Origin: a virus
Reading direction: 5' to 3' (one strand)
Length of the DNA: 64,000 bases
Virus record (IMG/VR): IMGVR_UViG_3300030202_002193
Location: 1 to 64,000 of that record
This document shows, piece after piece, positions 1-64,000 of the stretch. Both the position numbers and the translations under genes were made by a program. The notes beneath the pieces were generated by a model. It had not been told where the DNA came from. It did not search any database and saw only the letters and a program-made list of their open reading frames with translations. Position 1 is the stretch's first letter, and each line of letters starts with the position of its first letter.

Positions 1-25
1 TACCGGAATTAAAAGAGGGTAAGAT

Positions 26-766
26 ATGAAATTTGCAGTTGATAGTAAAGTAATATGTAGTGCGCTAGATGATATTCAAGGAAAAGGAAAGTACGGGGTC
101 TCTAACAGTAGTTTAGATGATTGCGTCTACCTAACTCTAGAAGGAAATAATCTAGAATTATGGAATGCTGATTCTACACTTTCGCTAACAATTGATTTGG
201 AAGTGAACGGAGAAGAAGATGGGGACTTTGTAATGAATGCAAAGATACTAACTACTTTCTTGAAGAAGTTTAGCGGGGATGCTACTTTCATAGGAGAAGA
301 TACTCTTACGGTTTCTTGCAATAGTCAAGAAGTAGTCTTACCTAGAATCGTTGCACATTCTAATATGAATGCAATTACTAGAATTAGAGGAATGTTAGAA
401 CATGTTTCCTATGAAGAAGAACCTGAAACATTGTTTATGTTTGGTCCTTCTAAATTCGAATCGGCATTTACTATTCATTCTGAAGATTTCAAAAAAACTA
501 TGAGTCTATGTGAATTAATTAAGAGTGGAGTGTACCGATTAGATTGTACTGAAGAAGTAAAGATTAGTAGTCAAACTTCTGCTTCTAATAAGTACATGGA
601 AACCATGACCGCTACAAATAAGATAGGGGAAGAGGCTACAGTAGAATGGTCGGGACCACTACACAAGTTCTTTGATGGAAAAATAAACTTCTATATTAAA
701 GATGAATTCCCTTTACTTTTAGTAGGAACAGATAGAAAGTTAATCCGTGCGCCGCATGTGAGTTGA
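26..766 (+). CDS. pcn: DNA sliding clamp (PCNA-like)
   Basis: 246 aa acidic protein with a clamp-like two-domain pattern, directly upstream of polB, which ends in a PIP box. Confidence 0.75.
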   Translation: MKFAVDSKVICSALDDIQGKGKYGVSNSSLDDCVYLTLEGNNLELWNADSTLSLTIDLEVNGEEDGDFVMNAKILTTFLKKFSGDATFIGEDTLTVSCNSQEVVLPRIVAHSNMNAITRIRGMLEHVSYEEEPETLFMFGPSKFESAFTIHSEDFKKTMSLCELIKSGVYRLDCTEEVKISSQTSASNKYMETMTATNKIGEEATVEWSGPLHKFFDGKINFYIKDEFPLLLVGTDRKLIRAPHVS

Positions 767-2496
767 GTATAATGATAATATCCACATTTTGTGACAATAA
801 AAATATCTATGTAAGTTGGAGAGAAAACGGAGAAAAGAAGGAAGAGATAAAACCTTTCAGACCGTATTTTTTTATAGACGATGAGGATAGAGAATTTAGA
901 TTCTATAACCCTACCAAATATACTAAGCGAGAGTTTGAATATGAAACTGGAGAATGGTATTCTCTAGAAGGAAGAAAACTAAAGAAAGTATATGTAGAAA
1001 ACTCTACGGACATTCGAGATGCAAAGGAGAAGTTTTTGAAAACTTGGGAAGCAGATGTAAGATACCATCACAGATATGCTATTGATAATTTAACCGAGAT
1101 ACCCGAATACAAAATGCGTAAGTGGTATTGGGATATGGAATGGCAACAAGGCGGAGAATATCACGATTGTATTACTACTATTGTAATGTATGATAATTAC
1201 GATGAGAAGTATTACCAATGGGTTTGGTTTCCTAATGATAAACCATTAGATACTGTATTTGATACAGGAGTTAGATATATTTTCAGTAATGAAAAAGAAA
1301 TGCTGGAATCTTTCATTAATACTATGGTAGGCAAAAACCCTGATATGTTAATTGCATGGTTTGGTCTAAAGTTCGATTTACCTAAACTAATTGATAGGTG
1401 TTGTGCATTGGGAGTTAATCCTCTAAGATTGTCTCCCTATGCCTCTGTTTCAAATGTGTTTCCCACCAAGGAAGGACATAGATTCACAAAGGCAGAAGAT
1501 GGATTTTCTCCTATCTCTCAACCTATAGGTGGAAGGATTTGTCTTAACTTAGATTTAGCCTTTGAGAGACAGTGGAATGATTCCCAAAGAGGAACCCTAC
1601 CATCTCTTAGTCTAAACTATGTTTCCGAATATGTCTTAGGTAAAAATAAATTAGAATCAGAAAAGTTTCCCGACCCGAATGAATTCTATCGTAGAGCATG
1701 GTTAGAAGATACAGAAACTTATCTTAAATATGCCTTGATAGATGTAGAATTGATGGTAGAAATTGATGAATCAAACTATTGTAGTGAAGCAATGTTGGCT
1801 TTACAAAAACTACTAGTTGCGCCATTTGACGCTTGCTTCTATGCTAGCCATATGGGAGGCATTTACTTTATGAGAAATGCTACTTGGAAAGCACCAACGG
1901 GTTTCAGACCTAAGAATAAAGTCTGTAAGTCTTGCAATATAGTTAATGATAAAAAAGCAAAGGCTTGTAAAAATTGCAAGGAGAGTTTATCCTATCAAGG
2001 GGCTATGGTATATGACCCATTGAGTGAAAGCACAAACGGACTACACAAAGGAGTGGCGGCATTTGACTTTGCTGGCCTATATCCTTCGATGATATTGGCT
2101 AGGAATATTTCTTTTGAAACAATCAGCGATACCCCCACTGAATTGGGAGCGAATCTTGCTACGCCGAAGGACTTCAGCATATGCGATAAGAAGGACATGG
2201 TTTATTTTAAGACTGATAAGTTGGGATTATTGCCAACGGCGGTTTTAGAATTGAAAGAATTGCGTAATCAATATAAAGCAAGAATGAAAGAAGCCAAAAA
2301 GCAGAGAAATGATTCTGAATATGTTAAGTGGCATAATAACCAAATGGCAGTTAAAAGATTAATGGCTTCATTCTATGGCATCTTGGCTTTTGCAGGTTTT
2401 GGTTGGTCGAATGTAACTTTGGCTGAAAGCATTACTGCAAGCGCAAGAGAAGCAATTAGAAGTGCGGCTTTCAAAGCAAAGGAGATGGAAGTATGA
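763..2496 (+). CDS. polB: Family B DNA polymerase, N-terminal half (3'-5' exonuclease, motifs A and B) with Zn-ribbon insertion
   Basis: Exo motifs YWDME, FGLKFDLP, YALID; motif A DFAGLYPS; motif B KRLMASFYG; inserted CKSC...CKNC; stops just before motif C. Confidence 0.95.
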   Translation: MSIMIISTFCDNKNIYVSWRENGEKKEEIKPFRPYFFIDDEDREFRFYNPTKYTKREFEYETGEWYSLEGRKLKKVYVENSTDIRDAKEKFLKTWEADVRYHHRYAIDNLTEIPEYKMRKWYWDMEWQQGGEYHDCITTIVMYDNYDEKYYQWVWFPNDKPLDTVFDTGVRYIFSNEKEMLESFINTMVGKNPDMLIAWFGLKFDLPKLIDRCCALGVNPLRLSPYASVSNVFPTKEGHRFTKAEDGFSPISQPIGGRICLNLDLAFERQWNDSQRGTLPSLSLNYVSEYVLGKNKLESEKFPDPNEFYRRAWLEDTETYLKYALIDVELMVEIDESNYCSEAMLALQKLLVAPFDACFYASHMGGIYFMRNATWKAPTGFRPKNKVCKSCNIVNDKKAKACKNCKESLSYQGAMVYDPLSESTNGLHKGVAAFDFAGLYPSMILARNISFETISDTPTELGANLATPKDFSICDKKDMVYFKTDKLGLLPTAVLELKELRNQYKARMKEAKKQRNDSEYVKWHNNQMAVKRLMASFYGILAFAGFGWSNVTLAESITASAREAIRSAAFKAKEMEV

Positions 2497-2612
2497 AGTG
2501 TAGATTATGTTTAAGAAAAGTAGAAGCACTACACCCAATACAGAACGCTTGTTCTGAATGTGTTAGAAAAATTAAAAACGAAAACAAAAAGAAAAGGAGG
2601 GTTAGACATTAA
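2493..2612 (+). CDS. Small Zn-finger protein, 39 aa (not in ORF track)
   Basis: ATGA overlap with the polB-N stop, GGAGATGG RBS; MKCRLC...CSECVRKIKNENKKKRRVRH. Confidence 0.65.
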   Translation: MKCRLCLRKVEALHPIQNACSECVRKIKNENKKKRRVRH

Positions 2613-2814
2613 TTCATTTCTTAAAAAAAGAATAGAGAAAGAAATCTATTTAATTCATCAGCCATTTAGTGCTAAAGATATGAGAATTAGAATAGTCGAA
2701 CACTACGGTACGAAGTATTCGGGAAGCACAATTACTATTGGTAACATGCTCGCTAGAATGAATAATGTAGAACCTGCTGGAAAAGGATTGTGGAGGGTTA
2801 TAGATGGAGATTAA
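2560..2814 (+). CDS. Winged-helix-like small protein; true start possibly ATT at 2608
   Basis: FSAKDM...TIGNMLARM...GKGLWRV pattern; GGAGG at 2596-2600. Confidence 0.55.
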   Translation: MLEKLKTKTKRKGGLDINSFLKKRIEKEIYLIHQPFSAKDMRIRIVEHYGTKYSGSTITIGNMLARMNNVEPAGKGLWRVIDGD

Positions 2815-3085
2815 TTGGAATACTTATTCTGAACTAGCAACTTGGGCCACGACTACTAAAGAAGGAATGGCAGTTATCGCCTTAGTAATATACTTTGCTT
2901 GTTTTTTTATACCAGCAGTACAGGTATCATTCTTTGATTCTGAAGGGGAAAAAACTGGCCTACTTACTAACATTATAGTTTTCATAGCGACCTTCGTATT
3001 ATTGCCGCCAGTATTACTATTATCATTGGTGCTTGATTTCTTGGGCTTCCTAAGCGTAGAGGTGGAGTGGGAGTATGAAAACTAA
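2804..3085 (+). CDS. Membrane protein with two hydrophobic segments
   Basis: GGAGGG RBS; two long hydrophobic stretches. Confidence 0.7.
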   Translation: MEINWNTYSELATWATTTKEGMAVIALVIYFACFFIPAVQVSFFDSEGEKTGLLTNIIVFIATFVLLPPVLLLSLVLDFLGFLSVEVEWEYEN

Positions 3086-3227
3086 ATATGTAACAGTTAA
3101 AGTATCGTATGATACAGAAGAAACTTGGGAAGTTTCTCTAGAAGAAATTAGCGAGATAATTTCTATGATGACCAACCTAAGACGCAAGGCTGAGATAGTA
3201 GGAATAGAATCGGAGTTGAAAACATGA
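3075..3227 (+). CDS. Hypothetical protein, 50 aa (MKTKYVTVKVSYDTEE...)
   Basis: GGAGTGG RBS; coupled to neighbours by overlaps; manual translation. Confidence 0.65.
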   Translation: MKTKYVTVKVSYDTEETWEVSLEEISEIISMMTNLRRKAEIVGIESELKT

Positions 3228-3355
3228 TGATGGATAAAACCAATGAACTCCTAGAAGAATTGCTGGCTATGATAGCAAAGAGTAATAAAATATTGATGAT
3301 GGTAAATATCGTAAACATAGCAACCATCCTAACAATAGTAACGGTGATATTATGA
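3224..3355 (+). CDS. Small C-terminally anchored membrane protein, 43 aa
   Basis: ATGA overlaps at both ends; ends ILMMVNIVNIATILTIVTVIL. Confidence 0.6.
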   Translation: MMMDKTNELLEELLAMIAKSNKILMMVNIVNIATILTIVTVIL

Positions 3356-3522
3356 GTATGGAAGAAGAAATTATTAATCTAAAGAATAGAATCAAGGGAC
3401 TAGAAAAAGACCTCGACTATCAGATTGAACAGAATCACAACAATACAAAAATGTATAATGCTATTAGAGAAATGCAAGATGAACTTTCCAAGAAAGGGTT
3501 TTGGTTTATTAATCGGTTGTGA
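3352..3522 (+). CDS. Small coiled-coil protein, 56 aa
   Basis: GGTGA RBS, ATGA overlap; MSMEEEIINLKNRIKGLEKDLD... Confidence 0.65.
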   Translation: MSMEEEIINLKNRIKGLEKDLDYQIEQNHNNTKMYNAIREMQDELSKKGFWFINRL

Positions 3523-3526
3523 TATC

Positions 3527-3823
3527 ATGAAAGAAAATAAACTCTACTGGAAAAGAAATAGAATCTGTACTAGAATAATCAGGGCGTTTTCTGAAAGCGA
3601 GAAAAAATCTTTGACAACAAAAGAAATCTTCCATTTGATGTTAGACCAAACAAATAGACACGGTGCTAAATACATTAGTAACTTCACTATGCAGAAGGTT
3701 TCTCAAATACTAAATAAATATCCTTTTTTCGAAAAGGTAGGTATGCAATATGTTAAGAGCGCAGGTAATAATGGAATGCAAGTATGCGTATGGAAAGTAT
3801 CAAAATTAGGTGAGGAAAAATGA
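3527..3823 (+). CDS. Winged-helix DNA-binding protein
   Basis: Start refined to MKENK; LTTKEI...TMQKVSQIL...FEKVG...VWKV. Confidence 0.6.
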   Translation: MKENKLYWKRNRICTRIIRAFSESEKKSLTTKEIFHLMLDQTNRHGAKYISNFTMQKVSQILNKYPFFEKVGMQYVKSAGNNGMQVCVWKVSKLGEEK

Positions 3824-3969
3824 AACAAGAAAGATTGTTATTAGATTGGCTTAGTCAATATATAGACGATGTTACTACTATCCAAGTGGAGGAGGATGTA
3901 ATCCATCTATTTGTTAATGGAAAAAGAACAGGAATAATTACGCATCAAAAAATAGGTGTTTGGAAATGA
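3820..3969 (+). CDS. Hypothetical protein, 49 aa
   Basis: GGTGAGG RBS; ATGA overlaps with the upstream gene and with the polB-C start. Confidence 0.6.
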   Translation: MKQERLLLDWLSQYIDDVTTIQVEEDVIHLFVNGKRTGIITHQKIGVWK

Positions 3970-4850
3970 AAGTAGTTTATGGGCATACAGATTCTATCTA
4001 TGTAGAAATAGGTAGCATAGAAAGCGCAAAAAAGGCCGTAATAGAAATCAATAACCATGTTAGAGAATCGTTTCCTAATGTTTTGGGGCTAAGTGAGCAT
4101 CCTGTAGTTCTAGAATTCGAAAAATATTATTCTAGGCTAGGAGTGGGGGCCACTAAGAATAGAAATGCTGGTCTAATCTCTTGGAAAGACGGCTATGAGT
4201 TAGAAAAACCAGAATTTACTATGACTGGTTTTACTGCGAAGAGAATTTCCGAAACTCCTCTAGCAAAGGGCGTTCAAATGAAGGTTTTGGAAATGTGGCT
4301 TAACGATAATACCTTCAAGGAGATTAATTCGTGGCTAAATGCAAAATACGCTTCAATAATAAATGGCGATTTTGATAAAGTGGATATAATTAAGCGAAGT
4401 CGTCTTAAAGAGGAGAGATTTTCTGTAAAATGTCCCTCTTGTAATAAAAAATACAAGGTAGAAGAATGTTATTCTATAGATTGGTGCGAGAAATGCGGGG
4501 AACAGAAGAAAAACTTCACTACCTTGCAAAATAAGAAGCCTAGTTTTGGAGAAGGTGTAGGAGGAATCCTATATGGAAGAGAAAGATTGAATATGGAATA
4601 CGATGACTCATATCTATTTATGAAAATAAAGCCAAATGACACCTTCACTCACCCCTTAACAGGGGAATTAAAGTCTGCCGAGTACTATTCGGCAACTACC
4701 CTTAATGATTTCAAGAATATTGAACCGGACTTGACTTATTATGGGAATGTAATAATAAAAAAAGCAGAGCCTATCTATCGGGCTATGGGTTGGAATACAG
4801 ATTCAATCCGAACAGGTAGAATGCAAACAAGTTTTGATGATTGGTGGTAA
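3966..4850 (+). CDS. polB: Family B DNA polymerase, C-terminal half (motif C, thumb, Zn ribbon, PIP box)
   Basis: Begins MKVVYGHTDSIY (motif C); LEFEK, KNRNAG; CPSC...CEKC insert; C-terminal QTSFDDWW; AGGTG RBS. Confidence 0.93.
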   Translation: MKVVYGHTDSIYVEIGSIESAKKAVIEINNHVRESFPNVLGLSEHPVVLEFEKYYSRLGVGATKNRNAGLISWKDGYELEKPEFTMTGFTAKRISETPLAKGVQMKVLEMWLNDNTFKEINSWLNAKYASIINGDFDKVDIIKRSRLKEERFSVKCPSCNKKYKVEECYSIDWCEKCGEQKKNFTTLQNKKPSFGEGVGGILYGRERLNMEYDDSYLFMKIKPNDTFTHPLTGELKSAEYYSATTLNDFKNIEPDLTYYGNVIIKKAEPIYRAMGWNTDSIRTGRMQTSFDDWW

Positions 4851-4851
4851 T

Positions 4852-5010
4852 ATGAAAGAGTTAGAAGAAATAATATATGATATAGATATGAAAATTTATG
4901 AGTTACAGGCAAGTGAGAATACTCCTATAATAATTTTAGAAGATTTAAGGCAAGCAAGAAAATATTTAGGTAAAGCCTATAATATATTAAATGAAGGTGG
5001 TGATTATTAA
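4852..5010 (+). CDS. Hypothetical protein, 52 aa
   Basis: GGTGG RBS; TAATG overlap with the next gene. Confidence 0.6.
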   Translation: MKELEEIIYDIDMKIYELQASENTPIIILEDLRQARKYLGKAYNILNEGGDY

Positions 5011-5903
5011 TGACATATGAAGAAGAGATAAAAAATATGGATGAATATACTTATCAGTGGAATGCTGATAATTACGATAAAGAAGATGAACCTATTTTGA
5101 AGATTACGAAATCTTCTCTAGGTTCTCATGTATGGTGTCCCAAAAAGTATGAGTTTGGATATATCCAAAGACTTCCGCAAGACCAAAGTGAAGCAATGCG
5201 TAAGGGTACTTATATGCACAATGCGAGAGAAGATTTCTTCAATGATTTCGATATTGCTAAGGCTAAGGATATGTCACATGATGAACTATTAGATTATTGT
5301 ACGAGTCTATTTCCAGTAGATGAATACTTTGACGAATATCTAACTATTGCGGCGTTTGAAGCAAATAGGTTTTCTCAATCTAAAATGGAGGAAAAAGTAC
5401 ATGAGTTCTTACCTCCCTGTAATGAAGGTAAGTTTGATTGTGAGATAGTTATAGCGGCAGATACGGACCCTAAGTTTCCTCTTAGGAGAGACTACAAGGT
5501 ACACCTTCAAGGAATTATAGATAGAGTGTTTCAAGAAGGAAATGGGTATATCCCTATGGAGTTTAAGACAGGCCCTTGGAAAGACTACAAGACATCTTCG
5601 ATGAGAAAAGAAATGGCTTTCTATAAACTTATGATAGATAACTGTAGTACAGAAGTTCTAAGACAAGCGGGATTAGAACCTAATGTCCCTGTTACCCATT
5701 GGTCTTGGTATTATCCAATATCAAATTACATTTATGTAGAGGAAGTTAAGAAGTCGTCTATGACATCTATGATGAAAACAATCGCTAGATTAATTCACGC
5801 ATACGAAAGAAAGAATTTCCCTGCTAAGTTTTTCTATAAGACCTGCGCCCATTGTAGTTATTTTGGGATTTGTGAAGCGGCTCAAGAAGATACATGGGTG
5901 TGA
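5010..5903 (+). CDS. Cas4-like PD-(D/E)XK nuclease with Fe-S staple
   Basis: N-terminal CPKK; GIIDR...EFKTG; C-terminal CAHCSYFGIC. Confidence 0.85.
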   Translation: MTYEEEIKNMDEYTYQWNADNYDKEDEPILKITKSSLGSHVWCPKKYEFGYIQRLPQDQSEAMRKGTYMHNAREDFFNDFDIAKAKDMSHDELLDYCTSLFPVDEYFDEYLTIAAFEANRFSQSKMEEKVHEFLPPCNEGKFDCEIVIAADTDPKFPLRRDYKVHLQGIIDRVFQEGNGYIPMEFKTGPWKDYKTSSMRKEMAFYKLMIDNCSTEVLRQAGLEPNVPVTHWSWYYPISNYIYVEEVKKSSMTSMMKTIARLIHAYERKNFPAKFFYKTCAHCSYFGICEAAQEDTWV

Positions 5904-5907
5904 TTAA

Positions 5908-6273
5908 ATGACTGAAAAAAAACCAATGCACCTTTGCATGTATGCTTACCTATGTGGTTGCCATACTATAATGTCAAACAATAGAGAAACTATTAGCGCA
6001 CATATGAAAGAAGTCCACGGTTGGACTCAACAAGAATGTGATGATACTTTAATGGGTGATAGATTGGCGGGAGGTGATGGCGTGAGAGATTGGGAACATG
6101 AAGTTTTGATGTTTATTGACAGAACAGGTAGGGATTTTTCCTATGACTATTTTCTTTGGTTGGTAACTAATGCCGCATGGTGTCCTAAGTGTGATAAAGT
6201 CAATGATGGCGAAGGTGGCCCACATATGGGAAACGATGTGATTTGCGATGAATGCGTGGAGGTGACGGCGTAA
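5908..6273 (+). CDS. Cys/His-rich hypothetical protein, probable Zn binding
   Basis: CGC..HxxxxH, CPKC, CDEC motifs. Confidence 0.65.
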   Translation: MTEKKPMHLCMYAYLCGCHTIMSNNRETISAHMKEVHGWTQQECDDTLMGDRLAGGDGVRDWEHEVLMFIDRTGRDFSYDYFLWLVTNAAWCPKCDKVNDGEGGPHMGNDVICDECVEVTA

Positions 6274-6644
6274 TGATTGATTTATTAATAGAAGCAAAAG
6301 TAATTTCTAGAGATTGGACTTTCAATCAAATATCTGATTTGAAGAATACAATAGAAGAACTTTCTACAGAATTATATTCTGAAATGAAACTATCTGAAAG
6401 ATTTGAATTAATTAGAGAATGTCCTGTTAATGATTTATATGTAGGTCAGACCTTTGAAGATGCTTTTAGAGAAGTTGTAATGACAATTCTAAGAGGAGAA
6501 GTCGCAGGTAAAATAAAAAATATGCTAGGAAAAGCAACAATAAATTTTGGTGGTAAAAATGAAATTTCCGAGAGAAGTATGGGCAGGGAGTCACATAAAG
6601 AACGCCCCTCAAATGAAAAGGAAGATAGTAAGGACGAAGAATGA
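6273..6644 (+). CDS. Hypothetical protein
   Basis: GGAGGTG RBS; TAATG overlap; start refined from the ORF track. Confidence 0.7.
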   Translation: MIDLLIEAKVISRDWTFNQISDLKNTIEELSTELYSEMKLSERFELIRECPVNDLYVGQTFEDAFREVVMTILRGEVAGKIKNMLGKATINFGGKNEISERSMGRESHKERPSNEKEDSKDEE

Positions 6645-7605
6645 ATATACTGCATTTGTAAAAGCGCAGAATAATCGCACTAATGTCTATACTACGGTCT
6701 ACGACTTTGAGCATTTCAGCGAGATGTCTAAGATTGACTCTAGTGTAATTCTAGATAGGATTTTCTTGGACTTCGATGCTCACGGAGAAAGTTTAGATAA
6801 TGCCTTTGAGGATTTGAAGATGGTAATGGAATATGTAATCACTAATGATATTCAGCATTCCTGTTTCTTTTCGGGCAGGGGATTTCATTTGTTTTTACAT
6901 GGGGAAGTTACAGATAATATCCGTGACATACAAGCATACTTTAGAATAATTAAAAAGTACCTAAAAAACAATACTAACTATGAAATTACTTTAGATGATA
7001 GAGTAGGGCAATCTACTAGATTGAGAAGAGTACCCAATACTGTAAATATGTCAAGTAGAAATGAAGCAGGTATTCCCTACTATTGCATTCCTATTTTCTA
7101 CGAAGATTTGGCAAGAGGACTTTCTCATATTCTGAAATTGGCAGAAAGACCTAGGCTTATACCTAAGAGGATTACAGGAAAGGAAAAAATATCATGGCCA
7201 AAATCCAAGCCCTTAGAAGCAGTAAAGGGAGAAGTAGTGGCTACCGTTTTCAAGGGTAGGCTACCTATTCTTCCCTGCTTACATAGTGCAATTATGGTAG
7301 AGAATCCTAGCCATATGGCTAGAGCATATCTTGTATCTTGGTATAGAGATTTATTATCCGGTTGTAGTAAAGGATTAAGTAATTCTGAAAAGCAAGATAT
7401 ATTAGATAAAGTCGTAGAGGAAATTAAATGGATAGCCGAAACTCACGATGAGGTTTGGCTTGATTGGGACGAAGGAGAGACTAGGAAACATGCTCGCTTT
7501 ACGGTGTTCGGAGAATATACTGCGCCACACTGTAAAACAAAATTGATTCCCGAAGGGTATTGCATTGGAAAATGTTGGAGATATCCACATGAGGTGAAAC
7601 AATGA
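6559..7605 (+). CDS. Archaeo-eukaryotic primase, PriS fused to a PriL-like Fe-S domain
   Basis: FLDFD, FSGRGFH, RLRRVPNT; C-terminal LPCL...HC...C..KC. Confidence 0.9.
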   Translation: MKFPREVWAGSHIKNAPQMKRKIVRTKNEYTAFVKAQNNRTNVYTTVYDFEHFSEMSKIDSSVILDRIFLDFDAHGESLDNAFEDLKMVMEYVITNDIQHSCFFSGRGFHLFLHGEVTDNIRDIQAYFRIIKKYLKNNTNYEITLDDRVGQSTRLRRVPNTVNMSSRNEAGIPYYCIPIFYEDLARGLSHILKLAERPRLIPKRITGKEKISWPKSKPLEAVKGEVVATVFKGRLPILPCLHSAIMVENPSHMARAYLVSWYRDLLSGCSKGLSNSEKQDILDKVVEEIKWIAETHDEVWLDWDEGETRKHARFTVFGEYTAPHCKTKLIPEGYCIGKCWRYPHEVKQ

Positions 7606-7688
7606 AACAATTAACATTAGATAATTTTGGATTAATTATGGAAGGACAAACTAAGTTGAGTGATTTTGATGCTAGTAATAGACAGTAG
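7602..7688 (+). CDS. 28-aa micro-protein with two PIP-box-like motifs
   Basis: GAGGTG RBS, ATGA overlap; MKQLTLDNFGLIMEGQTKLSDFDASNRQ. Confidence 0.55.
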   Translation: MKQLTLDNFGLIMEGQTKLSDFDASNRQ

Positions 7689-8364
7689 AGAAAAGAAAGG
7701 TTCTCTTCTAGTAGACCTAGTAGAAAGTAAGGCTAAGTCTCTAAATATAACGACTGAAAAAAAGTGGCTTGAGATTGGAGATTATGTTTTTGATGATGTT
7801 TGTTTTGAAGCAAAGTCTGTTGTTGATTTTATTGGTTCAGTTATGAGTAAAAGAATTTGGACTCAAATAGATAATATGGATAGATATTACAAGACCAATG
7901 TTGTTATTATCTACGGTAGTTTATCCGAAGGCATTAATAACATAATGGAAAATAGTAAATCTAAACTACCTCCAGCATCAAGGGCCGTTATGTTAAATAA
8001 TAAATTTCTAGGGGCTATAGGAAGAATAACTTTAGATACAGATTGTAAAGCATTTTGGGTTCCTACAGAAAGAGAAGCCGCATTAATTATAACTGCAATT
8101 TGTAAAATGAAACCGATTAATAGAGATGTAATAAGACCTGAAGTATTTAAGAGAATAACAACAGACGATTTAAGATTAGATTTACTAACAAGTATAAAAG
8201 GCGTATCAATTAAAAAGGCCAAAGAACTCATTAAAGAGTTTGGTTCTATTATGGAAATAGGAGAACAAAGGCCACATGAATTGACAATAATAAACGGGAT
8301 TGGAACCACCGTAGCCGAGAGAATAATTAAGGTTCTAAACCATGAAGGTAAGGTGAAAATATGA
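7669..8364 (+). CDS. XPF/ERCC4-family structure-specific nuclease with HhH tail
   Basis: VIDSRE, IGDYV, FEAKS; tandem HhH (IKGVSIKKA, INGIGTTVA). Confidence 0.9.
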   Translation: MLVIDSREKKGSLLVDLVESKAKSLNITTEKKWLEIGDYVFDDVCFEAKSVVDFIGSVMSKRIWTQIDNMDRYYKTNVVIIYGSLSEGINNIMENSKSKLPPASRAVMLNNKFLGAIGRITLDTDCKAFWVPTEREAALIITAICKMKPINRDVIRPEVFKRITTDDLRLDLLTSIKGVSIKKAKELIKEFGSIMEIGEQRPHELTIINGIGTTVAERIIKVLNHEGKVKI

Positions 8365-9818
8365 ACGAAGATATAAATATAGAAGAATTAGCAGAACTTG
8401 TAGATATTCCCGAAGAATATCACGGACTCGCACTAGAAGAAAAGATGCCTAGATTGGTAGAGGATTGGAAGAGGACAGTTCTAACTGTTTCTCATAAAAA
8501 TGATATTCCGGCTATGGCTTCCTTCTTCTCTTTACTTGGTCAAATTACTAAAGACTTCATTAGAATACCTAGAGGGAAAAATACCGAAGATAGCAGAATT
8601 CACTTTTGTTGGATGCAGACTTCAGGAACAGGAAAAAGCACCCTTTGGAATTTTATGGGACCAGTTAGTAAATCTCTGCATAAAAAGATTAACGATTTCG
8701 AAGGAACAAGCGGGACAGATTCTTCGGAAGTATATATTCCTAGAAAATATAATAATTTCGATGTTGTAGAATATACGGATGCGGCTCTAATCGGCTTCTA
8801 TGAAAGGCTAAAAGAATTAGATGAAAACGATGAACCGGTATTTGAAAGAAGGTCGGGTTCTTTAGAAGGAAACGGGCTTGCCCATTGGGACGAATTCGAA
8901 TACTCCGGAGTTTTCAAACAAAGCCAGCACAAAGAAAATATCATTGTATATCTAAATACTTTGATGAATACCTTAGAAGGGGAATCTTGGATAATTACTA
9001 AGAAATTGAAAGAAGGACATTTGATGGAATGTATGTGCCAGCGTTCAGTTTGGGCCACCACCTATATTCCTAAACACCTTAAATCTGTAATAGCAGAAAA
9101 AGGCGTACTGCAAAGAATGTTAGTCTATGTTCGAGAAGTACCCGAAGAAGAACAACATGAGATGAGAATGTTACAGTTGAGGCAATCAGGTAAAAGAGAA
9201 GTAACTGAATTAGATACAGAAAGGTTTGCAAAATCCCTCTTCTCTCTTTACAAAAATGTAAAGGCAAGATTCTTAGAAGTAGGAGAAGACCCATTTAGTA
9301 CTGTAACTTATAGTGAGGGATTTGCAGATGCTCTCGTAAATGAATACATGAAAATGAGAGAGTACATCAAGTCCTGTAGGCCGGAAATCAGAGAAATTGC
9401 TCAAAACTTTATGACTAGAATTAATGTTCAGTTGTTGAAATTATCTGTTCTATGTTGTATAGCAGAAAGAAAGTTTGTAGTTACTCCTACGCATGTTCGT
9501 CAGGCATATATTTTAACCCAACAATGTTATAGCACATTGGTAGAGTGGCTAGAACGAAGCCTGAAGATACAGAAGTCGGCCCTCGTCCAAAATAAATCTG
9601 TAGTGTTCGTACAAGAATATAATGGAATGGTAAAGGATGGAGAAGTAAAAGACAATGGTTATGTTAGCAAGCCCAAGTTATTTGAAAGAGTGCAGAAAAA
9701 AGGTATTTCTAGAGCGCAATGTTATAGAGACTGGAAAATTATTGAAAATAAATTTGAGATTGATACCGTAAACAGGTCCGTATTTGTTAGGCTAAAAAAA
9801 GGAGATGATGAAAAATGA
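8361..9818 (+). CDS. MCM-like AAA+ replicative helicase lacking the usual N-terminal domain
   Basis: Walker A SGTGKS, Walker B HWDEF, Arg-finger-like VLQRM, sensor-2-like TRINVQLLKLS, C-terminal winged helix. Confidence 0.7.
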   Translation: MNEDINIEELAELVDIPEEYHGLALEEKMPRLVEDWKRTVLTVSHKNDIPAMASFFSLLGQITKDFIRIPRGKNTEDSRIHFCWMQTSGTGKSTLWNFMGPVSKSLHKKINDFEGTSGTDSSEVYIPRKYNNFDVVEYTDAALIGFYERLKELDENDEPVFERRSGSLEGNGLAHWDEFEYSGVFKQSQHKENIIVYLNTLMNTLEGESWIITKKLKEGHLMECMCQRSVWATTYIPKHLKSVIAEKGVLQRMLVYVREVPEEEQHEMRMLQLRQSGKREVTELDTERFAKSLFSLYKNVKARFLEVGEDPFSTVTYSEGFADALVNEYMKMREYIKSCRPEIREIAQNFMTRINVQLLKLSVLCCIAERKFVVTPTHVRQAYILTQQCYSTLVEWLERSLKIQKSALVQNKSVVFVQEYNGMVKDGEVKDNGYVSKPKLFERVQKKGISRAQCYRDWKIIENKFEIDTVNRSVFVRLKKGDDEK

Positions 9819-10048
9819 TATGGGAAAACCACTTCCTAGTATTTGATGTAGCAAAGGGGCCAAAGGTCATAATTGAAGCATTGAATACTTATGGAGAAGA
9901 GGGTTGGGAATGTTCTGCTATGATTGCAGTTGCAAATACAAACATAGTAGTGTTTCTAAAGAGAAGAACCGATGTAGAAGAAGAACCAAAGGACGAAAAG
10001 GCAGAACAACTTGCTAAACTTTGGACTTCTCCAAAAGGGGAAAAGTGA
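9815..10048 (+). CDS. DUF4177-like small protein
   Basis: LNTYGEEGWE...VFLKR motif. Confidence 0.65.
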   Translation: MIWENHFLVFDVAKGPKVIIEALNTYGEEGWECSAMIAVANTNIVVFLKRRTDVEEEPKDEKAEQLAKLWTSPKGEK

Positions 10049-10052
10049 TATT

Positions 10053-10646
10053 ATGTCAGTATTAGCCATTGACTTAGAAACAAAAAACATGTCCTATGAA
10101 ATAGGAGGGTTTGGAAATACCCACATGTTTCAAGTTTCTACCGTGGCTACATGGAACGGAGATTCAGGTACAGTCTATGTAGACGAACCTGTAGATTCTT
10201 TTGCAAAAGCGGGTGCGGAAACAAAGCCCCTTTCTCAATTGAAATACGATTTAGATAACCACTTACAGAAGGGAGGTATTCTTTTAGGGCATAATATAGC
10301 CGCATTTGATTTACCTATACTTAGAGATTCTATGGATATATATTGCATAACTAAATATCTAAAGGAAGAAAAATATATTGACACTAGCAAACTATTAGTT
10401 AAGGAACATGGTGAAAGATTCCAATTAAAGAATCTAGTAAAGTGTTCTCTAGATGATGCTAAATTAATGGAAAGCGCAGATGCACCTAAACTTTGGAAAC
10501 AGGGAAACCATACCGAAGTTGTGGAGTATTGTTTGAAGGACACACAATTAGTCTATGACCTTTGGAAATACGGTCAAGATAATGGATTTGTGAAAGCCTT
10601 CTCAACAGAAAAAGAAAAACACTTGGAATTAGGAGTTGATTGGTAA
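10053..10646 (+). CDS. DEDD-family (RNase H fold) 3'-5' exonuclease
   Basis: IDLET, GHNIAAFDLP, YCLKD. Confidence 0.88.
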   Translation: MSVLAIDLETKNMSYEIGGFGNTHMFQVSTVATWNGDSGTVYVDEPVDSFAKAGAETKPLSQLKYDLDNHLQKGGILLGHNIAAFDLPILRDSMDIYCITKYLKEEKYIDTSKLLVKEHGERFQLKNLVKCSLDDAKLMESADAPKLWKQGNHTEVVEYCLKDTQLVYDLWKYGQDNGFVKAFSTEKEKHLELGVDW

Positions 10647-10798
10647 TGACTACACTAGAATGGTTCGGTCTAATCATTTTCTTGATTATCGTAACTTTGT
10701 TATTCTTTGCGGCGTTTGGTGGTTCTAAACTATCAGATTCTACCGTAGAAGAATACCTTGCACGGTTAATGAAGGAAGATGAGAAGCGTGGCCCTTAG
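10646..10798 (+). CDS. Small single-pass membrane protein, 50 aa
   Basis: TAATG overlap; MTTLEWFGLIIFLIIVTLLFFAAFGG... Confidence 0.7.
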   Translation: MTTLEWFGLIIFLIIVTLLFFAAFGGSKLSDSTVEEYLARLMKEDEKRGP

Positions 10799-10931
10799 AA
10801 AGAAATGTAAGTACTGCGGTTGTCTAACAATAGCAAAGCGTATGCAGGGTTTCTATTTGGGTTCTGACCAAAAAAAGAAACTTTGGGAATGCAGGGAATG
10901 TAAAGGGATTTGGTCTGAAAAGTCTGACTAA
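10788..10931 (+). CDS. Zn-ribbon protein resembling the TFS/TFIIS C-terminal ribbon, 47 aa
   Basis: GTG start; CKYCG...SDQKKKLWECRECKGIW. Confidence 0.6.
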   Translation: MALRKKCKYCGCLTIAKRMQGFYLGSDQKKKLWECRECKGIWSEKSD

Positions 10932-10938
10932 GATTAAA

Positions 10939-10987
10939 CGGGTCGGAGGCTCACTTTAACAAGTGGGTTTCCGGCTCGATTTTTTTT
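10939..10987 (+). terminator. Hairpin plus T-tract ending the replication operon
   Basis: CGGGTCGGAGGCTCACT...AGTGGGTTTCCGGCTCG stem with G-U pairs, followed by a T run, at a convergent gene junction. Confidence 0.75.
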
Positions 10988-11097
10988 ATGGCGATTTTCC
11001 CAGAAGAAATGCGAATTTATAATTAGATATTTTATATCAAAATATTCTAAAGTGAGTATTTTATAGTTAGGTTAAATAGATAACCTTGGCACTTTTA

Positions 11098-11502
11098 TCA
11101 AATCGCCCTCGCTTCAACGCTCATTGTTTTAGTATCACTAGCACTATTTCCGGTAGTAGTATCTGTTACAGTACAACTCACTTCATAAAATGCAGTATTA
11201 GGAGGGTCAAGGCCGCTTGCCGGAGTTGTACCATTAATAGTAGCATCATTATATTGCACTACATTAGTAGTACCGTTAGAATTAACACTAAACGCATTTG
11301 CATCATCTCTAGTTTCAGAAAGAGTCCAAGCATATGTAAAATTACCACTTCCTCCAGTTACTGTTGCAGTAGAATCTATTTCCCCTGCCGACGAAGAAAC
11401 TACAGAACTAGCAGCCCCTATGATAATAAGAGGTGCAGGTTCATTAATTGAAACAACTAAAGAAGCACCTTGTTGAGCGCAACCTGTTAGAATAATATAC
11501 AT
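11098..11502 (-). CDS. Ig/PKD-like virion protein
   Basis: Ser/Thr-rich beta protein with GGSGNFTYAW and CTVTD motifs. Confidence 0.6.
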   Translation of the reverse strand: MYIILTGCAQQGASLVVSINEPAPLIIIGAASSVVSSSAGEIDSTATVTGGSGNFTYAWTLSETRDDANAFSVNSNGTTNVVQYNDATINGTTPASGLDPPNTAFYEVSCTVTDTTTGNSASDTKTMSVEARAI

Positions 11503-11503
11503 A

Positions 11504-12943
11504 TCAACCAACTACCATCCAATTATTAGAACCAATAGCAATACAAGTAGCGGCTTTGTAAGTCCCTAAAGTAAAGTCTGAACCTGCGCCATTGATATTG
11601 TTTCCATTACGGCCAATGGTAATATCTCCACCAGTTGTATTTAGAATAGCATAATGTTCACCAGCAGTTGAAGTTGAAGGTAGTGTTATATTGCCAGCAC
11701 ATATATTGTATCTACCAGCATGTGCCGCTTCAGTTAAAGTAGTGCTTGCTGAAACTGAAACTGTTAGTAATCTTGTGTTTCTAAATGTGCCTCCTGTTTC
11801 TATGTCAAGCATAGCAGTAGGGGAATTATGACCTATTGATATTTTATCATTAGCCGCATCTGTAAATAATAGATATTGTTCAGTATCTCCTTCAACTCTA
11901 AAGTTAATATCATCTCTCCCTCCATCATTTATTGCTACTTCACCATCACCGGCTGAACTTCCTGTTATAGCAAGAACTTGATATTGCCCACCTTTATGAC
12001 CTGTAAAGAATAAGATTTCCCCTGCTTCTGCGCCATTAGAAACATCGAGCATCTGCCCTAAAATATAACCATAGAGATGATTACCCCCTGCATCATTTTC
12101 TCCTTCAAATCTAATTAAACCTATATCATCAGATGCGGCAGGGGAAGCGGTATTTTTCATAAATCGAATAACTGCTTCTTGAGCATCAGCATTTGTATTT
12201 TCTAATCTTATTTCCGGTTGTTGAGTTATGGATGAGCGTATATGTAGTTGAGCCGAAGGTGCAGTAATACCGCCTATTCCGATATATCCATCATTTCCAC
12301 TAATTCTCAAAACTTCAGTCGAAGCCCCACCATCATTTACCTTGAAAATTAAATCTCTATCTTGAGCCACATTTTCAAAAGTTACATGGCCGTTTGAGTC
12401 AGAATCAACTGTCATTGCTTGAGTATAAACATTAGAATTAGCATAAGCAATACTCAAACTATTAGATTCTTTATTTGTGGTAAAGTATTGAATTAATCTA
12501 GAACCGGCGGAAGTCCCACTAGAGTATTCTATCATTGCAACAATAGTATCTCCAAGTTTGAATTCGGGTACTCTTTCATTTGCAGTAGGTGGCCTCAAAT
12601 AAAGAACATCTACGGTTTCTCCTACCTCTCTTCCATCAGCCACCACCAGCAAATGATAGCCTTTGGCATAAGTAGTTGTCAAAGAACTATCTGCAAAGGT
12701 CTTAGTTGCGACTTCGTGATATTTTCCGTTGCGTAATATCTTCCCTGCGGCCACCACTAGGTCTCCTCCGGTTTGATTTATGTCAAAGTCTGTTCCTGTT
12801 TTTACAACAACATTACCTGCGGCCATTTGATTCAGTGCTTTAATTAGTCCCGAATGTGGGAAGTCTACTGTATCTACAGGTTGAGTTAAACCTGTACCTG
12901 TAGCATTTTGTGTTATGTAATGTGGGTTTGTTGTATTAACCAT
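11504..12943 (-). CDS. Tail fibre / receptor-binding protein
   Basis: GYIGIG...PSAQLHI and KISIG..SPTAMLDI fibre repeats; DINFRVEGD; C-terminal ITLP...GSNNW module. Confidence 0.8.
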   Translation of the reverse strand: MVNTTNPHYITQNATGTGLTQPVDTVDFPHSGLIKALNQMAAGNVVVKTGTDFDINQTGGDLVVAAGKILRNGKYHEVATKTFADSSLTTTYAKGYHLLVVADGREVGETVDVLYLRPPTANERVPEFKLGDTIVAMIEYSSGTSAGSRLIQYFTTNKESNSLSIAYANSNVYTQAMTVDSDSNGHVTFENVAQDRDLIFKVNDGGASTEVLRISGNDGYIGIGGITAPSAQLHIRSSITQQPEIRLENTNADAQEAVIRFMKNTASPAASDDIGLIRFEGENDAGGNHLYGYILGQMLDVSNGAEAGEILFFTGHKGGQYQVLAITGSSAGDGEVAINDGGRDDINFRVEGDTEQYLLFTDAANDKISIGHNSPTAMLDIETGGTFRNTRLLTVSVSASTTLTEAAHAGRYNICAGNITLPSTSTAGEHYAILNTTGGDITIGRNGNNINGAGSDFTLGTYKAATCIAIGSNNWMVVG

Positions 12944-12944
12944 T

Positions 12945-13286
12945 TTAGTTCACCTCTATTGTTAAGAATAATTCTAAAGTTTCGGATGCAGTTATTGGAC
13001 CTACTCCGTCAAAATTAACCCTCGCTACCATCTCACTACTTGTTTTGAATATGCCCAATTCTCTTATTACTTTGCCTGTAATGTTACTTCCGGCACAAGT
13101 AACTTTTATTTCTAGAACATTAAGTCCGGTATCTTCCTTTGCTATTGTTACGGTTGCACCGCTAGGTACATCTAATGCCGTTGCTCTAGGACTAGTAGAA
13201 TTTCCCCCATATCCTATTTCCCCACTAATGGCCAAAGTGCTTTTTATGTAACTTAATACTTCTGCTCTCATTTCGTCTGTTATCAA
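12945..13286 (-). CDS. Tail/baseplate-associated protein
   Basis: IRELGIF motif typical of tail-collar-like domains; position in the tail module. Confidence 0.6.
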   Translation of the reverse strand: MITDEMRAEVLSYIKSTLAISGEIGYGGNSTSPRATALDVPSGATVTIAKEDTGLNVLEIKVTCAGSNITGKVIRELGIFKTSSEMVARVNFDGVGPITASETLELFLTIEVN

Positions 13287-16200
13287 TATTCTTCCTCCAC
13301 TAAATTTGTAATGGTATCAGTAGAACCGCCACTGAATCCCATTGGAGTAGTGCTTGTATTTAGGGCTGACCCAAATCCTAAAGTTGTCCCTCCTGTAGAA
13401 CTAACCTTTCTAACTAGCAGTTTGCTAACTTTAATGTTAAATGAATCTAAAAGGTCGTAAGATACTGACCTTTCATCAAATTCCTTCGCCCTAATATCAG
13501 CATGTATTTTTTTATTAGCGGCAAGTAATTCTGAAAATCTATCTTCTAATTGCTTACTATATTTTCCTAATTCTAGTTTTAGCATTCCTGTAAAAGAATG
13601 TTCTATTTGCAATACAATGTAGTCATCTAACTCTACGCCTTCTTTACGCAATTCTACTTGAACAACATCCCCTGCTCTTAATTGGCTAATGTTAGTGTGA
13701 CCCACTGTTATATTTAATCTAACATTGTCGCCCGAATGTACTCTTAGTAGTTCGCCAGCCCTTTCATTAACTGCTTCTTGTGAAGTTAAATCCTTTTCAT
13801 ATACTTCTAGAGTTTTTCTCCCAACTCGTTGAATGCTTCTCAAATCCTTTCTAATTCCTTTATGCACTTTTCCATAAACTATGATTTCGTTATAGAAATC
13901 AAACAATGATTTTGCCTTGCTATATTCGAAAATCTGATGACTTCCATCATCGCTAAGTAAGACTTTGGGGAAATTAGAAGTAGAAGTTTTATTGACTAAA
14001 CTAAAAGTAGATTCTTTCGGGTCATAAACTGTAGTAGTTGCCGGTTTTTCTAGCAAGGTCTTTTCTTTTTTATTTAGAATTAAATTAATTGCGGAAAATA
14101 AATCTATCCCTTTGTAGTTAGGTGCTAAGAAATACGGGAAACTACTGTCCTCGCTAGCGAATTCTATGTCATTACTTTCCAATAAATCATTAACTAAATC
14201 ATCTCCTTCATAGCATATGTTAGCCACACTACCAATCATTCCTCTCTTAGCATTTGAAGATAATTCTCCATTTACTGTTAAGGTTAGTGTCTCACTAATA
14301 GAAGCAACGCCCAAAGTTTCTTCCATCTTATCAAAGGATAGGAAATGTCCTATATCATCTCCATTATCTTTGTAAGTCATAGATGTTTTGTAGACATTAT
14401 CTCCATCGGAAACCGCTACAACAAAATCACTATTAGGAGTAAGTAGACTTTCCATTTTATCGGGAAGTCTCTGCACAATAAAACTGGAATCAGATTGAGC
14501 ATCTGTATCTATTGCAACATACATTGAAAGAGCCGCTTCTCTCCCTCCTGTATTATGGAATCTAGTAAAAGAGCGACCTCCGCTTGTATCTCTAACCATA
14601 TAAGAATTAATTTCCGAAGGCTCATAACACCCATCTTCTCCACTAATTTTAGTATATGCAGAAGATAGAGTATTCAATCTAATTTTCTTAGGAGAATGTT
14701 TGTAAAAACAAACATGGTTAGGTTGCATAACCCTATAAAAGTCTGTAACTATTTCTGTATCTAATGTTAAAATATGTCTCTCAACAGTATTAGTAGTATC
14801 TATCTCATGAGATATTACATACGCAATGATATTAGGCGTTTGTTCGTTTAGAGAAGGAGTATTTGCTAATAAGCCAGAATAAGTCTGAACAACGAACTCA
14901 TCGTCGTAATATTTTCCTTTTTCTGAAACTAGATAGCACCCAGTTAAATCGTTCATTAGTCTTAGGCTCTTTCTATTTATATTAGCGAAAGGTCTGGAAT
15001 TAACACCATCTCCTGTTGCGGCATCAGTATCGTCTTCATCGAAAAAGGTTATACTAGTTACATCAGTATCTAACTCGATGACATAATGATATATGTCCCT
15101 ATTACCCGCCGCTTTATTTCCGTAAGGTGAGCCTGTTTCTAAATATAATCTAGGCTTGAATCCCATCATAACTCCATCTGCATCCTTAGCATATGTTCTA
15201 TTTGCATGTGAACCTATACCATCTTCATGTTCAGCAAAATCATTTAATAGTCCCATTCCAACTAAACAAAAGTCAGTACCAGCATTTTGTGAACTCCTGA
15301 AAGAAATTGATTCAACAGGCCCACCTACAGTACCTTTAGAAACCAAACTTCCTCCCCCATCTTCAACATTAAACCTATCTAAAAATATAGGTAAGAAAGG
15401 GTTGTATAAACATTCGTTACCAGCCGCATCGTTACTATCAGGCTCACCCAAAGAACCATGCCATGTACCAAATAATTGATATGGATGGTCAGTTATTTGC
15501 GAGGCCGCTTCAGAAGTATCTCCAAAAATACTAGTAGAATCTAAATCAATAGGAAGATAAGTGTTGAAGGATTTTTCGGCACTACCTAAAGCCGCAGTAT
15601 CTAAGTGTTCAGCATTTTCCCTGTACCAAGCAGAAGAAGTTCCATGACCATAGTGAGCCGCACCACTAGGATTACCAACATCGTTCATAACTATTGACTT
15701 CATCATATGTACTTCTTCTTTTATCTTTACAAATGTGTCTCCCTTTCCGTGTCCTCTAATAGTAGGAACCATATCTTGATGAGCCGTACCGTTAAAGTTT
15801 CTCATTTCGTCTAAGAGGAATAGAGTACCTGCAAAGTAAGAAGTACCATTTGTTTTTCTAGCCTTATCCATTAAAATAATTTTCCAACTACTACCACTTC
15901 CTTCAGTAGCCGCATGTTCTCCAATATACCTACCATTAGAATCTGCTATAATAGTTCTAGGGGGTGCAAGTATAGTACTGGGATTAACAGAAGTATCTGT
16001 TGCAATATAAGAACCAAAAGTTAGGGTTTGGCTGGAAAGACTTCCCCCTGTAGTAGTTTCTGATAATTCAAAATGGGTAGCATCAGTAATACTAGAAATG
16101 GTTGCCCCTAAAGGTATTCCCGAACCTTGAACCGGCATACCTGCTTTAATCGAAGTATTGGAAGGATGGGTTATAGTAGTTCCATTATTATAAGAGCAAC

Positions 16201-19200
16201 CTGTTATCTGATAATCGTTGTAATCTCCTGTAGCAACTTCCGAACTAGAGAAGCAGGTTGCTAAAGAATGAAAATTAAAACATGAATATTTAAACATGGG
16301 TAAAACTCTTTCTTTAGAAATTATATTTTCAGGGTCTATTTGATTAAAAGCCCAATCTATAACCACTTCTGTTAATCTCATAAGAGAGAATCTTTTTAAT
16401 TCTGAAATAGTCCTATCTGCGGATTCAATAGAAGCAGAAGAATAATTAGAATCATTTAGTGTCAAAGTATTAGTTTTGCCTATTGTTCCTTCTTTAATAT
16501 CTGAAGATGAGGTTTCTATCGGGGTTTCTAATGCAAGGAAATTATAATTAGAAATATCTCTAGTGATAGGATAATCTTCTTGACCACTATACATCAAACT
16601 ATCATGTCTTTCTGAAGAGTATGGGTGTAGGTCTGAAGTGGCAAACAAAAACATTCTAGATACTTTGTAATCTAATAAATCTAAATGGTCTTTAGCAGTA
16701 AATATATTTTCGTGAGTACCCGCTACATCTGCTACGACATTAGTTATAGTGGGGTCGTGGGTAAATAGAACTCTTTGAGCAGAGGCCCCATTATGATGTA
16801 AGTCACTATCAAAAAATCTAGAACCATATACTGAAGTATTTCCTCTCGATTCGGGTAGTCGGTGAGTGCTAAAATCTGCGGAAGCATTCTTTCCTGTTTT
16901 TCCTACACCGATGATAGGATAATCTTCAGAGAAACTTTCTATGTAATTTCCTAATCCAAATCTATAGGAACTGGCATAATAAGGAACTTTACTCACGGTT
17001 TCTAAATAATACTCAGAAACATCCTTTATGTCAGTAGTGCTAGTAGTATTAATTCTGTTATAGTTTCCCTTTTCTAGATTTATTATTCTAAAATAAGGAG
17101 AACCATATTTTTCAGAATAGTAGAACTCATCGGCCCTATCCCCATAATAAAATGGGTAATTCATAGATAGGGTTTTGTAGAGACTATCCGAATTAACATG
17201 AGGGCTTAACAAAGATATTATTTTCCCCGTATGCAAATGGCCAGCATTTAATAGTGCTAGTTCGTGAGTTAATTTTCCTGTTTCTAAGAAAGTACTCTCT
17301 GCTAATATCTGTATAGTGTGAGTGCTAATAGTAGATGTCAATTTTCTATCCAAGTAGACATAAATGGTATCGTGGTCTGTATGGAGGGTCACTGTAATGA
17401 TTTTACCTAAGAAAACACCGTTAGCATAAACCGGTTTATTATGTAATTTTCTAGGACTAGCAGTAGTGGAAAGTAGAGCATCACTAGTAGTAGTTCCTCC
17501 CCCTGCATCTTTATCAATTGTAAAATAACTGTTACCCGAAGTACCTGTAGTACAAGCCCCTAAATCTGTAAAAGTAGTATCTTGAGTATTCGCAAAATTG
17601 ATATCTACTCTTCCTAAAGTTAAAGGAATGTATGGGGCAATTTCTACTAATTGCTTATTATCTAGATTTTTTATACTTAGTATAGAAAAATCAATTAGAG
17701 TGTTTACAGTGTCAAAGTTTTGATATGTTTTAATAGAAGCATTATCATCTAGTCTTGCTTGGAACATAGAATCACTTTTTATTTTTACAGTATCACTAAG
17801 ATAATATCCCAATGCCCTACTATCGTCACTTGCAGAAGTACCAATTAAAGTAGCAGATTCAGCACCGGCACTTGTAAGACTTTGGCCACTTTCGAAAAAT
17901 AATCCTTTATTAGAAGCCGCAGTTAAATCAGTACTAGTATTTTGGAATGAATTAGTAGAAAGAGCCTTATTAAACATATAATGTTTAGAAGTTGCCTTTG
18001 CTCCTACTGCCGCACTTGATGGACTACTAGTAGGGTCACTTTCTACTAAAGCATAGTTTTCTAAAGTAACTCTTGTACTGCTATTAACGGTAGCAATTTT
18101 TCCAACATAAGAAACATTAGCATGGTCTGTATGGTAAGCATACACATGAGTTCCAACATCAGTTGATTCAGAATATGCAGGTGAACCAGTACTATCAAAA
18201 TGGTGGGTAGAACTAAAATCAACAACCTTACTATCAAAAGAACATGTCAAGGATGGACTACCGGTAATTAAAGTCACATCATTAAATGGGCTATTACTAG
18301 AATAAATAATATCCTGAGAGTGTAGTGTGTTTTTATTTACTGCCGGAGAAAGCAACTTACTATAACCATTCCTCCCGCTTATATCTATAATTCTCTGACC
18401 GCTTTCTTGATAATAGTTTATATTTTCAATCGTACCATTGAACTTTTCTATTTCGATTTGGTAATCTCCACTTATCCAATCCAAGGCACTATTAGCCCCT
18501 GTGCCGTAACTTTTATTGGTAAAAGCCAAAGTCATTAATTTCTTTTCACTATCTACATTTGTGACTGTTGCCCGTATAAAAGAAAAGTCATCTGAAATTA
18601 AATTAATAAATAAGTTATCATATCGGTTAGGAACGAGAGGGAAATCGGTTAAAATAGTTCCATCGACCCTATTAAACGCCCTACGATATAACTTATCTCC
18701 TACAGAAATAGTTGGGTCAGATGAGAATAAAAATTCCCCTGAAACTCCATCAGTTTTATGATATTTATTTGTGTTTGTTTTAAGGGTAATAGGTTGGCTT
18801 GCTGGAGTTGTTCCTGTAGCCGCAGTAAATGTTCCAATAGAATTTATGATAAATAGCGTATTCCCAATCTTAATTTCGTCATTGGCATTCAAAAAATCTC
18901 CTAAATCATAGTCTGTAGTAAAAGTGTAGGTAGGAGAAGAAGCAGAAAGAACCTCTACATCTAAATCGAACCAATCATCTAAAGATGCACGATGTACTTT
19001 ATGTCTAATTCTATACGATTCATTTTCTGCAATTTTTTTATTTTGGATTCTAAACATATCTGCAACTTTGGTTTCTGCATATCCTCCTCTTTGTCCGTAG
19101 GACTCATAGATAATATTATCGAAAACACCAAACACTTCATTAGATTTATCGGGAGAATACTTGTAGTGTAAATATCTTCTTGGCCCCCTAAATTGTAAAG

Positions 19201-20293
19201 TTGTATGGGCATCGTCGTCATCTCTTCTAGCATTAGGAAATGCTTTATCATAGTCTGTGAAATCTAGAGCGTGAACAGTATGTGCTTCATTAGAAGTATT
19301 AGTTTGAGGTGCATCTAAAGTTTTTAGATTATCTACAACAGTGGCTCTTAAATTGTATCTACTATAGTCTACAATGTCTTCTGCATAAGATGTAGTTGTT
19401 AAGAAAGTAGTTGTTATACCTGCATCTAAATCTACCACCCCGCTAGAATTAGTTGTTTGGCAATAAGAATAATATTTAGTTTCATGATTTAATTGCCCAT
19501 CTTTATCCATAGACTCATCAAAGAAGTAAAATAAAGGACGGGAAACATGTAAATCAAATTGTAAATCCATTTTAATTCCAGCAGATATGGCCAAAGGATA
19601 GGTAGTTTTTGCTGGCCCCTTAAATAGCATAAACTTAGTTCCTTTAGAGATTTCTTCCCCTAATCTCGGCTCAAATTCAAAAGAGTCTCCCGTAATATCG
19701 CCACTAGTAACTTGAGTTACTTTAGCAAAGTGATGCAAGTTCTTATCATCCGAATGTAATAAAACAAAATAATGATAATTCGTGAAGTCGGAATCGCTAT
19801 AATTGGAAGTAGCGTCAATTAATTGGAATCCCTCTCCACTTTGAGCATCATAACATTTTATTCTATATCCTTCAGTATTCGCTAAGTTTTCTCTTTCTGT
19901 ATTAGCAGTAGATGTACCTACTTCTCTAAATTCCAAACTAGTGTTACTATCATCTCCAAAAATCCCTGTGTAGAGTCTATCAGTAGAAGATAAAGTCTTA
20001 GCCAAATTCATGTGAGGATTTGTCGGAACATCATAATTTACCGGAGTATAGTTCCACCCGCTTCCTACGGAACCTGTTGTCGCTTTACTCAAAGTTATTT
20101 GGCTACTACTATCAATACTCTTAATGAAAGTATTTTCTGGGATATTAGAATGTCCCGTAACTTTCATCCCTACAGTTAAATTAGTTGTGCCTACAGAAGT
20201 AACTGTAGCAGTAGAACCACTAGCAGTTCCACTAAAACCGTTATAATATTCCTTCCATTTTCCGGTAGCAAGTATATTTAGCCTATCGCTCAT
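13283..20293 (-). CDS. Giant minor tail / tail-tip protein, 2336 aa
   Basis: S/T/D-rich; C-terminal NEIIVYG...LRAGDVV...VLQIEH hub-like region; located in the tail module. Confidence 0.7.
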   Translation of the reverse strand: MSDRLNILATGKWKEYYNGFSGTASGSTATVTSVGTTNLTVGMKVTGHSNIPENTFIKSIDSSSQITLSKATTGSVGSGWNYTPVNYDVPTNPHMNLAKTLSSTDRLYTGIFGDDSNTSLEFREVGTSTANTERENLANTEGYRIKCYDAQSGEGFQLIDATSNYSDSDFTNYHYFVLLHSDDKNLHHFAKVTQVTSGDITGDSFEFEPRLGEEISKGTKFMLFKGPAKTTYPLAISAGIKMDLQFDLHVSRPLFYFFDESMDKDGQLNHETKYYSYCQTTNSSGVVDLDAGITTTFLTTTSYAEDIVDYSRYNLRATVVDNLKTLDAPQTNTSNEAHTVHALDFTDYDKAFPNARRDDDDAHTTLQFRGPRRYLHYKYSPDKSNEVFGVFDNIIYESYGQRGGYAETKVADMFRIQNKKIAENESYRIRHKVHRASLDDWFDLDVEVLSASSPTYTFTTDYDLGDFLNANDEIKIGNTLFIINSIGTFTAATGTTPASQPITLKTNTNKYHKTDGVSGEFLFSSDPTISVGDKLYRRAFNRVDGTILTDFPLVPNRYDNLFINLISDDFSFIRATVTNVDSEKKLMTLAFTNKSYGTGANSALDWISGDYQIEIEKFNGTIENINYYQESGQRIIDISGRNGYSKLLSPAVNKNTLHSQDIIYSSNSPFNDVTLITGSPSLTCSFDSKVVDFSSTHHFDSTGSPAYSESTDVGTHVYAYHTDHANVSYVGKIATVNSSTRVTLENYALVESDPTSSPSSAAVGAKATSKHYMFNKALSTNSFQNTSTDLTAASNKGLFFESGQSLTSAGAESATLIGTSASDDSRALGYYLSDTVKIKSDSMFQARLDDNASIKTYQNFDTVNTLIDFSILSIKNLDNKQLVEIAPYIPLTLGRVDINFANTQDTTFTDLGACTTGTSGNSYFTIDKDAGGGTTTSDALLSTTASPRKLHNKPVYANGVFLGKIITVTLHTDHDTIYVYLDRKLTSTISTHTIQILAESTFLETGKLTHELALLNAGHLHTGKIISLLSPHVNSDSLYKTLSMNYPFYYGDRADEFYYSEKYGSPYFRIINLEKGNYNRINTTSTTDIKDVSEYYLETVSKVPYYASSYRFGLGNYIESFSEDYPIIGVGKTGKNASADFSTHRLPESRGNTSVYGSRFFDSDLHHNGASAQRVLFTHDPTITNVVADVAGTHENIFTAKDHLDLLDYKVSRMFLFATSDLHPYSSERHDSLMYSGQEDYPITRDISNYNFLALETPIETSSSDIKEGTIGKTNTLTLNDSNYSSASIESADRTISELKRFSLMRLTEVVIDWAFNQIDPENIISKERVLPMFKYSCFNFHSLATCFSSSEVATGDYNDYQITGCSYNNGTTITHPSNTSIKAGMPVQGSGIPLGATISSITDATHFELSETTTGGSLSSQTLTFGSYIATDTSVNPSTILAPPRTIIADSNGRYIGEHAATEGSGSSWKIILMDKARKTNGTSYFAGTLFLLDEMRNFNGTAHQDMVPTIRGHGKGDTFVKIKEEVHMMKSIVMNDVGNPSGAAHYGHGTSSAWYRENAEHLDTAALGSAEKSFNTYLPIDLDSTSIFGDTSEAASQITDHPYQLFGTWHGSLGEPDSNDAAGNECLYNPFLPIFLDRFNVEDGGGSLVSKGTVGGPVESISFRSSQNAGTDFCLVGMGLLNDFAEHEDGIGSHANRTYAKDADGVMMGFKPRLYLETGSPYGNKAAGNRDIYHYVIELDTDVTSITFFDEDDTDAATGDGVNSRPFANINRKSLRLMNDLTGCYLVSEKGKYYDDEFVVQTYSGLLANTPSLNEQTPNIIAYVISHEIDTTNTVERHILTLDTEIVTDFYRVMQPNHVCFYKHSPKKIRLNTLSSAYTKISGEDGCYEPSEINSYMVRDTSGGRSFTRFHNTGGREAALSMYVAIDTDAQSDSSFIVQRLPDKMESLLTPNSDFVVAVSDGDNVYKTSMTYKDNGDDIGHFLSFDKMEETLGVASISETLTLTVNGELSSNAKRGMIGSVANICYEGDDLVNDLLESNDIEFASEDSSFPYFLAPNYKGIDLFSAINLILNKKEKTLLEKPATTTVYDPKESTFSLVNKTSTSNFPKVLLSDDGSHQIFEYSKAKSLFDFYNEIIVYGKVHKGIRKDLRSIQRVGRKTLEVYEKDLTSQEAVNERAGELLRVHSGDNVRLNITVGHTNISQLRAGDVVQVELRKEGVELDDYIVLQIEHSFTGMLKLELGKYSKQLEDRFSELLAANKKIHADIRAKEFDERSVSYDLLDSFNIKVSKLLVRKVSSTGGTTLGFGSALNTSTTPMGFSGGSTDTITNLVEEEY

Positions 20294-21426
20294 AAGTCCA
20301 CCTCTTCGAATCTAAAGTAAAATAATGTATTGTCAAAATTAGGTAGGAGATTAAACACTCCTTTGAATTCCTTTCTAGCGACATTCATCATAGACATTTC
20401 GTGAATCTCTCCCATGAATTGTTTATTTGTGGTTGCAGAACCAGCACCCGTAGCCCCTGTACCATTCGCCCCTATGTAGGAATCTTCCCTAGCAAATGAA
20501 AAAGTAGCATCTGTAGAATGGGTATCTGTTTTAATGTTTCTACCGTTCAAGAAGATACTTAGTTTTCTATTTGATGCGTTAAAGGTACAGGCAACATGAA
20601 AAGTATCTTCAGTATAAATTGCCATTTGTTCATCTTTAATATATAGATTAGTTCCATCATCTATGCTAGTAGAATAGGAAGTAGTTAGTACAACAGATTG
20701 ACTTCCAGTAGAACCTCCTAGAGTATTAATTGTGCCTAGCGAAACAATCTCCCCTCCACTAACAATAAACACTTCTTGTTTATTGCCCGCAAACAAATCT
20801 GCGGCTTCGCTTGTGGTGAAATTAGTTCCACTATGACTAGAAATGGTAGCAACCTTTTTGTATTTTTTTCTGCCATCTGCATCTACAAATATACCATTCG
20901 TATGAGTAAATTGCCTACCGTTTCTAGCAGGTAAAATTATTTCATCAGTAGTATAAGTTTCAGTACTGCTTCCTAACTTTAGTCTAACTCTAATCTTATA
21001 TCTAGCAGGTTCGTTTTCGTTATGTAAAGTAGAATTAACTAAAGATATTTGAAAATTAGTATTATAAAATAACATCATTTCGTGTGTTAATCTAGCAGTT
21101 CTTGAAAGATATTTTTCACTTTGGTAATTGGCTTCATTTCCGGCAGTATAGACCGATTGAGAAAGTGCTGGCATAACTTTGTTACTACTATATGTTGGGC
21201 GGGTTCTTGAAGAATAAGTGCCATGACCGTTTATTTCATATGGCGTAATTATTGATTCAAAGGTAAATGAATCTTCATGCGCCCACAATCCGTAGGCTAC
21301 ATCGTTTGCAGTAGAAGAATCTCCTCCGGAATCTGCTACATTGTCACTGTAGCCTATCTTAACATGTCCGTTACACATAACAGGAAAAACCAACGCCCGT
21401 TGTTTTCCTGTAAGTATCTCATACAT
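20290..21426 (-). CDS. LamG/concanavalin A-like tail protein with inserted domain
   Basis: FTFESII...FHVACTF...IFLNG...YIGAN...FMGEIHE. Confidence 0.8.
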   Translation of the reverse strand: MYEILTGKQRALVFPVMCNGHVKIGYSDNVADSGGDSSTANDVAYGLWAHEDSFTFESIITPYEINGHGTYSSRTRPTYSSNKVMPALSQSVYTAGNEANYQSEKYLSRTARLTHEMMLFYNTNFQISLVNSTLHNENEPARYKIRVRLKLGSSTETYTTDEIILPARNGRQFTHTNGIFVDADGRKKYKKVATISSHSGTNFTTSEAADLFAGNKQEVFIVSGGEIVSLGTINTLGGSTGSQSVVLTTSYSTSIDDGTNLYIKDEQMAIYTEDTFHVACTFNASNRKLSIFLNGRNIKTDTHSTDATFSFAREDSYIGANGTGATGAGSATTNKQFMGEIHEMSMMNVARKEFKGVFNLLPNFDNTLFYFRFEEVDL

Positions 21427-21435
21427 TTAATCACC

Positions 21436-22059
21436 TCAAGGGAATACTGTTGCTACTTCAAATTGCATATTAAATGAAACCTCTACAGTATCAGAAGTAA
21501 AATCACAACCGAACTGTCTAATAAATCCTTTAACTCCGTCCGAAGTAGAAGAAGTAGGAAAGGCACTAGGCATAGGAACTAAGTAATTATCTAATTCATT
21601 GGCTTCTCCCCTAGAATGAAAAGTCCAAGGAATATTTCTTTCTGTAACTTGTGTAAAGGTTTCATCCACTGTAGAAGGAATCAAAAAGACTAATTCATCA
21701 AATGCTTGATGTATTGCTGCTCCTGTAGAATCTACTCCCGAAGCAATCATTTGAGCAATTTCGTGAGCAGTATAATTTAATGCTGCATTACCTGCATCAA
21801 ATATCGTATTATGACCACCCTTTCCATTTTTAGTTATTGTAGCGGGCATAATAAAACCTTGAAGGGTAATGGTTTTACTAGACATTCCTAAATCCAAAGC
21901 CGCAGTAGTCGCTTCTCCAAAAGTTAAACCGCTTACTGGAACCGGAAGAGAAGGTATTTGTTTATCAGTAGAAATACTAACGCTAGTAACATTTAGAGGG
22001 ATTACATTTTGCGTTAAACTTCCTTTATTTGCTTTAGTTTTTAGATATACATAACTCAT
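21436..22059 (-). CDS. Probable distal tail protein
   Basis: Immediately downstream of the tape measure gene; DLG...TITLQG. Confidence 0.55.
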   Translation of the reverse strand: MSYVYLKTKANKGSLTQNVIPLNVTSVSISTDKQIPSLPVPVSGLTFGEATTAALDLGMSSKTITLQGFIMPATITKNGKGGHNTIFDAGNAALNYTAHEIAQMIASGVDSTGAAIHQAFDELVFLIPSTVDETFTQVTERNIPWTFHSRGEANELDNYLVPMPSAFPTSSTSDGVKGFIRQFGCDFTSDTVEVSFNMQFEVATVFP

Positions 22060-22063
22060 TTAA

Positions 22064-23467
22064 TCACCCCAATGTTCTAGAAGAAGTACTTCTATTAATT
22101 TTATTATTTACCATATCCCCTATCTTATTTGCGATTCTTCTCATTTCTCCATCGGAAGTATCTCTAGCATTAATGGTAATGTTGATATTAGTAACGCCAC
22201 CGCCACCGCCAACCATACTCCTACTTTTTCTATTAGAATGTACTTTAGAACCTGCTGGAAGATTTACTAGTTCCGGACCCTTTTCTCCTACAAGAGCCAT
22301 TCCTCCATGAGAAGTACCTCCAGCATGGAAAACATCCCAATCGGATAGTTTATCCCAAAGCCACATTGCTATAACCATTACTCCTCCGATTATAATTGCT
22401 GGTAGAAGTATTGGTAGACCATACATCCATAATACCATAGCGGCCAAAGCACCTAAAGCAATTAAAGCCCATTGTTGCCAACTTAACCCCTTAAACCAAT
22501 CAATAGCCGCATTCCAAGCATCTTCAGCAAGTTGAGCCAAAGCAGAAAGACCTCCCATTAAAACAGTATATCCAAACTTTAGCAAGATATATGCACCGGC
22601 TACTAGTAAATCTAACATTGCAAATGCTAAATCTAAAAGAGAAGCATCTCCCATAAAGAAATCAAATATAGTAGAGAAACTTTCCCAAACAGTATCTATG
22701 GCAGTTGATATACTTTCAAAAAATCCTTCGAATGGTTCTATGAATCCAGTGTATAGAGACTGAACAGTACTCCAAAAAACCTTGAGGAATGTGCCTACTG
22801 CCATTATAACTAACATGGAAATAATAAAGAAGTTGAAGGCTTTAGATAATATAGTTCTTGCTAATTTCATAACTCCTAAAATAAGCCCCCCACTTTTACC
22901 AATCCAAGTAAATTTATTTCTTTTAAGCCAAGACAAAGCATTTCCACCTTTTTCTCTAGCACCTTTTCCAAAGGCCTGAATTTGGTCTAATCTTTTATTA
23001 ACTGCTTCTTTACGCCGACCAGCAAATCCTTTAGCCCCAACTCTAATACTTGTGGATTTATCGTCCATAATTCCTTTTATTCCTATTTGTTTGAAATCGC
23101 TTACCAAGCCCTTCATTCCCTTACCCATACTTTCGAAAGAAGGTATGTTTAGTTTTTCTGCAAAATTAGGGATTTTTAGTTTAGATAATTGCTTAATGCC
23201 TTTTCCTAGTAAAGAATTTTTTTTCATTATTTGTCCCATAGTAGTATCGTAAACCTTTCCTGTTGAAAGTAAACCGGTCTTGAATTTATTCAATATTGTA
23301 AAACTGCCCCTAAAGGTATAAAGAAAACTTTTAGCAAATCCCTTAAACCCGTCTTGGGCATTCATAAAGCCCGAAACCGCTTTACCTGCTTTAGTAAGTA
23401 CGCCTTCGTATTTTTCAGCAGCCTTTTCTGCCTTTTTCATGTCTTCTATCATTCTTTCAAAAGACAT
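22064..23467 (-). CDS. Tape measure protein
   Basis: Helical with hydrophobic segments; HAGG...VGEKGPELV; NINITIN; follows the chaperone genes. Confidence 0.8.
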   Translation of the reverse strand: MSFERMIEDMKKAEKAAEKYEGVLTKAGKAVSGFMNAQDGFKGFAKSFLYTFRGSFTILNKFKTGLLSTGKVYDTTMGQIMKKNSLLGKGIKQLSKLKIPNFAEKLNIPSFESMGKGMKGLVSDFKQIGIKGIMDDKSTSIRVGAKGFAGRRKEAVNKRLDQIQAFGKGAREKGGNALSWLKRNKFTWIGKSGGLILGVMKLARTILSKAFNFFIISMLVIMAVGTFLKVFWSTVQSLYTGFIEPFEGFFESISTAIDTVWESFSTIFDFFMGDASLLDLAFAMLDLLVAGAYILLKFGYTVLMGGLSALAQLAEDAWNAAIDWFKGLSWQQWALIALGALAAMVLWMYGLPILLPAIIIGGVMVIAMWLWDKLSDWDVFHAGGTSHGGMALVGEKGPELVNLPAGSKVHSNRKSRSMVGGGGGVTNINITINARDTSDGEMRRIANKIGDMVNNKINRSTSSRTLG

Positions 23468-23471
23468 ACTA

Positions 23472-23678
23472 TCACTTCATTTTCTTGGTTTGCTTTTGCA
23501 TTTCTTCCGCTTTAATTTCTTCAACGATTCCATGTATTGCTAATAAATCCTGTACTAATTGGGCTGGCATCTGATAAATTTCTAATGGGCTTATCCCTAA
23601 CGCTTGTGCCAAGGAGTAGACGACTAAGAGGCTTCCTGTTTGGGCATCTGCTTTTCCAGCCCTAATGTTTCGCCTCAT
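23472..23678 (-). CDS. Tail assembly chaperone frameshift extension (gpT-like)
   Basis: Lies in the -1 frame after A AAA AAC; LAQALGISPLEIYQMP. Confidence 0.75.
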   Translation of the reverse strand: MRRNIRAGKADAQTGSLLVVYSLAQALGISPLEIYQMPAQLVQDLLAIHGIVEEIKAEEMQKQTKKMK

Positions 23679-24043
23679 TACTCGTTTTTTTCTTCATCCC
23701 CCGACATTAATTCGAAAGGATTAGGCATCACTTCTTTTATTTGATTCCCTACAAAGGGAGTGAGTCTGATTAAATCAACCGTGGATAGGCTCGGTTCAGT
23801 TCTTTCTATGAAGTTCTCAATCATATAACGATACATTGCATTCAAATCCAAATCAAAAGTTTGGCTTTTTGCATCAATGTTCATTAAGGAATTAGCGGCC
23901 TTTTCTACTTCTAGCCAAGTCGGTTCCTTAATCCAAATCTTTAGGTATTCGTCACTATCCGGTGCTACTTGAATCCAGTGGCACTTTGCTTCTGTGAGTG
24001 CAAACATTACACTCTTGTTACTTACTATTTTTTTGTTTAACAT
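23678..24043 (-). CDS. Tail assembly chaperone (gpG-like)
   Basis: Between tail tube and tape measure; ends EEKNE over a slippery site. Confidence 0.75.
   Translation of the reverse strand: MLNKKIVSNKSVMFALTEAKCHWIQVAPDSDEYLKIWIKEPTWLEVEKAANSLMNIDAKSQTFDLDLNAMYRYMIENFIERTEPSLSTVDLIRLTPFVGNQIKEVMPNPFELMSGDEEKNE
23684..23690 (-). promoter_or_regulatory. Programmed -1 ribosomal frameshift heptamer A AAA AAC
   Basis: GAA GAA AAA AAC GAG TAA; the -1 frame reads CGA GTA ATG AGG into the next ORF. Confidence 0.8.
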
Positions 24044-24092
24044 ATCTTCCACCTACTAAACCAACAAACGAACAAACGGTGTTGGTGGAATA

Positions 24093-24197
24093 TCATTCTG
24101 TAGTTTCTTCTTTAATTACCTCTTTCTTTGGTCGGCCCTTTTTCTTAGATTCAGATTTTCTTTTTTCTGCTAATTTTCTTTTTTCGTACATATCCAT
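24093..24197 (-). CDS. 34-aa basic peptide with AT-hook-like KKGRPKK
   Basis: GGGTGA RBS; MDMYEKRKLAEKRKSESKKKGRPKKEVIKEETTE. Confidence 0.55.
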   Translation of the reverse strand: MDMYEKRKLAEKRKSESKKKGRPKKEVIKEETTE

Positions 24198-24202
24198 CAA
24201 AA

Positions 24203-25828
24203 TCACCCTTGTAATTTCCAATGAGTTTTGACAGTACATTCTTTCAAATCTCTAGGCTTTACCTTTGCTTCAACAGTAATTGGCCCTTTATCTTCCGGTA
24301 TTGTAAAGGTTGCACTTTCTAGGAAATAGTTCTTGAAGGAGATATTAATTTCTTCTCCATTAGGCTTGTCGAATTGCAAATCAATTAGTCCATCAGTGGC
24401 AAAGTTAGTTCCATTTGTAACTGCGCTAGTTCCTGTGTTTTCATTTCTATTGAATAATTCTTCAAAGAGCAAATCATCTGTAACTAAAGCAGTAAAAGAC
24501 AATTCGTACATTCTATTGGATGGAATAGCATCTTGAATAGAAGTATTCCCAACCCCAATGAATCTCTTTTCCTGTAGGTTATTATTAATCGTTAGAGTAA
24601 GATTTGTAATCTTTAAGAACTGCTGGCCGAATGCACTGAAACTTCCTCTAGAGAAAAAGAATGGTTCTAAAAACTCGTCAGATTCATAATTAAATAACAA
24701 AGTATTATCCAAACCTGCACCGCCCCTAGACTCATAATTCTCATTTTGCTTTAGTTTATGAACGGCCCTTGTGTTTAACTCCATAGTCATTTTAACTTCT
24801 TCATTTTCATTAGCGGTCATAGTAAAGGTATTTACTCTATTTCCTCTAGCAATTCGTACAAAATTAGTGTCTTCTAGCGTTGCATTAGTATTGGTATGAT
24901 ATGGGGTATCACCAGACAATTTGCTAATAGTCTGCTCTAAAGAAAACGAAGGAAGTTCGTCATTATTAGATTCTTTGAATTCGTAAGTAATTGCTTTAGT
25001 TATGCTTGAAGGAGTAACAGGAACATCTAGTTTTTCTATCTTCGATTGTAAATCCACATGTTTTAGAATAGGAGGAGTTAGCGCAGTACTAGAAACTCCG
25101 GTAGCCGCATAGCCGGTCTTATAGAAAATAGGTCCACCTTGTTCTGTATGGGTTTCTAAAGTTTTAGCACCCGCCCCTTGGTCGTTAGAATCAATATAAA
25201 TCTCACCAGCAGTACCCGCTAAAGGGTTGGTTATGGTGGAGTTTAACATGGTAGCGGTTAGGCTATCACATTTTCCTAAAGCATAATAAAGCCAAGCACC
25301 GTGATTCGCCATAAAGTTTAGACTACCACCACTAGCAGTTTCTATTCCCTTGTATTGGTAAGTCATGTTTCTTGAGCCGCCAAGAGCAAGGTTCATTTGC
25401 TTTACTTCAACTTCTACATTAGGAAATTCTGCACTTTCTAAAAGACCAAGCCAATTATCAGCATTTAGTCTAGCAGTAGAAGAACCAGTAGAATATCTTT
25501 GGCCAACGCAAGGTGCGCCATATGGCCTAATCACACAAAAATATCCGCTAGTAGCAGTAGCAGTATGGGCCGGAGTAATCTGTATAGAAGTAGAAGAATT
25601 TCCCGTAATAGTACAAATAGAATTAGGAGTGGTAGCCGAACTATTGTATATTTCTACAGTGCATCCTACATAAATATCTTCCACTAAAAGATAAGAATTT
25701 TGGAAATCTGCTACAGGAATTAGGTTAGTGGTACTACTAGTACTATCGTTCAATTCTATGTATAAATGCGTTTCAGGAATGAATGTTAAACTTGCGCCGC
25801 TTCCTAAAAATATATCTGTGTTTGTCAT
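24203..25828 (-). CDS. Major tail tube protein with inserted domains
   Basis: LPSFSLEQ, VNTFTMT, ITNLTLTINNNL tube-like motifs; upstream of the chaperones. Confidence 0.75.
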   Translation of the reverse strand: MTNTDIFLGSGASLTFIPETHLYIELNDSTSSTTNLIPVADFQNSYLLVEDIYVGCTVEIYNSSATTPNSICTITGNSSTSIQITPAHTATATSGYFCVIRPYGAPCVGQRYSTGSSTARLNADNWLGLLESAEFPNVEVEVKQMNLALGGSRNMTYQYKGIETASGGSLNFMANHGAWLYYALGKCDSLTATMLNSTITNPLAGTAGEIYIDSNDQGAGAKTLETHTEQGGPIFYKTGYAATGVSSTALTPPILKHVDLQSKIEKLDVPVTPSSITKAITYEFKESNNDELPSFSLEQTISKLSGDTPYHTNTNATLEDTNFVRIARGNRVNTFTMTANENEEVKMTMELNTRAVHKLKQNENYESRGGAGLDNTLLFNYESDEFLEPFFFSRGSFSAFGQQFLKITNLTLTINNNLQEKRFIGVGNTSIQDAIPSNRMYELSFTALVTDDLLFEELFNRNENTGTSAVTNGTNFATDGLIDLQFDKPNGEEINISFKNYFLESATFTIPEDKGPITVEAKVKPRDLKECTVKTHWKLQG

Positions 25829-25853
25829 GTTCTTCCTCTCCCTTACTTACTTA

Positions 25854-26366
25854 CTATGGGACCGAGAGTGCGAATCTTTTTACTTCTATGCTAATTTTAT
25901 ATCCGAAAATTCTTTTCTTCCTGTCATTTGATTCGCTTCTAGCCCCAACAAAAATCTGATTAAATCTAGAACCGTCGCTCGCAGTATATCCGGTTCGCTT
26001 CCCCTCAAGCACATGACGAGTAATCAAGTATAAAGCCCTTAGCCTATCTTTGCCAAAGTCAGCGTCCGTTCCGGCTCTTTCATCTTGAACATGTCGAATG
26101 TGAATTGTAAACGAATAACTTTCGTTGCGTACATCATAATGTACTGTCGGATAATCTACAGTTTGACTATCTTCAAAAATGACAATTAAATCTTTTAATG
26201 ATAAATCGTATCGACTTCCACGGTTTGCTTCCATACTTCGAATGTCAATTATATTTGGCTTACCAATATGGTCACTAGAAATTGTACCTGCGCTTTGTAA
26301 AGTAGTAGCGGAACTAGACCAATTATTATCTAAGAGGTCAATTAATAGACTAACTTCATCCATCAT
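25854..26366 (-). CDS. Probable tail completion/terminator protein
   Basis: Size and position just upstream of the tail tube gene. Confidence 0.5.
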   Translation of the reverse strand: MMDEVSLLIDLLDNNWSSSATTLQSAGTISSDHIGKPNIIDIRSMEANRGSRYDLSLKDLIVIFEDSQTVDYPTVHYDVRNESYSFTIHIRHVQDERAGTDADFGKDRLRALYLITRHVLEGKRTGYTASDGSRFNQIFVGARSESNDRKKRIFGYKISIEVKRFALSVP

Positions 26367-26572
26367 TCCATCCCCTTGAGTGCTTCTTCTAGCCTATCTT
26401 TCATTACTCTTTCCATATATTCAGCAATCTTGGCTTCTGCATTTGCAATCATTTCACCTTCAGAAAATGTAAAATCTACTCTTAGCAATTTAGATATTTC
26501 TAACATTTGTAGATTTCTTTCTTTTTCTATTTCTAGATATTTCTGAAATTGTTGAGAAAGATTGCCAAACAT
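26363..26572 (-). CDS. Hypothetical protein
   Basis: ORF in operon with RBS. Confidence 0.6.
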   Translation of the reverse strand: MFGNLSQQFQKYLEIEKERNLQMLEISKLLRVDFTFSEGEMIANAEAKIAEYMERVMKDRLEEALKGME

Positions 26573-26579
26573 ATTATCA

Positions 26580-26852
26580 CTACTTAAATTCTACCCAAAT
26601 AGTGTCTTGGCTAGTCTGTTGTATTTTATATTCTGGATGATTATTAATTTCATTAATAAAATCTTGAGGAGTAATTCCATGCGGATGTGCAGAAACCACA
26701 TTTGGTCTCCTATCTTTATTCTCGTCAAATCTAACCATGACGGCATTAGGTCGGCTTTGTTGTAGAACATATTTAACCAATTTAATAAAACTTCTAGGGC
26801 GCATCGGCCCCGCTTGCGGTAGTTCGTTTTTAATTATTTTTTTCCAATCCAT
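26580..26852 (-). CDS. W-x-x-I-L-K leader protein (MDWKKIIKN)
   Basis: Shared N-terminal leader; GAGTGA RBS. Confidence 0.7.
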   Translation of the reverse strand: MDWKKIIKNELPQAGPMRPRSFIKLVKYVLQQSRPNAVMVRFDENKDRRPNVVSAHPHGITPQDFINEINNHPEYKIQQTSQDTIWVEFK

Positions 26853-26857
26853 ATTAA

Positions 26858-27979
26858 TCACTCAATAATATACACAATATCCTTCTTACCATCTAGTATT
26901 TCCATAGCCTCTTTCTTCAAGATGTCATACTTTTCCTTAGTGGTAATGTTAGCCCCTGTTTCAGCAATAAGAATAGTTTGGTCATCATGTCGTAATATTT
27001 CTGCGGCGGCTAATTTTGTAGCGGCTTCGTGTATTGCAGAAGGAACTCTAGAATCTCCAGCAATGTATGAAACAATTACGGAGTTTTCTGTATGATAAGG
27101 ATAGTCTTTCAAGAAGAATAGCCTTCCTTCATTTCCAATTTTCCAAAAACTTCCTATTCTTTTCATGTCTTGCTTATCTGTAAATTGGTCAATAGTAATG
27201 GAATCGGCAACGCTTCCGGAAGTAACAGTAGCCGCTATAACACAATCAGAACCATCCTCTCCTTCTAAAAGAGATGAGATGTTAATTTTAGTTCCATCAT
27301 CGGGGTCGCTACTTGCATAAAAGAAATCTGAAACATTAAAGTTAGTAGCACCATCTTCAGTCAATTCCTTTCTGTTATCTGCCCCAGTAAAAGAAGCAGT
27401 TTTAGCAGGGTATTGTTCGTTAATTAGGGAAACTATTTCTCTAACAGTAGTCTTAGTTCCAAATTTTTTATTAAAATTAGAATCAGACAAAGAAGAACCT
27501 ACATTATTGCTGGCAGTTAAAGTAAATGTAGTAGACCCATCAGGTAATGTTAAGGTTATCGTGTCTAATTTAGCGTAGTCTAAAATCTGAATGCTTCCCG
27601 ATGCCGATGCTAATTCCTTATATCCGCTACCCTGCCAAACCTGTAAACTTACAATTTTTCTAACTTTCATATGTTGTAACTGAACGAACCCTACATATCC
27701 GCCATAGTAAGAATCCGCAGGGTTTCTACTAAAATTAAAATTATGGACTTCATGCTCATGTCTAATAGGACGATAAGAACGCTTAACCTTATCATCAATC
27801 ATTCCCTCTACCCGTTTAATTATAGAACCTACTTGTGTTTGCGTAGGATTAGTACCAGCACCAAAGGCCGGTATCTGTAGTAAGTCTGAAATCGCCCCCT
27901 TATCTGTATAAAATCCTTGTCCTATCGAATAGTCTGCGTTAATTGTAGTATAGTCGCTAGGGGAAAATACGGTTGGCAT
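26858..27979 (-). CDS. Head-tail adaptor-like protein with inserted domain
   Basis: IKRVEGMID...; VSYIAG...VPSAIHEAATKLAA pattern. Confidence 0.6.
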   Translation of the reverse strand: MPTVFSPSDYTTINADYSIGQGFYTDKGAISDLLQIPAFGAGTNPTQTQVGSIIKRVEGMIDDKVKRSYRPIRHEHEVHNFNFSRNPADSYYGGYVGFVQLQHMKVRKIVSLQVWQGSGYKELASASGSIQILDYAKLDTITLTLPDGSTTFTLTASNNVGSSLSDSNFNKKFGTKTTVREIVSLINEQYPAKTASFTGADNRKELTEDGATNFNVSDFFYASSDPDDGTKINISSLLEGEDGSDCVIAATVTSGSVADSITIDQFTDKQDMKRIGSFWKIGNEGRLFFLKDYPYHTENSVIVSYIAGDSRVPSAIHEAATKLAAAEILRHDDQTILIAETGANITTKEKYDILKKEAMEILDGKKDIVYIIE

Positions 27980-27980
27980 A

Positions 27981-29489
27981 TCAAGCACCTTCTTCTATTT
28001 CGTCTTTTACTGAATCGAACCTATCCAGTATTTCTTCTATATGGTCGGAAAGCCTTTCGTTAAAACGATATTCCCTATTCAAACTCTCCCTACTCTCCTT
28101 TAATTTAGTATATCTTTCTTCGATGTCTTTAGATATACTTTGTATTACTTCCATACTAATCCCTTCTGATTCTTCTGACGATAATTTATCTTCTAATTCG
28201 GATAGGGCTTCTTTTTGCTTTTGCTCATATTCCTTTTCAGTTTCGATTTCAGTTTGGGCTTCGTTCATTATCTTATTATATTCTTTAATGGCATCGGATA
28301 AGATTTTAGATTCACTATCACTTAATCCCCTGTCTGAAATTGCTTCCGAAGTTATTTCTGATTTTCCTTTGCCTTTAGTCCTTTGATAAGTAGGTTTAGA
28401 AAACGGGCTAATATCAAAAGTCCCTATTCTTACAGATTTAATCTTTACTTCATATTTGAAAGATTTAGTTTCTTCAAGGGGGTCAATTTTTTTAACCATT
28501 CCAGTAATATAGACTTCGTAAGTTTCATCCATAAGAGGGTCTGCCTTATTCATTTCTGCTAAATATTTTATTAATTCATCAGATACTCTACCTACAATAG
28601 AATCCATTTCTGATTCTATTATTTCTTTAATATCGTCTAATTTATCCTTTTTATTATCTTCAGTTATTTTACCAGTAGTTAATATTTGTTTAACTTTAGA
28701 TAGATTTAATTCATGCGTACCTCTTAATTTTGACAAAGATACTGATTCAGTACTCTTTAATATCCTTTTACCTGTACTTCTATAATTTACATTGGGGTAG
28801 ATTCTTTTTAGAAACTTTGTTCTTTCTTCAGTATTATTATATTCTGAAAAGTACAGTACGGATTTATCTTTACCGGTAGAGGTTATTTCTATAGTTGGCA
28901 AACCAGAAGTCTCTCCTATATTTATTTCAAAATATGGTTCAAAGTCAGGTTTTTTCATAAACATGCTAGGCAAGGAAGGCACATCTGCCCCAAAATCTCT
29001 AGTTTGAGGAATGTTTCTAAGTGAAGAAATATATTCCTGTGCCTGTTCGGTGTCTGCATAGTCTTCGCCTAGATTATAAGGACCAGTAAACTGTTCCGGT
29101 TCTTCTTCCGTAACCTTTCCAAATAAACTATATCCTATAATTTTTAATAAGTTATCAGATTCTCTCATATCCTCTAAAGTAAAATCTTTAACCTCATCAA
29201 ACACCCTACTTCTTCTTAGAGACCTATACATAATTGGTTCGGGCTTTCCTCTTTTAGCCAAATCTAAAATCTTCTCTTTTTCTATTCCTTCTAGAATCTT
29301 TAGGCCTTCTTCTACAAAAGCATCATTATCAAATTGTATAGAAGTATTGATGGCAGATTTTTCTGCAATGCCGGTTATTTCCCCATCTTTGAATCCAGTT
29401 CTTCCAACTATAGTATCTTTGATTTTTTCAGTAAAATCTGTTGGCCAATTTCTAATAGAGCCATCGGAATCAATTACTTTAGTCGGCAT
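27981..29489 (-). CDS. Hypothetical protein with C-terminal coiled coil
   Basis: 502 aa ORF. Confidence 0.75.
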   Translation of the reverse strand: MPTKVIDSDGSIRNWPTDFTEKIKDTIVGRTGFKDGEITGIAEKSAINTSIQFDNDAFVEEGLKILEGIEKEKILDLAKRGKPEPIMYRSLRRSRVFDEVKDFTLEDMRESDNLLKIIGYSLFGKVTEEEPEQFTGPYNLGEDYADTEQAQEYISSLRNIPQTRDFGADVPSLPSMFMKKPDFEPYFEINIGETSGLPTIEITSTGKDKSVLYFSEYNNTEERTKFLKRIYPNVNYRSTGKRILKSTESVSLSKLRGTHELNLSKVKQILTTGKITEDNKKDKLDDIKEIIESEMDSIVGRVSDELIKYLAEMNKADPLMDETYEVYITGMVKKIDPLEETKSFKYEVKIKSVRIGTFDISPFSKPTYQRTKGKGKSEITSEAISDRGLSDSESKILSDAIKEYNKIMNEAQTEIETEKEYEQKQKEALSELEDKLSSEESEGISMEVIQSISKDIEERYTKLKESRESLNREYRFNERLSDHIEEILDRFDSVKDEIEEGA

Positions 29490-29499
29490 TTAATTCAAC

Positions 29500-30153
29500 T
29501 CACATTAGCCACTTAGCCCAAGCCGCACCTTTCTGAATTGCGCCACCTAATCCTAATCCGGACTTTGGTGGTTCGTAACTCATCTGACCATTAGCATCTA
29601 ACCAATATGGCCGACCATACATATCTTGCCCATTAGGAGGAATCGGATAGCCCGAACCATTGTTCATAGCACCTTGCATTTGTTGGTATTGTTGAGTTTG
29701 TCCCGTTACTCCAGCAAGAGCCATACCTGCTGAAACCTGTTGTTGCCCACCGCCAAATCCTTGAGATTCTAAGAATTGAGACTTAGCCATCTTTCTCTGA
29801 TTAATTACTTCGGCATCAATAGCAGAATTCAATAGATTCATTATATCTAATTCTATGTTAGCGGCAGTAATTCCCTCAAATTCCCTTAAAGAATCAGGAT
29901 GGATTCTAATACTTTTAGTGGTATCGTCTTGAATAAACTGCAATTTAGTCAGCATTCTACTAACTACTCTTTCGGTAACATCTTCCATAAGTGTTTCTAA
30001 ACACTTCAAAAACTTATCTCCGTGGTATTGGAAAAACTCTTCCACATGGTTATCCTGTAAAGAAAGTAAATTATTTACATTCTTGAATTGTTGGTCGCTC
30101 TGTGCTTGTACTGCTCCTAATACTGCGCCGTTACTTGTTCCTAATATCCCCAT
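29500..30153 (-). CDS. Gln/Gly-rich protein with a C-terminal amphipathic tail
   Basis: 217 aa; ends GGAIQKGAAWAKWLM. Confidence 0.75.
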   Translation of the reverse strand: MGILGTSNGAVLGAVQAQSDQQFKNVNNLLSLQDNHVEEFFQYHGDKFLKCLETLMEDVTERVVSRMLTKLQFIQDDTTKSIRIHPDSLREFEGITAANIELDIMNLLNSAIDAEVINQRKMAKSQFLESQGFGGGQQQVSAGMALAGVTGQTQQYQQMQGAMNNGSGYPIPPNGQDMYGRPYWLDANGQMSYEPPKSGLGLGGAIQKGAAWAKWLM

Positions 30154-30154
30154 A

Positions 30155-30796
30155 TTAATCCTCTCCTTCTGCTTGTACCCCTTGTTTAATCATTAGATGG
30201 TTTAGTCTGTTAGTCAATATATTAATTTCCCCAACGATAGTAATTGCTTCTTCAGTAGGCGTACTATTATCTCCTAATGTGGGAGGTTTAATAAGCCATC
30301 CGGCGGAAACTAAACTAGACACATCTTCTTTACTTAATGTATTTAATGGGCCTCTCCTATTCATTTTTGGAATTTTTGGAATAAATGCTTTGAATTCTAA
30401 ACCATGTTGTTCTGCCAAAATCTGTTGTTGCAACATTTCCATTTGTCTATGTATTCCGGAATGTTTGGGACAGTATGTTCCTCGCATTGGCCTACCTTTG
30501 GTTACATGAGATAAAGGAATTGGTGGCCGCATATAGTCTCCGCTATCCCATGTATGGTGCATTCCGCAAACCACGCAACGGTCCTTTAGATTAAACTTGT
30601 AACTATATTTAATTTTCAAAAAGGATTTCTTTTCCGGTACTAAAACCTTAACCAATTCTTTCAATTGTTTCTTTGGTTTTATGTTGATGCACTTATATTC
30701 TTCTATCGGCCCACTTGCTCTTGCTCTTTGCAACGGTGGCAAAAATGCCGACGGTGCAGTTGTATTCATTTGTCCTATTATATTTTGTTGAAACAT
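30155..30796 (-). CDS. Zn-binding hypothetical protein
   Basis: CVVC...CPKH. Confidence 0.7.
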   Translation of the reverse strand: MFQQNIIGQMNTTAPSAFLPPLQRARASGPIEEYKCINIKPKKQLKELVKVLVPEKKSFLKIKYSYKFNLKDRCVVCGMHHTWDSGDYMRPPIPLSHVTKGRPMRGTYCPKHSGIHRQMEMLQQQILAEQHGLEFKAFIPKIPKMNRRGPLNTLSKEDVSSLVSAGWLIKPPTLGDNSTPTEEAITIVGEINILTNRLNHLMIKQGVQAEGED

Positions 30797-30811
30797 TTTT
30801 CATTCCTCAGT

Positions 30812-31216
30812 TTACATATAGTCCGGTATATCCCAAGACCCATAAGAAGTATTCTTATCCCACATCTGTAGCATTTCTCCACTTTGGGCATCATCGGGAA
30901 CAAAATTATATCCTTGATTATCTAAAGCATATGCGATTAAATGATAGAGATTTTCGCCATATCCTCTTCTCATAAATCTAGAGTCTGTTCTAACATCTTT
31001 TGCTTGAAAGGTATCGTCATCTATCTTTTCTGCATAAGCCCTTGTTATTTGCCTACCTTCTTTATCAATAATATTAGCATCCAAAGATTCATCGTGAATA
31101 GAAACTGACATTTTTAATTTTTCATCACTTTTGTTGTCTAGAAACATGGCAGTTGTTTCATCTCCCCTAATAACTATATTAGAAATGCGGTTTTGTTTTA
31201 ATATTTTTTGCCACAT
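30812..31216 (-). CDS. GNAT-fold acetyltransferase-like protein with leader MWQKILKQ
   Basis: VRTDSRFMRRGYGENLY motif A; QS..MW. Confidence 0.7.
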   Translation of the reverse strand: MWQKILKQNRISNIVIRGDETTAMFLDNKSDEKLKMSVSIHDESLDANIIDKEGRQITRAYAEKIDDDTFQAKDVRTDSRFMRRGYGENLYHLIAYALDNQGYNFVPDDAQSGEMLQMWDKNTSYGSWDIPDYM

Positions 31217-31234
31217 AGTAATCAATAATCCTCT

Positions 31235-31603
31235 TTAATATCTTTCATCTAGTTCAAACTTACCTTCTAATTTGTTTCGGGTTCCCTCGGCAGTATTGGA
31301 TTGTCTAGTATCGGGAACATAGTTTTTGGAAGGAGATTCTTCTTCTTTTAGTTTAATAACATAATACATGGTTGGGGAAGCAAGACTTTGAAATACTCCA
31401 TCTTCCATTTTAACTACCTTTCCCTCTTTAGCACTACCAACAACAGTATAATTTATTTCTTTGGCCATTTTTTTTATCCAAGCAAAAGCATCATCCCTGT
31501 CTGTAAAGTCCTTTGTTTCAGGTTCATAGTCTCCATCACTGTCTTGTAATTTGAGATATAACACTATTTCGTTATCCTTTTGTTTTAATATTTTTTGCCA
31601 CAT
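31235..31603 (-). CDS. Leader protein (MWQKILKQ)
   Basis: First ~25 nt identical to those of the 31216 gene. Confidence 0.75.
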   Translation of the reverse strand: MWQKILKQKDNEIVLYLKLQDSDGDYEPETKDFTDRDDAFAWIKKMAKEINYTVVGSAKEGKVVKMEDGVFQSLASPTMYYVIKLKEEESPSKNYVPDTRQSNTAEGTRNKLEGKFELDERY

Positions 31604-31613
31604 TTTAATTCCT

Positions 31614-31973
31614 CTAATTTTCTTCTATTATTGAATATCTATCCTCTTGTTCTTTTCGCATATATGTAATTGTCTTTACATGAATATTTCTGCTATATCT
31701 TTTAATTACTAAATATGCGTTTTTCTTTTTCTGCCTAACTAATTTTACAATGATTGTAGTTTTTTTCGGTAGTTGTCCTCGATTAAGTTTTCTTTCTATA
31801 GCGTTTTTGATTCTTTTCATTTTAATATCGGGGAATCTTAATTGTAAATTGTCACTAAAATGTTTGGTTAAAAAAATCTTTACTTTCTCTCCATTATTTA
31901 ATTTTAAAAAATATTGTTCGGCAGTTTCTTTGATACTGTCGTATGGGTTTACCTTTAGAATCATTTTCCACAT
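31614..31973 (-). CDS. Leader protein (MWKMILKV), basic, possible RelE/DUF4258-like fold
   Basis: FLTKHF...R motif; C-terminal IHVKTIT. Confidence 0.6.
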   Translation of the reverse strand: MWKMILKVNPYDSIKETAEQYFLKLNNGEKVKIFLTKHFSDNLQLRFPDIKMKRIKNAIERKLNRGQLPKKTTIIVKLVRQKKKNAYLVIKRYSRNIHVKTITYMRKEQEDRYSIIEEN

Positions 31974-31978
31974 AGTAA

Positions 31979-32641
31979 TCAATAATCCTTCAGCATCGTC
32001 ATTACTCCACGATACACCATTTCCGGTTGAGATTTAGCCGACACAATATATTTGAATGTTGGGATGCCCTTATCATTAAGCCGTTGCATCCCATATTTGA
32101 AAGGTCCGAATATAGGATGGTCTTGTATGTCTCCGTCATATTTGTGTTTTTCTCCCCAAATATCGTATTTATTAGCCCATATAGCAACTGCTATAGGGTA
32201 GTCTTGTTCTTTTTTCTTTTTTCTATTGGGCCAAGTATTAGCACAAATGGCATCTACTAAAAATTTCCAAGCGAGTTGGTGGTCTAGATTAGCCCCGCTA
32301 TCTAAATGTCTATGGTCAATCATAAAAATAATGTAATTCACCTTTCTTTTCTTCATATCAGAAATCCATTCTTTCCAATAGAATGATTCTCCCCCGACAT
32401 CTGCTGATTTTAGAGTATGGATTTCTCCTTCAATTTTTATTGTTTTTCTAGTTCCTTTATGAAGGCCGACTGTTCTTTTTTTAATTTCAGGAACTTCTCC
32501 TCTAGTTCTAAGTTGATGATTAAGAGTTGTCTTTCCTACCATAGTTGCCCCATAAATTCCAAATTGTATGGCGTGTATTCTTTTGTAAAATGCTATCGCC
32601 GCTTCTGTTATTACAATAGCGAAACCTGCTAGTACTGACAC
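31979..32641 (-). CDS. Arf/Sar-like small GTPase with N-terminal hydrophobic helix
   Basis: G1 GATMVGKTT, G2 RTVG, G3 DVGGE, G4 NKYD, G5 SAK. Confidence 0.88.
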   Translation of the reverse strand: MSVLAGFAIVITEAAIAFYKRIHAIQFGIYGATMVGKTTLNHQLRTRGEVPEIKKRTVGLHKGTRKTIKIEGEIHTLKSADVGGESFYWKEWISDMKKRKVNYIIFMIDHRHLDSGANLDHQLAWKFLVDAICANTWPNRKKKKEQDYPIAVAIWANKYDIWGEKHKYDGDIQDHPIFGPFKYGMQRLNDKGIPTFKYIVSAKSQPEMVYRGVMTMLKDY

Positions 32642-32643
32642 AT

Positions 32644-32865
32644 TCAATCACCAAAGGTATGTGACCATGCAGATTGTAGGCCGTCTAAGCACCATCCTAA
32701 GATATTGATATCAAATACTCCTAATATATTTCCAATTAGAAATGACGCTAACGCCGCACAACTTCCCCAAAAATAAGCCCTAAATCTTAGAAACCAAATA
32801 TCAGCAGAATGCGCTCTTTGCAAATCATATGCCATTGCGCCTTCATCAAAGCCAGTAAAAACCAT
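32644..32865 (-). CDS. Small membrane protein
   Basis: Hydrophobic C-terminal half; GGTGA RBS. Confidence 0.7.
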   Translation of the reverse strand: MVFTGFDEGAMAYDLQRAHSADIWFLRFRAYFWGSCAALASFLIGNILGVFDINILGWCLDGLQSAWSHTFGD

Positions 32866-32876
32866 GAGGCTTCACC

Positions 32877-33275
32877 TCATCTTTCAATGGCGGCCAAAAA
32901 CTCATTGCCTACGCCTTCGGTTTCTAAAGAGGAAACTAATTGAGTAGGTGGAACATTAAAGGTATTACTATGAGTCTTTAGGGTCTCTCGTATTTTTCCC
33001 TTCTGTTCTTCTTCCTTTCTTTTCTGCGCCCAAAAATGATTCACTCTTCTATCTAGCAAATACATTTCAATTTTTTCATTAAGGGCTAAATCAAATACTG
33101 CTTTTAGAATCATGATGGCCCCTACTGTAATTAGCCCAAATAAAGTTGCGTGGGCTAAAGTCGTGTAAGGGAATTCTGTTCCATAATTAGCATAAAAGAA
33201 AACATTTGCTCCGCTAACCGTCCCTACGAATAGGATAGTCATAACTAGGCGTGTATCGTGTTGTAGTGCTGGCAT
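32877..33275 (-). CDS. Two-TM membrane protein with coiled-coil tail
   Basis: Two hydrophobic segments. Confidence 0.75.
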   Translation of the reverse strand: MPALQHDTRLVMTILFVGTVSGANVFFYANYGTEFPYTTLAHATLFGLITVGAIMILKAVFDLALNEKIEMYLLDRRVNHFWAQKRKEEEQKGKIRETLKTHSNTFNVPPTQLVSSLETEGVGNEFLAAIER

Positions 33276-33284
33276 AAAAAAACC

Positions 33285-33608
33285 TCAATTAAATTCTACG
33301 GAAACTGCATGTCGTGTGGAAGCATCAGGGCTTCCCTCACTATTTGCAATTTGCAAATAGAGTCCTTCTCTAGCCAAAACTCCGTGCATATCATATTCTA
33401 GATTAACAGGACCGGATGGTACGCTAAACACAAACCTAGCCAATTCTGTATTATTCGTTAAGGTAGAATCTTTTGAATCCCAAACCTTTATCGTAATTAC
33501 ATCGGGGCCACCGGCTTCTGCCGCTACATGTATGCTTTTTAATCTACATTGATGTGCCGCTATTACTGCGCTCGCCGTTAAAACTCCACTAGACCTGCAA
33601 CTATCCAT
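33285..33608 (-). CDS. Probable minor virion protein (beta-sandwich)
   Basis: Position downstream of the capsid genes. Confidence 0.55.
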   Translation of the reverse strand: MDSCRSSGVLTASAVIAAHQCRLKSIHVAAEAGGPDVITIKVWDSKDSTLTNNTELARFVFSVPSGPVNLEYDMHGVLAREGLYLQIANSEGSPDASTRHAVSVEFN

Positions 33609-33657
33609 ATCAATCTCTCCGTATATCCGTAATGCCGATAATACTTGAAGATGTTGG

Positions 33658-34041
33658 TCATTCAGAATCTTCAGATTCTTCTACAACTTCTTCAGTTTTT
33701 GTCGGTACTACTACTTCTTTTACCTTTTTAGCGGCTTTCTTAGCACTTGTTTTTGCTTTTGTTGCCACCGTTTTCTTAGGTAAGAGGAGTTTAACCAAGT
33801 CTTCGCCTGTAGGAACAGTAGGAAGATTTAGAATGCCTTGCGACATTCCTAAAAGTTTCTCACTCAATTCCAATAGTTCTTCTTCATCGGACTCTTCAAA
33901 TGTAATGAGAAGGTTGGGGTCTTGCATTTTTAGCAGACCTTTTAGTGCGGAGATTTCACAAGAGTCTTCCCTTGTTATTTCTTCTCGCCCAATTCTCAAC
34001 CTTCCCATTACAGAAGACTCACTAAGAATAATCTTAGCCAA
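33658..34041 (-). CDS. Hypothetical protein with K/A/E-rich tail
   Basis: GAGGTGA RBS, TTG start. Confidence 0.7.
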   Translation of the reverse strand: MAKIILSESSVMGRLRIGREEITREDSCEISALKGLLKMQDPNLLITFEESDEEELLELSEKLLGMSQGILNLPTVPTGEDLVKLLLPKKTVATKAKTSAKKAAKKVKEVVVPTKTEEVVEESEDSE

Positions 34042-34051
34042 TTATTTCACC

Positions 34052-34393
34052 TCAAATGTTTCCGTATGCTCGGATTCTAATGGTAGTATCGGTAATATCT
34101 CCCGATGCTTGGGCATTAGTACCATCCATATTAACTAGATATAGATGGAATCCGCCTTCGTAAAGTCCAGCCGCAGTACATTCTGCTGAAGCAGAGTAAG
34201 TAGCAGGTAGAGAATTTCCTGTAATTGTTACAGAAGTCAATTCTCCTAGTCCTAAAGAACTAGCACTAACTACTTCGCCTCCAGCAGTATATGTTGTTAC
34301 TACAATAGCCGCATCCACGAAATACTCATCTCCGGAAACTCTAGGCCTTGTCTGCCCTTTATGGTCAGCCAACAATGTTACAGTATGTGCCAA
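34052..34393 (-). CDS. Probable capsid decoration / minor capsid protein
   Basis: Directly after MCP; YTAGGE...LGL...IRAYG. Confidence 0.6.
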   Translation of the reverse strand: MAHTVTLLADHKGQTRPRVSGDEYFVDAAIVVTTYTAGGEVVSASSLGLGELTSVTITGNSLPATYSASAECTAAGLYEGGFHLYLVNMDGTNAQASGDITDTTIRIRAYGNI

Positions 34394-34403
34394 TTAAAAC
34401 ACC

Positions 34404-35747
34404 TCACTGAATGTTGGTAATTTTACCTTGACCCTTGAAGAAAGAACAACCCATTTCACCGATAGTACGGTAAAGTGCTTGGTTTCCTAGACGACCAACA
34501 CCGAATGGGTTTCCGTTGGAAATACCATCTTCGAAGTATTGTGTAGGTTTCATAACTGCCAACCAAATGTGGTCAGTATCAAGGAATAGCAAATCGCTTA
34601 GTTTGCTAGATGCGCCTCCTGTAGAAGCCATATCCTTACAAGGAATTAGTGGGATGTCGTAGTATGTTGCAACTCTAAATCCAACTTCAGCACCCTTTAC
34701 TCCACGAACTCCATTTACAGTAGGAACGATTTCCTTTCTATCCATGAATCTTTCTTGGCTTTGTAGCAAATCAGCAACCGCTTGAATAGTATCATATCCT
34801 GTTAGAATTACCTTTGGAGAACCGCCAGCAATTCGCAAGTTGCGAATCATGTTGTTAAGTAGAGTTAGAGTTAGAGAACGAACATCTCCACTAGCATATC
34901 CACTTCCAAAGTCTACTTCAGCATCTAGGAAAGAAGCCGCAGAGAATCTTTCATCTCCGTAAATCTTACCCAAGTTGTTTGATGCACTTGTGGTATCGGT
35001 TGCAATAACTCCACCATCAATAGCCAAAAGTTCTGCACGACTTGTAACAATCTTGTTTAGTGAAAGATAGTTTCTCTCGATGTTAGATAATGCAGATACT
35101 TCACCATAGTTTTCTAGTGGAGTTAGAAGCATCATGTTTTGTGCTTCTGCGTGAGCAATTCCCATATCTTCACGCATTTGCGCTCTGATGTCACCAATTC
35201 CATCATCAATCTTTGCCATTTCCATAGCCAACTCGGAGAAGTCGAATTGATGTGCAACAGTCTTAGGACTCATAAATAGTTGAGCGTAAGTAGGAGCCAT
35301 AGAACCTAGACCGTCTGCCGCAGTAGAAAGTCCAGCGTTTTCTGCTACACCACCGATTTCGTCAAATTGTGCATCATCAGCACCAATTCCACCGCCAGTA
35401 CCATCTCTCTGTAGTGATTCAGCAAGTGTGTTTCCGGAACCACCGAAAGGTCGGCTTTTCAAAACTCTCCATCCGGAAGAAGTGTAAGGTCTCTTTGCAA
35501 TCATTGAAAGAGCATTTACTTCACGGTTTAGCATTGACCAAACCTTTTGTCCGTAAAGAACATTGTAAAGTCCGGTTGTTGTAGAAATTCCTGTTACGCC
35601 GCTTGCGCCAGCGTCAGCGATATCGTGAGCAGTTTGTACTCCTTGTACCACTCCCGCTTGCTTTAGAATATCGTTGCCGCCAAATGCGCCACCGAATCCG
35701 TATGTTTCTGCTTCTAAGTCTCTAATAGTGTTAATATATCCTGTCAT
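34404..35747 (-). CDS. Major capsid protein (HK97 fold)
   Basis: Follows the prohead protease; PKTVAHQF, TYYDIPLIP, LFLDT, QGKITNI. Confidence 0.9.
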   Translation of the reverse strand: MTGYINTIRDLEAETYGFGGAFGGNDILKQAGVVQGVQTAHDIADAGASGVTGISTTTGLYNVLYGQKVWSMLNREVNALSMIAKRPYTSSGWRVLKSRPFGGSGNTLAESLQRDGTGGGIGADDAQFDEIGGVAENAGLSTAADGLGSMAPTYAQLFMSPKTVAHQFDFSELAMEMAKIDDGIGDIRAQMREDMGIAHAEAQNMMLLTPLENYGEVSALSNIERNYLSLNKIVTSRAELLAIDGGVIATDTTSASNNLGKIYGDERFSAASFLDAEVDFGSGYASGDVRSLTLTLLNNMIRNLRIAGGSPKVILTGYDTIQAVADLLQSQERFMDRKEIVPTVNGVRGVKGAEVGFRVATYYDIPLIPCKDMASTGGASSKLSDLLFLDTDHIWLAVMKPTQYFEDGISNGNPFGVGRLGNQALYRTIGEMGCSFFKGQGKITNIQ

Positions 35748-35760
35748 TTTATATTCCCCC

Positions 35761-36936
35761 TCAATTTCCAGCAAGCCTGTTCAAGTCGGCCCAACTCATG
35801 TTAGCAACATCATCCATTGACGGAATTGCCACGGATGGTGCAGTTTTGGATTTGAGAATTTCAGATGTTTCCGAAGAAAATGACTTTCTCAATTCAGCCA
35901 ATTCTTCTTTAAGTGCGCTAACTTCAGACTTTGCATCATAGTTAGCCTTGGAAATAATAGTTTCTCTTTCTGAAACTTCAGACTTAAATCTGTTAGCGAA
36001 AGTCTTTTCTAAGTTTCCTAGAGCAATCTTTTCTAGTTGTTCTGCTTTGTATTCTGAATATGCTTTCTCGATTACATCAGGAGAAAGGTTTAGTGAAGTA
36101 ATTTCACCGTTGTCAAAGGCCTTAATGACCTTTGCTTGCTTTTCTCCTACTGGCTTGCCACCACTAATTACTACACGGTCAGCAGGTTCCCCTGTTTCTC
36201 CTTGTAGCGAAGTTTGTGCCTTGTATTCTACATCCATGTATTCTGAAGTCTCTACTTCAGCATCCATCAATTCTTCGTCCATAGCCGCCGCATTCATTTC
36301 TAAGTCTGCGTCTGCCGCAGGGGATTTCTCCTCTTCTTCTTTCCTTAGAGTATTGACTTCCTCTAATAGAGTGTCAAGTTCCTCTAATGCCTTTTCTAGT
36401 TTGTCGGTCATTTTTGTTCCCTCTTTTTCTTGTTTCAAAATGTCAAATTTCGCTTCAGGATTAATTCCTTTTTCGCATATGGTGACTTCGTGTAATTCTA
36501 GTTTGCTAATTTCGCTATATTCGCCTAATTCCGAATTTTGCTTCTTAACTTTCCGAAGTGCTTGTCCCCCTATGCTAAAAGACCTTAATGTTCCTTTGCG
36601 AATTCCCCTGTTTATTTCTTTTGCTTTTTCGATGTCATCTCTTAATTTTATTACTACAAAAAATCCCACATCATCTACTTCAGTTTTCCATATTTTTCCA
36701 TTTTTATCTCTATATGATTTTACTACTTCTCCTACTTGGACATTTGAATGGTTTGTCATTACATTTCTAAATTTTGCATTCTCCATGTATTTTTCTACTG
36801 CATCTTCTAGTGCTTTAAGTGTGATTAAATCATTTTGCTTATCTACGATTTCTATGCTTGCATATCCCCCAATCATTAAATCGTCTTGGCTTTTGAGAAT
36901 CAGGAAATCATTGTTTTGTATAACGGCAGTTTCCAT
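35761..36936 (-). CDS. Prohead protease with C-terminal scaffold
   Basis: GYAS...DKQND...H...SFSIGG...LHEVTI...GINPEA (HK97-type protease); acidic coiled-coil tail. Confidence 0.92.
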   Translation of the reverse strand: METAVIQNNDFLILKSQDDLMIGGYASIEIVDKQNDLITLKALEDAVEKYMENAKFRNVMTNHSNVQVGEVVKSYRDKNGKIWKTEVDDVGFFVVIKLRDDIEKAKEINRGIRKGTLRSFSIGGQALRKVKKQNSELGEYSEISKLELHEVTICEKGINPEAKFDILKQEKEGTKMTDKLEKALEELDTLLEEVNTLRKEEEEKSPAADADLEMNAAAMDEELMDAEVETSEYMDVEYKAQTSLQGETGEPADRVVISGGKPVGEKQAKVIKAFDNGEITSLNLSPDVIEKAYSEYKAEQLEKIALGNLEKTFANRFKSEVSERETIISKANYDAKSEVSALKEELAELRKSFSSETSEILKSKTAPSVAIPSMDDVANMSWADLNRLAGN

Positions 36937-36976
36937 TTTCCTCAACTCTTCGTTTTTTAATTAGGTATTTAATGCT

Positions 36977-39490
36977 TTAGGGTTTTTCCGTATTTATTGA
37001 CAACTTTGCATATTTATCGTTATTGATATTCCAAATCCCTTTATCGCCTTCTTTGTCTGCTGGCTCTTGTTTATAGCCAGTCCAAGCCAACCACATTTCT
37101 TTATCGTCTACTGGGATTACTCTAAAGTGCATTTTAGTTTCAAATTTATTCCCCTTTATGAAATACTCATGGTAGCCATCTCTTTGTATTCCTAGAGTAA
37201 TATCTCCTTCGTCTATTACTTTGGAATCAGGGGAGATGGTAGTAGCGACTTCAGCAGGGAATTTCCCCGCTTTACCGAATAGGTTGAATATATCATCATC
37301 CGAATTAATATCAATAGTCCAATACATTGTCTCTTCAGATAATTTAATCGCAAATGTTAGGTTATCGTCCTTTCTAGAATATACCTTAAACTGGCCCTCC
37401 CTATATTCTGAAGGAGTTTGATATTCTTCTTCACTTAACATTATCTTATCAGAATCCGCCATGAATTTTTTCTCCTTATGGCTAAAAGTAATTCCATCTC
37501 TAGAATTAAACCATTGAGTTAATTTACCCATATTGCTATCCAATATACTATCATATAACCTTCCGACATCCTTAACTAAAAAATTATGTAGTTCTTTCAC
37601 AGTCATAGGCCCTCTTTCTTTCAATCTTTGAAATACTGAAACAGTTAATTCACTTTGTTTAGTTTTCATTATGTTTTCTGCATCGGCCTTCCAAGAATTT
37701 AAATTCATCATAGCATGTTTAGACATTAGATTATCTTCTTCGAATTCATACAAAGCAAAGCCGTCCATAGATTTTAGAATTGCTTCCCCATGAACATAAT
37801 CTGTAATCAGAATTCCTTTTTCTAAAGCCTTGGCCTTGAACTTCAGACTCTTTTTAGTTTCCTTAGATAGCATCTCTAATGTAACTATCTTATCAGGATA
37901 TTCTACTTCGGGTATTTCTATAACACTAGAACCATAAATGGTATATTTCTCACCATTGGTTTTTACTTCGTCCACCTTAACTCTAAGTATGTCTCCTATA
38001 TCTACATCCACTTTGGTATTATTTGCCTTACCTACATTCATATATTTTATTTTATCTAATTCTTTAATGTGCTTTCCTTCTCCTTCTGCCGGACCAGCAC
38101 CCAATGTGTATGAAAACATATTTGATTTTGTTTTCTTTTTATCTAAGACGATTAAATCTAAATCGACAAATTTCTTCCACTTAACCCATTTAGGATTTTT
38201 CTTAGTGCCTATGTAATATGTAGAAGTAATGTCTTTAATAACCACTCCTTCAGCAGTAGGCATCTCCATAATTTCTTTACTATATTCTTCAATGTCTTTT
38301 ATGCTATCCGCAATTCTAGTATCTTTCTTGGAAGGGAATTGCAAATGGTCATCCGAGTGCATGGAATAATTATTGAATAGAATGTTTATTCTTTCGGATA
38401 GTTCTTCTGAAGCCATATTTCTCTCATCATGTCTCATGATATCAAAAACATGAGCCTTTAATTCAGCATCCTGATATTGGTTCTTGAATACATGGGAAAT
38501 AGTATCTGCACGATGTAGGGCTTCTTCTCCATCGAACAAAATTAATTCTGCATCAAGAATACAATCTCCGAAGTGCTTTCTCTTAATTACCTCGACTTGC
38601 CTTTCACATTTGTCAGTAATGTCCTTTTCATTGTAAGAATATATTTTTACATTGTTATCTATCTTGTGAATCTGTATTCTCATACCATCATATTTTTCTT
38701 GAACAACCCATTCTCCGCTAAAGCCTTGTAATTCTTTGAGGTCATCTATCTCAAATATTCTATACATTGGCTTATTAGGTATTATGAAATCTACTTGGGC
38801 CTTTTCTTCTTGAGATTTTTCTGCTTTTTTAATCTCTACACCTAATAGGCGATTCCATTCTTCCTCCGTGTTTTTAGATAGGAAGAATAGTTTTAGTAGA
38901 GATAGACCATTCTTAAATCTAGATTCTATTTTCTTAGAATCCTTTCCATCTCCATAATGCTCTGTAATATATAACGGGATATCTTTAGGGTCTAAGTCTA
39001 ATCCTTTTAGACCAATAGTAATATCGTCCGGCTCTATATCTTTTATTGAATATAATTCATCAGATAAAACTTCATCATCGTTTCGTAGGGCATAATGAAT
39101 AAACTTAATCATAGTCCCGCTATCTTCCATTAATGCTTCTAGGACATTTCCTTTGAAGCGTTTTGCAAATGGGTCTTGAACTTCGTCTGATTCGAAGCGT
39201 AGCATTTTAATTGCATTGTAGACCTTCTCGGCAGTAGGAGTTTCAGGATTCATTGCATCTTTAGATTGTAAGATGTCTTCTGCTAGGTATTGTTCTAGTT
39301 GCCCGCCCAAGTAATCTAAATTATCGTATTCATCTCTTAGGTCTTCTATTGTTTTTCTCCATCTAGAGCCATAGGTTTTAGAATCACTCTTAGCAGATAG
39401 GTAGGCCACTCTAGTCTTTTCGAAGAGAGAGAGGATTTTATCAGAAACGGATTCAGTTTCCTTCTCAAATAGAAGGCCGGTCAGTGGCAT
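36977..39490 (-). CDS. lig: ATP-dependent DNA ligase with N- and C-terminal extra domains
   Basis: QEKYDGMR, ILDAEL, HVFDI, EGVVIK, WVKWK, OB fold. Confidence 0.92.
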   Translation of the reverse strand: MPLTGLLFEKETESVSDKILSLFEKTRVAYLSAKSDSKTYGSRWRKTIEDLRDEYDNLDYLGGQLEQYLAEDILQSKDAMNPETPTAEKVYNAIKMLRFESDEVQDPFAKRFKGNVLEALMEDSGTMIKFIHYALRNDDEVLSDELYSIKDIEPDDITIGLKGLDLDPKDIPLYITEHYGDGKDSKKIESRFKNGLSLLKLFFLSKNTEEEWNRLLGVEIKKAEKSQEEKAQVDFIIPNKPMYRIFEIDDLKELQGFSGEWVVQEKYDGMRIQIHKIDNNVKIYSYNEKDITDKCERQVEVIKRKHFGDCILDAELILFDGEEALHRADTISHVFKNQYQDAELKAHVFDIMRHDERNMASEELSERINILFNNYSMHSDDHLQFPSKKDTRIADSIKDIEEYSKEIMEMPTAEGVVIKDITSTYYIGTKKNPKWVKWKKFVDLDLIVLDKKKTKSNMFSYTLGAGPAEGEGKHIKELDKIKYMNVGKANNTKVDVDIGDILRVKVDEVKTNGEKYTIYGSSVIEIPEVEYPDKIVTLEMLSKETKKSLKFKAKALEKGILITDYVHGEAILKSMDGFALYEFEEDNLMSKHAMMNLNSWKADAENIMKTKQSELTVSVFQRLKERGPMTVKELHNFLVKDVGRLYDSILDSNMGKLTQWFNSRDGITFSHKEKKFMADSDKIMLSEEEYQTPSEYREGQFKVYSRKDDNLTFAIKLSEETMYWTIDINSDDDIFNLFGKAGKFPAEVATTISPDSKVIDEGDITLGIQRDGYHEYFIKGNKFETKMHFRVIPVDDKEMWLAWTGYKQEPADKEGDKGIWNINNDKYAKLSINTEKP

Positions 39491-39496
39491 AAGGCA

Positions 39497-39913
39497 TCAC
39501 TTATAGATAGTCTTTATTGTATTAGCGTCATTTTTTATTGCGAACACTTTTACAGGTTGAATATCGGGTATGCTTCTTCCTCTTTTTGTAGGTATCTTTT
39601 TTAGATTTCTAAAGGACTCAACTTCTCTTTTTCCGTCCTTAAAATAAATAACATCATATCCTATTATTTCTTTTTCTGCCTTCTTAATCTTATATTCCTC
39701 TTCTACACCTGCAAGACCGTAGCCTTCCTTGTCTTGATTAGGAACTTTAATAGTGACATTTTCAGCCTTTGGTCTTTTGACCTTAACTTCTTCTTCATCC
39801 ACTTCCAAAGGCATTCTATCTCTGTTTTCTTCTAGTAGAGTTTGCTTTGCAATTCTAGCGGCTCTAATTGCTCGCTGAATTTTTGCTTCTTCTTTTGTCA
39901 TTCTTTCCGGCAT
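39497..39913 (-). CDS. Hypothetical protein (contains IKKAEK)
   Basis: GGTGA RBS; start refined to MPERM. Confidence 0.7.
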   Translation of the reverse strand: MPERMTKEEAKIQRAIRAARIAKQTLLEENRDRMPLEVDEEEVKVKRPKAENVTIKVPNQDKEGYGLAGVEEEYKIKKAEKEIIGYDVIYFKDGKREVESFRNLKKIPTKRGRSIPDIQPVKVFAIKNDANTIKTIYK

Positions 39914-39914
39914 T

Positions 39915-40106
39915 TTACTCACCTTCGTATTTACCTTTTCGTAAAAGTTTATTAATTTCACCTAGCACTTTGAATCTATCATCATAAGATATTCTACCAG
40001 CCTCTTCTGCTAATATCAACAAACTATTTAATTGAGACAAAACTTCATTAAGTTGCTTCATGTATTCCTTATCGTCTTTCTTAATATCGTAATAATCCCA
40101 AGTCAT
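39915..40106 (-). CDS. Variant-leader protein (MTWDYYDIKKD)
   Basis: Leader shared with the adjacent gene. Confidence 0.7.
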   Translation of the reverse strand: MTWDYYDIKKDDKEYMKQLNEVLSQLNSLLILAEEAGRISYDDRFKVLGEINKLLRKGKYEGE

Positions 40107-40111
40107 TTCAC

Positions 40112-40375
40112 TCACCTATTCTCCATAATATCTTCAACCGTCACTTCAATGAGAGTTTCTTCGCCCTCATCATCTTGTACTTCAGTAGAATATTTTTCAC
40201 CAATAGCCTGTTTTAGAATATCTTCAACCATCATATGTAATTCTCTTTCAGTTATACCGATTTCTTCCGGAAGTACATCTTCTCCGTTCCTTTCCAAAAG
40301 AACGCTAACTCTCATAGACATACTAAATATATCACTCTTTTTTATTTCTTTTTCATTGTAATAGTCCCAAGTCAT
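40112..40375 (-). CDS. Variant-leader protein (MTWDYYNEKEIKKS)
   Basis: GGAGGG RBS; shared leader. Confidence 0.7.
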   Translation of the reverse strand: MTWDYYNEKEIKKSDIFSMSMRVSVLLERNGEDVLPEEIGITERELHMMVEDILKQAIGEKYSTEVQDDEGEETLIEVTVEDIMENR

Positions 40376-40611
40376 CTAGAACCCTCCGCCTTCTTAATTA
40401 TCTTAGCCATATCATCAAAAGACATTCCGCTTACATCGTCCATAGAGAATGAAGATGCCATCTTATTATTCATAGATGGAGTAGGACTGTTAGTTACTAC
40501 AAGTCCTGACTTCATTAGAACATTGTCATTATCGTATGCTACTTTTTCTAATTGTTGTACTCGATTCACTAATTCTTTTAGCAAGAGTAATACTTCGTTT
40601 TCTTCTGTCAT
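40372..40611 (-). CDS. Small protein whose C-terminus resembles the scaffold C-terminus
   Basis: SMDDVSGMSFDDMAKI vs protease/scaffold end SMDDVANMSWADLNRL. Confidence 0.7.
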   Translation of the reverse strand: MTEENEVLLLLKELVNRVQQLEKVAYDNDNVLMKSGLVVTNSPTPSMNNKMASSFSMDDVSGMSFDDMAKIIKKAEGSR

Positions 40612-40946
40612 CTCAAGTCGCCTCCTTTCTTTGGATATACTAATTTTCGAATCTGCCTGTAGAGGGTTTCGTACTCTTTACGGAGTTTGCTGGCCGTGGC
40701 TATTATATCTAGGTTGCTCTCATCCATAGTTTTCATCTTCTTAGATAATGTTTCATCAGACTTTATTAAATCTAATTCTTTCATCATATCCAATAGTTCG
40801 CCTAATTTTGTGAAATCTTGCCCGAAGTATTCCGTAGGCTCTGCCGCCTGTAGGGTTTTCTTAAACGCTTTCTTTTCCTCTTTGTCTAAAGAAGATAATA
40901 TATCTCCTTCTGCCTTAATTATATCTTCATACCAGTCCCAATTCAT
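40608..40946 (-). CDS. Variant-leader protein (MNWDWYEDIIKAE)
   Basis: IIKA and LIKS motifs. Confidence 0.7.
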   Translation of the reverse strand: MNWDWYEDIIKAEGDILSSLDKEEKKAFKKTLQAAEPTEYFGQDFTKLGELLDMMKELDLIKSDETLSKKMKTMDESNLDIIATASKLRKEYETLYRQIRKLVYPKKGGDLR

Positions 40947-40947
40947 G

Positions 40948-42702
40948 TTATTCACCTTTCATTAACTCCTTTCCTTTGTTAGTTAATCGTATAACTTCTC
41001 TTTTTAATTTAAGAACTTCTTTTACCTCTTCTTGTATATCCATCAAATCCTTCTCTGTTAAAGATTTTTTATTTAATTCCATAACTACCTCTAGATTTAG
41101 GTCCGAATCTTCTTCTAAATATAGCGGAGAGTCTAACAAGCCAATAAAATAATTAGCAGTATTTTCTAAGAGTTTTTCATTTTTTCTTAAATATTCTTTC
41201 ATCTGAACCATTTCTAGACCAATTTTTCTTCCTATTGATATTAACATCCTTTCATATTTAGTTAGCGCAGTTATATATTCTCCATAAAACGGTACGGGTT
41301 TTCCATCAACCATTATATTTCCTTTCACATCGTTAGGGTTGAATGTCTTAACTAATTCCTTCATTGTCTTTTTAATAGGTCTAGGCAAAGTTATCTCATG
41401 CTTCAATCTAATTATTTTTTGATTTAATTCTTTTATGTTATTTATTTGGCCGCTATGTTCGTCCATCAGACCGCTTTCTATTTTACTTCTAATGCTAGTA
41501 GAATCCGCTTTTTCTAGAATGGCTAATTTTTCTTTTAACTTGTCTCCTTGTATAGTTATAATCTGTAGTACTCTATTAGCCTCTTTAATGTCGGGTTCTA
41601 ATTCTTTTTTACCTTCTACATATTCTGTTGCGGATAGTTGGCCAAGAGAATCTTCCTTTTCTTTTAATGATTTTAACTTAGTTTTGGTAGAATTAAACCT
41701 CTCCTTCATCTCTTCCAGTTGTGATTTTATTTCTGAAATTTCCCCTTCAATTTTATTTTGGTAATTTACCATTTCTGCTTCTATATCAATAGCCGCATGT
41801 TTTTCCAACTGCTTATTCAGTTCTTTTTTCCTTTCAGTTAGTAGGCGTATTTCCCCTTCAACACCACTAAAAGCACTATCTAAACTATCTTTAGAAATAA
41901 TAGGCCCTTCTACTTTAATATGTGCCATTGGATTTTCCTCTTTTTTAGGCATAGTAATTTTTCTAAGAAGTTGAGACTTTATATTTTTAATATATGCGGC
42001 AATGTCTCCGGATTGCTTGATGTGGAAGGTAGGGTATTCTCCAAAGGACTCTACAAACAGTTCTATTAGAACATCGTATAAAGTGGTCATAATTGGATAA
42101 GGTTTCTCTTCTAAACCAATTAGGGACTCACCAAAAATTTCATCCATGTACTTTGTTATATTTTCAATGTCTGATTCATCTATAGTTATTATGATAATCT
42201 TAGTGCGTTCTTCAGATTCTTCATATTTTATATCCGGAGGTGGAGAGAAATATTCCTGTATTCCATGTAATACTTTTGCGCTTTGTATATTTTCCATGCT
42301 TTCTTCTATAGTAAAGATAGAAGAATGTAGAGTAGATTTAACTTCTTCTTCAAACAATGCAGTTTTAAGCCTAGACTGAACATCTTTAGGATTTATCTTT
42401 GTGTCTTCTGCGTCTTTTATATCGTCAAGGATGTAGTCTACTTCTTTCAATTTTCTAAAAGAATACAGTATTCTTTCTAATTTCAGTTTTGGAGTACCGG
42501 CCCCTCTAATCGAAGAACCTAATTTATTTAATCTAGTAGCCCTAGCCTCAAAAGTTTTATCTTTTTTCATAGACTCTAAAACTTTTAGTGCAGAAACATA
42601 AGTTCGATAGTTTGAGTTTTGGGACTTAATATATTCTTCTCTTCTTTTTTCTGACTGGGTTTGGCCTGTTACAGAATACTTATCTTGTTTCAAAACGGCC
42701 AC
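40948..42702 (-). CDS. Large coiled-coil protein, probable internal head protein
   Basis: 584 aa; begins MAVLKQ; lies between portal and protease. Confidence 0.7.
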   Translation of the reverse strand: MAVLKQDKYSVTGQTQSEKRREEYIKSQNSNYRTYVSALKVLESMKKDKTFEARATRLNKLGSSIRGAGTPKLKLERILYSFRKLKEVDYILDDIKDAEDTKINPKDVQSRLKTALFEEEVKSTLHSSIFTIEESMENIQSAKVLHGIQEYFSPPPDIKYEESEERTKIIIITIDESDIENITKYMDEIFGESLIGLEEKPYPIMTTLYDVLIELFVESFGEYPTFHIKQSGDIAAYIKNIKSQLLRKITMPKKEENPMAHIKVEGPIISKDSLDSAFSGVEGEIRLLTERKKELNKQLEKHAAIDIEAEMVNYQNKIEGEISEIKSQLEEMKERFNSTKTKLKSLKEKEDSLGQLSATEYVEGKKELEPDIKEANRVLQIITIQGDKLKEKLAILEKADSTSIRSKIESGLMDEHSGQINNIKELNQKIIRLKHEITLPRPIKKTMKELVKTFNPNDVKGNIMVDGKPVPFYGEYITALTKYERMLISIGRKIGLEMVQMKEYLRKNEKLLENTANYFIGLLDSPLYLEEDSDLNLEVVMELNKKSLTEKDLMDIQEEVKEVLKLKREVIRLTNKGKELMKGE

Positions 42703-42712
42703 GGTATCACCT

Positions 42713-42940
42713 TCAGAACGGAATGTTTTCTTTTCGGTTGCGTCTTTTCTTAGGAAGAAGAACTACATCGGGAACATCGGTTCCTGTCCTTTTTGCCTTA
42801 TGTGTAGTTCTAGCATCAACACCCGCAATATCAAAGTCCCGATTCTTTTTCACGGTTCTAGTATCTGCGGCATTTTGGGTCTTAATCTTAGATAGTTCCT
42901 TTCTTAGTCGTATTTCTTTTTGTTTCGAATCTTCTGTCAT
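42713..42940 (-). CDS. Small basic protein
   Basis: ORF directly downstream of the portal gene. Confidence 0.65.
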   Translation of the reverse strand: MTEDSKQKEIRLRKELSKIKTQNAADTRTVKKNRDFDIAGVDARTTHKAKRTGTDVPDVVLLPKKRRNRKENIPF

Positions 42941-42941
42941 A

Positions 42942-44582
42942 TCAACCAACTCTTCTTTCTGTTCTTGAATCTACATTCTGATTTCCGGCTTCTCTAGGAA
43001 GTCCAGTAAACCTCTTATCCGGCCCTGTCTCCATACTCGGTTTATTTCTAGTTGCCGGTGGTTGCGATTTTCCGCCTTGTGCCATTTGTTGTTCCATCAT
43101 CTGCCCCATTTGGGAAGCATCGAAATTAGTTCCAGCGTAGGGGTCCAATTCTATTTCCCCTCCTTCTTCACCTTCTCCGCCACCCATTTCGTTTTCTTTA
43201 GGTTCAGGTTTGGAGAAAGTGAAATTTCCATCTTCATCCATTTCAACTTCAAATCCTAGATTTTTAGTAGAGGCCGCAATATTAACTTCTATCTCCCTTT
43301 GCCGAAGTTTTGCTATTTCATCCTCTTCTTCGCTAGGCGGTAGTCTCAAATCCCAATCAGTAATTCCAAATTGAGTAGTTAAGAACGGGAATACATATTC
43401 ATTGTAAACATTCTGTGCCATTTGTACTGCTCGATTAGTTACAAGAATCTGCATACCTTCATTATTTAATCCTCCACTAGCAGTAGAATCTGCCATGAAT
43501 ATTTTACTAACTCCGTAGAATGCAGAAATCCTATCTCTCAAATCATCTTTAACTGCAACATATTCCATTTCTTTTAGACTATCCATAAACTTAATCCATT
43601 CAATAGAACCCTTGCCGCCTTCTGCTTCTATTCCCATTACTGGAATATAGTGAGGGTCTTGTTCCATTCTTTCTTTAACCCCACGCCAAAAACTCATCAT
43701 GGATTCCATGTTTCTAGTTTGAACTGCAAGCATTCCTCTTGGCATCCTACTTTTAGTATAAGAGGCATTTACATAATTTTCCATAGCAAGTAAAGTCATA
43801 ATATGGTTGTATAAAGTAAGAACTGGAGAAAGACCGTATAGCCTACTAGGACTATATTTACTAAAGTGTAATACTTCTCCCTTAATGAAATACTGGTCAT
43901 CTCCTTTTGCTCTATTAACATAATGAACAGGGTACAATGAATCTCCACAAACTTCGCAACTATCATGTGCTTCAGAAGCAATAAATTCTCTATGATGAAT
44001 ACAAGTAAATCCTTTAGTTCCTCTTACACCATCTTCATCTGCATAAATGTGCATAGTAACAGGGTCTCCTCTAAAGATTTCTTTTATCCTGTGCATTCTT
44101 ATCTTCCCATTGCCATCAATATAATATTCCTTGACAAATACAATATAGGCATCATCCATGATATTCAAATCATCTTCTAACTCTTTAAGTACATCAATGA
44201 ATAACTGTTCTGACGAATTGACATATCCTTCCAGAAACTTCTCCGCATATTCTAATTGCTTTACATCGGGTAATTGTAGATTAGTACTTTCACATCTAGA
44301 ACATTCTTGGACGGGCCGTTGGTGTTCTTTACCGCAATCCTGACATCTTGCTTCATAGGACTTCTCCCAAGTATATCCTCTACGGAATACTTCTTGCTTT
44401 AATTGAGTTAAACAAGTTCTAGTAATTACAGAGTTTTGCACTATATTATAGATGAGTGGTCCGTTTAGCATTTGGGCTGGAGTTTTTTCCTGTATGCCAA
44501 TATTGTAGATTTCCCTATCAGTAGGAGTAGGAGTGGTCTTCCTAAATAAATTAGTCAAAGAGAATCTTCGCTTTTCTGCCAT
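42942..44582 (-). CDS. Portal protein with two Zn-ribbon insertions
   Basis: EVLHF...LYGLSPV, PRGML, ISAFYGV; CQDC..CSRC and CIHH..CEVC. Confidence 0.9.
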   Translation of the reverse strand: MAEKRRFSLTNLFRKTTPTPTDREIYNIGIQEKTPAQMLNGPLIYNIVQNSVITRTCLTQLKQEVFRRGYTWEKSYEARCQDCGKEHQRPVQECSRCESTNLQLPDVKQLEYAEKFLEGYVNSSEQLFIDVLKELEDDLNIMDDAYIVFVKEYYIDGNGKIRMHRIKEIFRGDPVTMHIYADEDGVRGTKGFTCIHHREFIASEAHDSCEVCGDSLYPVHYVNRAKGDDQYFIKGEVLHFSKYSPSRLYGLSPVLTLYNHIMTLLAMENYVNASYTKSRMPRGMLAVQTRNMESMMSFWRGVKERMEQDPHYIPVMGIEAEGGKGSIEWIKFMDSLKEMEYVAVKDDLRDRISAFYGVSKIFMADSTASGGLNNEGMQILVTNRAVQMAQNVYNEYVFPFLTTQFGITDWDLRLPPSEEEDEIAKLRQREIEVNIAASTKNLGFEVEMDEDGNFTFSKPEPKENEMGGGEGEEGGEIELDPYAGTNFDASQMGQMMEQQMAQGGKSQPPATRNKPSMETGPDKRFTGLPREAGNQNVDSRTERRVG

Positions 44583-44608
44583 GTCTACACCCTATCCTTA
44601 CGACCCGC

Positions 44609-44737
44609 CTATCTTTTATCAATGCTTCCTTGAGGATTATCCTTTGTAGGCTTCCCTGCTTTGACCCAACAACTGTCACAATATCCATATGGATTCTTTT
44701 GCTTAATAGTGTAGCAAATTCCACAATAAGTACTCAT
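44609..44737 (-). CDS. Small Zn-finger protein, 42 aa
   Basis: GGAGGG RBS, ATGA overlap; MSTYCGIC...YCDSCW. Confidence 0.6.
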   Translation of the reverse strand: MSTYCGICYTIKQKNPYGYCDSCWVKAGKPTKDNPQGSIDKR

Positions 44738-46335
44738 ATTATATTGCCCTCCATATCTATTTTTGTTCCATCGGCTCTAACTTCATGATAACTATACGCA
44801 TTAACTAACCATCCGGTAGTATCACTAATCCAATTAACTAAAGCGTCCTGTATGGTGTCGGTATCATCTTCTTCTTCAATTCCTAATTCTTCGGCAGTTA
44901 CGGCCATTTGCTGAAATAAGTCTAATTCTTCATCAGCGTCGTAATCAACTTCAGTAATTACAAAAGTTCTTTCTTGTTGCTTAACTATCATTCCACCAAT
45001 ATTTTCTAATTCATCCATTATACTCATCTTACAATTATCATGCAACTTTGCTACTGTTTCTATGTCTATACCATCTTTGGTGAAATCAAAACCAACATGG
45101 TCTTTATGATTTTCATATTTCATTAGTTTGAAGATTTCATCACATCTACCCTTATACCAATCAGCCTTCTTGTGTGATTTTTTCATGCGAATTAATTCTA
45201 AAAGTAGTTCTGCGTTTTTACCCTTCATTCTAAAATGAGGTAGGCACTTATTCAGTAATTCCCCAACATCTGCTTGAGAATAAAAGTTTAGGCGATTAAC
45301 AGGCCTAGTATTTTGTGGGGATTTTTGGTCTAAGTGTAAGCGACCGATTCCTAATGCTTTATGAATCTCAATCATAAATGCCTTCCCCCTATCTCCCGTC
45401 GCTACTAATCCAACTCTAGGATTCATGTTTCTATCGACTGTAATGTAGCCATCTGAATCAATGAATGCGGCAGTATAAGCATATATGTTCTTCTTAATTT
45501 CATTATCTAATTTATAATATGAACCATCAATATCGGTTATGTCTAACTTCTTAATTAGTTGAGGAATTATTTTCATCGTATTTCTTTTGTAAAGTCTAGT
45601 CGGCATACTATCTAGGATTTCTCTTGCACTAATTCCTTGGTGGCTACAAACTGCCTTTAGAATAAAATCATTAGTTTCTTCTTTTATTGTTTTACGGATT
45701 TTAGATAAGTCACTAACTTGTTTTCTGAATTCTCTTTTAGCATTATTCATAGTTTTTTGCAAAGAAGAATATTTTTTTCCATATACCATGTCTTTCTGTT
45801 CTAGTTGTGCCTCCCAAAACTTACAAATGGAATCTATCATTTTCCTTCTATTTTCTACATCCTTAATTCCGTGGATTTTTAACAGGTCGCCTTCAGTATA
45901 GCGCATTTGTTGTAGGGCGGGTTTGTATGGTTTGAGCCAATAAATGCTATTTACGCATTTGTCTAAGTGGTCGGAATATCCATCAATTAAGGTATCAATG
46001 GCCTTAGACATCTTATTCCTATGTTCTCCCTTTAGTTTTCTTCGTTCCTTTCTCATTGTCTTGATAATATCCGGAACATAAGTATCTTGAACTAAATATT
46101 TATCAGGAAAAATATCTAAGTGTTTTCTTGCTTGAGAAGCATTGATTCTAAACTCTTGACTTATTTTGGTAATGGCTTCAGATTCATCTACTATGTTCAA
46201 CCCTTGAATAAAACTAGTTAGTTTAATATCTAAGGATTGCTCAATTTCAGATTTAGCATTTTCAGCCTCTTCTTCTAAATCAGCCACCTGCTCTAGTCTT
46301 TGAGCCGCTTCTCTTTTTTCATCCGGAGTTGCCAT
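44734..46335 (-). CDS. Multidomain protein with a single LAGLIDADG endonuclease domain
   Basis: AYTAAFIDSDGYI...LGIGR...LPHFRMK; helical N-terminus plus wHTH; acidic C-terminal domain. Confidence 0.85.
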   Translation of the reverse strand: MATPDEKREAAQRLEQVADLEEEAENAKSEIEQSLDIKLTSFIQGLNIVDESEAITKISQEFRINASQARKHLDIFPDKYLVQDTYVPDIIKTMRKERRKLKGEHRNKMSKAIDTLIDGYSDHLDKCVNSIYWLKPYKPALQQMRYTEGDLLKIHGIKDVENRRKMIDSICKFWEAQLEQKDMVYGKKYSSLQKTMNNAKREFRKQVSDLSKIRKTIKEETNDFILKAVCSHQGISAREILDSMPTRLYKRNTMKIIPQLIKKLDITDIDGSYYKLDNEIKKNIYAYTAAFIDSDGYITVDRNMNPRVGLVATGDRGKAFMIEIHKALGIGRLHLDQKSPQNTRPVNRLNFYSQADVGELLNKCLPHFRMKGKNAELLLELIRMKKSHKKADWYKGRCDEIFKLMKYENHKDHVGFDFTKDGIDIETVAKLHDNCKMSIMDELENIGGMIVKQQERTFVITEVDYDADEELDLFQQMAVTAEELGIEEEDDTDTIQDALVNWISDTTGWLVNAYSYHEVRADGTKIDMEGNII

Positions 46336-46344
46336 AATATCACC

Positions 46345-47799
46345 TTAAAAGTTCAGGCCCATAATTCCTCTTCCGGCAAACGGTTTTGGTGCTACCGGCT
46401 TATCGTCAAAGATACCCAAATCGTCTAAATGAATAAACTTCTCGCTCATAGTATAAGTGGCGGCATTGGCCAAGGCTAAACTCATTACCATATCGTCGTG
46501 CGCCCCTATGCCTTCAAACTTGCCTCCTTCAGTAATAGCAAACATAGACAATTCTTCTATCAAAGTTGAAGTAACTCGCCTACTTTCTTCATTCCCGTAT
46601 GGAAGTCTCATTTTACCATTTTCGAAATTCATTTGTAGGTTAAGAATAATCTCTTGTTTTTTCTTTCTAGTGGTTGTGAAGTCATGAACATTAATATCAG
46701 ATACATGCTTTAATTCTTGGGTGAAAGACTTCGCAAAGATATTAGTTTCGAACAATACTACTTCGGGATTGAAAATCTTACCTATCATTTTTACTTTCTC
46801 TATGTTCTGCCGGAATTCTACATTCTTAGCCCTATCAACATATACTACAGTTTTATTATCGTTTTCGTCTACTTCTAATACTGTGATAACATTGTAGTCT
46901 CCATCAGTAGAAATGGCAGGGTCTACCCCCACATAATATTTGAAATCCTTTCTTCTATGTGGTTTTAATATGTAATCTTTAGACTTGGCATTATCTAAGT
47001 ATTCGGGATTGAATAGAGAAGTTCCTGTAGACATAGGAACACAAAGATATTCTCTAGTGAACGCAATTGTACCAATCTCTCCCTTTCTTAACATTAAGGA
47101 ATTGTAATCCCATCTATCAGGCCAAAGAGGTTCATTAAGTGCATTTAGGCAGGGATAGGTTCTAACCTCATAGACTTCATTTTCTGCAAGTTGAGAATAA
47201 ATATCTGTATAACTAAACGGAGTACCGATTACTCTTAATGATGCAGAATGGTGAAGAGTGGGAATCATATCACTGTAAAACCAATCAGTGACTTTCTGTA
47301 TAGCAGACATTGAAAATTCTTTCAAAGGGTCGTCAATAACAATTTCATTTGGGTGAAGTCCACGAATCTGTGAGCCTACAGACCTTGCTAGTAATTCATT
47401 GCCGTTAGTTAATCGAATATGCCCTACTGACCAGCCCCTAATAGGTTTGAATTTTTGTAGCATCGGGTGACTAAAATATTTGTCAATCTCTCGCATGTGT
47501 ACTAGAGTCTGCTTTTGGTTAGAAGAAATGTAAAGCATTTGGTAGCCTTTAGGTTGAAAGATTAAATTCCATATTACCCAACAGTGCATGAATACAGATT
47601 TTCCGTGGTCACGACTACAAATTAAAACTGTACGCTGAGTACTATTCATTAATTCTAACCACTCTTCCATATAATGTGGATAGAAATATTTGTCAATCCC
47701 CATAGCAGGGCCACAAACATGTTGAAAGAAATAAGGGAAGGAGTTTCTAGATAATTCGAAATCCATCTGATGTTCTAGATTAAATGCTTCGATTTCCAT
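46345..47799 (-). CDS. terL: Terminase large subunit
   Basis: SRDHGKS, IVIDD, IGTP, GVDPA, HDDMVMS. Confidence 0.95.
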   Translation of the reverse strand: MEIEAFNLEHQMDFELSRNSFPYFFQHVCGPAMGIDKYFYPHYMEEWLELMNSTQRTVLICSRDHGKSVFMHCWVIWNLIFQPKGYQMLYISSNQKQTLVHMREIDKYFSHPMLQKFKPIRGWSVGHIRLTNGNELLARSVGSQIRGLHPNEIVIDDPLKEFSMSAIQKVTDWFYSDMIPTLHHSASLRVIGTPFSYTDIYSQLAENEVYEVRTYPCLNALNEPLWPDRWDYNSLMLRKGEIGTIAFTREYLCVPMSTGTSLFNPEYLDNAKSKDYILKPHRRKDFKYYVGVDPAISTDGDYNVITVLEVDENDNKTVVYVDRAKNVEFRQNIEKVKMIGKIFNPEVVLFETNIFAKSFTQELKHVSDINVHDFTTTRKKKQEIILNLQMNFENGKMRLPYGNEESRRVTSTLIEELSMFAITEGGKFEGIGAHDDMVMSLALANAATYTMSEKFIHLDDLGIFDDKPVAPKPFAGRGIMGLNF

Positions 47800-48392
47800 T
47801 ATTGTTCACCTTTAGTTTTTTTGTAGTAACTACTTTCTTCTTCAACAGTAAGGGGCCTCCCTTCTTCTCTTTTAATATCTTCAAGAGTTGGTTGCCCTTT
47901 ACCTTGATTTCTATACATTTCGAAATAATTGTCAATTATTGTTCTTTTACTTCTTCTATCAACAATATTTTTTCTTTTAGACTGTTTCTTTTCTCTCTCT
48001 ATTTTTCTTCTTTCTGCAAGTTGTGTTTTCCTATATGTTAAGGCTTCATCTATTTTCTTCTGTCGGTCATATACATAGTTATAACCTCTTCGTAAATATT
48101 TTATTTTAGTTAGTATTTCTTCGTCACTTAATCTATAATTGGGAGTACGAAATAGTCTACTCACCTCGTCATGAAATCTCACTCCGTCTTCTTGTTTCAA
48201 CACCCTTTGCCACTTTTTTATTCTTGGGTCATGAATCATCTTTTCTGCATCTTTAGCGGCAATACCTCTATCTCTCAAGTCTCTGTATTCATGCCAAAAA
48301 TTCGGAACTCCGTATGCTCCGGCAATTTGATTAAATGCAACTCGCTTGTAATTATACAAGAAGTAGGCTTGCTCTAAAGACTGGAACGACAT
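47799..48392 (-). CDS. Basic hypothetical protein with an internal WQRVLKQ motif
   Basis: 197 aa ORF. Confidence 0.7.
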   Translation of the reverse strand: MSFQSLEQAYFLYNYKRVAFNQIAGAYGVPNFWHEYRDLRDRGIAAKDAEKMIHDPRIKKWQRVLKQEDGVRFHDEVSRLFRTPNYRLSDEEILTKIKYLRRGYNYVYDRQKKIDEALTYRKTQLAERRKIEREKKQSKRKNIVDRRSKRTIIDNYFEMYRNQGKGQPTLEDIKREEGRPLTVEEESSYYKKTKGEQ

Positions 48393-48746
48393 CTAACTAC
48401 CCTTCCGCCATTTCTTATTCTTCTTCTCTTTGGTTTTACTTGGACTCCACTTTACTTTATCAGCCCAATATGCCGCAGACATCTTTCCACGCTTGATGTT
48501 CTTAGCATGGCGAGATTTGAAAGCCCTTCTTTGTCCGGCAGTTTGATTTGTCTTAACTCCCTTTTGTCCGAACTTGATGTACTTGGCTTTCTTTCCTTCA
48601 AAGGCCATAACATGATGTGATTTTCCCGAACTGTCATTTAATCTCTGAGGTTTATTTAATCCTTTAAGTCCCTTTTTCTTAGCCCGTTCAAGTGCCTTCG
48701 ACCTAGCACTTTTAGGTTTCTTTTTGAGAATAGTTTGCCAACTCAT
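48393..48746 (-). CDS. Leader protein (MSWQTILKK); basic FGQKG...RH...SAAYWA type
   Basis: Motif recalled from marine phage and giant-virus proteins of unknown function. Confidence 0.75.
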   Translation of the reverse strand: MSWQTILKKKPKSARSKALERAKKKGLKGLNKPQRLNDSSGKSHHVMAFEGKKAKYIKFGQKGVKTNQTAGQRRAFKSRHAKNIKRGKMSAAYWADKVKWSPSKTKEKKNKKWRKGS

Positions 48747-49150
48747 GATTCTTCCCTCTTCATTTGGTTTTTCTTAGACTTCTTATCGTCTTTGATAGGT
48801 CCACCTTTGGCCCAAGTATAGCAAGTTCTATCTTCATGACACTTGAAATCGTGCATCCAACAATATCCTAATCCACCTTTTACATCTACGATAGGCATAC
48901 AATCTTTCATCCTTGGACTAATATCAAAAGCGATGCAATTAGAACACTTAGATTTCTTAGCGGCTTCAACTGATGTGTCCCAATGTTCCGCTACCTTCTC
49001 CCAATAATCAGCAGGTTCATCTATATTCAAAGGACCGTATTTTATATCCTCATCCTCGATAGCGGCATCTCTATTCTTTGTGTTTAGTTTTAGATTCTTA
49101 GTTGCCGGAGGGCAAGTTAATTGCTTCAATAAGATTTGCCAATCATTCAT
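48743..49150 (-). CDS. Leader protein (MNDWQILLKQ), Cys-rich
   Basis: CPPAT...YGP...CSNC...GYC...KC...TC..W. Confidence 0.75.
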   Translation of the reverse strand: MNDWQILLKQLTCPPATKNLKLNTKNRDAAIEDEDIKYGPLNIDEPADYWEKVAEHWDTSVEAAKKSKCSNCIAFDISPRMKDCMPIVDVKGGLGYCWMHDFKCHEDRTCYTWAKGGPIKDDKKSKKNQMKREES

Positions 49151-49508
49151 CTTCCTCATCCTCTTCTTCCTCTTCAGGAAGCGGTAGTCCATCTAAAAGA
49201 ATATAATCTCCACTCTTATGTTGAACAACATTTTCCATAGAATCTAACAGTCCTTCTAGTTCTTCTCCGGACATCTTAGTTGCTTCTTCTAGTGGTTCTA
49301 GACCCGAAGCCCCTCCTTCTTTTTCCAAAGTAGAAACTATTGTTTCTTCTGCACCTTCAGACTTTTTCGCCCGTAAGTGTTTGAAATCTTCACCAGTAAT
49401 TTCTCCATCACCGTCTGCGTCAATGTTTTTTTGTTTTCCATACAGAATCTTTTCTGTCTCTATTTTTTCTGTTCCGCAATGTGCTTTCAATACTTTTTTC
49501 CAATTCAT
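49143..49508 (-). CDS. Leader protein (MNWKKVLKA) with EF-hand loop and wHTH-like tail
   Basis: DADGDGEITGED. Confidence 0.75.
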   Translation of the reverse strand: MNWKKVLKAHCGTEKIETEKILYGKQKNIDADGDGEITGEDFKHLRAKKSEGAEETIVSTLEKEGGASGLEPLEEATKMSGEELEGLLDSMENVVQHKSGDYILLDGLPLPEEEEEDEEDE

Positions 49509-49521
49509 TTAATCCTCTCCT

Positions 49522-49893
49522 TTAACATGCCCCACAAGTAGGTCGGCACTTTCTTTTTTTACCTTTAGAAGCATCTTCTCTTCCACAAGGTTTTGGCCCA
49601 CTTTTATTACCGCAGGTTCCGCAAGCAATCCAACCGCCTTGAGTTTTTTCTCCTTTCTTTTGCTTTCCGCCTCTTCTATTAAACCAAGCATGAAGACCGC
49701 CCTTTCTTTCTTTCTTAGTATGGGGGTCTGCCTTTTTGACTTTACCTTGTCGGCATCTAACAATAAATCCGGATTTGTATGCGGAACTTTTCATCCCGTA
49801 TTTTTCATCGGCTAGTTTAGCACATCTATCCTTTTTCTCGCCTTTGCTATTGTGAGTAGCGGTAGCCTTTACTTTAAGAATATCTTGCCACAT
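49522..49893 (-). CDS. Leader protein (MWQDILKV), basic and Cys-containing
   Basis: SAYKSG, GGLHAWF, CGR...KCRP. Confidence 0.7.
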   Translation of the reverse strand: MWQDILKVKATATHNSKGEKKDRCAKLADEKYGMKSSAYKSGFIVRCRQGKVKKADPHTKKERKGGLHAWFNRRGGKQKKGEKTQGGWIACGTCGNKSGPKPCGREDASKGKKRKCRPTCGAC

Positions 49894-49898
49894 ATCTC

Positions 49899-52199
49899 TC
49901 ACCTAAATTGTGCCTTCACTTGATATACAATTTCTTCAGATACTCCTAGAGATTTAGCAATATCAGAAAACGAATTAACTTCAGTAACTATTTTATCTAC
50001 TTCAGAATGTGACAAATCAACATGGAACTCCTTATACATCTTAGTAATAACTTCTTCAGAATGTTCGATAGTCAAGGGTCTAAAAGCATAAACGGCTTCC
50101 AAGCCCTTTATTTCTCTAATAATATCATGGGCTTTTAATAAAGATTTGAGAATAACTGGTAGATTTTCTGCCCTTCTCAATAAATCCTTTAATTTGCTAA
50201 CTTCGTTCTTCATCCCTGCTCTTTCAATAAGACCTCTATGTTTCATTAAATAGGCCGGTAAAATAAATAGGGGAAAGGGTTTTCCTGAAGCATAGTCTGT
50301 ACGATATTGTTTTTCTCTTTCACTAATTAACTTCTTATTGAACTTTCTATCTCCAATTTCTTGTCCCATTTCGTCATATAAATATTTAATTATAGCCGCC
50401 ATATGGTTATCATTTTCTTCTTGTAAGTCAAATAAAGCAGTAAGAGCAGTAGCGGCATCTTCTCCCTTTTGAGTTAATTCCATATCTAGCCCACCTTCTC
50501 CGCTAATTACTGCGTTAAGGAACTTGTAGATAGCGGTAATATGGGACTTTTTCACTATGAATCTATTATTTAAGATATTAGAATACGCAGTACCCGATAA
50601 TGTCTGAACGCCTAAATTGGATGCACCTGCTGAAATTCTAAAAGCCCCTACTGATTTAACGAAATCTACTTCTGCTATGGGTAATTTACCACTATAACTA
50701 GGGGAGAGATAATAGGCATCAATAGCCTCTAATAACTCCTTAAATGCTTCTCTAGCCTTTTTCATTTCGCCCTTATGCCCTGCTTGCATAGGGGCTTCCG
50801 AAGGTAGGCCTTCTTCTACTGAAAAGTTTCGTCTAACGCTTTTACTAGGTAGCATCGGAGGGAACTCGAATAATAAATTTCCTACTGTTTCTAAAAATTC
50901 TAATATGTTAGAAGTATTGTTCTCACCATCTACGGTGCTTCCTTTAGGAAGATGCTCTATTATATTGTGAGGTAAATAGAATTCAGAAATATCCGATGTA
51001 ATAGTTTCTTTCATTTCCTCAATATCTTTCTGTATTCTAGGAGACATTAGAACTCCTAAATCCGAATATTGGGCATTCGCATTTTCAATAGACCCTATAA
51101 TGTAGTCATGGATTTCTTCAAATCCTTTCTTAGTAATGGCTATTGTCTTTTTAGATAAATCAGATTTAGGGGAATTGAAGTAATAAGATAGTAAGGGGTC
51201 TACTTCCTTTCCTTCTCCTTCTAAAAATCTTAGGAGTTCATCGTCTTGAGAACTATTTGTCAATGTGGGGTCTATCATAGAAAAATCTTGGCCATCCGTC
51301 TTAGCGGCAGTTCGTAACTCCATTTGCATTTGGGAATTAACATCCCCTGCTATTTCTCCAGTCTCTTTCTTTTCTTCTTCTAATATCTCTTTATGTAAAT
51401 TGTAGGCGGTTTCTAAACTAACTATATACGAATATGCCCTACCTAATGGTACTGAAGTACTTACTGTAACTGGGTCAAATCTATGCACATAACTCAAATC
51501 TTTGTCCTTGAATTCCAAAAGACTAGATAATAAGTCATCCCATTTAGCATCTACCTCTTTGCCTTCAAACATTTGTTCTAACTGTTCCATCATTGGTTTC
51601 ATTAATATATTTTCTAAAGCATTTTTAAGTTTTTTATATTTACCAGCAACATCTCCCCAATATTTGTAGATGACATCTCTATTCTGTACGGAACTTAGTG
51701 GTAGGCCCCCAAGGTAACTATCTATTTTAATAGCCTTAGTAGATTTTTTTCCAGTAATAGCATAAGCCTTGGTTTCATCTATTGCATCTAATAAAACATC
51801 CACATTATGTTGTATTATAATATCAGAAGGGGTGACAGGGGGATTATTTTTTAGGGCCACCTGTATAACCTGTAGATTTTTTTCTAAAGCAGTTATGTCC
51901 TTTTCAGGATTGTTGGTAGTAGAAAATAATCTAATGTTTGTTGGTAGTTTTCCCTTTAAGGCGGTGGTTTTAGTAATAGTTTTGTTACTCTTCGTTTTGA
52001 TTCTTACGCCCTTCAGAGCCTTTTCGAACATTTGAAATGGACTATCAGAGCGACTAATTTTATCTTTTAGTTCTTGGATTTTAGCATCTGCCCCTTCTCC
52101 AAACTCTTCCCTCATGTCAGCAAAGATTTCTGCCTGTTCTGTTTTTCTTTGGCTTTTAGGGAGTCTAGATAATCTATCTGCAATTTCGTCAATGTTCAT
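49899..52199 (-). CDS. Large hypothetical protein, probable internal head protein
   Basis: 766 aa; VILKSLLKAH; C-terminal HTH-like FSDIAKSLGVS. Confidence 0.75.
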   Translation of the reverse strand: MNIDEIADRLSRLPKSQRKTEQAEIFADMREEFGEGADAKIQELKDKISRSDSPFQMFEKALKGVRIKTKSNKTITKTTALKGKLPTNIRLFSTTNNPEKDITALEKNLQVIQVALKNNPPVTPSDIIIQHNVDVLLDAIDETKAYAITGKKSTKAIKIDSYLGGLPLSSVQNRDVIYKYWGDVAGKYKKLKNALENILMKPMMEQLEQMFEGKEVDAKWDDLLSSLLEFKDKDLSYVHRFDPVTVSTSVPLGRAYSYIVSLETAYNLHKEILEEEKKETGEIAGDVNSQMQMELRTAAKTDGQDFSMIDPTLTNSSQDDELLRFLEGEGKEVDPLLSYYFNSPKSDLSKKTIAITKKGFEEIHDYIIGSIENANAQYSDLGVLMSPRIQKDIEEMKETITSDISEFYLPHNIIEHLPKGSTVDGENNTSNILEFLETVGNLLFEFPPMLPSKSVRRNFSVEEGLPSEAPMQAGHKGEMKKAREAFKELLEAIDAYYLSPSYSGKLPIAEVDFVKSVGAFRISAGASNLGVQTLSGTAYSNILNNRFIVKKSHITAIYKFLNAVISGEGGLDMELTQKGEDAATALTALFDLQEENDNHMAAIIKYLYDEMGQEIGDRKFNKKLISEREKQYRTDYASGKPFPLFILPAYLMKHRGLIERAGMKNEVSKLKDLLRRAENLPVILKSLLKAHDIIREIKGLEAVYAFRPLTIEHSEEVITKMYKEFHVDLSHSEVDKIVTEVNSFSDIAKSLGVSEEIVYQVKAQFR

Positions 52200-54253
52200 G
52201 CTTGGACCTCCGTAACAATGTTCTTGTCTAGTAGTTTATTTAATAACTTCTTCGGAAGTTGGCCTTTACCGTCACCGACTCCCTTAGAGTTTATTATCTT
52301 GCGAAGATTCTCTTCAAAGAAATATATTAGGGCATTTCTATAGGCAAGTATTCTTCCCTGTATAGTTGATTCTAATTCATCAATTAGTTTTCTTTTATCC
52401 TTCGCCTTATCTATCCTCTCATAGAACCCTAAAACAGAATCACTTCCAGTACTTCCTAGTAAAGAATCTAACTTAGCAAAAAATGGAATTAGTTTTTTAG
52501 GACTTAGTGAAGATAATGTAAGGGAGCCTCCTAGGGGTTCTCTAGCCGTTTTTACTAGAGGATAAGAAAGCATTAGTTGTCTAAACCCTGTCTCTGATAA
52601 TAAAGAAGCAACAGATGAAGAAATCTCAAGACGAGTCAATTCTTTTTCCGGTAAATTACCTTTTAAGTTACTAAGTAAGTCTTTAATTTCAGACGGCACA
52701 AACTCTTCTATTTCTCCATCCTCTTCTCCGACTATTTTGAATCTTCTAAGTGAGCCTATCATGACTTCTTCGAAATCTATAGTAGTTTTATCCTCTAAAA
52801 TATCTCCCACTAATAATTCCTTAACTCCTATATTTTCTATTGCCTCGTCTAATACTCTTTTCATTTTAGGAGATACAGTAGTAGACATCTCTTCCGCATT
52901 CGCTTCACTTATATCTTCTATATCTACTTGTTTCATGAACCATCTCTTGAAAGGTTCCGGTTGTTCAGGAACTTCCTCAGAATCCAAATCAATTTCTATT
53001 CCGAATAAAGGAGTGGAAACTTTTCCAGATTCTTCATTGAATACTTTCATAGCATCTTCTAATAGTAAAGGCCTTAATTTACCAGCATCAATAATCTCCA
53101 ACTTTTTAGTTTGTGTCAATAAAGTATCGAACCAATTCGGTCCATCAATGGCAGTAAGTAATAGGCTCAAATAGGGGTTTGTTCGTAAACTCCCCCCTGC
53201 TTTTGTAGGGAATACTAAGTCTTGTACCAAAGAAGAAGATAGGGTAATTTCTTCTCCTCTTTCTGTAATTTTCATATCTACTCCCTTTGGAATAAATATA
53301 GAAGACTTGACACCTTTGGTTTTACTAACAGTTTCTATAAATTCTGTAAGCATTCGGTTATCAAATTGATTTACTTCATAGAATTTAGCATCAGGTATGG
53401 TTAATTTTCTACTAACTCCGGCAGATTCTATTGTTGGTACATATGATTTAATTTCTACTAAAATAGGGTTCAGAATCTCTTTGAATTGTCTACCATCTGT
53501 TATTGCTGAAAGTCTTCTAAATTCCTCGGCATAGGTTCTGAGAGAAGTAGGTTTCATCCTACCCATACTGCCTTCGCCGGTAAAATCTATATTTCTGTCT
53601 TCATCTAAGAAGAAAGAGTTCCAATTTTTCATCCATTCTCCTACTGTTAGATTAGGATAGTGGATTACCCAAGACCGTTCCTTAATTCCTAGCCAAAGTA
53701 CTTTTCCTTGGATAATTTTAGCAAATTTTTCTAAAAGTTTCTTAGAAGGGTTTCCAGCCTTAAAATATAATATGCTACCCTTGTCTATTTTCTGCAAATC
53801 TCTCTGCAATTGCCGTAAATCTTCATCTCGCATTATTTTAGGGTATTTTTGCGCCAATTTCAAAAATTCGTCGATTTTATCGGTATTTCCGCCCTCTTTT
53901 ATCTCTTGAGCGAGAGTATTCAGTTTTACTCTAGGACTATCCGCACTTTGTCTCTTTTTTGTGCCATATCTTTCTACAAGTAGGTCCATTTTTTGCTTCA
54001 TTGGCGCAATATCCATGTTTTCCCTGAATCTTGGAGTAAATTCTCTAACAAATCCGTCCTTATCTTTAGAATATTTATCCAATGCTTCGATTAATTTGTT
54101 AAAATCTCTTCTTTTTTGGTTTTCTGTAGGAGAATCTCGCATATCATCAAGAATTGGCAGTTGAGTTTCTAAAATATCTAAAGAAAATGCGGGAGAAAGC
54201 ATCCCTTGGACTAAATCTATGGCAGTTTGCCTCTTCAATAACTCGGTCCACAT
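52196..54253 (-). CDS. Large leader protein (MWTELLKR)
   Basis: 685 aa; shared leader. Confidence 0.75.
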   Translation of the reverse strand: MWTELLKRQTAIDLVQGMLSPAFSLDILETQLPILDDMRDSPTENQKRRDFNKLIEALDKYSKDKDGFVREFTPRFRENMDIAPMKQKMDLLVERYGTKKRQSADSPRVKLNTLAQEIKEGGNTDKIDEFLKLAQKYPKIMRDEDLRQLQRDLQKIDKGSILYFKAGNPSKKLLEKFAKIIQGKVLWLGIKERSWVIHYPNLTVGEWMKNWNSFFLDEDRNIDFTGEGSMGRMKPTSLRTYAEEFRRLSAITDGRQFKEILNPILVEIKSYVPTIESAGVSRKLTIPDAKFYEVNQFDNRMLTEFIETVSKTKGVKSSIFIPKGVDMKITERGEEITLSSSLVQDLVFPTKAGGSLRTNPYLSLLLTAIDGPNWFDTLLTQTKKLEIIDAGKLRPLLLEDAMKVFNEESGKVSTPLFGIEIDLDSEEVPEQPEPFKRWFMKQVDIEDISEANAEEMSTTVSPKMKRVLDEAIENIGVKELLVGDILEDKTTIDFEEVMIGSLRRFKIVGEEDGEIEEFVPSEIKDLLSNLKGNLPEKELTRLEISSSVASLLSETGFRQLMLSYPLVKTAREPLGGSLTLSSLSPKKLIPFFAKLDSLLGSTGSDSVLGFYERIDKAKDKRKLIDELESTIQGRILAYRNALIYFFEENLRKIINSKGVGDGKGQLPKKLLNKLLDKNIVTEVQA

Positions 54254-54259
54254 GAAAAC

Positions 54260-54562
54260 TCACTTAGAATCCCTACTTCCACGCCTTCTAATAATTATTT
54301 TTGCCGACAATTGGCCCATTTTTGCCCTAATTGCCTTTAATTTTTCTGAAATAGTGTTAATTTTTAGAGAAATCTGCTCATCCTCTTCAGAAGTCTTTGC
54401 ATTTTTTCTCGCTATACTTAGTTTGGAAAGTTCGCCCTCTATTTCTCGCATTTTCTTTACCATACTATCCATTTTTTTCTGCAATTCCGAGTCATAATCT
54501 GTAACTTGAAAGCGTTTCCTCTGCTCTCTACGGATTCTTTTCAGTATATCTTCCCAACTCAT
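54260..54562 (-). CDS. Cassette leader protein (MSWEDILKR), basic coiled coil
   Basis: Starts within the 22-bp repeat. Confidence 0.75.
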   Translation of the reverse strand: MSWEDILKRIRREQRKRFQVTDYDSELQKKMDSMVKKMREIEGELSKLSIARKNAKTSEEDEQISLKINTISEKLKAIRAKMGQLSAKIIIRRRGSRDSK

Positions 54563-54573
54563 TGTAATTCCTC

Positions 54574-54819
54574 CTAGATATTATATTCTAACTCTCTTGT
54601 AGAAATATGTATTTCTTCTAATCTCTTTAGCCTATCTTGTAAATCAGCAAATTCTTCTTGCGCCCTTTCCATATCTTTTTCTTCAAGAATAAGAGTTTCG
54701 ATATACTTTAGATGTTCATATAAGTCTGCAAATCTATCAACGCCTAGTTCCATAATCACTTTGATGTAATACCTAACATCGTCATAGATGTCTTTCTTTA
54801 GAAGATTTTTCCAACTCAT
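54574..54819 (-). CDS. Cassette leader protein (MSWKNLLKK)
   Basis: Bounded by 22-bp repeats. Confidence 0.75.
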   Translation of the reverse strand: MSWKNLLKKDIYDDVRYYIKVIMELGVDRFADLYEHLKYIETLILEEKDMERAQEEFADLQDRLKRLEEIHISTRELEYNI

Positions 54820-54830
54820 TGTAATTCCTC

Positions 54831-55154
54831 CTAGGCATAATCCTCTAATATGGTATCAACATCTTCAGAATAATTTTCTGCAACTATATCCCAATCTACA
54901 TCATTAATAGAATCTGTTGAACCATCATAATCTTCCCTTTCTAATTCTTCCATAAAACCTTCCATGTGCATCATAACATTAGGAAGCCAATTTGCCAACT
55001 TATCCATGAGTTCTTCTTTTTCATATCCCGACATAACTAGAGATTCAATATATGCTAATACCTTTCTATAAGTCTCTTCTTCATTCATTATCCAAAGTTC
55101 AGCAGAACGAGTAGCAGTATCTATTTTTTTTCTAATGATATTTTTCCAACTCAT
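54831..55154 (-). CDS. Cassette leader protein (MSWKNIIRK), acidic
   Basis: Bounded by 22-bp repeats; LWIMNEE...VDWDIVAE. Confidence 0.75.
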   Translation of the reverse strand: MSWKNIIRKKIDTATRSAELWIMNEEETYRKVLAYIESLVMSGYEKEELMDKLANWLPNVMMHMEGFMEELEREDYDGSTDSINDVDWDIVAENYSEDVDTILEDYA

Positions 55155-55170
55155 TGTAATTCCTCCTGCA

Positions 55171-55395
55171 TCAAATTTCAACTACACTATCGTAAGCACT
55201 TTCAAATCCCTCATCATCTAAGGCAAGGCAATTCCTACAAGAATAGCCCTCAGAGGGTTCATTGGGTCTAAAATTATCATCACTGAATCTTCTAAAATCA
55301 GATACATAATACTCTGCCCTGCCTGTGCAATTAGGAGAACGCCTTATGTCACACCTTAACTTTTTATCTTCTTTCAAAATTTTCTTCCAACTCAT
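55171..55395 (-). CDS. Cassette leader protein (MSWKKILKE), Zn-finger-like
   Basis: C...C...CRNC; bounded by 22-bp repeats. Confidence 0.75.
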   Translation of the reverse strand: MSWKKILKEDKKLRCDIRRSPNCTGRAEYYVSDFRRFSDDNFRPNEPSEGYSCRNCLALDDEGFESAYDSVVEI

Positions 55396-56051
55396 TGTAA
55401 TTCCTCCTGCATTTGTTTCTTTACATCAAGCCAAACTTCGGGATGGTTTTGTGCCAATACCTTTTGTACGACTTGCATTTGGTGAACGATAATTGTATCT
55501 TGTCTACGGTGAACCAACTTGCCCTTGAACTCCATAATATATTTCAAACTTTCACGAACTTCTCTAGCCAACTTAACCAAAGCATCTAGTTCTTTGTGAC
55601 TTAAATCATCTTGACCAAATAACTCATCCACCTTAGCATCCAATCTTTGAACATTCAGACTTAACATCTCAATCTCATTGACTTCTTTCTTTGCTATGAT
55701 ATTAGCCGCAGACTTCTGCACTAGTGGAGCCAAGTGGTTTTTCATGTGCCTTTGTACTTGTGTCTTAGAAATGCTTAGAGTTTCAGCAATGGCTTCTGAA
55801 GTAACTTCTCCGGAACTCAATGCTTTTTCATAGTGACTTCTCATAGGGTCGGTACAAAAACCACATCTAGGATTGCTACTGTTTTGATAATCGCCCATGT
55901 GATTTCTTTGGTGTTGGGCGGCAGTTCCGCTTCTCCAACCTTCTCTTTTATCTAAGTCATCACAAGATATTGACATAGAATCTATTTCAGATTCCAATTC
56001 ATCTCTTGCCTCATGTTGGCAAAACTTACAACGCTTGCGGGTTACTGTCAT
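55392..56051 (-). CDS. Tandem Zn-finger/HTH plus coiled-coil protein, candidate terminase small subunit
   Basis: CKFC...HQRNH and CGFC...HTH...HMKNH repeats; helical oligomerisation-like tail; upstream of terL. Confidence 0.55.
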   Translation of the reverse strand: MTVTRKRCKFCQHEARDELESEIDSMSISCDDLDKREGWRSGTAAQHQRNHMGDYQNSSNPRCGFCTDPMRSHYEKALSSGEVTSEAIAETLSISKTQVQRHMKNHLAPLVQKSAANIIAKKEVNEIEMLSLNVQRLDAKVDELFGQDDLSHKELDALVKLAREVRESLKYIMEFKGKLVHRRQDTIIVHQMQVVQKVLAQNHPEVWLDVKKQMQEELQ

Positions 56052-56055
56052 AATA

Positions 56056-57381
56056 TCACGCCTGTTCAATTAAATGAATTGTATATTTAGCCACCTGTTC
56101 TAGTTGAGGTTCAGTTAAAAGGTTAATATCTTCTGTTCTATTAGGATGAACCCCACCTCTTGTTGTAGGCCTATCATATTTCATAACAAGTTTTTCTATT
56201 TCTCTACTTATACTTCCTATTTTAGCCCCTCGGCTAAATTGGTGTAGTCTAGATAATTTTGCAGACAACTCTATACTTTTACCCCTATTAACCAAATTTT
56301 GCATATAGGGTCGTAGTTGTTTTGCAATTGCTATAGGTAAATCATATTCTACTAACATTGCCAGCCATTGAGGATAATTCTCTGTACGCTTTACAATATC
56401 TAGCCAAGATTTAGCAACCGGTACTCCTTCCTTTCTAGGTCTTTTATCTACGACCTTACCATGAATGTAGAATCCACCGACCTTCTTCTTAGTGGAAGCG
56501 AGATACGCCCTTTCTACAATGGCAGGTGAAACCTTAACAGTAAATTCCTCTACATCTCCAGTCACTTCTTCTTCAGAAAATCCACTCAATCTTCTAACTA
56601 TTGCTTCTTCTGCTTCACCAGTCACGCCAAACTTTTGACTTGCCAATTTTCCAGCAATTGCCTTAGCATTAATTACTCCCTCTTTAACTAAAGCCGGAGT
56701 TAATTGGCTTTCTAAGAATTGCTTAACCTGAGACAACTTATACAATTCTTTAGGATTAGAAACTCTAGTAATTTCAAATGTAATATCTGCCTCTTCTAAC
56801 TCTTTAAGTGCATCTTCTAAAATATATTTCAATCCTTTTGGACTCTCTTTAGAATATACTACTTGATGAGGAGGAGGAGTAGGGGGGTTGTTTACATCAT
56901 AACTATACCAAGACTTAGGAACTGGGGTGTCGCCCTTAAACTTCTTACTATATTTTACAAACTCCGCAGTTTTCCAATGCCCGTAAACTTTTCTCTTACC
57001 TATGTTTTTTCCTGATTTGTCATATATGTTGATGTGATATGGTATCATGGCAGGGTCAGCCTTAGTACCTTTAGCCGCATCAATAAATTTCAAATATGCT
57101 TTAAGATAATCTATTTCTTTTGTTCCTATGAAATCATCATAGTCCATAATTTCCATAAGTCTTGGCAAATGGTCTCGATGGCCTCTAGAAGCACCTTCGA
57201 TTGTTTCCATTCCAGTTCGTCTTGTGACAGTGTTGGAGGACTTAATTCCGTGTCGTAGAATAAAATCTACTCCTTCTAATTCCTTCCATTCCTGAAACTC
57301 TTTGAAAAAATTAGTAGACTTCAATTCCTGTTGAGCAGTATTGCCATTCTTAGTCTTAGTCTTTTTCTTCATCTTTGGCAT
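56056..57381 (-). CDS. Hypothetical protein with an internal leader copy (AKSWLDIVKR)
   Basis: 441 aa ORF. Confidence 0.75.
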   Translation of the reverse strand: MPKMKKKTKTKNGNTAQQELKSTNFFKEFQEWKELEGVDFILRHGIKSSNTVTRRTGMETIEGASRGHRDHLPRLMEIMDYDDFIGTKEIDYLKAYLKFIDAAKGTKADPAMIPYHINIYDKSGKNIGKRKVYGHWKTAEFVKYSKKFKGDTPVPKSWYSYDVNNPPTPPPHQVVYSKESPKGLKYILEDALKELEEADITFEITRVSNPKELYKLSQVKQFLESQLTPALVKEGVINAKAIAGKLASQKFGVTGEAEEAIVRRLSGFSEEEVTGDVEEFTVKVSPAIVERAYLASTKKKVGGFYIHGKVVDKRPRKEGVPVAKSWLDIVKRTENYPQWLAMLVEYDLPIAIAKQLRPYMQNLVNRGKSIELSAKLSRLHQFSRGAKIGSISREIEKLVMKYDRPTTRGGVHPNRTEDINLLTEPQLEQVAKYTIHLIEQA

Positions 57382-57721
57382 TTTTATTACCTCCTATTCT
57401 GCCTTCACTAAAAAGAGGTTTATGAGCCGCACTACTTGTAGTTACCGTTCCAGCAACCTTTTCCATTTCTCCATTCAAAGAATCTAAAATTGTAGGGAGT
57501 ACTGATTGTAGGTCGTAGACATTCGTATTAAAATCGCCATAATTTACCCTATATGCCGAACCGCCCCTTCTCTTAACTGTGATTTTTCCCCTATCAGAAT
57601 CCAAAGTAAAATTGTCCCCTGCCCTACTGCTACCACCTGAAATCTCCCCACCGATTATATTTTGAATGTTTTGTAGAAACATCCTAGGGGTCATCATCTT
57701 TAATACATTTTTCCAAGTCAT
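57356..57721 (-). CDS. Leader protein (MTWKNVLKM)
   Basis: Shared leader. Confidence 0.75.
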   Translation of the reverse strand: MTWKNVLKMMTPRMFLQNIQNIIGGEISGGSSRAGDNFTLDSDRGKITVKRRGGSAYRVNYGDFNTNVYDLQSVLPTILDSLNGEMEKVAGTVTTSSAAHKPLFSEGRIGGNKNAKDEEKD

Positions 57722-57978
57722 TTCTTTCCCCTCTCTAATCGGTCTTGTAATTGAATAAGTTCCGGCATAATTTCCATATATTGTTTCAACATGTCTTCAT
57801 CGTTGCCTAAATATTTTTCAAGAAAAATCTGTTTCATAACTGGGTCTCTTTTGATTTGATAATACACGGCTCTACTGTTCCTACCAGAATTTTTTATCAT
57901 ATTGTCTAATTGAACAATTTTGGTTCTAATTTTCTTAGTGGAATATTTTTTTTCTTTGAGGATAGTTTCCCACCTCAT
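57718..57978 (-). CDS. Leader protein (MRWETILKE)
   Basis: AGGAGG RBS; shared leader. Confidence 0.75.
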   Translation of the reverse strand: MRWETILKEKKYSTKKIRTKIVQLDNMIKNSGRNSRAVYYQIKRDPVMKQIFLEKYLGNDEDMLKQYMEIMPELIQLQDRLERGKK

Positions 57979-58142
57979 TCTTTATTCCTCCTGAATACTT
58001 TAGCCCATGCTTGAGCCTTAGTTAAAGTGGTAGTCTTTTTCTTTTGGCCTGTAACTAAACAAGTACCATAATCATTCTCAACTTTGTCAAGTTTAGCAGA
58101 TTCATTATCTAACCAGCCCTCTAAATAATTGCATCGTGTCAT
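57975..58142 (-). CDS. Hypothetical protein, 55 aa (MTRCNYLEGW...)
   Basis: GAGGG RBS; ATGA overlap; manual translation. Confidence 0.6.
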   Translation of the reverse strand: MTRCNYLEGWLDNESAKLDKVENDYGTCLVTGQKKKTTTLTKAQAWAKVFRRNKE

Positions 58143-58144
58143 AT

Positions 58145-58402
58145 TTAATCCCTCGATGTAAATGCCCTTCCGCTTCCCATTCTAGGAGGGACTTTTTTAT
58201 TTGCATTCCTCGTCCTTTCAATTAAGGGGTGAGTTTTTAATTCCTTTTTAGGAACAGGAGGAGTAGCGTCTGCATGTTCTTCTCTCTGATGCCCAACCAA
58301 TTCTTTTAGAGAACTGTATTTCTTACCACAAATAGAACAAACTTCTTTTTTGTGGGCATCAGATGGAATATATCCTATTTTAACAATATCTTTCCATGAC
58401 AT
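58145..58402 (-). CDS. Leader protein (MSWKDIVKI) with C2H2 zinc finger
   Basis: CSICGKKYSSLKELVGHQREEH. Confidence 0.8.
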   Translation of the reverse strand: MSWKDIVKIGYIPSDAHKKEVCSICGKKYSSLKELVGHQREEHADATPPVPKKELKTHPLIERTRNANKKVPPRMGSGRAFTSRD

Positions 58403-58407
58403 ATTAA

Positions 58408-58827
58408 TCACCAACTAATATCTACGCTCTTGATATAGAATTCACCATCTTTTCGCCCTATCTCAATATCAGCCTCCGGCATGATATACGAACCCATACT
58501 CACTTTATCCAATTTTTCCACTTCTATATTTTCTGAAGTTTTCAATTCTAAATCTAAAGCCAATTCTTCTACTTCTTCTCCAATATCTTCAATAGAAGAA
58601 ATACTAACAACAACAGATTGCACACTAGGTTGATTCAATTCCAAACCATCTCCATCAACTTCAATACTCATACTCCAATTAACTGTTACACTATACCAAT
58701 CAATATCAATATCAATATCAGAACCACTTCCTCTATAAGTAACCATAGTATTGTGATTTCTATTAGGTTTTACAGTAGTTTCAAAGGTATAACTCTCTAA
58801 AGCACCCTTCAGTATATCTTTCCACAT
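58408..58827 (-). CDS. Leader protein (MWKDILKG), acidic, beta-rich
   Basis: GGTGA RBS within the repeat unit. Confidence 0.75.
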   Translation of the reverse strand: MWKDILKGALESYTFETTVKPNRNHNTMVTYRGSGSDIDIDIDWYSVTVNWSMSIEVDGDGLELNQPSVQSVVVSISSIEDIGEEVEELALDLELKTSENIEVEKLDKVSMGSYIMPEADIEIGRKDGEFYIKSVDISW

Positions 58828-58856
58828 AATATCACCAAAATTTTCCCGTATTTTTT

Positions 58857-59111
58857 TCAAGTCCTCGAAAGGACATCTGCCTCTCCAGCAGATTCAGAAA
58901 TATCCTTTATCATTTCTTCTGCAATATCACTTATTGCTAAAAGAACCGCATCCTCCGCACTAACGGAATGCTCAAATTGCCTTTCCATCATCTTTGCATC
59001 TTCACCCGCTTTATCTGATAAATCGCTCATAAGATTTCTTATTTCGCTTTCTAATGCTTGTCTAAGAGTACTAGTCATAGTGTAGCGTTTTTTAATCGTA
59101 TCTTTCCACAT
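58857..59111 (-). CDS. Leader protein (MWKDTIKK)
   Basis: Start refined to the leader. Confidence 0.75.
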   Translation of the reverse strand: MWKDTIKKRYTMTSTLRQALESEIRNLMSDLSDKAGEDAKMMERQFEHSVSAEDAVLLAISDIAEEMIKDISESAGEADVLSRT

Positions 59112-59133
59112 AAAAATTCCCCGAAATTTTTTT

Positions 59134-59346
59134 TCAGTAGCCTCGTATATTCTGCAAAATATCAGATAATTTATCAATACAATAGGCCAGCATTTTTGGC
59201 TTTTCAAGCGCATGTCTATCTTCAGCCTTATCACTGATTTCATTACACAAATCTTGTATTTCCTCAACCATACTTTCAACGGTGTCCGTTGGGGCATAGT
59301 TTCTATATTCGTCATCTTCTTTCTTTATCTCGTTTTTCCAACTCAT
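59134..59346 (-). CDS. Leader protein (MSWKNEIKK)
   Basis: Start refined; GGTGA RBS. Confidence 0.75.
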   Translation of the reverse strand: MSWKNEIKKEDDEYRNYAPTDTVESMVEEIQDLCNEISDKAEDRHALEKPKMLAYCIDKLSDILQNIRGY

Positions 59347-59351
59347 TTTTC

Positions 59352-59408
59352 TCACCAAAATTTTCCGTAATTTTTTTTCAATTCTTCTTTTAGTATATCT
59401 TTCCACAT
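59352..59408 (-). CDS. 18-aa leader-only mini-ORF (MWKDILKEELKKNYGKFW)
   Basis: GGAGA RBS; first 17 nt identical to those of the 58827 gene. Confidence 0.5.
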   Translation of the reverse strand: MWKDILKEELKKNYGKFW

Positions 59409-59755
59409 GTAAAAATCTCCAAAAATTTCCCGTAATTTGTTCGTCACTAGCGCAATTTTTCTTTTTTTTAATTTACTATTCCCAGAATAAGGTTTTTTAA
59501 TTTACTTTTTTATTTTATTATATTTTAATTTGCGATATTTTCTTGTTTTTGGTATTGTTGCAAACTTTTAATTTGAATCATTTCGCATAGCGTTTGACTT
59601 CTTGATGTTAAGAGGCTAAAGTAACATGGTATTTAGTATTTATTAGATAATAAGGGTGCAAAAGTCTAATTGGAGGGATTAAAGAATCGTTTGTTAAAAA
59701 AAAGATTTTTGATACAAAGCCATATGGTTGTGCTTTGTTAACGCCCCGAAGGGTA

Positions 59756-60094
59756 CTATGTGGTTAATATTGACCAAGCAGAACTGGCATAGGTTTCTGA
59801 ATTATCCTCATCCGATTCATACATTATACAAACCATTTCCAAAATCTTTCTGTTTGGACCTTCGGCTACATCCCAATTAATCGCATCTCTCAATCCATGT
59901 TTTTCAACTTCAGATTTGAAAACTTCAAACTCTGCATCTAGGATTTCTTCAGATGGAATACCATCTCTTTCTCGAACACATTCTCCACATAGAACAGTTA
60001 CATCTATTTCAGAAAGGTCATCCTCATAATCTGAATAATATATTCCATAATCCACTGTATTTCCACATTCACATTGCCCACTTCTCCACGACAT
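59756..60094 (-). CDS. Acidic Zn-finger protein, probably leaderless
   Basis: CECG...CGEC; ATG ~26 nt from the palindromic element. Confidence 0.75.
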   Translation of the reverse strand: MSWRSGQCECGNTVDYGIYYSDYEDDLSEIDVTVLCGECVRERDGIPSEEILDAEFEVFKSEVEKHGLRDAINWDVAEGPNRKILEMVCIMYESDEDNSETYASSAWSILTT

Positions 60095-60169
60095 AATCTA
60101 ACTCATTTATTCTAAATAAGTAAGGTACTATCAAAGCCTAGTACCATATGGTTGCTTTGTTTTACCCTA

Positions 60170-60200
60170 GAAAAAAGAGGGGGGTTTAACCCCCCCCTCT
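60170..60200 (-). terminator. G/C hairpin plus T-tract
   Basis: GAGGGGGG...CCCCCCTC stem followed by a T run on the minus strand. Confidence 0.75.
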
Positions 60201-60203
60201 CAT

Positions 60204-60503
60204 TTAATCGCCTATCCTAATCCAATTCCCATTCCAAGCCTCACCGTTTAGATACCATGTGAAATCTTTTTGTTGAATGTGGACCCCTGTTAAACCGTTT
60301 AGCCTTTCCTTAGTTGTGTTTGAAGACCATCCACCGTTTGAAATATATATTCCATCGGCGTTACTGTATGCTATCAGGTTTCCGTGTAGTCTCATTTCAG
60401 CCTTAATGTCGTCAATTCTAAGAACTGCCGTATTGCTTTTTTTGTAGTTGCCAGCCCATGCGTTTTCAAATGCGTGACATGCTTCTCTTGTAATTTTGCG
60501 CAT
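60204..60503 (-). CDS. Phage-type hypothetical protein (LHGNLIA...GWSSNTTKERLN)
   Basis: Motif recalled from phage early proteins; leaderless start after a palindrome. Confidence 0.75.
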   Translation of the reverse strand: MRKITREACHAFENAWAGNYKKSNTAVLRIDDIKAEMRLHGNLIAYSNADGIYISNGGWSSNTTKERLNGLTGVHIQQKDFTWYLNGEAWNGNWIRIGD

Positions 60504-60589
60504 ATCTTAATAGAGATTATTTAATTAAGTGAGGTAATATCAAAGCCTATTACCATATGGTACTGGCTTTGTAGAACCCTAAGATAAGA

Positions 60590-61080
60590 AATCGGGAACA
60601 GGGGCTATATTTCGCTGACAAAGGGATGCGCTCACTGAATAAGGAGTTAGTTACTTGATACTTTAACTAGTATTTCACAAGAGTCCAACTACCGTTTATT
60701 GCTGATTTTGCCACAACCGATGGTTACTTTATAGTCTTATTCCGTCATTCTCACCATGTCCCAAAGTTGCCTAGGATTTGCAATGGGGGTATTTCGTGGG
60801 TGGGAAAAAAAGCGGGGGTCTATGGAATTCTTTAAGCCCAAAGGTTCCTTAAAAAACATCTCATGGTGTTCTAATAGACCCCCTAGAAAGGGATGGAGAC
60901 AGGGATGGAAAAAATGCGCTTGAAAACACTACAGACAATCTCTGTTAGGAATACGCCCTGCCCCCTTAGAATGGGCGAGAGAAAACCTTTATCTGTATGT
61001 GAACCATACAGGATGCGACGATTTCGGTAGTTGGCCCAACTACACGCCATTAGGTTTTTTTATTTGCTCCAAACTCTCAT
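60590..61080. ncRNA. Candidate structured non-coding RNA
   Basis: No ORF of 60 aa or more; several perfect stems (GGGGGTCTAT/ATAGACCCCC, CTGTATG/CATACAG, GTAGTTGG/CCAACTAC, AAAACCT/AGGTTTT). Confidence 0.4.
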
Positions 61081-61323
61081 GAAGTGTGGTTATACTTCAG
61101 GTTCTTCTTCAAGAAAGTCCCATATATCTCTATATGGATTCTCTTTACTATTCAAGTAAATATCATCTCGATTTCCCCCTTTAGTTTAACCACTTCAAGT
61201 GGATAATCGGATAGATATTGACTTTGCCACTTGAATAACCCAATATATGTATTCGAATTATTAGTAAGGTAGACAAAGCCCTACCATATGGTAGGCTTTG
61301 TTAATACCCTGTAAAGGGAGCCA

Positions 61324-61351
61324 CCCCCTAGGTCCGAAGTCCTAGAGGGGG
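61324..61351 (-). terminator. GC-rich hairpin downstream of the 61400-61985 genes
   Basis: CCCCCTAGG...CCTAGAGGGGG. Confidence 0.55.
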
Positions 61352-61399
61352 CAAATAGCACAAAATTGTGCTTACAACGGTTGGGAAAACCGAGGATAA

Positions 61400-61522
61400 T
61401 TATTCTTCTTCACCTACAAATGGTGCTAAAAACTCCGCACCGAATTGGTCTGCTATATTATCTAACATAGTCAAGTTTTCATCTAACATAATTGCCAACT
61501 CTTCTAAAGTATAGTTGCTCAT
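61400..61522 (-). CDS. Acidic 40-aa protein (MSNYTLEELAIMLDE...)
   Basis: Manual translation; in operon. Confidence 0.55.
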   Translation of the reverse strand: MSNYTLEELAIMLDENLTMLDNIADQFGAEFLAPFVGEEE

Positions 61523-61542
61523 AAATTGTATTACCCTTTCTT

Positions 61543-61797
61543 TCATTCTTCTTCATCTCCAACAACGGAAACACTTGAAGAATATCTCCTTGGGTTATTA
61601 GCATTAGAAATACTTCTATCAGGGAATAATTGACAACCTATCGCCACCTTAGCGTAGGGGAATAAGTGATGCCTATACATCTTCTTATTTCGGTTGGCAC
61701 AATAAGATTGCCACCATCCATCTCCTTCAGCAACTCTTTCTCTATACTCTTCTATTGGCTTCCCGCCAACTACTTGTTCTTCTTCCATATCTATCAT
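61543..61797 (-). CDS. Hypothetical protein
   Basis: ORF coupled to the upstream gene. Confidence 0.6.
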   Translation of the reverse strand: MIDMEEEQVVGGKPIEEYRERVAEGDGWWQSYCANRNKKMYRHHLFPYAKVAIGCQLFPDRSISNANNPRRYSSSVSVVGDEEE

Positions 61798-61985
61798 CTC
61801 AAAGTCTTGTCATTAGGGTGATTCCTGTTATGTCTAGCATGTCTTTGTGCTAGAGTTAGGCCTAGGTCAGCGATTGACCAAACTAACCTTGTGGTATCTC
61901 CGTAATTCTTTTCTGCCAATATAGCCCTAATAGGGCGACCCTTGTAAAAGGTAATTGGGTTCTCATATCTAGTTCTCCAACTCAT
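61794..61985 (-). CDS. Hypothetical basic protein
   Basis: AGGAG RBS downstream of palindrome 62031. Confidence 0.65.
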   Translation of the reverse strand: MSWRTRYENPITFYKGRPIRAILAEKNYGDTTRLVWSIADLGLTLAQRHARHNRNHPNDKTLR

Positions 61986-62095
61986 GTTTTTTTCTCCTAG
62001 TTAGCGATATCAAATTACACAGATTAAGTTTAAGGTAGACAAAGCACTACCATATGGTACTGGCTTTGTGGACCCCGATTTTAATAAATTGGGGC

Positions 62096-62715
62096 CGAGC
62101 AAAGCAAAACTCGACGAATCAGCCTTGTACCTCCTCGTTTTGGTCCGAATCGGCGGCTTCTTCTTGTACTTCGTTGGAATAGTCGTAGGACTCCATTGAG
62201 TCTACATCTCCACCCCAAACTCCGGCGGAATATCTAATCATCATTTGCTTGTCAGCATGTGCGACTAGATAGTTTGCCATTTCTTCAACAGTCTCAAAGG
62301 AACATGGGACTCCCTTGTGAATTCTGCCATCGTGCTTGATATCCATAGATGCTCCTCTTTTATTCCATGTAGGTAAAAAGACGGTAGCGAAGGCAATAGC
62401 GGCCTTCATCAATTTCTTAGCCTTGTGTGAATCCCAAGCAGTTTGCTTGTCTTCAGGTAAGGTAGGTTGTGAATTGGAAAGGCGAGGTGCGCCTCCAATT
62501 GCGTTGTAGTTATTTCTTAGTAGGGGCCAAATCTCCGCCACTTGTTCCGGCGTTTCTGCTCCTCTAATTCCTGCTATCAGTCCTTGAATGCTAGTTCCTA
62601 AAAATCCGCAATCATTGTTTGCGACATAGGCTTCAATAGCACTAACTTTCTTCATTATTGTTTCACTCATAATATCATCTCCAAAAGGTTTTGATTCATC
62701 GGTTTGCTTTGCTCG
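62096..62715. repeat. ~25-bp imperfect inverted repeat flanking one gene (62096-62121 / 62692-62715)
   Basis: CGAGCAAAGCAAAACTCGACGAATCA vs reverse complement CGAGCAAAGCAAACCGATGAATCA. Confidence 0.85.
62119..62670 (-). CDS. Hypothetical protein with acidic tail
   Basis: GGAGATG RBS before MSETIMKK; an alternative in-frame ATG at 62724. Confidence 0.75.
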   Translation of the reverse strand: MSETIMKKVSAIEAYVANNDCGFLGTSIQGLIAGIRGAETPEQVAEIWPLLRNNYNAIGGAPRLSNSQPTLPEDKQTAWDSHKAKKLMKAAIAFATVFLPTWNKRGASMDIKHDGRIHKGVPCSFETVEEMANYLVAHADKQMMIRYSAGVWGGDVDSMESYDYSNEVQEEAADSDQNEEVQG

Positions 62716-62827
62716 ACTACCCATAATATGCCACACAAATGATAAGGTATTGCTACAAAGCCACCAATACCATATGGTTGTAGGCTTTGATACAACCTTA
62801 CTTATTTTACAAGACATTAATCTAATT

Positions 62828-63112
62828 ATGGTAAGCAAACCTAACAGTAGAGATATTAGAGAATGGGTTATAGATTTTTGTAACTCATATGAAGACCACA
62901 GTTATGATAACATAACCGAATATATTGACGGAATAGTACCTTATACATATTTTGAAATCTTGAGCCTTTTCAACAATATGGGGTTGGAAATAACACATGC
63001 TCATGTAGGCACTCCTATTTGGGAAATAATGAGAATGGATATATTTTACATTTGGGAAGAAAGATTTAGAGAAGACTACGAAGAATATATGTACGAACTT
63101 GAGGAGGAATAA
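62828..63112 (+). CDS. Acidic hypothetical protein, probably leaderless, divergent from palindrome 62743
   Basis: ATG ~28 nt after ACCTTA; start refined to MVSKP. Confidence 0.7.
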   Translation: MVSKPNSRDIREWVIDFCNSYEDHSYDNITEYIDGIVPYTYFEILSLFNNMGLEITHAHVGTPIWEIMRMDIFYIWEERFREDYEEYMYELEEE

Positions 63113-63114
63113 AT

Positions 63115-63252
63115 ATGTATTACGAAGAAGCATGCCATTGTTGTGGTAAAGGAATAACCATCACAGGGGCATATATTGCAAACTATTCTCTTGTATTTTG
63201 TGAAGATTGCGGATATGATTCGGAATATTGTCACGGTTGTTGTGACCCCTAG
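63115..63252 (+). CDS. Cys-rich 45-aa protein
   Basis: GGAGG RBS; CHCC, CEDC, CHGCC. Confidence 0.6.
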   Translation: MYYEEACHCCGKGITITGAYIANYSLVFCEDCGYDSEYCHGCCDP

Positions 63253-63430
63253 GGTCGCTAAAACAAAGCAAGCCACCTAAAACAACTATAAACCCCTACT
63301 CTGAAAAAGGCATATTATTAATTCATAAAAAACCATAATAAGAAATTAGATATATTTCAATTGGCTCTTATACTATATAGGGGATATAATATGATATATT
63401 TTATGGTATAGGATATAACATGTACGGGGT

Positions 63431-63666
63431 CAGTCTCACCGTTTGGTAATGAGACTGAAAATGAGACTGAAAGGATAGGCTTTCAGTACATCATTTATTA
63501 TTGTATATTCTCATAATCTCATAATCTCATATCATATATCTATCCCACCACCCCCTTTCTATCTATATCTCTCTCTCTTAGGCCATGAGACATGAGACAT
63601 GAGACTGAAGTGGCGAAATTGGCTTCAGTGGTGCGTTTCTCTTTGTCTCATGGTTTGTCTCATGGT
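63431..63666. repeat. Iteron-like cluster of ~11 (A)TGAGA(C) repeats in both orientations; candidate replication origin
   Basis: ATGAGACTGAAA x2, TCTCATA x3, CATGAGA x3, TGTCTCATGGTT x2; non-coding, with an AT-rich flank. Confidence 0.6.
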
Positions 63667-63835
63667 TGTGGACTAAAGGATATTTTATGGGGGTCGAAGT
63701 TTTATCAGTAATAAATATCTAAAAATTAAGGGGGTTCATATCTGATAAGTGTATTTTTTACTTGATGGGTATGTGCGTAATAAATACAGACTTCGTGATA
63801 AAGGGCTTTATTAGATAATATGAAAGTGGATAAAT

Positions 63836-64000
63836 ATGAACTGGGAAGATTTTGTTCAAGTGGTAGAATCCTATGTGTGGATTCGTAAGGAAGAATTAGG
63901 CGGAATAGTGCAGGTAATAGATTTGCTACTAGATGCAGGTAAGAATAATGAAGACGAAAGAAGTAATGCAATTGCTTCTGTAAAGGGGCTTCTAAAGGGT
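63836..64000 (+). CDS. Hypothetical protein, truncated by the window end (MNWEDFVQVVESY...)
   Basis: Frame open to the end of the window. Confidence 0.55.
   Translation, partial: MNWEDFVQVVESYVWIRKEELGGIVQVIDLLLDAGKNNEDERSNAIASVKGLLKG

Follow-up and report, generated by a model that had tools for sequence, protein, structure and literature searches.

A start peptide shared by unrelated late proteins of a magrovirus: a candidate tag for loading cargo into the virus head

Results

Tagged genes on the late strand

The window analyzed here is a 64-kb stretch of a complete, 84,538-bp magrovirus genome. About 20 unrelated late genes on its minus strand begin with the peptide M-x(0-2)-W-x-x-[ILV]-[ILV]-K (consensus M-S-W-K-D-I-L-K), referred to below as the tag. 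An earlier note on this DNA listed 20 such starts, and every one of them proved to be a minus-strand ATG followed by the motif or a near match: 16 of the 20 fit the strict motif, start 55154 has R in place of the final K, and starts 59111 (W-K-D-T-I-K) and 59346 (W-K-N-E-I-K) are near matches. The three W-D-[YW]-Y variants that it placed at 40106, 40375 and 40946 were likewise found. The tagged genes and the variants are:

26580-26852, minus: tagged gene, 90 aa, M-D-W-K-K-I-I-K, with a weak, sub-threshold GH-E/HNH Pfam hint
30812-31973, minus: tagged tandem trio, 30812-31216 (134 aa), 31235-31603 (122 aa) and 31614-31973 (119 aa)
39915-40106, 40112-40375 and 40608-40946, minus: three small genes with the stretched variant M-x-W-D-[YW]-Y...I-K
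48393-49893, minus: block of four tagged genes, consisting of the next four entries
48393-48746, minus: 117 aa, pI 11.3
48743-49150, minus: 135 aa, Cys/His-rich
49143-49508, minus: 121 aa, weak EF-hand match
49522-49893, minus: 123 aa, basic, Cys-rich, weak DUF5872 match
52196-54253, minus: longest tagged protein, 685 aa, M-W-T-E-L-L-K, a weak match by its PSSM score of 9.5
54260-55395, minus: array of four tagged genes, 100, 81, 107 and 74 aa
57356-59408, minus: head of the late strand, with tagged genes at 57356-57721, 57718-57978, 58145-58402 (weak C2H2), 58408-58827, 58857-59111 and 59134-59346
59352-59408, minus: ORF of 18 codons consisting of the tag only

A regular expression slightly looser than the strict motif matched 18 ORFs of at least 40 aa in the window, all on the minus strand, and returned no tag match among ORFs of this length in the other five frames; shuffling the window (n = 100) gave a mean of 0.06 tag ORFs and a maximum of 1. 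Tagged ORFs are confined to 26.8-59.4 kb of the genome. Beyond this interval, a scan of all 84,538 bp found no tag other than in one 24-aa ORF and no tag-bearing gene in the replication module, as the earlier note had claimed from the window. Searches of all the tagged window proteins against Pfam and PHROGs gave sub-threshold matches only. The EF-hand and C2H2 assignments made previously fall under the Pfam thresholds, and the GNAT that had been placed among the tagged genes of the window was not found by Pfam; a GNAT does lie directly upstream of an internal variant tag in one relative. Homologues of the 685-aa protein were found in close relatives only.

The tag across related loci

The comparison covered 80 related IMG/VR loci, in which ORFs of at least 40 aa were counted and cargo bodies were grouped by BLAST. 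There were 336 tag matches on the structural strand of these loci and none on the non-structural strand, so the restriction to the late strand holds in the relatives. The tag heads ~350 genes in ~90 unrelated BLAST families, which agrees with the earlier proposal of a modular tag on unrelated bodies. In the window, the tag Ile is encoded by ATT, ATA and ATC, the Leu by all six of its codons and the Lys by AAA and AAG, and in the relatives the tag is encoded by 281 distinct 24-nt strings; the synonymous variation mentioned in the earlier note is therefore real. Because all six Leu codons and 281 different coding strings are used, selection acts on the tag at the peptide level. The family of the variant gene that starts at 40946 includes members with the canonical tag in related loci.

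The cargo families span 40 to 771 aa and pI 4 to 11, and include pentapeptide-repeat, Zn-binding and very basic proteins. The pI exceeds 9 in 45 of the 90 families and is below 7 in 32 of the 90, a mixed distribution that is not diagnostic. To call the cargo 'effectors' is a guess, because most of it lacks a recognizable function and very basic families account for half of the total. An AlphaFold2 model of the Cys/His-rich cargo family (23 sequences) had a mean pLDDT of 43, unusable for the conformation of the tag. The magrovirus literature searched makes no mention of the tag.

Internal and C-terminal copies

The earlier note described the motif as an N-terminal leader. Strictly this does not hold, as the motif is also present between modules and at C-termini. 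Two proteins of the window with internal tags had been overlooked:

47799-48392, minus: 197-aa protein with the internal tag W-Q-R-V-L-K at 48195-48212 (residues 61-66)
56056-57381, minus: 441-aa protein with the internal tag W-L-D-I-V-K at 56389-56406 (residues 326-331)

In the 197-aa protein, a conserved 60-aa N-terminal module precedes the internal tag, and the C-terminal modules vary among relatives; in one homologue (locus L001) the ORF terminates directly after the tag Lys. Across the 80 related loci, ~40 ORFs contain the motif without its Met at least 50 aa inside the ORF, against six matches in 260,000 residues of the opposite strand. Three ORFs terminate right after such a Met-less tag, L021:1782 and L065:3716 contain two internal copies each, and fusions of the form A-Y-A-S-G-Y-V-K-K-x-W-x-x-I-L-K occur among the relatives. 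In the ORFs with internal copies, the module swaps fall exactly behind the tag Lys.

Tag-like ends and Lys sites in the head module

The tagged genes cluster around untagged head and packaging genes (42942-47799), 1-8 kb upstream of the portal gene. The relevant features of the head module are:

34404-35747, minus: major capsid protein, HK97 fold
35652-35669, minus: candidate maturation site I-L-K|Q-A-G, capsid residues 27-32
35761-36936, minus: prohead protease-scaffold fusion, with Peptidase_S78 at residues 21-175 and an acidic/coiled, scaffold-like C-terminal part
35764-35799, minus: C-terminal motif M-S-W-A-D-L-N-R-L of the protease-scaffold
40372-40611, minus: small core protein, 79 aa, amid the W-D-[YW]-Y variant genes
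42942-44582, minus: portal, untagged
44734-46335, minus: 533-aa protein with an HNH match, untagged
46345-47799, minus: large terminase, untagged

The I-L-K-type sites that had been reported in the capsid protein and the protease-scaffold were both found. Capsid Lys29 is at least 90% conserved among 54 capsid proteins with identity down to 30%, and lies within residues 18-56, a stretch of pLDDT below 50 between the N-terminal helix and the HK97 fold (the capsid model also matches encapsulin shells). The protease-scaffold, which matches S78_2 as well, has I-L-K-type sites at residues 12-16, 164-169 and 359-363, the second of which, F-D-I-L-K-Q, is at the end of the S78 domain, the junction of protease and scaffold. 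The hydrophobic-hydrophobic-Lys ending of the tag matches both the capsid Lys29 site and this junction site. The tripeptide [IL]-L-K is common in this Lys-rich proteome, and the protease-scaffold is conserved over its whole length, so the conservation of its sites carries little weight.

Both the scaffold and the 79-aa protein carry C-terminal look-alikes of the tag, likewise overlooked in the earlier note. In most relatives the protease-scaffold ends in M-[DE]-W-[SAN]-D-I-H-K-M, a look-alike of the tag; the corresponding end in the window, M-S-W-A-D-L-N-R-L, is a weak look-alike, with a tag PSSM score of only 2.7. The small core protein, encoded between portal and protease, is present in 80 of the 80 related loci and ends in the same 10-mer as the scaffold, and the two ends change together in the subgroup to which the window belongs. 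Tag logos are alike across three subgroups with differing scaffold ends. In a second magrovirus group, scaffold and small protein are again paired, with a different end motif (W-x-A-A-E), and the tag there, M-T-A-F-D-x-A-W-x-L-L-K, is unlike the scaffold end. The tag is absent from loci around more distant capsid relatives (L082-L086), one of which, L083, has a scaffold that ends in M-T-W-R-E-V; the head module of the related halovirus HCTV-1 has no comparable tag.

Discussion

A proposed route into the head

We favor, with confidence a little above even, the view that the tag, a short linear motif, serves to dock cargo to the procapsid and that the S78 protease cleaves it behind its Lys. We infer the steps of docking, cleavage, head retention and injection from sequence and from analogy with known systems. 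Docking by scaffold mimicry is suggested because the W-x-[DE]-I part of the tag resembles the C-terminal end of the virus's own protease-scaffold; by imitating that end, tagged proteins would dock at the scaffold's docking place, inside the assembling procapsid. The hydrophobic-hydrophobic-Lys ending would be the recognition site of the Peptidase_S78 prohead protease, which would cut after the tag Lys and so free the cargo within the head; the same cut is presumed for the scaffold and for the N-terminal stretch of the capsid protein. Once freed, the cargo, made up of basic proteins that bind DNA or of enzymes, would remain beside the DNA and may accompany it into the host. Recombination at the start that encodes the tag may give rise to new cargo genes.

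A connection with the head machinery is supported indirectly, because two head-module proteins end in a tag look-alike, because the tag ending matches the near-invariant capsid Lys and protease/scaffold junction sites, and because tags join modules in polyprotein-like ORFs. The clustering of tagged genes upstream of the portal and the precedent of the T4 internal proteins (PMC3012670) also count for head cargo. Against it count the commonness of [IL]-L-K, the whole-length conservation of the scaffold, the weak scaffold look-alike in the window, the second-group scaffold end that is unlike the tag, and the absence of the tag from HCTV-1 and the distant relatives, as well as the ~20 cargo species that each head would hold, far above the handful in T4.

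Alternative readings

The foremost alternative, which we consider unlikely, is that the tag is a processing site only, at which a viral protease cuts precursor or polyprotein-like late proteins or removes short propeptides, with no head targeting, and that what it releases functions in the cytoplasm or as normal components of the virion. Internal tags that join modules, some ORFs with two such copies, an ending the same as the conserved capsid Lys site, and a second-group tag unlike its scaffold end would all fit this reading. However, trimming seven or eight N-terminal residues from ~350 small proteins would serve no evident purpose without targeting, and HK97-type proteases work within the procapsid. 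The Trp that stands, without variation, five residues ahead of the proposed cut argues for binding and not for cutting alone, as does its match to two C-terminal motifs in which the Leu is missing (I-H-K).

Somewhat less probable again is binding to another partner, such as the portal, the terminase, a chaperone or a host factor, through which the tag would govern the stability, timing or location of late proteins. The tag differs among magrovirus groups whereas the N-terminal helix of the capsid protein is conserved between them, and the cargo mixes acidic with basic families, two points in favor of this reading. Nevertheless, outside the cargo the look-alike occurs solely on the scaffold and on the small protein whose gene lies between those of the portal and the protease, and replication-module genes are untagged.

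It is highly improbable that the shared start is a by-product of recombination, a junction of DNA cassettes (ribosome-binding site, ATG and Trp codon) with a functionless peptide. Stretches of 21-22 nt from the ribosome-binding site to TGG are indeed identical in two arrays: the upstream DNA of the genes at 31216 and 31973 is identical through the Trp codon, and the same 22 nt, ribosome-binding site through ATG AGT TGG, lead into all four genes of the array at 54260-55395. The tag-only ORF at 59352-59408 could be read in the same way. The nucleotide identity ends at the Trp codon, however, beyond which I-L-K is encoded by many synonymous codons, and the motif is also conserved internally, with neither start codon nor ribosome-binding site; this DNA-level reading was rejected, as it is largely refuted by the synonymous variation. 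The least credible reading, a single diverged paralogous family of which only the N-terminus is still recognizable, would account for those tagged genes that are paralogues (family 0 has 91 members, two window genes among them) but was rejected in view of ~90 BLAST families of such disparate length and pI and with unrelated domains, for example pentapeptide repeats and Zn-binding folds.

Implications

Returning to scaffold-mimicking head cargo, a broader claim can be made only tentatively, and we hold it to be rather doubtful: that magroviruses in general possess a delivery system in which a tagged protein is docked by scaffold mimicry, freed after the Lys and injected with the DNA. If this were true, each virus would carry ~20 rapidly exchangeable host-takeover or anti-defense proteins, taken from over 90 available families, by means of a tag that serves at the N-terminus, between modules or at the C-terminus. 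Magroviruses are among the most abundant viruses of surface-ocean archaea. If the favored reading is right, about one gene in six of these uncultured viruses would encode head cargo, explaining a large share of their 'hypothetical' genes. The capsid-targeting principle of T4 would reach archaeal viruses with HK97-type proteases, and the tag may have originated by copying of the scaffold's own capsid-binding end. It would also allow candidate injected proteins to be picked out of metagenomes by a simple rule on their sequence, and is a candidate for loading proteins into HK97-fold shells.

Comparison with known systems

Many proteins are packaged in the heads of the giant phages SPN3US and phiKZ and, as Dar proteins, of P1; the prohead protease processes several of them, and some counter host defense (PMC7411985, PMC9024508). 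They carry long propeptides, or rely on the order of assembly, and, unlike the magrovirus proteins, share no common 8-residue tag.

The tag also resembles the cargo-loading peptides of encapsulins in being a short hydrophobic/basic peptide on unrelated cargo of a virus with an HK97-fold shell. Encapsulin peptides are short and combine a few hydrophobic anchor residues with a basic one; they attach to the inside of an HK97-fold shell, and are mostly C-terminal and uncleaved. Encapsulins themselves are cellular compartments with no portal, terminase, DNA or protease. Encapsulin-type loading was rejected for the magrovirus, which has a portal, a terminase and a complete 84.5-kb genome.

With HK97 the magrovirus shares an S78 protease gene directly upstream of an HK97-fold capsid gene, a portal and a terminase, and a conserved Lys in a flexible stretch before the fold. 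Duda, Oh and Hendrix reportedly described in 2013 that the HK97 S78 protease co-assembles via a C-terminal targeting part and cleaves the capsid protein behind a Lys; the magrovirus protease protein likewise has, in its C-terminal end, a candidate capsid-binding element. In HK97 the 102-residue delta domain of the capsid protein itself serves as scaffold, whereas in the magrovirus the scaffold is fused to the protease and its end appears to be copied onto many other proteins. We know of no tagged cargo set in HK97.

A close parallel is the capsid targeting sequence (CTS) of T4, the cut site of which is L/I-x-E. The tag M-S-W-K-D-I-L-K has no evident likeness to this sequence. The magrovirus further differs in its archaeal host, in a protease of the S78/HK97 type (Peptidase_S78, S78_2) rather than the gp21 type, in the size of the tagged set (~20 genes per genome and ~90 families over 80 loci, where T4 has a handful), and in a motif that is also internal and C-terminal. 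The T4 internal proteins are diverse and have only the CTS in common (PMC3012670), which is removed from IPI-III and Alt by the prohead protease gp21 (PMC3012670; PMC9958956). In both systems a short N-terminal peptide is the one feature common to otherwise diverse proteins with rapid turnover, and the magrovirus tag would, as proposed here, likewise direct loading into the prohead and be clipped by the head protease.

Genome context and structural strand

The genome from which the window derives is complete (84,538 bp, with a 155-bp terminal repeat), and its structural genes occupy the minus strand from ~59.4 kb down to 11.1 kb, with the tail genes further down this strand, beyond the head genes:

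46345-47799, minus, large terminase
42942-44582, minus, portal
35761-36936, minus, Peptidase_S78 prohead protease fused to a scaffold-like part (protease-scaffold)
34404-35747, minus, major capsid protein

An IMG/VR portal search returned 327 relatives, from which 80 loci (74-91% identity; 1.37 Mb in total) were kept. Haloarchaeal tailed viruses are the nearest named source of capsid relatives, at ~24% identity, and both the relatives and the gene content are consistent with the magroviruses that PMC5434244 describes from Marine Group II archaea. The head module also encodes an ATP-dependent DNA ligase domain, at residues 256-439 of an 837-aa protein (36977-39490, minus) whose gene separates the small variant-tag genes from the protease; the protein's ~250 N-terminal and ~400 C-terminal residues have no assigned function, and the halovirus HCTV-1 has very large unassigned proteins at the equivalent position, one with a zeta-toxin domain. 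The large terminase and portal genes flank a 533-aa ORF (44734-46335, minus) with an HNH-endonuclease match (PHROG 5046, residues 285-400), and the tail region contains a 2336-aa ORF (13283-20293, minus).

The tag in the window

The earlier note described a leader, W-x-x-I-L-K, heading unrelated late proteins. Every start that it listed is an ATG with the motif directly after it. Using M-x(0-2)-W-x-x-[ILVTM]-[ILVM]-[KR], 18 ORFs of at least 40 aa match, all on the minus strand at 26.8-59.4 kb, whereas 100 shuffles of the window average 0.06 such ORFs and never give more than 1. The plus-strand replication module is tag-free, as had been claimed, and so is the remainder of the genome. Some members required amendment: the tag at 59408 is present, but its ORF is 18 codons long and consists of the tag alone; 59111 and 59346 are near matches only; the tag at 55154 ends in Arg; and that of the 685-aa protein is a weak version. 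The proposed EF-hand and C2H2 matches exist but fall below threshold, and Pfam finds no GNAT domain among the window's tagged genes.

In the early cassette region, the small genes at 60094 and 61985 (minus) begin M-S-W-R without the I-L-K part; either chance or degeneration of a tag may account for this. An A-rich element, about AAATTACGGGAAAATTTTGGTGA, occurs in four degenerate copies at the head of the late strand (58830-59440, minus), one preceding each of the tags at 58827, 59111, 59346 and 59408; the first unit encodes the tag alone, in 18 codons.

The tag in relatives and its putative cargo

The restriction to the late strand extends to the 80 loci, where, counting ORFs of at least 40 aa, the structural strand has 336 that begin with a tag and the opposite strand has none. 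The tags follow the consensus M-[STN]-W-[KQE]-[DEN]-I-L-K; beyond the Lys nothing is conserved, and the genes are concentrated 1-8 kb upstream of the portal. Once the tag is removed, the 355 tagged proteins of the window and loci fall into ~90 BLAST families (40-771 aa), half of them with pI >9. Recognisable cargo includes a conserved Cys/His-rich family and, in one relative, a GNAT acetyltransferase followed by an internal tag variant. A tagged 252-aa protein (L057:1666-2421, plus, in a related locus) contains pentapeptide repeats (Pfam E = 1.7e-10); pentapeptide-repeat proteins in bacteria are known DNA mimics, which makes this protein a candidate anti-restriction cargo. When one cargo protein (49522-49893) was searched against 5.8 billion protein clusters, its relatives were exclusively marine and nearly all tagged, with two body modules shuffled and the tag at the junctions. 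The AlphaFold model of one cargo family was unusable. The tag was not found in HCTV-1 or more distant relatives.

Internal and C-terminal copies

A PSSM made from the relatives' tags and run on the window located two internal copies:

residues 61-66 of the 197-aa protein just upstream of the terminase, W-Q-R-V-L-K
residues 326-331 of a 441-aa protein, W-L-D-I-V-K

The 197-aa protein consists of a conserved 60-residue N-terminal module, the motif, and C-terminal parts that differ among relatives; in its counterpart in locus L001 a stop codon immediately follows the motif Lys. The motif was also counted by position across the loci.

Table. Motif positions in the 80 loci, with control
N-terminal, ATG start: 322
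N-terminal, GTG or TTG start: 30
At least 50 residues inside the ORF, without Met: about 40 (including 3 that are a conserved capsid-protein segment)
Ambiguous: 37
C-terminal: 3
Control, opposite-strand ORFs (260,000 residues): 6 matches

Many ambiguous cases are clear fusions (...A-Y-A-S-G-Y-V-K-K-x-W-x-x-I-L-K...), and some ORFs have two internal copies (L021:1782, 629 aa, residues 181 and 365; L065:3716). N-terminal use of the leader thus stands, but exclusively N-terminal use does not. The internal and C-terminal positions point to a short linear motif read by another factor, and do not fit explanations that require a free N-terminus or start codon.

Links to the head machinery

The C-terminus of the protease-scaffold reads ...M-[DE]-W-[SAN]-D-I-H-K-M-x-G-G in most relatives, and its Met, Trp, Asp, Ile and Lys coincide with those of the tag consensus. 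The scaffold shares its C-terminal 10-mer with a small core protein, encoded at 40372-40611 in the window and present between the portal and protease in 80/80 loci. Both ends differ together in the window's subgroup, where the scaffold ends M-S-W-A-D-L-N-R-L and the small protein M-S-F-D-D-M-A-K-I; the window's scaffold end scores poorly on the tag PSSM, and tag logos show no correspondence to the subgroup differences in scaffold ends. Binding to coat protein is a common role of scaffold ends, established for P22 and 80alpha; by this reasoning the look-alike suggests a shared docking place for scaffold and tagged proteins. A distant relative without cargo tags (L083:7392-8162, plus) encodes, upstream of its capsid gene, a 256-aa protein ending ...K-M-T-W-R-E-V-E-D-Y-V; a scaffold end of the form M-x-W-x-E-[IV] may therefore predate the cargo tag.

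The tag of a second magrovirus group, represented by records G001 and G002, is M-T-A-F-D-x-A-W-x-L-L-K. Here the scaffold and the equivalent small protein share a W-x-A-A-E end, unlike the motif of the window's group, and this pair parallels the M-D-W-S-D-I-H-K pair of that group; the scaffold end does not resemble the tag.

G001:C1:56288, minus, W-x-A-A-E small protein between portal and protease
G002:C1:62070, minus, W-x-A-A-E small protein between portal and protease
G001:C1:~50150, W-x-A-A-E scaffold end
G002:C1:~56160, W-x-A-A-E scaffold end

The I-L-K reported in the N-terminus of the capsid protein is present at residues 27-29. Among relatives [IL]-L-K-[QAT]-[AV]-G is fixed, the preceding stretch varies in length and sequence, and an alignment of 54 capsid proteins, with identities reaching down to 30%, puts the conservation of Lys29 at 90% or more; distant capsid proteins have K-[AST]-D-[AD]-P at this site. 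The AlphaFold2 model (mean pLDDT 74) has the HK97 fold, with a helix at 8-16 and a low-confidence stretch (18-56) containing I-L-K, and in this predicted structure the layout is as expected for a maturation cleavage site. The capsid site of the second group is D-L-L-K/A-D-S-P, which the tag ending matches. Within the protease-scaffold, an invariant F-D-I-L-K-Q closes the S78 domain, adjoining a variable linker, and E-T-I-L-K-A lies ~30 residues ahead of the scaffold end. Two points limit what these sites can say: the tripeptide [IL]-L-K is frequent in this proteome, and the protease-scaffold is conserved over its whole length.

Proposed mechanism and alternatives

We propose that cargo would be docked inside the procapsid by a tag imitating the scaffold end, that the S78 protease would cut after the tag Lys, freeing N-terminally tagged cargo and separating fused modules, and that cut cargo would be retained in the head, perhaps to be delivered with the DNA. 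The tag is probably read by the head-assembly machinery; the docking, cleavage and retention scheme as a whole is somewhat favoured, cleavage after Lys taken singly may equally well occur or not, and injection of cargo into the host is a tentative suggestion. With the capsid-site match on one side and the scaffold look-alike on the other, a processing site with no targeting role is unlikely; docking to another partner, considered beside the same look-alike, is improbable.

The tag could also be a by-product of recombination. In two arrays (54562-55417 and 31216-31995, minus) 21-22 nt are repeated exactly, running from the ribosome-binding site up to and including ATG (AGT) TGG, but in both the nucleotide identity ends at the Trp codon, and recombination leaves the conservation of the motif unexplained, making this origin very improbable. 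The shared nucleotides look like the trace of recent gene insertion, suggesting recombination at the tag start as the route by which new cargo genes enter. Synonymous variation, named beforehand as the test of nucleotide-only conservation, was found: TTA, TTG, CTA, CTC, CTT and CTG are all used at the Leu position in the window, and the relatives encode the tag by 281 distinct 24-nt strings (Ile: ATT 105, ATA 91, ATC 22; Lys: AAA 185, AAG 84). The tag is a peptide signal, not a DNA signal, and almost certainly a modular motif acting at the peptide level. Descent of the tagged proteins, with their many BLAST families, from a single paralogous family can practically be dismissed.

Comparison with known systems

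The N-terminal motif is not mentioned in the magrovirus literature searched, a limited set including PMC5434244 and PMC11706807. T4 internal proteins are a diverse set with only a capsid targeting sequence in common (PMC3012670). The magrovirus tag would work in a like way, but the T4 protease is of the gp21 type rather than S78, and there is no evident sequence likeness to the T4 capsid targeting sequence; the magrovirus system is outside that family. Its logic is similar to that of encapsulin cargo-loading peptides, and its components to those of HK97 protease targeting. New relative to these systems are the archaeal virus setting, the very large and fast-changing cargo set, the use of one motif at N-terminal, internal and C-terminal positions and, apparently, an 8-residue tag derived from the scaffold end.

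Follow-up and report, generated by a model that had tools for sequence, protein, structure and literature searches.

A conserved five-gene block around a small GTPase with a hydrophobic N-terminus in a tailed virus of Marine Group II archaea

Gene content of the locus

The window considered here, the whole stretch of 64,000 nucleotides that was analysed, belongs to a magrovirus, a tailed virus of Marine Group II (Poseidoniales) archaea, and is not haloarchaeal; its GC content is ~35% and the whole viral genome is 84.5 kb in length. The host is Marine Group II, and Haloferax is thus heterologous. Between positions 29500 and 33275 the minus strand carries five conserved genes and three inserted small genes, in the order mem132, mem73, GTPase, the three inserts, zn213 and q217 along that strand. 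Neighbouring genes of the window, from that of the capsid through to those of the neck, are 1-49 bp apart, which indicates that the block is embedded in a long late transcription unit and is not, in the window, the separate operon proposed in an earlier note on this DNA.

The first two genes, mem132 (32877..33275, minus strand, 132 aa) and mem73 (32644..32865, minus strand, 73 aa), encode small membrane proteins. The former contains hydrophobic segments at residues 10-28 (nt 33192-33248) and 43-61 (nt 33093-33149), followed by a long C-terminal tail rich in K, R and E, with a predicted N-in/C-in topology. The latter contains a single segment at residues 32-50 (nt 32716-32772), basic on its N-side and acidic on its C-side, and the 3' third of the gene is variable, the DNA runs X3 and X9 having 652 other letters in place of 32653-32752. 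A Kyte-Doolittle scan assigned two hydrophobic segments to mem132, one to mem73 and one to the GTPase, and none to the other late proteins of this region. The coding strands of the whole 84.5-kb genome encode only six hydrophobic proteins, three of them in the cassette, and the open reading frames and the scan together bear out the two membrane proteins that had been placed ahead of the GTPase. No match to mem132 was found in Pfam, PHROG or NCBIfam.

The GTPase gene (31979..32647, minus strand) encodes a protein of 222 aa, or of 220 aa if translation starts at a GTG two codons downstream. Its N-terminal hydrophobic stretch is VSVLAGFAIVITEAAIAFY, and translation of the minus strand places a hydrophobic/amphipathic anchor at 32585-32641, G1 (GATMVGKTT) at 32525-32551, a candidate G2 (RTV) at 32468-32476, G3 (DVGGE) at 32387-32401, G4 (NKYD) at 32162-32173 and G5 (SAK) at 32033-32041. 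The hydrophobic N-terminus and the substitution of DVGGE for DVGGQ were thus read correctly in the earlier note, as was the motif set; G1, G3, G4 and G5 are intact, with G2 kept as a candidate.

Immediately downstream lie three small inserted genes (30812..31982, minus strand; open reading frames 31614-31982, 31235-31603 and 30812-31225, encoding 122, 122 and 137 aa). Each of these begins with a copy of the junction between the GTPase end and the start of the next gene, visible as 44-nt direct repeats at 31189-31232, 31576-31619 and 31946-31989. The distance between the GTPase gene and the gene for the Cys/His protein is <100 bp in 47 of 75 related loci, and in the remaining 28 this junction holds 234-1093 bp of inserted DNA. 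The 137-aa reading frame has a homologue in two related loci, and neither of the 122-aa frames has one in any related locus. The inserted genes are cargo outside the conserved cassette.

Past the inserts are zn213 (30155..30796, minus strand, 213 aa) and the Gln-rich q217 (29500..30153, minus strand, 217 aa). The putative metal site of zn213 comprises C74, C77, C109 and H112 (within nt 30461-30577), and a conserved GRxMRGTYCPxH block is followed by helices. Both reading frames lie where a Zn protein and a Gln-rich protein had been described; the Cys/His site is lost in lineage 4 (the lineages are described below). We considered zn213 as an ArfGAP zinc finger and rejected this assignment on the ligand spacing (C-x2-C-x31-C-x2-H), the lack of a match in Pfam and the loss of the ligands in lineage 4. 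The ArfGAP motif we take to be CX2CX16CX2CX4R with a conserved Arg finger; in zn213 the position four residues past the last ligand, R117 in the window, is occupied by R, K or M among lineage-1 proteins and by His in those of lineage 2. That the Cys/His site is dispensable in lineage 4 argues against a catalytic role of the Zn-finger GAP type. Relatives of zn213 fall into 1071 clusters, all unnamed and without Pfam assignment, and its AF2 model (pLDDT 66) gave no fold match. The q217 protein has a conserved N-terminal domain (approximately residues 30-130) followed by a middle part rich in Gln, Gly and Met. A Pro-rich block, YGRPYW, is conserved as well, and the C-terminal 20 residues (nt 29503-29562), hydrophobic/amphipathic with a moderate hydrophobic moment (0.38 over 11 residues), are highly conserved. 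None of the four partner proteins of the GTPase matched a known holin, lytic enzyme, GAP, GEF or coat family or fold.

Conservation and placement of the block

The order of 2TM protein, 1TM protein, GTPase, Cys/His protein and Gln-rich protein is kept in all 68 complete IMG/VR loci of lineage 1, the window's lineage, that span the block, and three further divergent virus lineages (lineages 2-4) hold the same five genes in the same order with different flanks, so that the five-gene unit passed the synteny check. The Cys/His and Gln-rich proteins, both of them soluble partners, always follow the GTPase, and the five genes travel together in all four lineages. Within lineage 1, the median identity of the GTPase (73.6%) is second only to that of the capsid protein (77.6%); q217 has a median identity of 72.5%, and the membrane proteins show 57.6% (mem132, found in 78/80 loci) and 56.7% (mem73, 79/80 loci). 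By profile comparison, homology between lineages 1 and 2 holds for the GTPase and for the Cys/His and Gln-rich proteins. The lineage-2 counterparts were matched by hhalign at 96.7% (E 4.6e-10) for zn213 and 90.8% (E 1.2e-6) for the N-domain of q217, and zn213 is likewise homologous to the lineage-4 protein (99.7%, E 4e-25). No homology could be demonstrated between lineages for either small membrane protein by this means; lineages 2-4 encode an analogue of mem132 with the same position and topology but without a significant profile match.

The placement of the cassette differs between lineages. It lies between the capsid and neck genes in lineage 1, after a chaperonin gene in lineage 3, and together with an extra acidic gene in lineage 4. 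In lineage 2 it is found upstream of terminase and portal, ~23 kb from the capsid gene, and the capsid-to-neck interval of 2.6 kb is contiguous without it, on which ground we rejected these genes as head-tail connector or adaptor genes. No PHROG or Pfam structural match was obtained for the cassette proteins. These differing flanks, including the position upstream of terminase in lineage 2, identify the five-gene block as a movable unit. A 141-bp AT-rich, TATA-like gap precedes the cassette in lineage 2, and is consistent with a promoter of the cassette's own.

The GTPase family and its relatives

The ordered motifs G1 GxxxxGK[ST], G3 DxxG, G4 NKxD and G5 SAx, in a Rossmann-like fold of roughly 170-200 aa, place the protein in the Ras superfamily (TRAFAC). 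G1, DxGGE, NKxD and SAK are invariant in 24 members of the family, and lineages that share only ~30% identity all keep residues G33, G38, K39, T41, D83, G86, N159, K160 and D162. Invariance of the nucleotide-binding residues at this level of divergence argues for a working guanine-nucleotide switch. The final residue of G3 is more variable: the catalytic Gln that follows DVGG in switch II of Arf is replaced by Glu in the window and invariably in lineage 1, is present as Gln in lineages 2 and 4, and is His in lineage 3.

The family is isolated. Homologues number 334 at 65-90% identity, and a search of 1.84 billion representative proteins returned only 77 matches, none longer than 280 aa and none named. 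Against Pfam the window protein matched Roc, MMR_HSR1, Ras and SRPRB alone, at E values of 0.016-0.063 that are below the cut-offs (SRPRB at E 0.063, with 13.1 bits against a cut-off of 25), and TIGR00231 (small_GTP) was likewise below its cut-off at E 0.002. PF00025 (Arf) gave no match at E<=0.1 and its gathering threshold was not reached. The PF00025 cut-off is passed by more distant proteins of this HMMER-defined family (P0159, P0183, P0194 and P0197), and a distant member passes that of SRPRB and is so named by JGI. The best small-GTPase matches of a viral-only profile (A4) were GerdArfR1 (8OUN, E 1.6e-5) and then Arl8/Arl10 (~4e-4), with Rab33B (2e-3) and Ras (0.06) lower; a profile from lineage 1 alone reached Ras at E 0.14. 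The name Arf-like given to this protein has modest backing in that the viral-only profile reaches ArfR and Arl8 first, but the window protein itself falls below every Pfam GTPase threshold. These comparisons lend modest support to Asgard ArfR and Arl8 as the nearest solved relatives of the viral GTPase.

The AF2 model of the GTPase (pLDDT 64.6, moderate, with a low-scoring switch region) has a small-GTPase fold that matches G-alpha, Ras, Arf and Rab chains at E ~1e-6 and TM ~0.5, with a helix at residues 2-24 before strand 1. In every lineage an aromatic/basic amphipathic stretch, with a hydrophobic moment of 0.44-0.72 over 11 residues, directly precedes the G domain, and in lineage 1 a hydrophobic leader (KD 1.99) lies ahead of it. 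An invariant Glu lies within the helix, whose hydrophobicity is much lower in the sister lineages (13/80 pass the threshold) and is weak in lineages 2-4. Rather than a true transmembrane helix, this could be an anchor of in-plane or amphipathic type.

Possible function and comparison with known systems

In our judgement the block is very probably a membrane-acting GTP-switch module. The best explanation overall, adopted tentatively, is that the five genes form a membrane module of the virus that is complete in itself and has a GTP switch at its centre. By analogy with Arf, Sar1 and SR-beta, the GTPase would sit at the host cytoplasmic membrane late in infection, where the cytoplasmic parts of the three hydrophobic proteins would face one another and one or both of the small membrane proteins could serve as its receptor or exchange factor. 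In its GTP state it might then recruit the Cys/His and Gln-rich proteins as regulator and effector, and the resulting assembly would deform or perforate the membrane, with GTP hydrolysis setting the timing or turnover.

The likeliest purpose of such a module is egress (release of progeny by lysis or otherwise), to which we give somewhat less than an even chance; the grounds for this reading are the membrane topology, the late context of expression and analogy. Its specific form, a GTP-timed membrane breach by five proteins in which an Arf-type switch times holin-like proteins and a Gln-rich effector as the release machinery of head-tailed archaeal viruses, is more doubtful. The lysis genes of phages usually evolve fast and the GTPase is among the most conserved genes of this virus, which counts against egress. 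The location of the cassette among morphogenesis genes, in the two lineages with mapped flanks, fits equally well with a role in assembly, in which the cassette would form a platform tethered to the cytoplasmic membrane, where DNA packaging or the assembly of procapsid, portal or tail is anchored or timed, with the GTPase as an assembly checkpoint. The T4 membrane protein gp40, for example, helps to start head assembly on the membrane. The cassette is as conserved as the core virion proteins, and the ESM Atlas puts the q217 N-domain nearest to clusters partly with portal families, a lead only, as the score of 0.88 is under the level of reliable matches. Nevertheless, the capsid-to-neck genes of lineage 2 do without the cassette, neither HMMs nor fold comparison linked it to a virion protein, and we consider an assembly platform rather unlikely.

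We attach a similarly low probability to a take-over of the host at its membrane that is unrelated to release, through ArvA-like vesicles, a block of division or envelope growth, altered transport or superinfection exclusion. ArvA, the sole archaeal small GTPase with a tested membrane phenotype, drives vesicle formation with a neighbouring Zn-ribbon protein, Arf proteins generally recruit effectors to membranes, and contact with a conserved host target would fit the high conservation of the cassette. The cassette is nevertheless co-oriented and packed with late structural genes rather than early genes, OapC/ArvC is absent from the genome at E<=1, the cassette proteins have no DUF2073-type or other Pfam match, and the main ArvA-bearing groups as summarised in PMC10927574 omit the phylum of the host. 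It is very improbable that the membrane proteins and the GTPase are packaged and inserted into the membrane of a new host, there forming or gating a DNA channel, even though hydrophobic proteins inside a structural module are typical of ejection proteins and the cassette lies between head and tail genes in the window. Internal or ejection proteins of T7- and P22-like phages do act in DNA channel formation, but a GTPase needs cytoplasmic GTP and partners, lineage 2 has the cassette at a distance from its head and tail genes, the cassette proteins showed no homology to known ejection proteins, and we know of no packaged small GTPase.

Should the release reading be true, Arf-related GTPases would circulate in viruses of non-Asgard archaea; if the function is assembly or host manipulation the cassette still represents a virus-borne GTP switch, of a kind for which we know of no precedent in tailed viruses. 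No mention of the GTPase or the cassette was found in the magrovirus papers that were consulted. It is rare for a prokaryotic virus to encode, as here, a membrane GTPase of Arf type together with partners dedicated to it. As ArfR has been reported only in Asgard archaea and Korarchaeia, the cassette bears on the pre-eukaryotic history of Arf-like switches. The egress players of head-tailed archaeal viruses were described as "completely uncharacterized" in a 2024 review (PMC10791045), and the cassette provides a concrete, compact, highly conserved and clonable candidate for their release.

The viral GTPase shares with Arf, ArfR, Arl8, Arl3 and Arf1 the small-GTPase fold and a DVGG-type G3 followed by an aromatic/Trp switch-II pattern. 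Its N-terminal helix, just before strand 1, aligns to the amphipathic helix of ArfR, for which GerdArfR1 (PDB 8OUN/8OUM; bioRxiv 10.1101/2024.02.28.582541) is the reference. It departs from the Arf family in that 12-15 additional hydrophobic residues form a leader where Arf proteins have an amphipathic helix with lipid modification, in an IDHRH block particular to the viral family, in an insertion ahead of G4 and, in lineage 1, in having Glu for the catalytic Gln; it is moreover encoded by a tailed archaeal virus. Among classical Arf-family members, SR-beta alone is to our knowledge anchored by a transmembrane helix at its N-terminus. It has His in place of the catalytic Gln, a feature that recurs in viral lineage 3, and its partner is SR-alpha; however, SR-beta is eukaryote-specific, there are no SRP-related genes near the viral GTPase, and the sequence link is marginal (5ck3, E 0.026).

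In its architecture the viral gene set has the same parts list as the Sar1-Sec12-Sec23/24 (COPII) system, which combines an activator anchored in the membrane, a small GTPase that has a membrane helix at its N-terminus, and soluble GAP/effectors containing low-complexity Pro/Gln-rich parts; none of the viral partners showed similarity in sequence or fold. The small late membrane proteins also resemble holin/antiholin pairs and PVAP, with mem132 (two TM segments and a charged tail) and mem73 as its 1-TM partner. They differ from holins in having no PHROG or Pfam match and no adjacent lytic enzyme, and the cassette genes are far more conserved than those of typical holins; we know of no holin system that uses a GTPase. 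Two TM segments with a highly charged cytoplasmic tail is nevertheless the textbook description of a holin (review PMC10791045). The earlier statement that no holin or endolysin is recognisable thus stands as regards family matches and the lack of a lytic enzyme in the neighbourhood, but mem132 does have a generic holin-like architecture, and the resemblance is one of architecture only.

A further comparison is with ArvA-ArvB-ArvC of Haloferax volcanii, whose archaeal Arf-like GTPase ArvA drives the formation of vesicles and whose Zn-ribbon gene, arvC, is found close to arvA (PMC10927574). The viral Cys/His gene directly after the GTPase gene may be likened to this arrangement, and both systems comprise an Arf-like GTPase with an N-terminal hydrophobic/amphipathic helix, which acts on the membrane in Haloferax and would do so in the virus, and a nearby protein that binds Zn or, in the virus, putatively does so. 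The partners are different, being two TM proteins and a Gln-rich protein in the virus. No OapC/ArvC domain (PF09845) was found in the whole viral genome at E<=1, at which control genomes including Haloferax volcanii do match, and the genes flanking the GTPase contain no ArvB-type DUF2073, or any Pfam at E<=0.1 beyond chance-level matches. There is no recognisable ArvA among the 77 matches of the exhaustive search, ArvA being compared here by description and not by sequence. ArvABC is nevertheless the closest functional precedent for the cassette.

Five-gene block in the late module

All elements listed in the earlier note are present in the ORF map of the window. In transcription order the minus strand encodes the two-TM protein mem132 (33275-32877), the one-TM protein mem73 (32865-32644), the GTPase (32647-31979), three small ORFs, the Cys/His protein zn213 (30796-30155) and the Gln-rich protein q217 (30153-29500). 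Translation verified the GTPase motifs GATMVGKTT, DVGGE, NKYD and SAK, which are invariant in 24 homologues, together with the hydrophobic N-terminus. Hydropathy analysis places two hydrophobic segments in mem132, one in mem73 and one at the N-terminus of the GTPase, and none in the neighbouring late proteins; by the positive-inside rule the charged tail of mem132 and the G domain would be directed toward the cytoplasm. The layout of mem132 is that of a generic holin, and the protein has no family match. Scans of all cassette proteins and their neighbours against Pfam, PHROGs and NCBIfam returned only GTPase matches, all below threshold.

The window (64 kb, GC content approximately 35%) belongs to an IMG/VR record of 84.5 kb that is rated complete, and its minus strand carries a caudoviral late module with portal, ATP-dependent DNA ligase, prohead protease, SU10/HK97-type capsid protein and tail tube protein. 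Since the homologues of the GTPase include gp088 of Poseidoniales virus YSH_150918, we assign the window to the magroviruses, tailed viruses of Marine Group II archaea. The earlier note had described the cassette as an operon, but it is not a separate operon in the window, where genes from capsid to neck overlap or are spaced by 1-49 bp, so that the block is part of a long late unit. Four identical contigs from one RNA library lie on q217, zn213 and the small inserted genes; these contigs, which carry neither strand nor level and may derive from DNA carry-over, are weakly compatible with transcription of the cassette and do not prove it.

Close relatives of the GTPase are encoded on 279 IMG/VR stretches. 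Among 80 loci that we fetched, the five genes occur in the same order in all 68 that span the complete set. Median identities within this lineage (lineage 1, comprising the window's own lineage and its close relatives) are 73.6% for the GTPase, 72.5% for q217, 61.4% for zn213, 57.6% for mem132 and 56.7% for mem73, as compared with 77.6% for the capsid protein, 60.8% for the protease and 59.4% for the ligase. That the five-gene block is a unit is the strongest result of our analysis.

Several other late proteins can be placed around the block. An 837-aa protein (36977-39490, minus strand) located between the portal region and the prohead protease contains an ATP-dependent DNA ligase core (PF01068, E 3e-28), and its position is kept in relatives. 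Three small beta-rich or acidic proteins, g113, g127 and g107, are encoded between the capsid gene and the cassette (33285-34393, minus strand); they have no family match, are kept only within lineage 1 at median identities of 38-49%, and may be head decoration or completion proteins. Directly past the cassette lies g502 (27981-29489, minus strand), a coiled-coil-rich, hypervariable protein with an acidic tail, of which only 13 of the 80 related loci have a detectable copy (29-44% identity, against more than 60% for its neighbours). Further along, immediately beyond the tube gene and a 124-aa ORF, a 467-aa protein (22064-23467, minus strand) with three hydrophobic segments gave no match in a Pfam search; its position and hydrophobic patches suggest a tape-measure protein.

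Divergent lineages and variable sites

When the GTPase family profile was run exhaustively with HMMER against 1.84 billion representatives, only 77 proteins were recovered, several of which are full-length distant relatives of 240-264 aa. One of these (P0133) led to 127 further viral contigs, designated lineage 2; searches of viral contigs with two other related proteins (P0138 and P0132) and of metagenome contigs with a third (P0184) found nothing. At the level of tblastn, lineage 2 shows recognisable similarity only to the GTPase (31-36% identity) and to the Cys/His core of zn213, but the ORF order is unchanged: a two-TM protein with a charged tail, a one-TM protein, the GTPase, a Cys/His protein and a Gln-rich protein. 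Profile-profile comparison of lineages 1 and 2 confirms that three of the proteins are homologous, namely the GTPase (99.9%, E 2e-37), the Cys/His protein (96.7%, E 4.6e-10) and, in third place, the Gln-rich protein (90.8%, E 1.2e-6). For the two small membrane proteins it gave no such confirmation, and their likeness is one of position and topology only. The lineage 2 genomes are magrovirus-like, with a capsid identity of 44-49% by genome scan and 37% over the full length by tblastn. A giant protein of 2313 aa in lineage 2 was considered as a counterpart of the 2336-aa protein of the window, but the two are not homologous.

In a complete 118-kb lineage 2 genome the cassette (15.8-18 kb) is situated upstream of the genes for terminase (24.2 kb), portal (27.1 kb), protease (37.8 kb) and capsid (39.1 kb), and the capsid-to-neck interval is only 2.6 kb. 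The cassette has therefore moved as a block, and the head and neck genes function without a cassette between them. At the lineage 2 locus L095 (genome GC 46%) a strongly AT-rich gap of 141 bp with TATA-like runs (9107-9247) precedes the first cassette gene and ends in AAGGAGG ahead of its ATG; this gap may be a cassette-specific archaeal promoter.

Two further lineages retain the cassette with a variant G3 motif. In lineage 3 (DIGGH) the five genes come after a thermosome-type chaperonin, for example a group II chaperonin (Cpn60_TCP1, E 1.7e-140) immediately upstream of the cassette at locus L177 (3820-5481). The whole genome of the window encodes, at a distance from the cassette, a 502-aa ORF (75094-76602) whose N-terminus looks chaperonin-like. 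Lineage 4 (DIGGQ) has the same cassette gene order, with an acidic 260-aa gene always inserted between the one-TM gene and the GTPase, and with additional small membrane proteins on both sides.

Insertions are also found within lineage 1. The junction between the GTPase and Cys/His genes (30812-31989 in the window) is an insertion hot spot, measuring less than 100 bp in 47 of 75 related loci and containing inserts of 234-1093 bp in the other 28. Each of the three small inserted genes in the window starts with a copy of a 44-nt repeat (31189-31232, 31576-31619 and 31946-31989) that duplicates the 3' end of the GTPase gene and the start of the next gene, giving N-termini of the form MITMW.../MW..., and metagenomes that several studies obtained from seawater and estuaries contain nearly identical DNA with all three inserts. 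The 3' part of mem73 and its junction with the GTPase gene make up a second variable site within the cassette. Two related loci (L020 and L024) carry inserts of approximately 520-560 bp at this junction. In two of the DNA sequencing runs from other studies (X3 and X9), 652 other letters take the place of the 3' third of mem73 (32653-32752), and the same segment carries dense substitutions in a third (X4).

Family assignment of the cassette proteins

Direct HMM scans matched the window GTPase to Roc, MMR_HSR1, Ras and SRPRB at E 0.016-0.063 and to TIGR00231 at E 0.002, all below cut-offs, and would identify it only as a generic P-loop small GTPase. A tblastn search of the INPHARED phage collection gave no match, and the lineage 1 profile reached Ras in the PDB at E 0.14. 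The AF2 model of the GTPase (pLDDT 64.6) resembles G-alpha, Ras, Arf, Arl and Rab to a similar degree, and the switch region is too uncertain (pLDDT below 50 for residues 36-89) for Arf and Ras to be separated by structure. Once P-loop artefacts on RecA concatemers, which came first, were set aside, the best match of a viral-only profile of all lineages was GerdArfR1 (8OUN; E 1.6e-5, best single-domain E 0.005), an Asgard Arf-related protein (preprint 10.1101/2024.02.28.582541). This alignment extends from the N-terminal helix through switch II. Arl8/Arl10 followed at approximately 4e-4, with Rab33B (2e-3), SR-beta (0.026) and Ras (0.06) ranked lower. The Pfam Arf cut-off is reached by more remote members of the HMMER-defined family, and the SRPRB cut-off by one; some JGI records bear the automatic name "GTPase SAR1 family protein". 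"Arf-like", as the earlier note had it, is a fair label for this resemblance, but membership of the Arf family is not established: the protein falls below the Pfam threshold and its catalytic Gln is replaced by Glu. The Glu in DVGGE need not indicate a dead enzyme, because the Q61E variant of Ras retains or even raises intrinsic GTPase activity. The N-terminus is composite, with a hydrophobic leader of 12-15 residues, strong in lineage 1 and weak in the other lineages, followed by an aromatic/basic amphipathic stretch beside strand 1. The only cellular relative that we located, a 239-aa protein on a 573-kb contig of an Anaerolineae MAG (L167, 6001-6720; G3 motif DVSGE), has a close relative (P0197) that passes the Pfam Arf cut-off, but at E 9e-4 to the viral profile it is too distant to guide functional assignment.

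The zn213 family comprises more than 1000 clusters, all unnamed and devoid of Pfam domains, with a conserved core (KKxLKE...CVVCG...GRxMRGTYCPxH) followed by helices. The ESM Atlas returned nothing for zn213, its AF2 model (pLDDT 66) had no Foldseek match in the PDB at E<=0.001, and a wide VIA-align search reached a best Z of 4.8 on helical segments, so that no fold was assigned. The TYCPxH motif has become SSY[AS]PD[FL] in lineage 4, with loss of the second Cys, and the His is missing from one lineage 3 member, which makes the putative metal site ancillary. A local similarity of zn213 to the ArfGAP motif (CPKHSGIHR versus CxxCSGxHR) was rejected, because the Arg varies and lineage 4 has lost the site. 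The remaining protein, q217, is more than a Gln-rich linker, since its N-domain and a YGRPYW block are both conserved and its C-terminal 20-mer, which is hydrophobic and moderately amphipathic, is almost invariant. The N-domain gave only a weak portal-fragment lead in the ESM Atlas (score 0.88), on which we do not rely.

Possible function of the cassette

Our analysis establishes the parts list of the cassette, its topology by hydropathy and its integrity across deep divergence. The word "GTPase" is absent from the magrovirus papers PMC5434244, PMC10160649, PMC11706807 and PMC8651126, and a literature search combining "magrovirus" and "GTPase" found nothing. By analogy with the action of Arf, Sar1, SR-beta and ArvA, a working model can be proposed in which the GTPase would act as a membrane-resident GTP switch, with the small membrane proteins encoded beside it as receptor or activator and the two soluble proteins that follow it as regulator and effector, the assembly serving to deform or open the host membrane late in infection.

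Egress, tentatively, is the most attractive purpose, because head-tailed archaeal viruses have no known release machinery (PMC10791045) and the cassette supplies most of the late-strand membrane proteins in the window's genome. The high conservation of the block and the constant company of morphogenesis genes speak most strongly against a classical lysis cassette. It is rather unlikely that the proteins instead form a membrane-bound assembly platform, and host manipulation, for example vesiculation or exclusion, seems about equally doubtful; a role as ejection proteins would be very improbable. A holin-sized protein of 93 aa with two strong hydrophobic segments is encoded on the plus strand of the early/replication region (2804-3085), and as a candidate for lysis or exclusion it could rival mem132.

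Among known systems, the ArvA-ArvB-ArvC operon for vesicle formation in Haloferax comes closest in function. The ancillary nature of the putative zn213 metal site weakens both the analogy with Zn-finger GAPs and the parallel with ArvC. A search of the viral genome for ArvC/OapC, the Zn-ribbon protein of the PF09845 family encoded near the GTPase in Haloferax, gave no match at E<=1.

Follow-up and report, generated by a model that had tools for sequence, protein, structure and literature searches.

The slot between the gene for a Ras-like small GTPase and the gene for a Cys/His-rich protein of 213 aa (p213) is probably a hyperplastic site of a magrovirus-like archaeal virus, where unequal, microhomology-mediated recombination, between co-infecting variants or between misaligned genome copies, would have stacked, exchanged and removed small genes that have a common N-terminal peptide tag. 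The window analysed here is a stretch of 64,000 nucleotides of an 84.5-kb viral genome, and its slot contains three such genes, or cassettes (c119, c122 and c134). All the recombination events discussed below were reconstructed from sequence comparisons.

In the late head-tail operon, the slot has the protease-MCP genes on one side and the tail genes on the other. The MCP matches archaeal tailed viruses only, and therefore the virus group was considered magrovirus-like. In the surface ocean, magroviruses count among the most abundant viruses; their hosts have not been cultured and, to our knowledge, almost nothing has been described about how these viruses diversify and take over the cell. The region gave no blastn match among isolated phages, and the searchable magrovirus papers mention neither the cassette slot nor the tag. 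The features of the slot are listed in Table 1; loci of related viruses are designated by L numbers.

Table 1. Features of the cassette slot and the head maturation protease gene, with positions in the window.
Feature	Position	Strand	Type and description
Head maturation protease fused to scaffold-like tail	35761..36945	-	PHROG head maturation protease, E 9.5e-16
GTPase, resident upstream gene	31979..32647	-	ORF; Ras-like small GTPase, 222 aa, N-terminal hydrophobic segment
22-mer copy 1	31968..31989	-	Native joint: GTPase tail, stop, TTACT spacer, ATG-TGG of cassette 1
Cassette 1 (c119, family F9)	31614..31973	-	ORF; basic, 119 aa, start MWKMILK
Joint c119>c122, AGGAATTAAA	31604..31613	-	RBS and spacer found before the ATG of the 213-aa gene in L088, L064 and L067
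Cassette 2 (c122, family F4)	31235..31603	-	ORF; acidic, 122 aa, start MWQKILK
First 26 nt of c122	31578..31603	-	Identical to the first 26 nt of c134 (31191-31216)
22-mer copy 2	31211..31232	-	Non-coding copy of GTPase tail, spacer and ATG-TGG, heading cassette 3
Cassette 3 (c134, family F6)	30812..31216	-	ORF; 134 aa, start MWQKILK
Joint c134>p213, ACTGAGGAATGAAAA	30797..30811	-	Keeps the native RBS of the 213-aa gene; compare TTGAGGAATGAAAG in empty-site relatives, e.g. L060
p213, resident downstream gene	30155..30796	-	ORF; 213 aa, Cys/His-rich, right border of the slot

None of c119, c122, c134, the GTPase and p213 was assigned to a significant family by Pfam or PHROGs. In the GTPase, the motifs G1 (GxxVGKTT), G3 (DxGGE), G4 (NKYD) and G5 (SAK) are invariant in 12 orthologs and follow the Ras-like pattern. 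A profile search of the PDB retrieved Ras-family proteins in every match, all of them weak (E 0.17 or higher); the Pfam matches were small GTPases below the threshold, and a single-sequence search of the PDB gave no match. Orthologs of p213 are present in all complete loci.

The third cassette, c134, probably encodes a minimal GNAT-fold acetyltransferase, as suggested by its ESM Atlas neighbours, which are viral GNAT clusters (0.96), and by the AF2 model (pLDDT 78.5), in which the tag forms helix 2-8. The matches listed by Foldseek against the PDB are all GNAT-fold enzymes (E about 1e-2, TM 0.4-0.54), the sequence RRGYGE is a candidate for the acetyl-CoA motif (R/Q-x-x-G-x-G/A), and the Pfam family FR47 matched under the cut-off (E 0.18). 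The AF2 model of c119 has low confidence (pLDDT 51.6) and was too poor for a fold search.

The comparison set comprised 78 related marine virus loci, out of 279 relatives. The GTPase gene directly abuts the 213-aa gene in 46 of the 78 loci, including the closest relatives (the closest with 91% aa identity), which shows that the second, independent cassette slot proposed in the first-pass annotation is genuine. The slot is filled in the other 32 loci, with one to three genes each from 11 unrelated families, and every one of the inserted genes (n = 30, 11 families) starts with MW-x-x-[IV]-[LI]-K. The slot content must have changed at least 21 times along the tree of the flanking genes.

Each cassette of the window is found elsewhere as the single or the first cassette of the same slot. 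L088 has a c119 homolog (87% aa identity) as its single cassette; c122 homologs (about 61%) are single cassettes in L083 and L085-L087, and L084 has one as the first of its two cassettes; and a c134 homolog (72%) lies immediately behind the GTPase gene in L032/L033. The homologs of c119 and c122 were found with alignment-based queries, while single-query, word-based searches of viral contigs were empty.

Close pairs of relatives record individual changes of content. The cassette is the sole difference between L024 and L025, whose flanks are 99.8% and 96.5% identical, and between L074 and L076, with flanks 98.2% and 100% identical. The indels of the close pairs are bounded by ATG..ATG, with a 7-nt direct repeat, AATATGT, in L025, and indels or replacements bounded by a repeated joint were found in both pairs as well as in L013/L012, L019/L016 and L063/L066. 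In addition, a contig from a natural sample has the same joint and splits exactly after ATG-TGG into another cassette (MWEEVLKAAKRL). Metagenome 'skips' of low similarity (e.g. 30303>32147 in X14, with a 36-nt side) were excluded from the evidence. Upstream of the GTPase gene, a variant of 652 nt appeared in three runs; it may be a further tagged cassette. The closest empty-site relative is still about 13-15% diverged in DNA from the window, so the order of stacking in the window genome cannot be fixed, and sliding identity of the window against its nearest empty-site relatives, which are too diverged for this test, presented no import tract beside the joint.

The starts of c119 and c134 are marked by the 22-mer AGGATTATTGATTACTATGTGG, whose recurrence had been pointed out in the first-pass annotation: the two copies, both on the minus strand, are exact, and no other copy exists in the 84.5-kb genome. 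No third copy was found in the window even with 3 mismatches allowed, and the expected number is 0 (100 shuffles). The open reading frames agree with the earlier description of the repeat as the K-D-Y-stop of the GTPase plus the next start, taken from the end of that gene: the 22-mer comprises the last codons and stop of the GTPase gene, a 5-nt spacer and ATG-TGG. In copy 1, AAG GAT TAT TGA is the K-D-Y-stop of the 222-aa gene, TTACT is the spacer, and ATG TGG starts the 119-aa gene; the 19 nt up to the ATG also precede the 213-aa gene in the empty-site loci L013, L014, L021 and L068. Copy 2 lies 3' of the stop codon of the 122-aa gene, at the head of the 134-aa gene. The identity ends at the Trp codon because tag positions 3 and 4 vary among cassettes. 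Copy 2 appears to be a scar of cassette stacking and not the target of an insertion enzyme.

The array is real and no assembly artefact, because the three cassettes are intact in contigs from four independent studies, with 0-5 differences. Since the array is unchanged in this near-clonal population, there is no fast turnover on that scale.

An AAGGA ribosome-binding motif within the final codons of the GTPase gene serves whichever gene comes next. A reading of the 22-mer as a functional translation element, whose identity as RBS and coupling signal is convergent under selection and not copied, is compatible with this motif and with the fixed spacing to the ATG, and a kept tail would provide the next cassette with a ready-made ribosome-binding site. 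We nevertheless consider this reading very unlikely and rejected it, since quite different sequences stand upstream of other tag genes, c122 between the two copies among them, and the copy carries GTPase codons and a stop that are roleless in an intergenic place. The 16 non-coding nt that are exact in one genome, with lineage-specific variants elsewhere, point to copying.

The likeness of the c122 and c134 genes over about 25 nt at their starts, noticed earlier, is an exact run of 26 nt, the longest in a comparison of 868 pairs of tag genes whose cargo is unrelated. The tag codons differ in the orthologs of c122 and of c134, and the shared run appears to be a local gene-conversion or recombination tract between adjacent tags. 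This run, the common MW..ILK start and the similar sizes of the products (119, 122 and 134 aa) would also be expected if the three cassettes were tandem duplicates of one ancestor, diverged in situ with only their 5' ends left over, an origin that we regard as slightly less probable still. Against it, BLASTP aligns only the 8-residue tag, the cargo is 21-24% identical under forced alignment, the first two cassettes have no common 16 nt upstream, and the cargo differs in kind (c134 GNAT-like, c119 basic, c122 acidic), while the orthologs of each gene sit alone at the slot in other lineages. Duplication and divergence in situ was rejected, the gene bodies having no detectable homology and the cargo no paralogs in the genome.

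Copies of the GTPase tail occur at internal joints in five independent lineages: the window, L084, L032/L033, L043/L044 and L078. They span 14-29 nt and form no stem-loop (22 nt in the window, 29 nt with 1 mismatch in L084, 14 nt in L078), and both length and endpoints vary from each independent case to the next, which bears out the earlier proposal that the process is not bound to one repeat sequence. At three joints, the inferred crossovers fall on microhomologies of 4-6 nt in the ribosome-binding motif: AGGA in the window, GATAAA in L084 and AAAGGA in L043, where the native spacer of p213 passes directly into the GTPase tail. Microhomologies of this length are easily met by chance in AT-rich, RBS-rich joints.

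The other joints follow other sequences. AGGAATTAAA leads in the window into the ATG-TGG of c122, and the similarity to L088 reaches the ATG and ends there. The resemblance that had been seen between the RBS of c122 and the repeat at 55 kb is real but trivial, as GAGGAAT is present at 40 places in the genome, directly before an ATG at 20 of these; in relatives, the 213-aa gene also has it as its native ribosome-binding site. The 3' ends of cassettes are variable, with TAAAATG, TAATG, TAGTATG or GAGGAAT, and often leave only 0-5 nt.

From these comparisons, we propose that promoter-less accessory genes collect between the resident GTPase gene and p213, each as a unit of a 4-5-nt spacer, ATG-TGG, the tag MW-x-x-[IV]-[LI]-K, unrelated cargo and a stop codon, the first of them being translated from the AAGGA motif within the last GTPase codons. 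Where lineages hold different single cassettes, unequal recombination would join a short sequence 3' of cassette X to the GTPase tail 5' of cassette Y, at a few common bases that are mostly a ribosome-binding motif or ATG(T). The product would be GTPase-X-[copy of GTPase tail]-Y-p213, and the 22-mer of the window would be the copied tail plus the invariant ATG-TGG. Cassettes may be lost by recombination between ATG(T) starts or other short repeats, and transferred between lineages by ordinary homologous recombination in the flanks or at the cassette edges. For the entry of a cassette into an empty slot, only overlaps at the level of TGA or GA were seen, and homology does not explain it.

The least probable reading is an integron- or transposon-like system that inserts cassettes site-specifically at the repeat or the tag DNA and leaves a target-site duplication: although promoter-less, co-oriented cassettes enter one exact place behind the GTPase stop codon, exact 22-nt repeats enclose the c119-c122 block and a comparable 22-nt joint is present in the array at 54-55 kb, this reading is largely refuted, as the 84.5-kb genome gave no match to tyrosine or serine recombinases (PF00589 and PF00239, positive in control genomes), no inverted repeats or hairpins were found within 30700-32100, the 3' ends of cassettes and the length and endpoints of the duplications vary, the copied sequence is whatever stands upstream (the internal copy of L032 resembles the tail of another lineage), and the tag DNA is variable at synonymous sites. 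No promoter or terminator signal above chance was found at the slot joints, which span 4-18 nt. Unequal microhomology recombination is favoured over such a system since recombinase, hairpin, promoter and conserved 3' site are all missing, and on similar grounds the idea of one insertion mechanism, in the integron sense, acting at several loci was not supported.

Cassettes move from one lineage to another, and also between the two sites beside the GTPase gene. The DNA identity between c119 and the L088 cassette is 90.6% (about 97% in the core) against 70.7% in the flanks, and the same was observed for L007/L075, with 92.6% for the cassette versus 68.6% for the flanks; one cassette family was found upstream of the GTPase gene in some viruses and downstream of it in others. 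The mobility suggested in the first-pass annotation holds in this respect between lineages, but not as an exchange with the 54-55 kb array: the window cargo has no paralogs elsewhere, either within its own genome or among five near-complete relatives. There is no support for movement to distant arrays, as families F1 and F2 were found in these five relatives at the known site only.

The tag is conserved as a peptide. Leu is encoded by all six codons, Ile by ATT or ATA, and Lys by AAA and AAG in a ratio of 35:17, all near background, and we infer that the tag is retained by selection on the protein. It is present at the N-terminus of 15 of the 112 genes of the genome, versus 0.016 expected. The protease-scaffold protein has invariant motifs that resemble the tag: F-D-I-L-K where the protease domain ends, F-x-I-[LI]-K close to the N-terminus and I-x-K close to the C-terminus, the first two in 54/54 unique orthologs. 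The MCP has no tag-like motif, and the residue that follows the Lys of the tag is variable. The match between the I-L-K end of the tag and the domain-border motifs suggests a loading and cleavage tag like the T4 CTS, and makes the protease a candidate for the enzyme that recognises the tag end. By analogy with T4, and in line with the place of the slot in the head-tail module, the tag would probably load cargo such as the GNAT-like c134 into the prohead, and the head protease would remove it after the Lys.

Tentatively, the slot may further be viewed as a plug-and-play dock for virion-delivered effectors, where any gene that gains the tag and is placed behind the GTPase tail would immediately be translated from the resident ribosome-binding site, its product loaded into the prohead and freed by cleavage after the Lys. 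Wild magroviruses might in this manner trade a large pool of injected host-takeover or anti-defence proteins, such as a minimal acetyltransferase, via the joints, as an archaeal counterpart of the T4 internal-protein system with another tag and protease specificity.

In T-even phages, a polymorphic internal-protein (IP) locus encodes proteins with an N-terminal capsid targeting sequence, in the account of Repoila et al. (1994) given by Rao and Black (2010, PMC3012670), from which it also appears that T4 delivers the enzyme Alt. The slot resembles this locus in its unrelated, varied and fast-changing small proteins that have only a short conserved N-terminal leader in common, in its differences among related viruses and in its location with head genes, and the delivery of Alt parallels the GNAT-like c134. 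On the other hand, the tags are unrelated, MW-x-x-I-L-K ending in Lys and that of T-even phages in Glu. We know of no tail-copy scars or start-codon-anchored joints described for the IP locus.

In the hyperplastic regions of T4-type phages, PeSL cassettes are formed by ORFans flanked by an element, about 100 bp long, that holds a promoter and a terminator hairpin, and are shuffled through excised mini-circles, each with a single cassette and a chimeric joint (Arbiol et al. 2010, PMC2839356; Comeau et al. 2014, PMC4122927). Here, too, small accessory ORFans are gained, lost and replaced among close relatives at repeated joints, insertions are steered into harmless intergenic sites, and recombination between joints accounts for the indels without a dedicated recombinase. 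The slot differs from PeSL, however, in its short joints (4-20 nt) without hairpin or promoter, so that the cassettes, all in the same orientation in the window, rely on the operon transcript; in its common element, of which one part is coding (ATG-TGG and the 7-residue tag) and the other was copied from the tail of the upstream gene; and in belonging to an archaeal virus, whereas the PeSL phages are bacterial.

In integrons, the tyrosine recombinase IntI is encoded next to the array, and an imperfect inverted repeat, attC, is present at every cassette 3' end. The slot shares with them promoter-less, co-oriented cassettes stacked at one entry behind a fixed gene and expressed from upstream signals, but it has no IntI and no attC/attI structure, its joint lengths are variable, and its repeat is copied from the adjacent gene; it is not a member of the integrons. 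Lambdoid phages and mycobacteriophages have mosaic joints at gene boundaries. Amplifications of T4 tifA are outlined in a preprint as segmental amplification with recombination at short homologies (bioRxiv 10.1101/2022.04.14.488369). Tandem arrangements or mosaic joints arise in these phages, as in the slot, from very short common sequences, often at gene boundaries, but here different genes were stacked and not copies of one, all with the same peptide tag.

The slot offers a view, at the level of base pairs, of how accessory genes are stacked, exchanged and lost without a dedicated enzyme, and in it gene traffic is linked to a universal peptide tag. If the tag is a head-loading and cleavage signal, it would provide a catalogue, recognisable by sequence, of probable injected effectors of archaeal viruses, and a handle for putting foreign proteins into such particles.

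Between the gene for a 222-aa GTPase and a 213-aa gene (p213) lies a site, here called the slot, whose content varies widely among related marine viruses. A relative of the GTPase is encoded by 279 IMG/VR stretches, from which 80 loci (L numbers) were taken for comparison; 78 loci, comprising GTPase-derived ones and six reached via the cassettes, carry both flanking genes. The slot is empty in 46 of these 78, including the closest relatives L003-L006 (91% aa), so that relatives with the two genes directly adjoining, which the first-pass annotation had advised seeking, do occur. Empty slots leave 4-10 nt between the two genes, except in two clades, where the gap is 38-54 nt. In one clade (L027:6669-6708, L045) a conserved 38-nt spacer (TAGAAACCTATACAAAGAAA..) separates the two genes, and it is also retained downstream of the cassettes in L032, L034 and L043, perhaps as a regulatory sequence or an RNA element.

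The other 32 loci hold inserts of 230-1182 nt, each of one to three genes, belonging to 11 families with no detectable mutual similarity. Every inserted gene encodes the N-terminus MW-[KQFE]-x-[IV]-[LI]-K, the tag, followed by the cargo. Mapped on a phylogeny of the flanking genes, slot content has changed 21 times or more, and occupancy 19 times or more. A cassette is the sole difference between some pairs whose flanks are nearly identical: L024 and L025 (flanks 99.8% and 96.5% identical), with an indel that runs from ATG to ATG and has a 7-nt direct repeat on either side; L074 and L076 (98.2% and 100%); and L063 and L066, where the cassette is bounded by the GTPase stop and p213's native ribosome-binding site.

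In the window the slot lies within the morphogenesis module, on the minus strand, which carries every gene between about 10 and 62 kb, and contains three tagged genes named by protein length (c119, c122 and c134). The virus record is complete (CheckV 100%) and linear in IMG/VR, and its major capsid protein (MCP) matches archaeal tailed viruses only (Haloarcula HVTV-1/HCTV-1, 24%; methanogen viruses). In the 222-aa protein the small-GTPase motifs G1, G3, G4 and G5 are invariant across 12 orthologs; in a profile search against PDB every match was Ras-family, yet below significance. The structural module also encodes, between its portal region and the gene for the head protease, an 837-aa protein of which one region resembles ATP-dependent DNA ligases (PHROG 114, E 3e-24).

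Features of the window around the slot
Feature	Position	Strand	Remark
121-aa tag gene	49143-49508	-	
Portal	42942-44582		morphogenesis module, first in strand order
837-aa gene	36977-39490	-	
Head maturation protease	35761-36945	-	after portal
MCP	34404-35774		after protease; then small proteins, GTPase, slot
GTPase (222 aa)	32647..31979	-	
22-mer, copy 1	31968-31989		
c119	31973..31614	-	
c122	31603..31235	-	
22-mer, copy 2	31211-31232		
c134	31216..30812	-	
213-aa gene	30796..30155	-	
90-aa tag gene	26580-26852	-	
Minor tail protein	24203-25828		beyond slot
Tape measure protein	22064-23467		after minor tail protein

The 22-mer AGGATTATTGATTACTATGTGG is exact at both places reported by the first-pass annotation and occurs nowhere else in the window or the whole 84.5-kb record (chance expectation, none). 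Its first copy comprises K-D-Y-stop of the GTPase, a TTACT spacer and ATG-TGG of c119; the second sits past the c122 stop and leads into c134. In the empty joints of L013, L014, L021 and L068 the same 19 nt run up to the ATG and are followed by TTT CAA of p213. The three-gene array was recovered with 0-5 differences in contigs of four independent studies and is therefore not an assembly artefact.

Judged from the sequences, the GTPase tail was copied to internal joints independently in five lineages. Lengths and endpoints of the duplication, tabulated as had been proposed, differ among them: 16 + 6 = 22 nt, exact, in the window; 29 nt with one mismatch in L084; 11 nt followed, after an indel, by the spacer and ATG-TGG in L032/33, a copy that resembles the tail of another lineage; a copy with a 3-nt deletion in L043/44; and 8 + 6 = 14 nt in L078. 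A GTPase-X-p213 genome would recombine unequally with a GTPase-Y-p213 genome, and at a few shared bases the short sequence past X would be fused to the tail ahead of Y. The observed joints match the products expected from such recombination. In L043 the native p213 spacer continues through AAAGGA and the GTPase tail begins from GGA on; the switch point is GATAAA in L084 and AGGA in the window. The joint from c119 to c122 corresponds to the ribosome-binding site and spacer preceding p213 in L088, the likeness stopping at the ATG.

Identity of the 22-mer stops at the Trp codon because the ATG and TGG of the tag are invariant and the next two codons vary among cassettes; this end is no cutting site. 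The first 26 nt of c122 and c134 are exactly identical; of 868 pairs of tag genes whose cargos are unrelated, none shares a longer run. As the tag codons of their respective orthologs differ, this identity points to gene conversion between adjacent tags.

The first-pass annotation was right in seeing here another cassette array, supplied by a process that is general and independent of any one repeat sequence. A dedicated insertion mechanism is unsupported: no tyrosine or serine recombinase was found in the genome, the joints have neither inverted repeats nor promoter or terminator signals beyond chance, and cassette 3' ends are variable. For these reasons comparison with an integron fails on its defining features, and the slot is without a PeSL-type element; its outcome is nevertheless like PeSL-mediated shuffling (PMC2839356). 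The ribosome-binding site of c122 does resemble the repeat of the 54-55 kb array, the other cassette array of this genome, but only through the general GAGGAAT consensus (40 copies, 20 before ATG), and no sign was found of the suggested cassette exchange between the slot and that array.

Each cassette of the window is found elsewhere as the sole or first cassette in the same slot: c119 in L088 (87% aa), c122 in L083 and L085-L087 (61%) and as first of two in L084, and c134 as first of two in L032/L033 (72%). The c119 cassette DNA is 90.6% identical to that of L088 (core about 97%), against 70.7% for the flanking genes, and L007 and L075 share a cassette with 92.6% identity and flanks with 68.6%; cassettes closer than their flanks indicate exchange between distant lineages. 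As paralogs the three cargos were rejected, BLASTP aligning only the 8-residue tag, and no relatives of them were found elsewhere in the genome. In L012 (5460-5487), a cassette with unrelated cargo (MWFDILKN..) is followed by about 25 nt of c119-family type, corresponding to the last codons, the stop and the ribosome-binding site; they are a remnant of an earlier cassette after cargo replacement. A minor contig from one seawater sample has the joint in common with the window and switches exactly after ATG-TGG to an L053-type cassette.

In addition, L022 and L026 carry a tagged gene (MWKDILKS.., MWWNILKK..) at the joint where a 73-aa gene meets the GTPase gene; it shares 54% identity (E 3e-67) with the post-GTPase cassette of L043/44. 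At this joint in the window (32652-32753, covering the 3' part of the 73-aa gene as well as the start of the GTPase gene), three of four sampled populations of the strain (metagenome runs X3, X9 and X14) have 652 nt in place of 100 nt, in contigs that otherwise match the window near-perfectly; run X4 has a diverged 100-nt version. Since the tagged cassettes occupy exactly the same joint, this is a second cassette slot, polymorphic within the strain.

Seventeen genes of the genome begin M-x(0-2)-W-x-x-[ILVM]-[ILVM]-[KR], all on the morphogenesis strand, and a stricter motif is N-terminal in 15 of 112 genes (0.016 expected). Codon choice in 52 non-redundant tag genes is close to genome usage: all six Leu codons occur, Ile is encoded by ATT and ATA, and Lys by AAA and AAG (35:17); thus the peptide is conserved, not the DNA. 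The 90-aa tag gene (MDWKKIIK), which weakly matches GH-E nucleases of the HNH/EndoVII type (E 0.008), possibly encodes a tagged nuclease. The product of the 121-aa tag gene (MNWKKVLK) contains a loop like the calcium-binding loop of EF-hands, with a match to Pfam EF-hand_7 (E 1e-4) that falls short of the cut-off.

One polypeptide combines the head maturation protease with an acidic scaffold part of coiled-coil-like character. Three motifs recur in its 54 unique orthologs: close to the N-terminus F-x-I-[LI]-K-[SA] (F-x-I-L-K, residues 14-18), where the protease domain ends an invariant A-[KR]-F-D-I-L-K (54/54; F-D-I-L-K, residues 167-171), and close to the C-terminus I-x-K-[AS] (I-x-K, residues 363-365). 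These three tag-like, Lys-ending motifs are candidate self-cleavage sites. In the model of c134, the tag forms a short helix, the first; with its RRGYGE motif, c134 is probably a minimal GNAT-fold acetyltransferase. Phage T4 packages an enzyme, Alt, which the GNAT-like c134 would recall by analogy, and we infer that the tagged proteins may be loaded into the head and cleaved.
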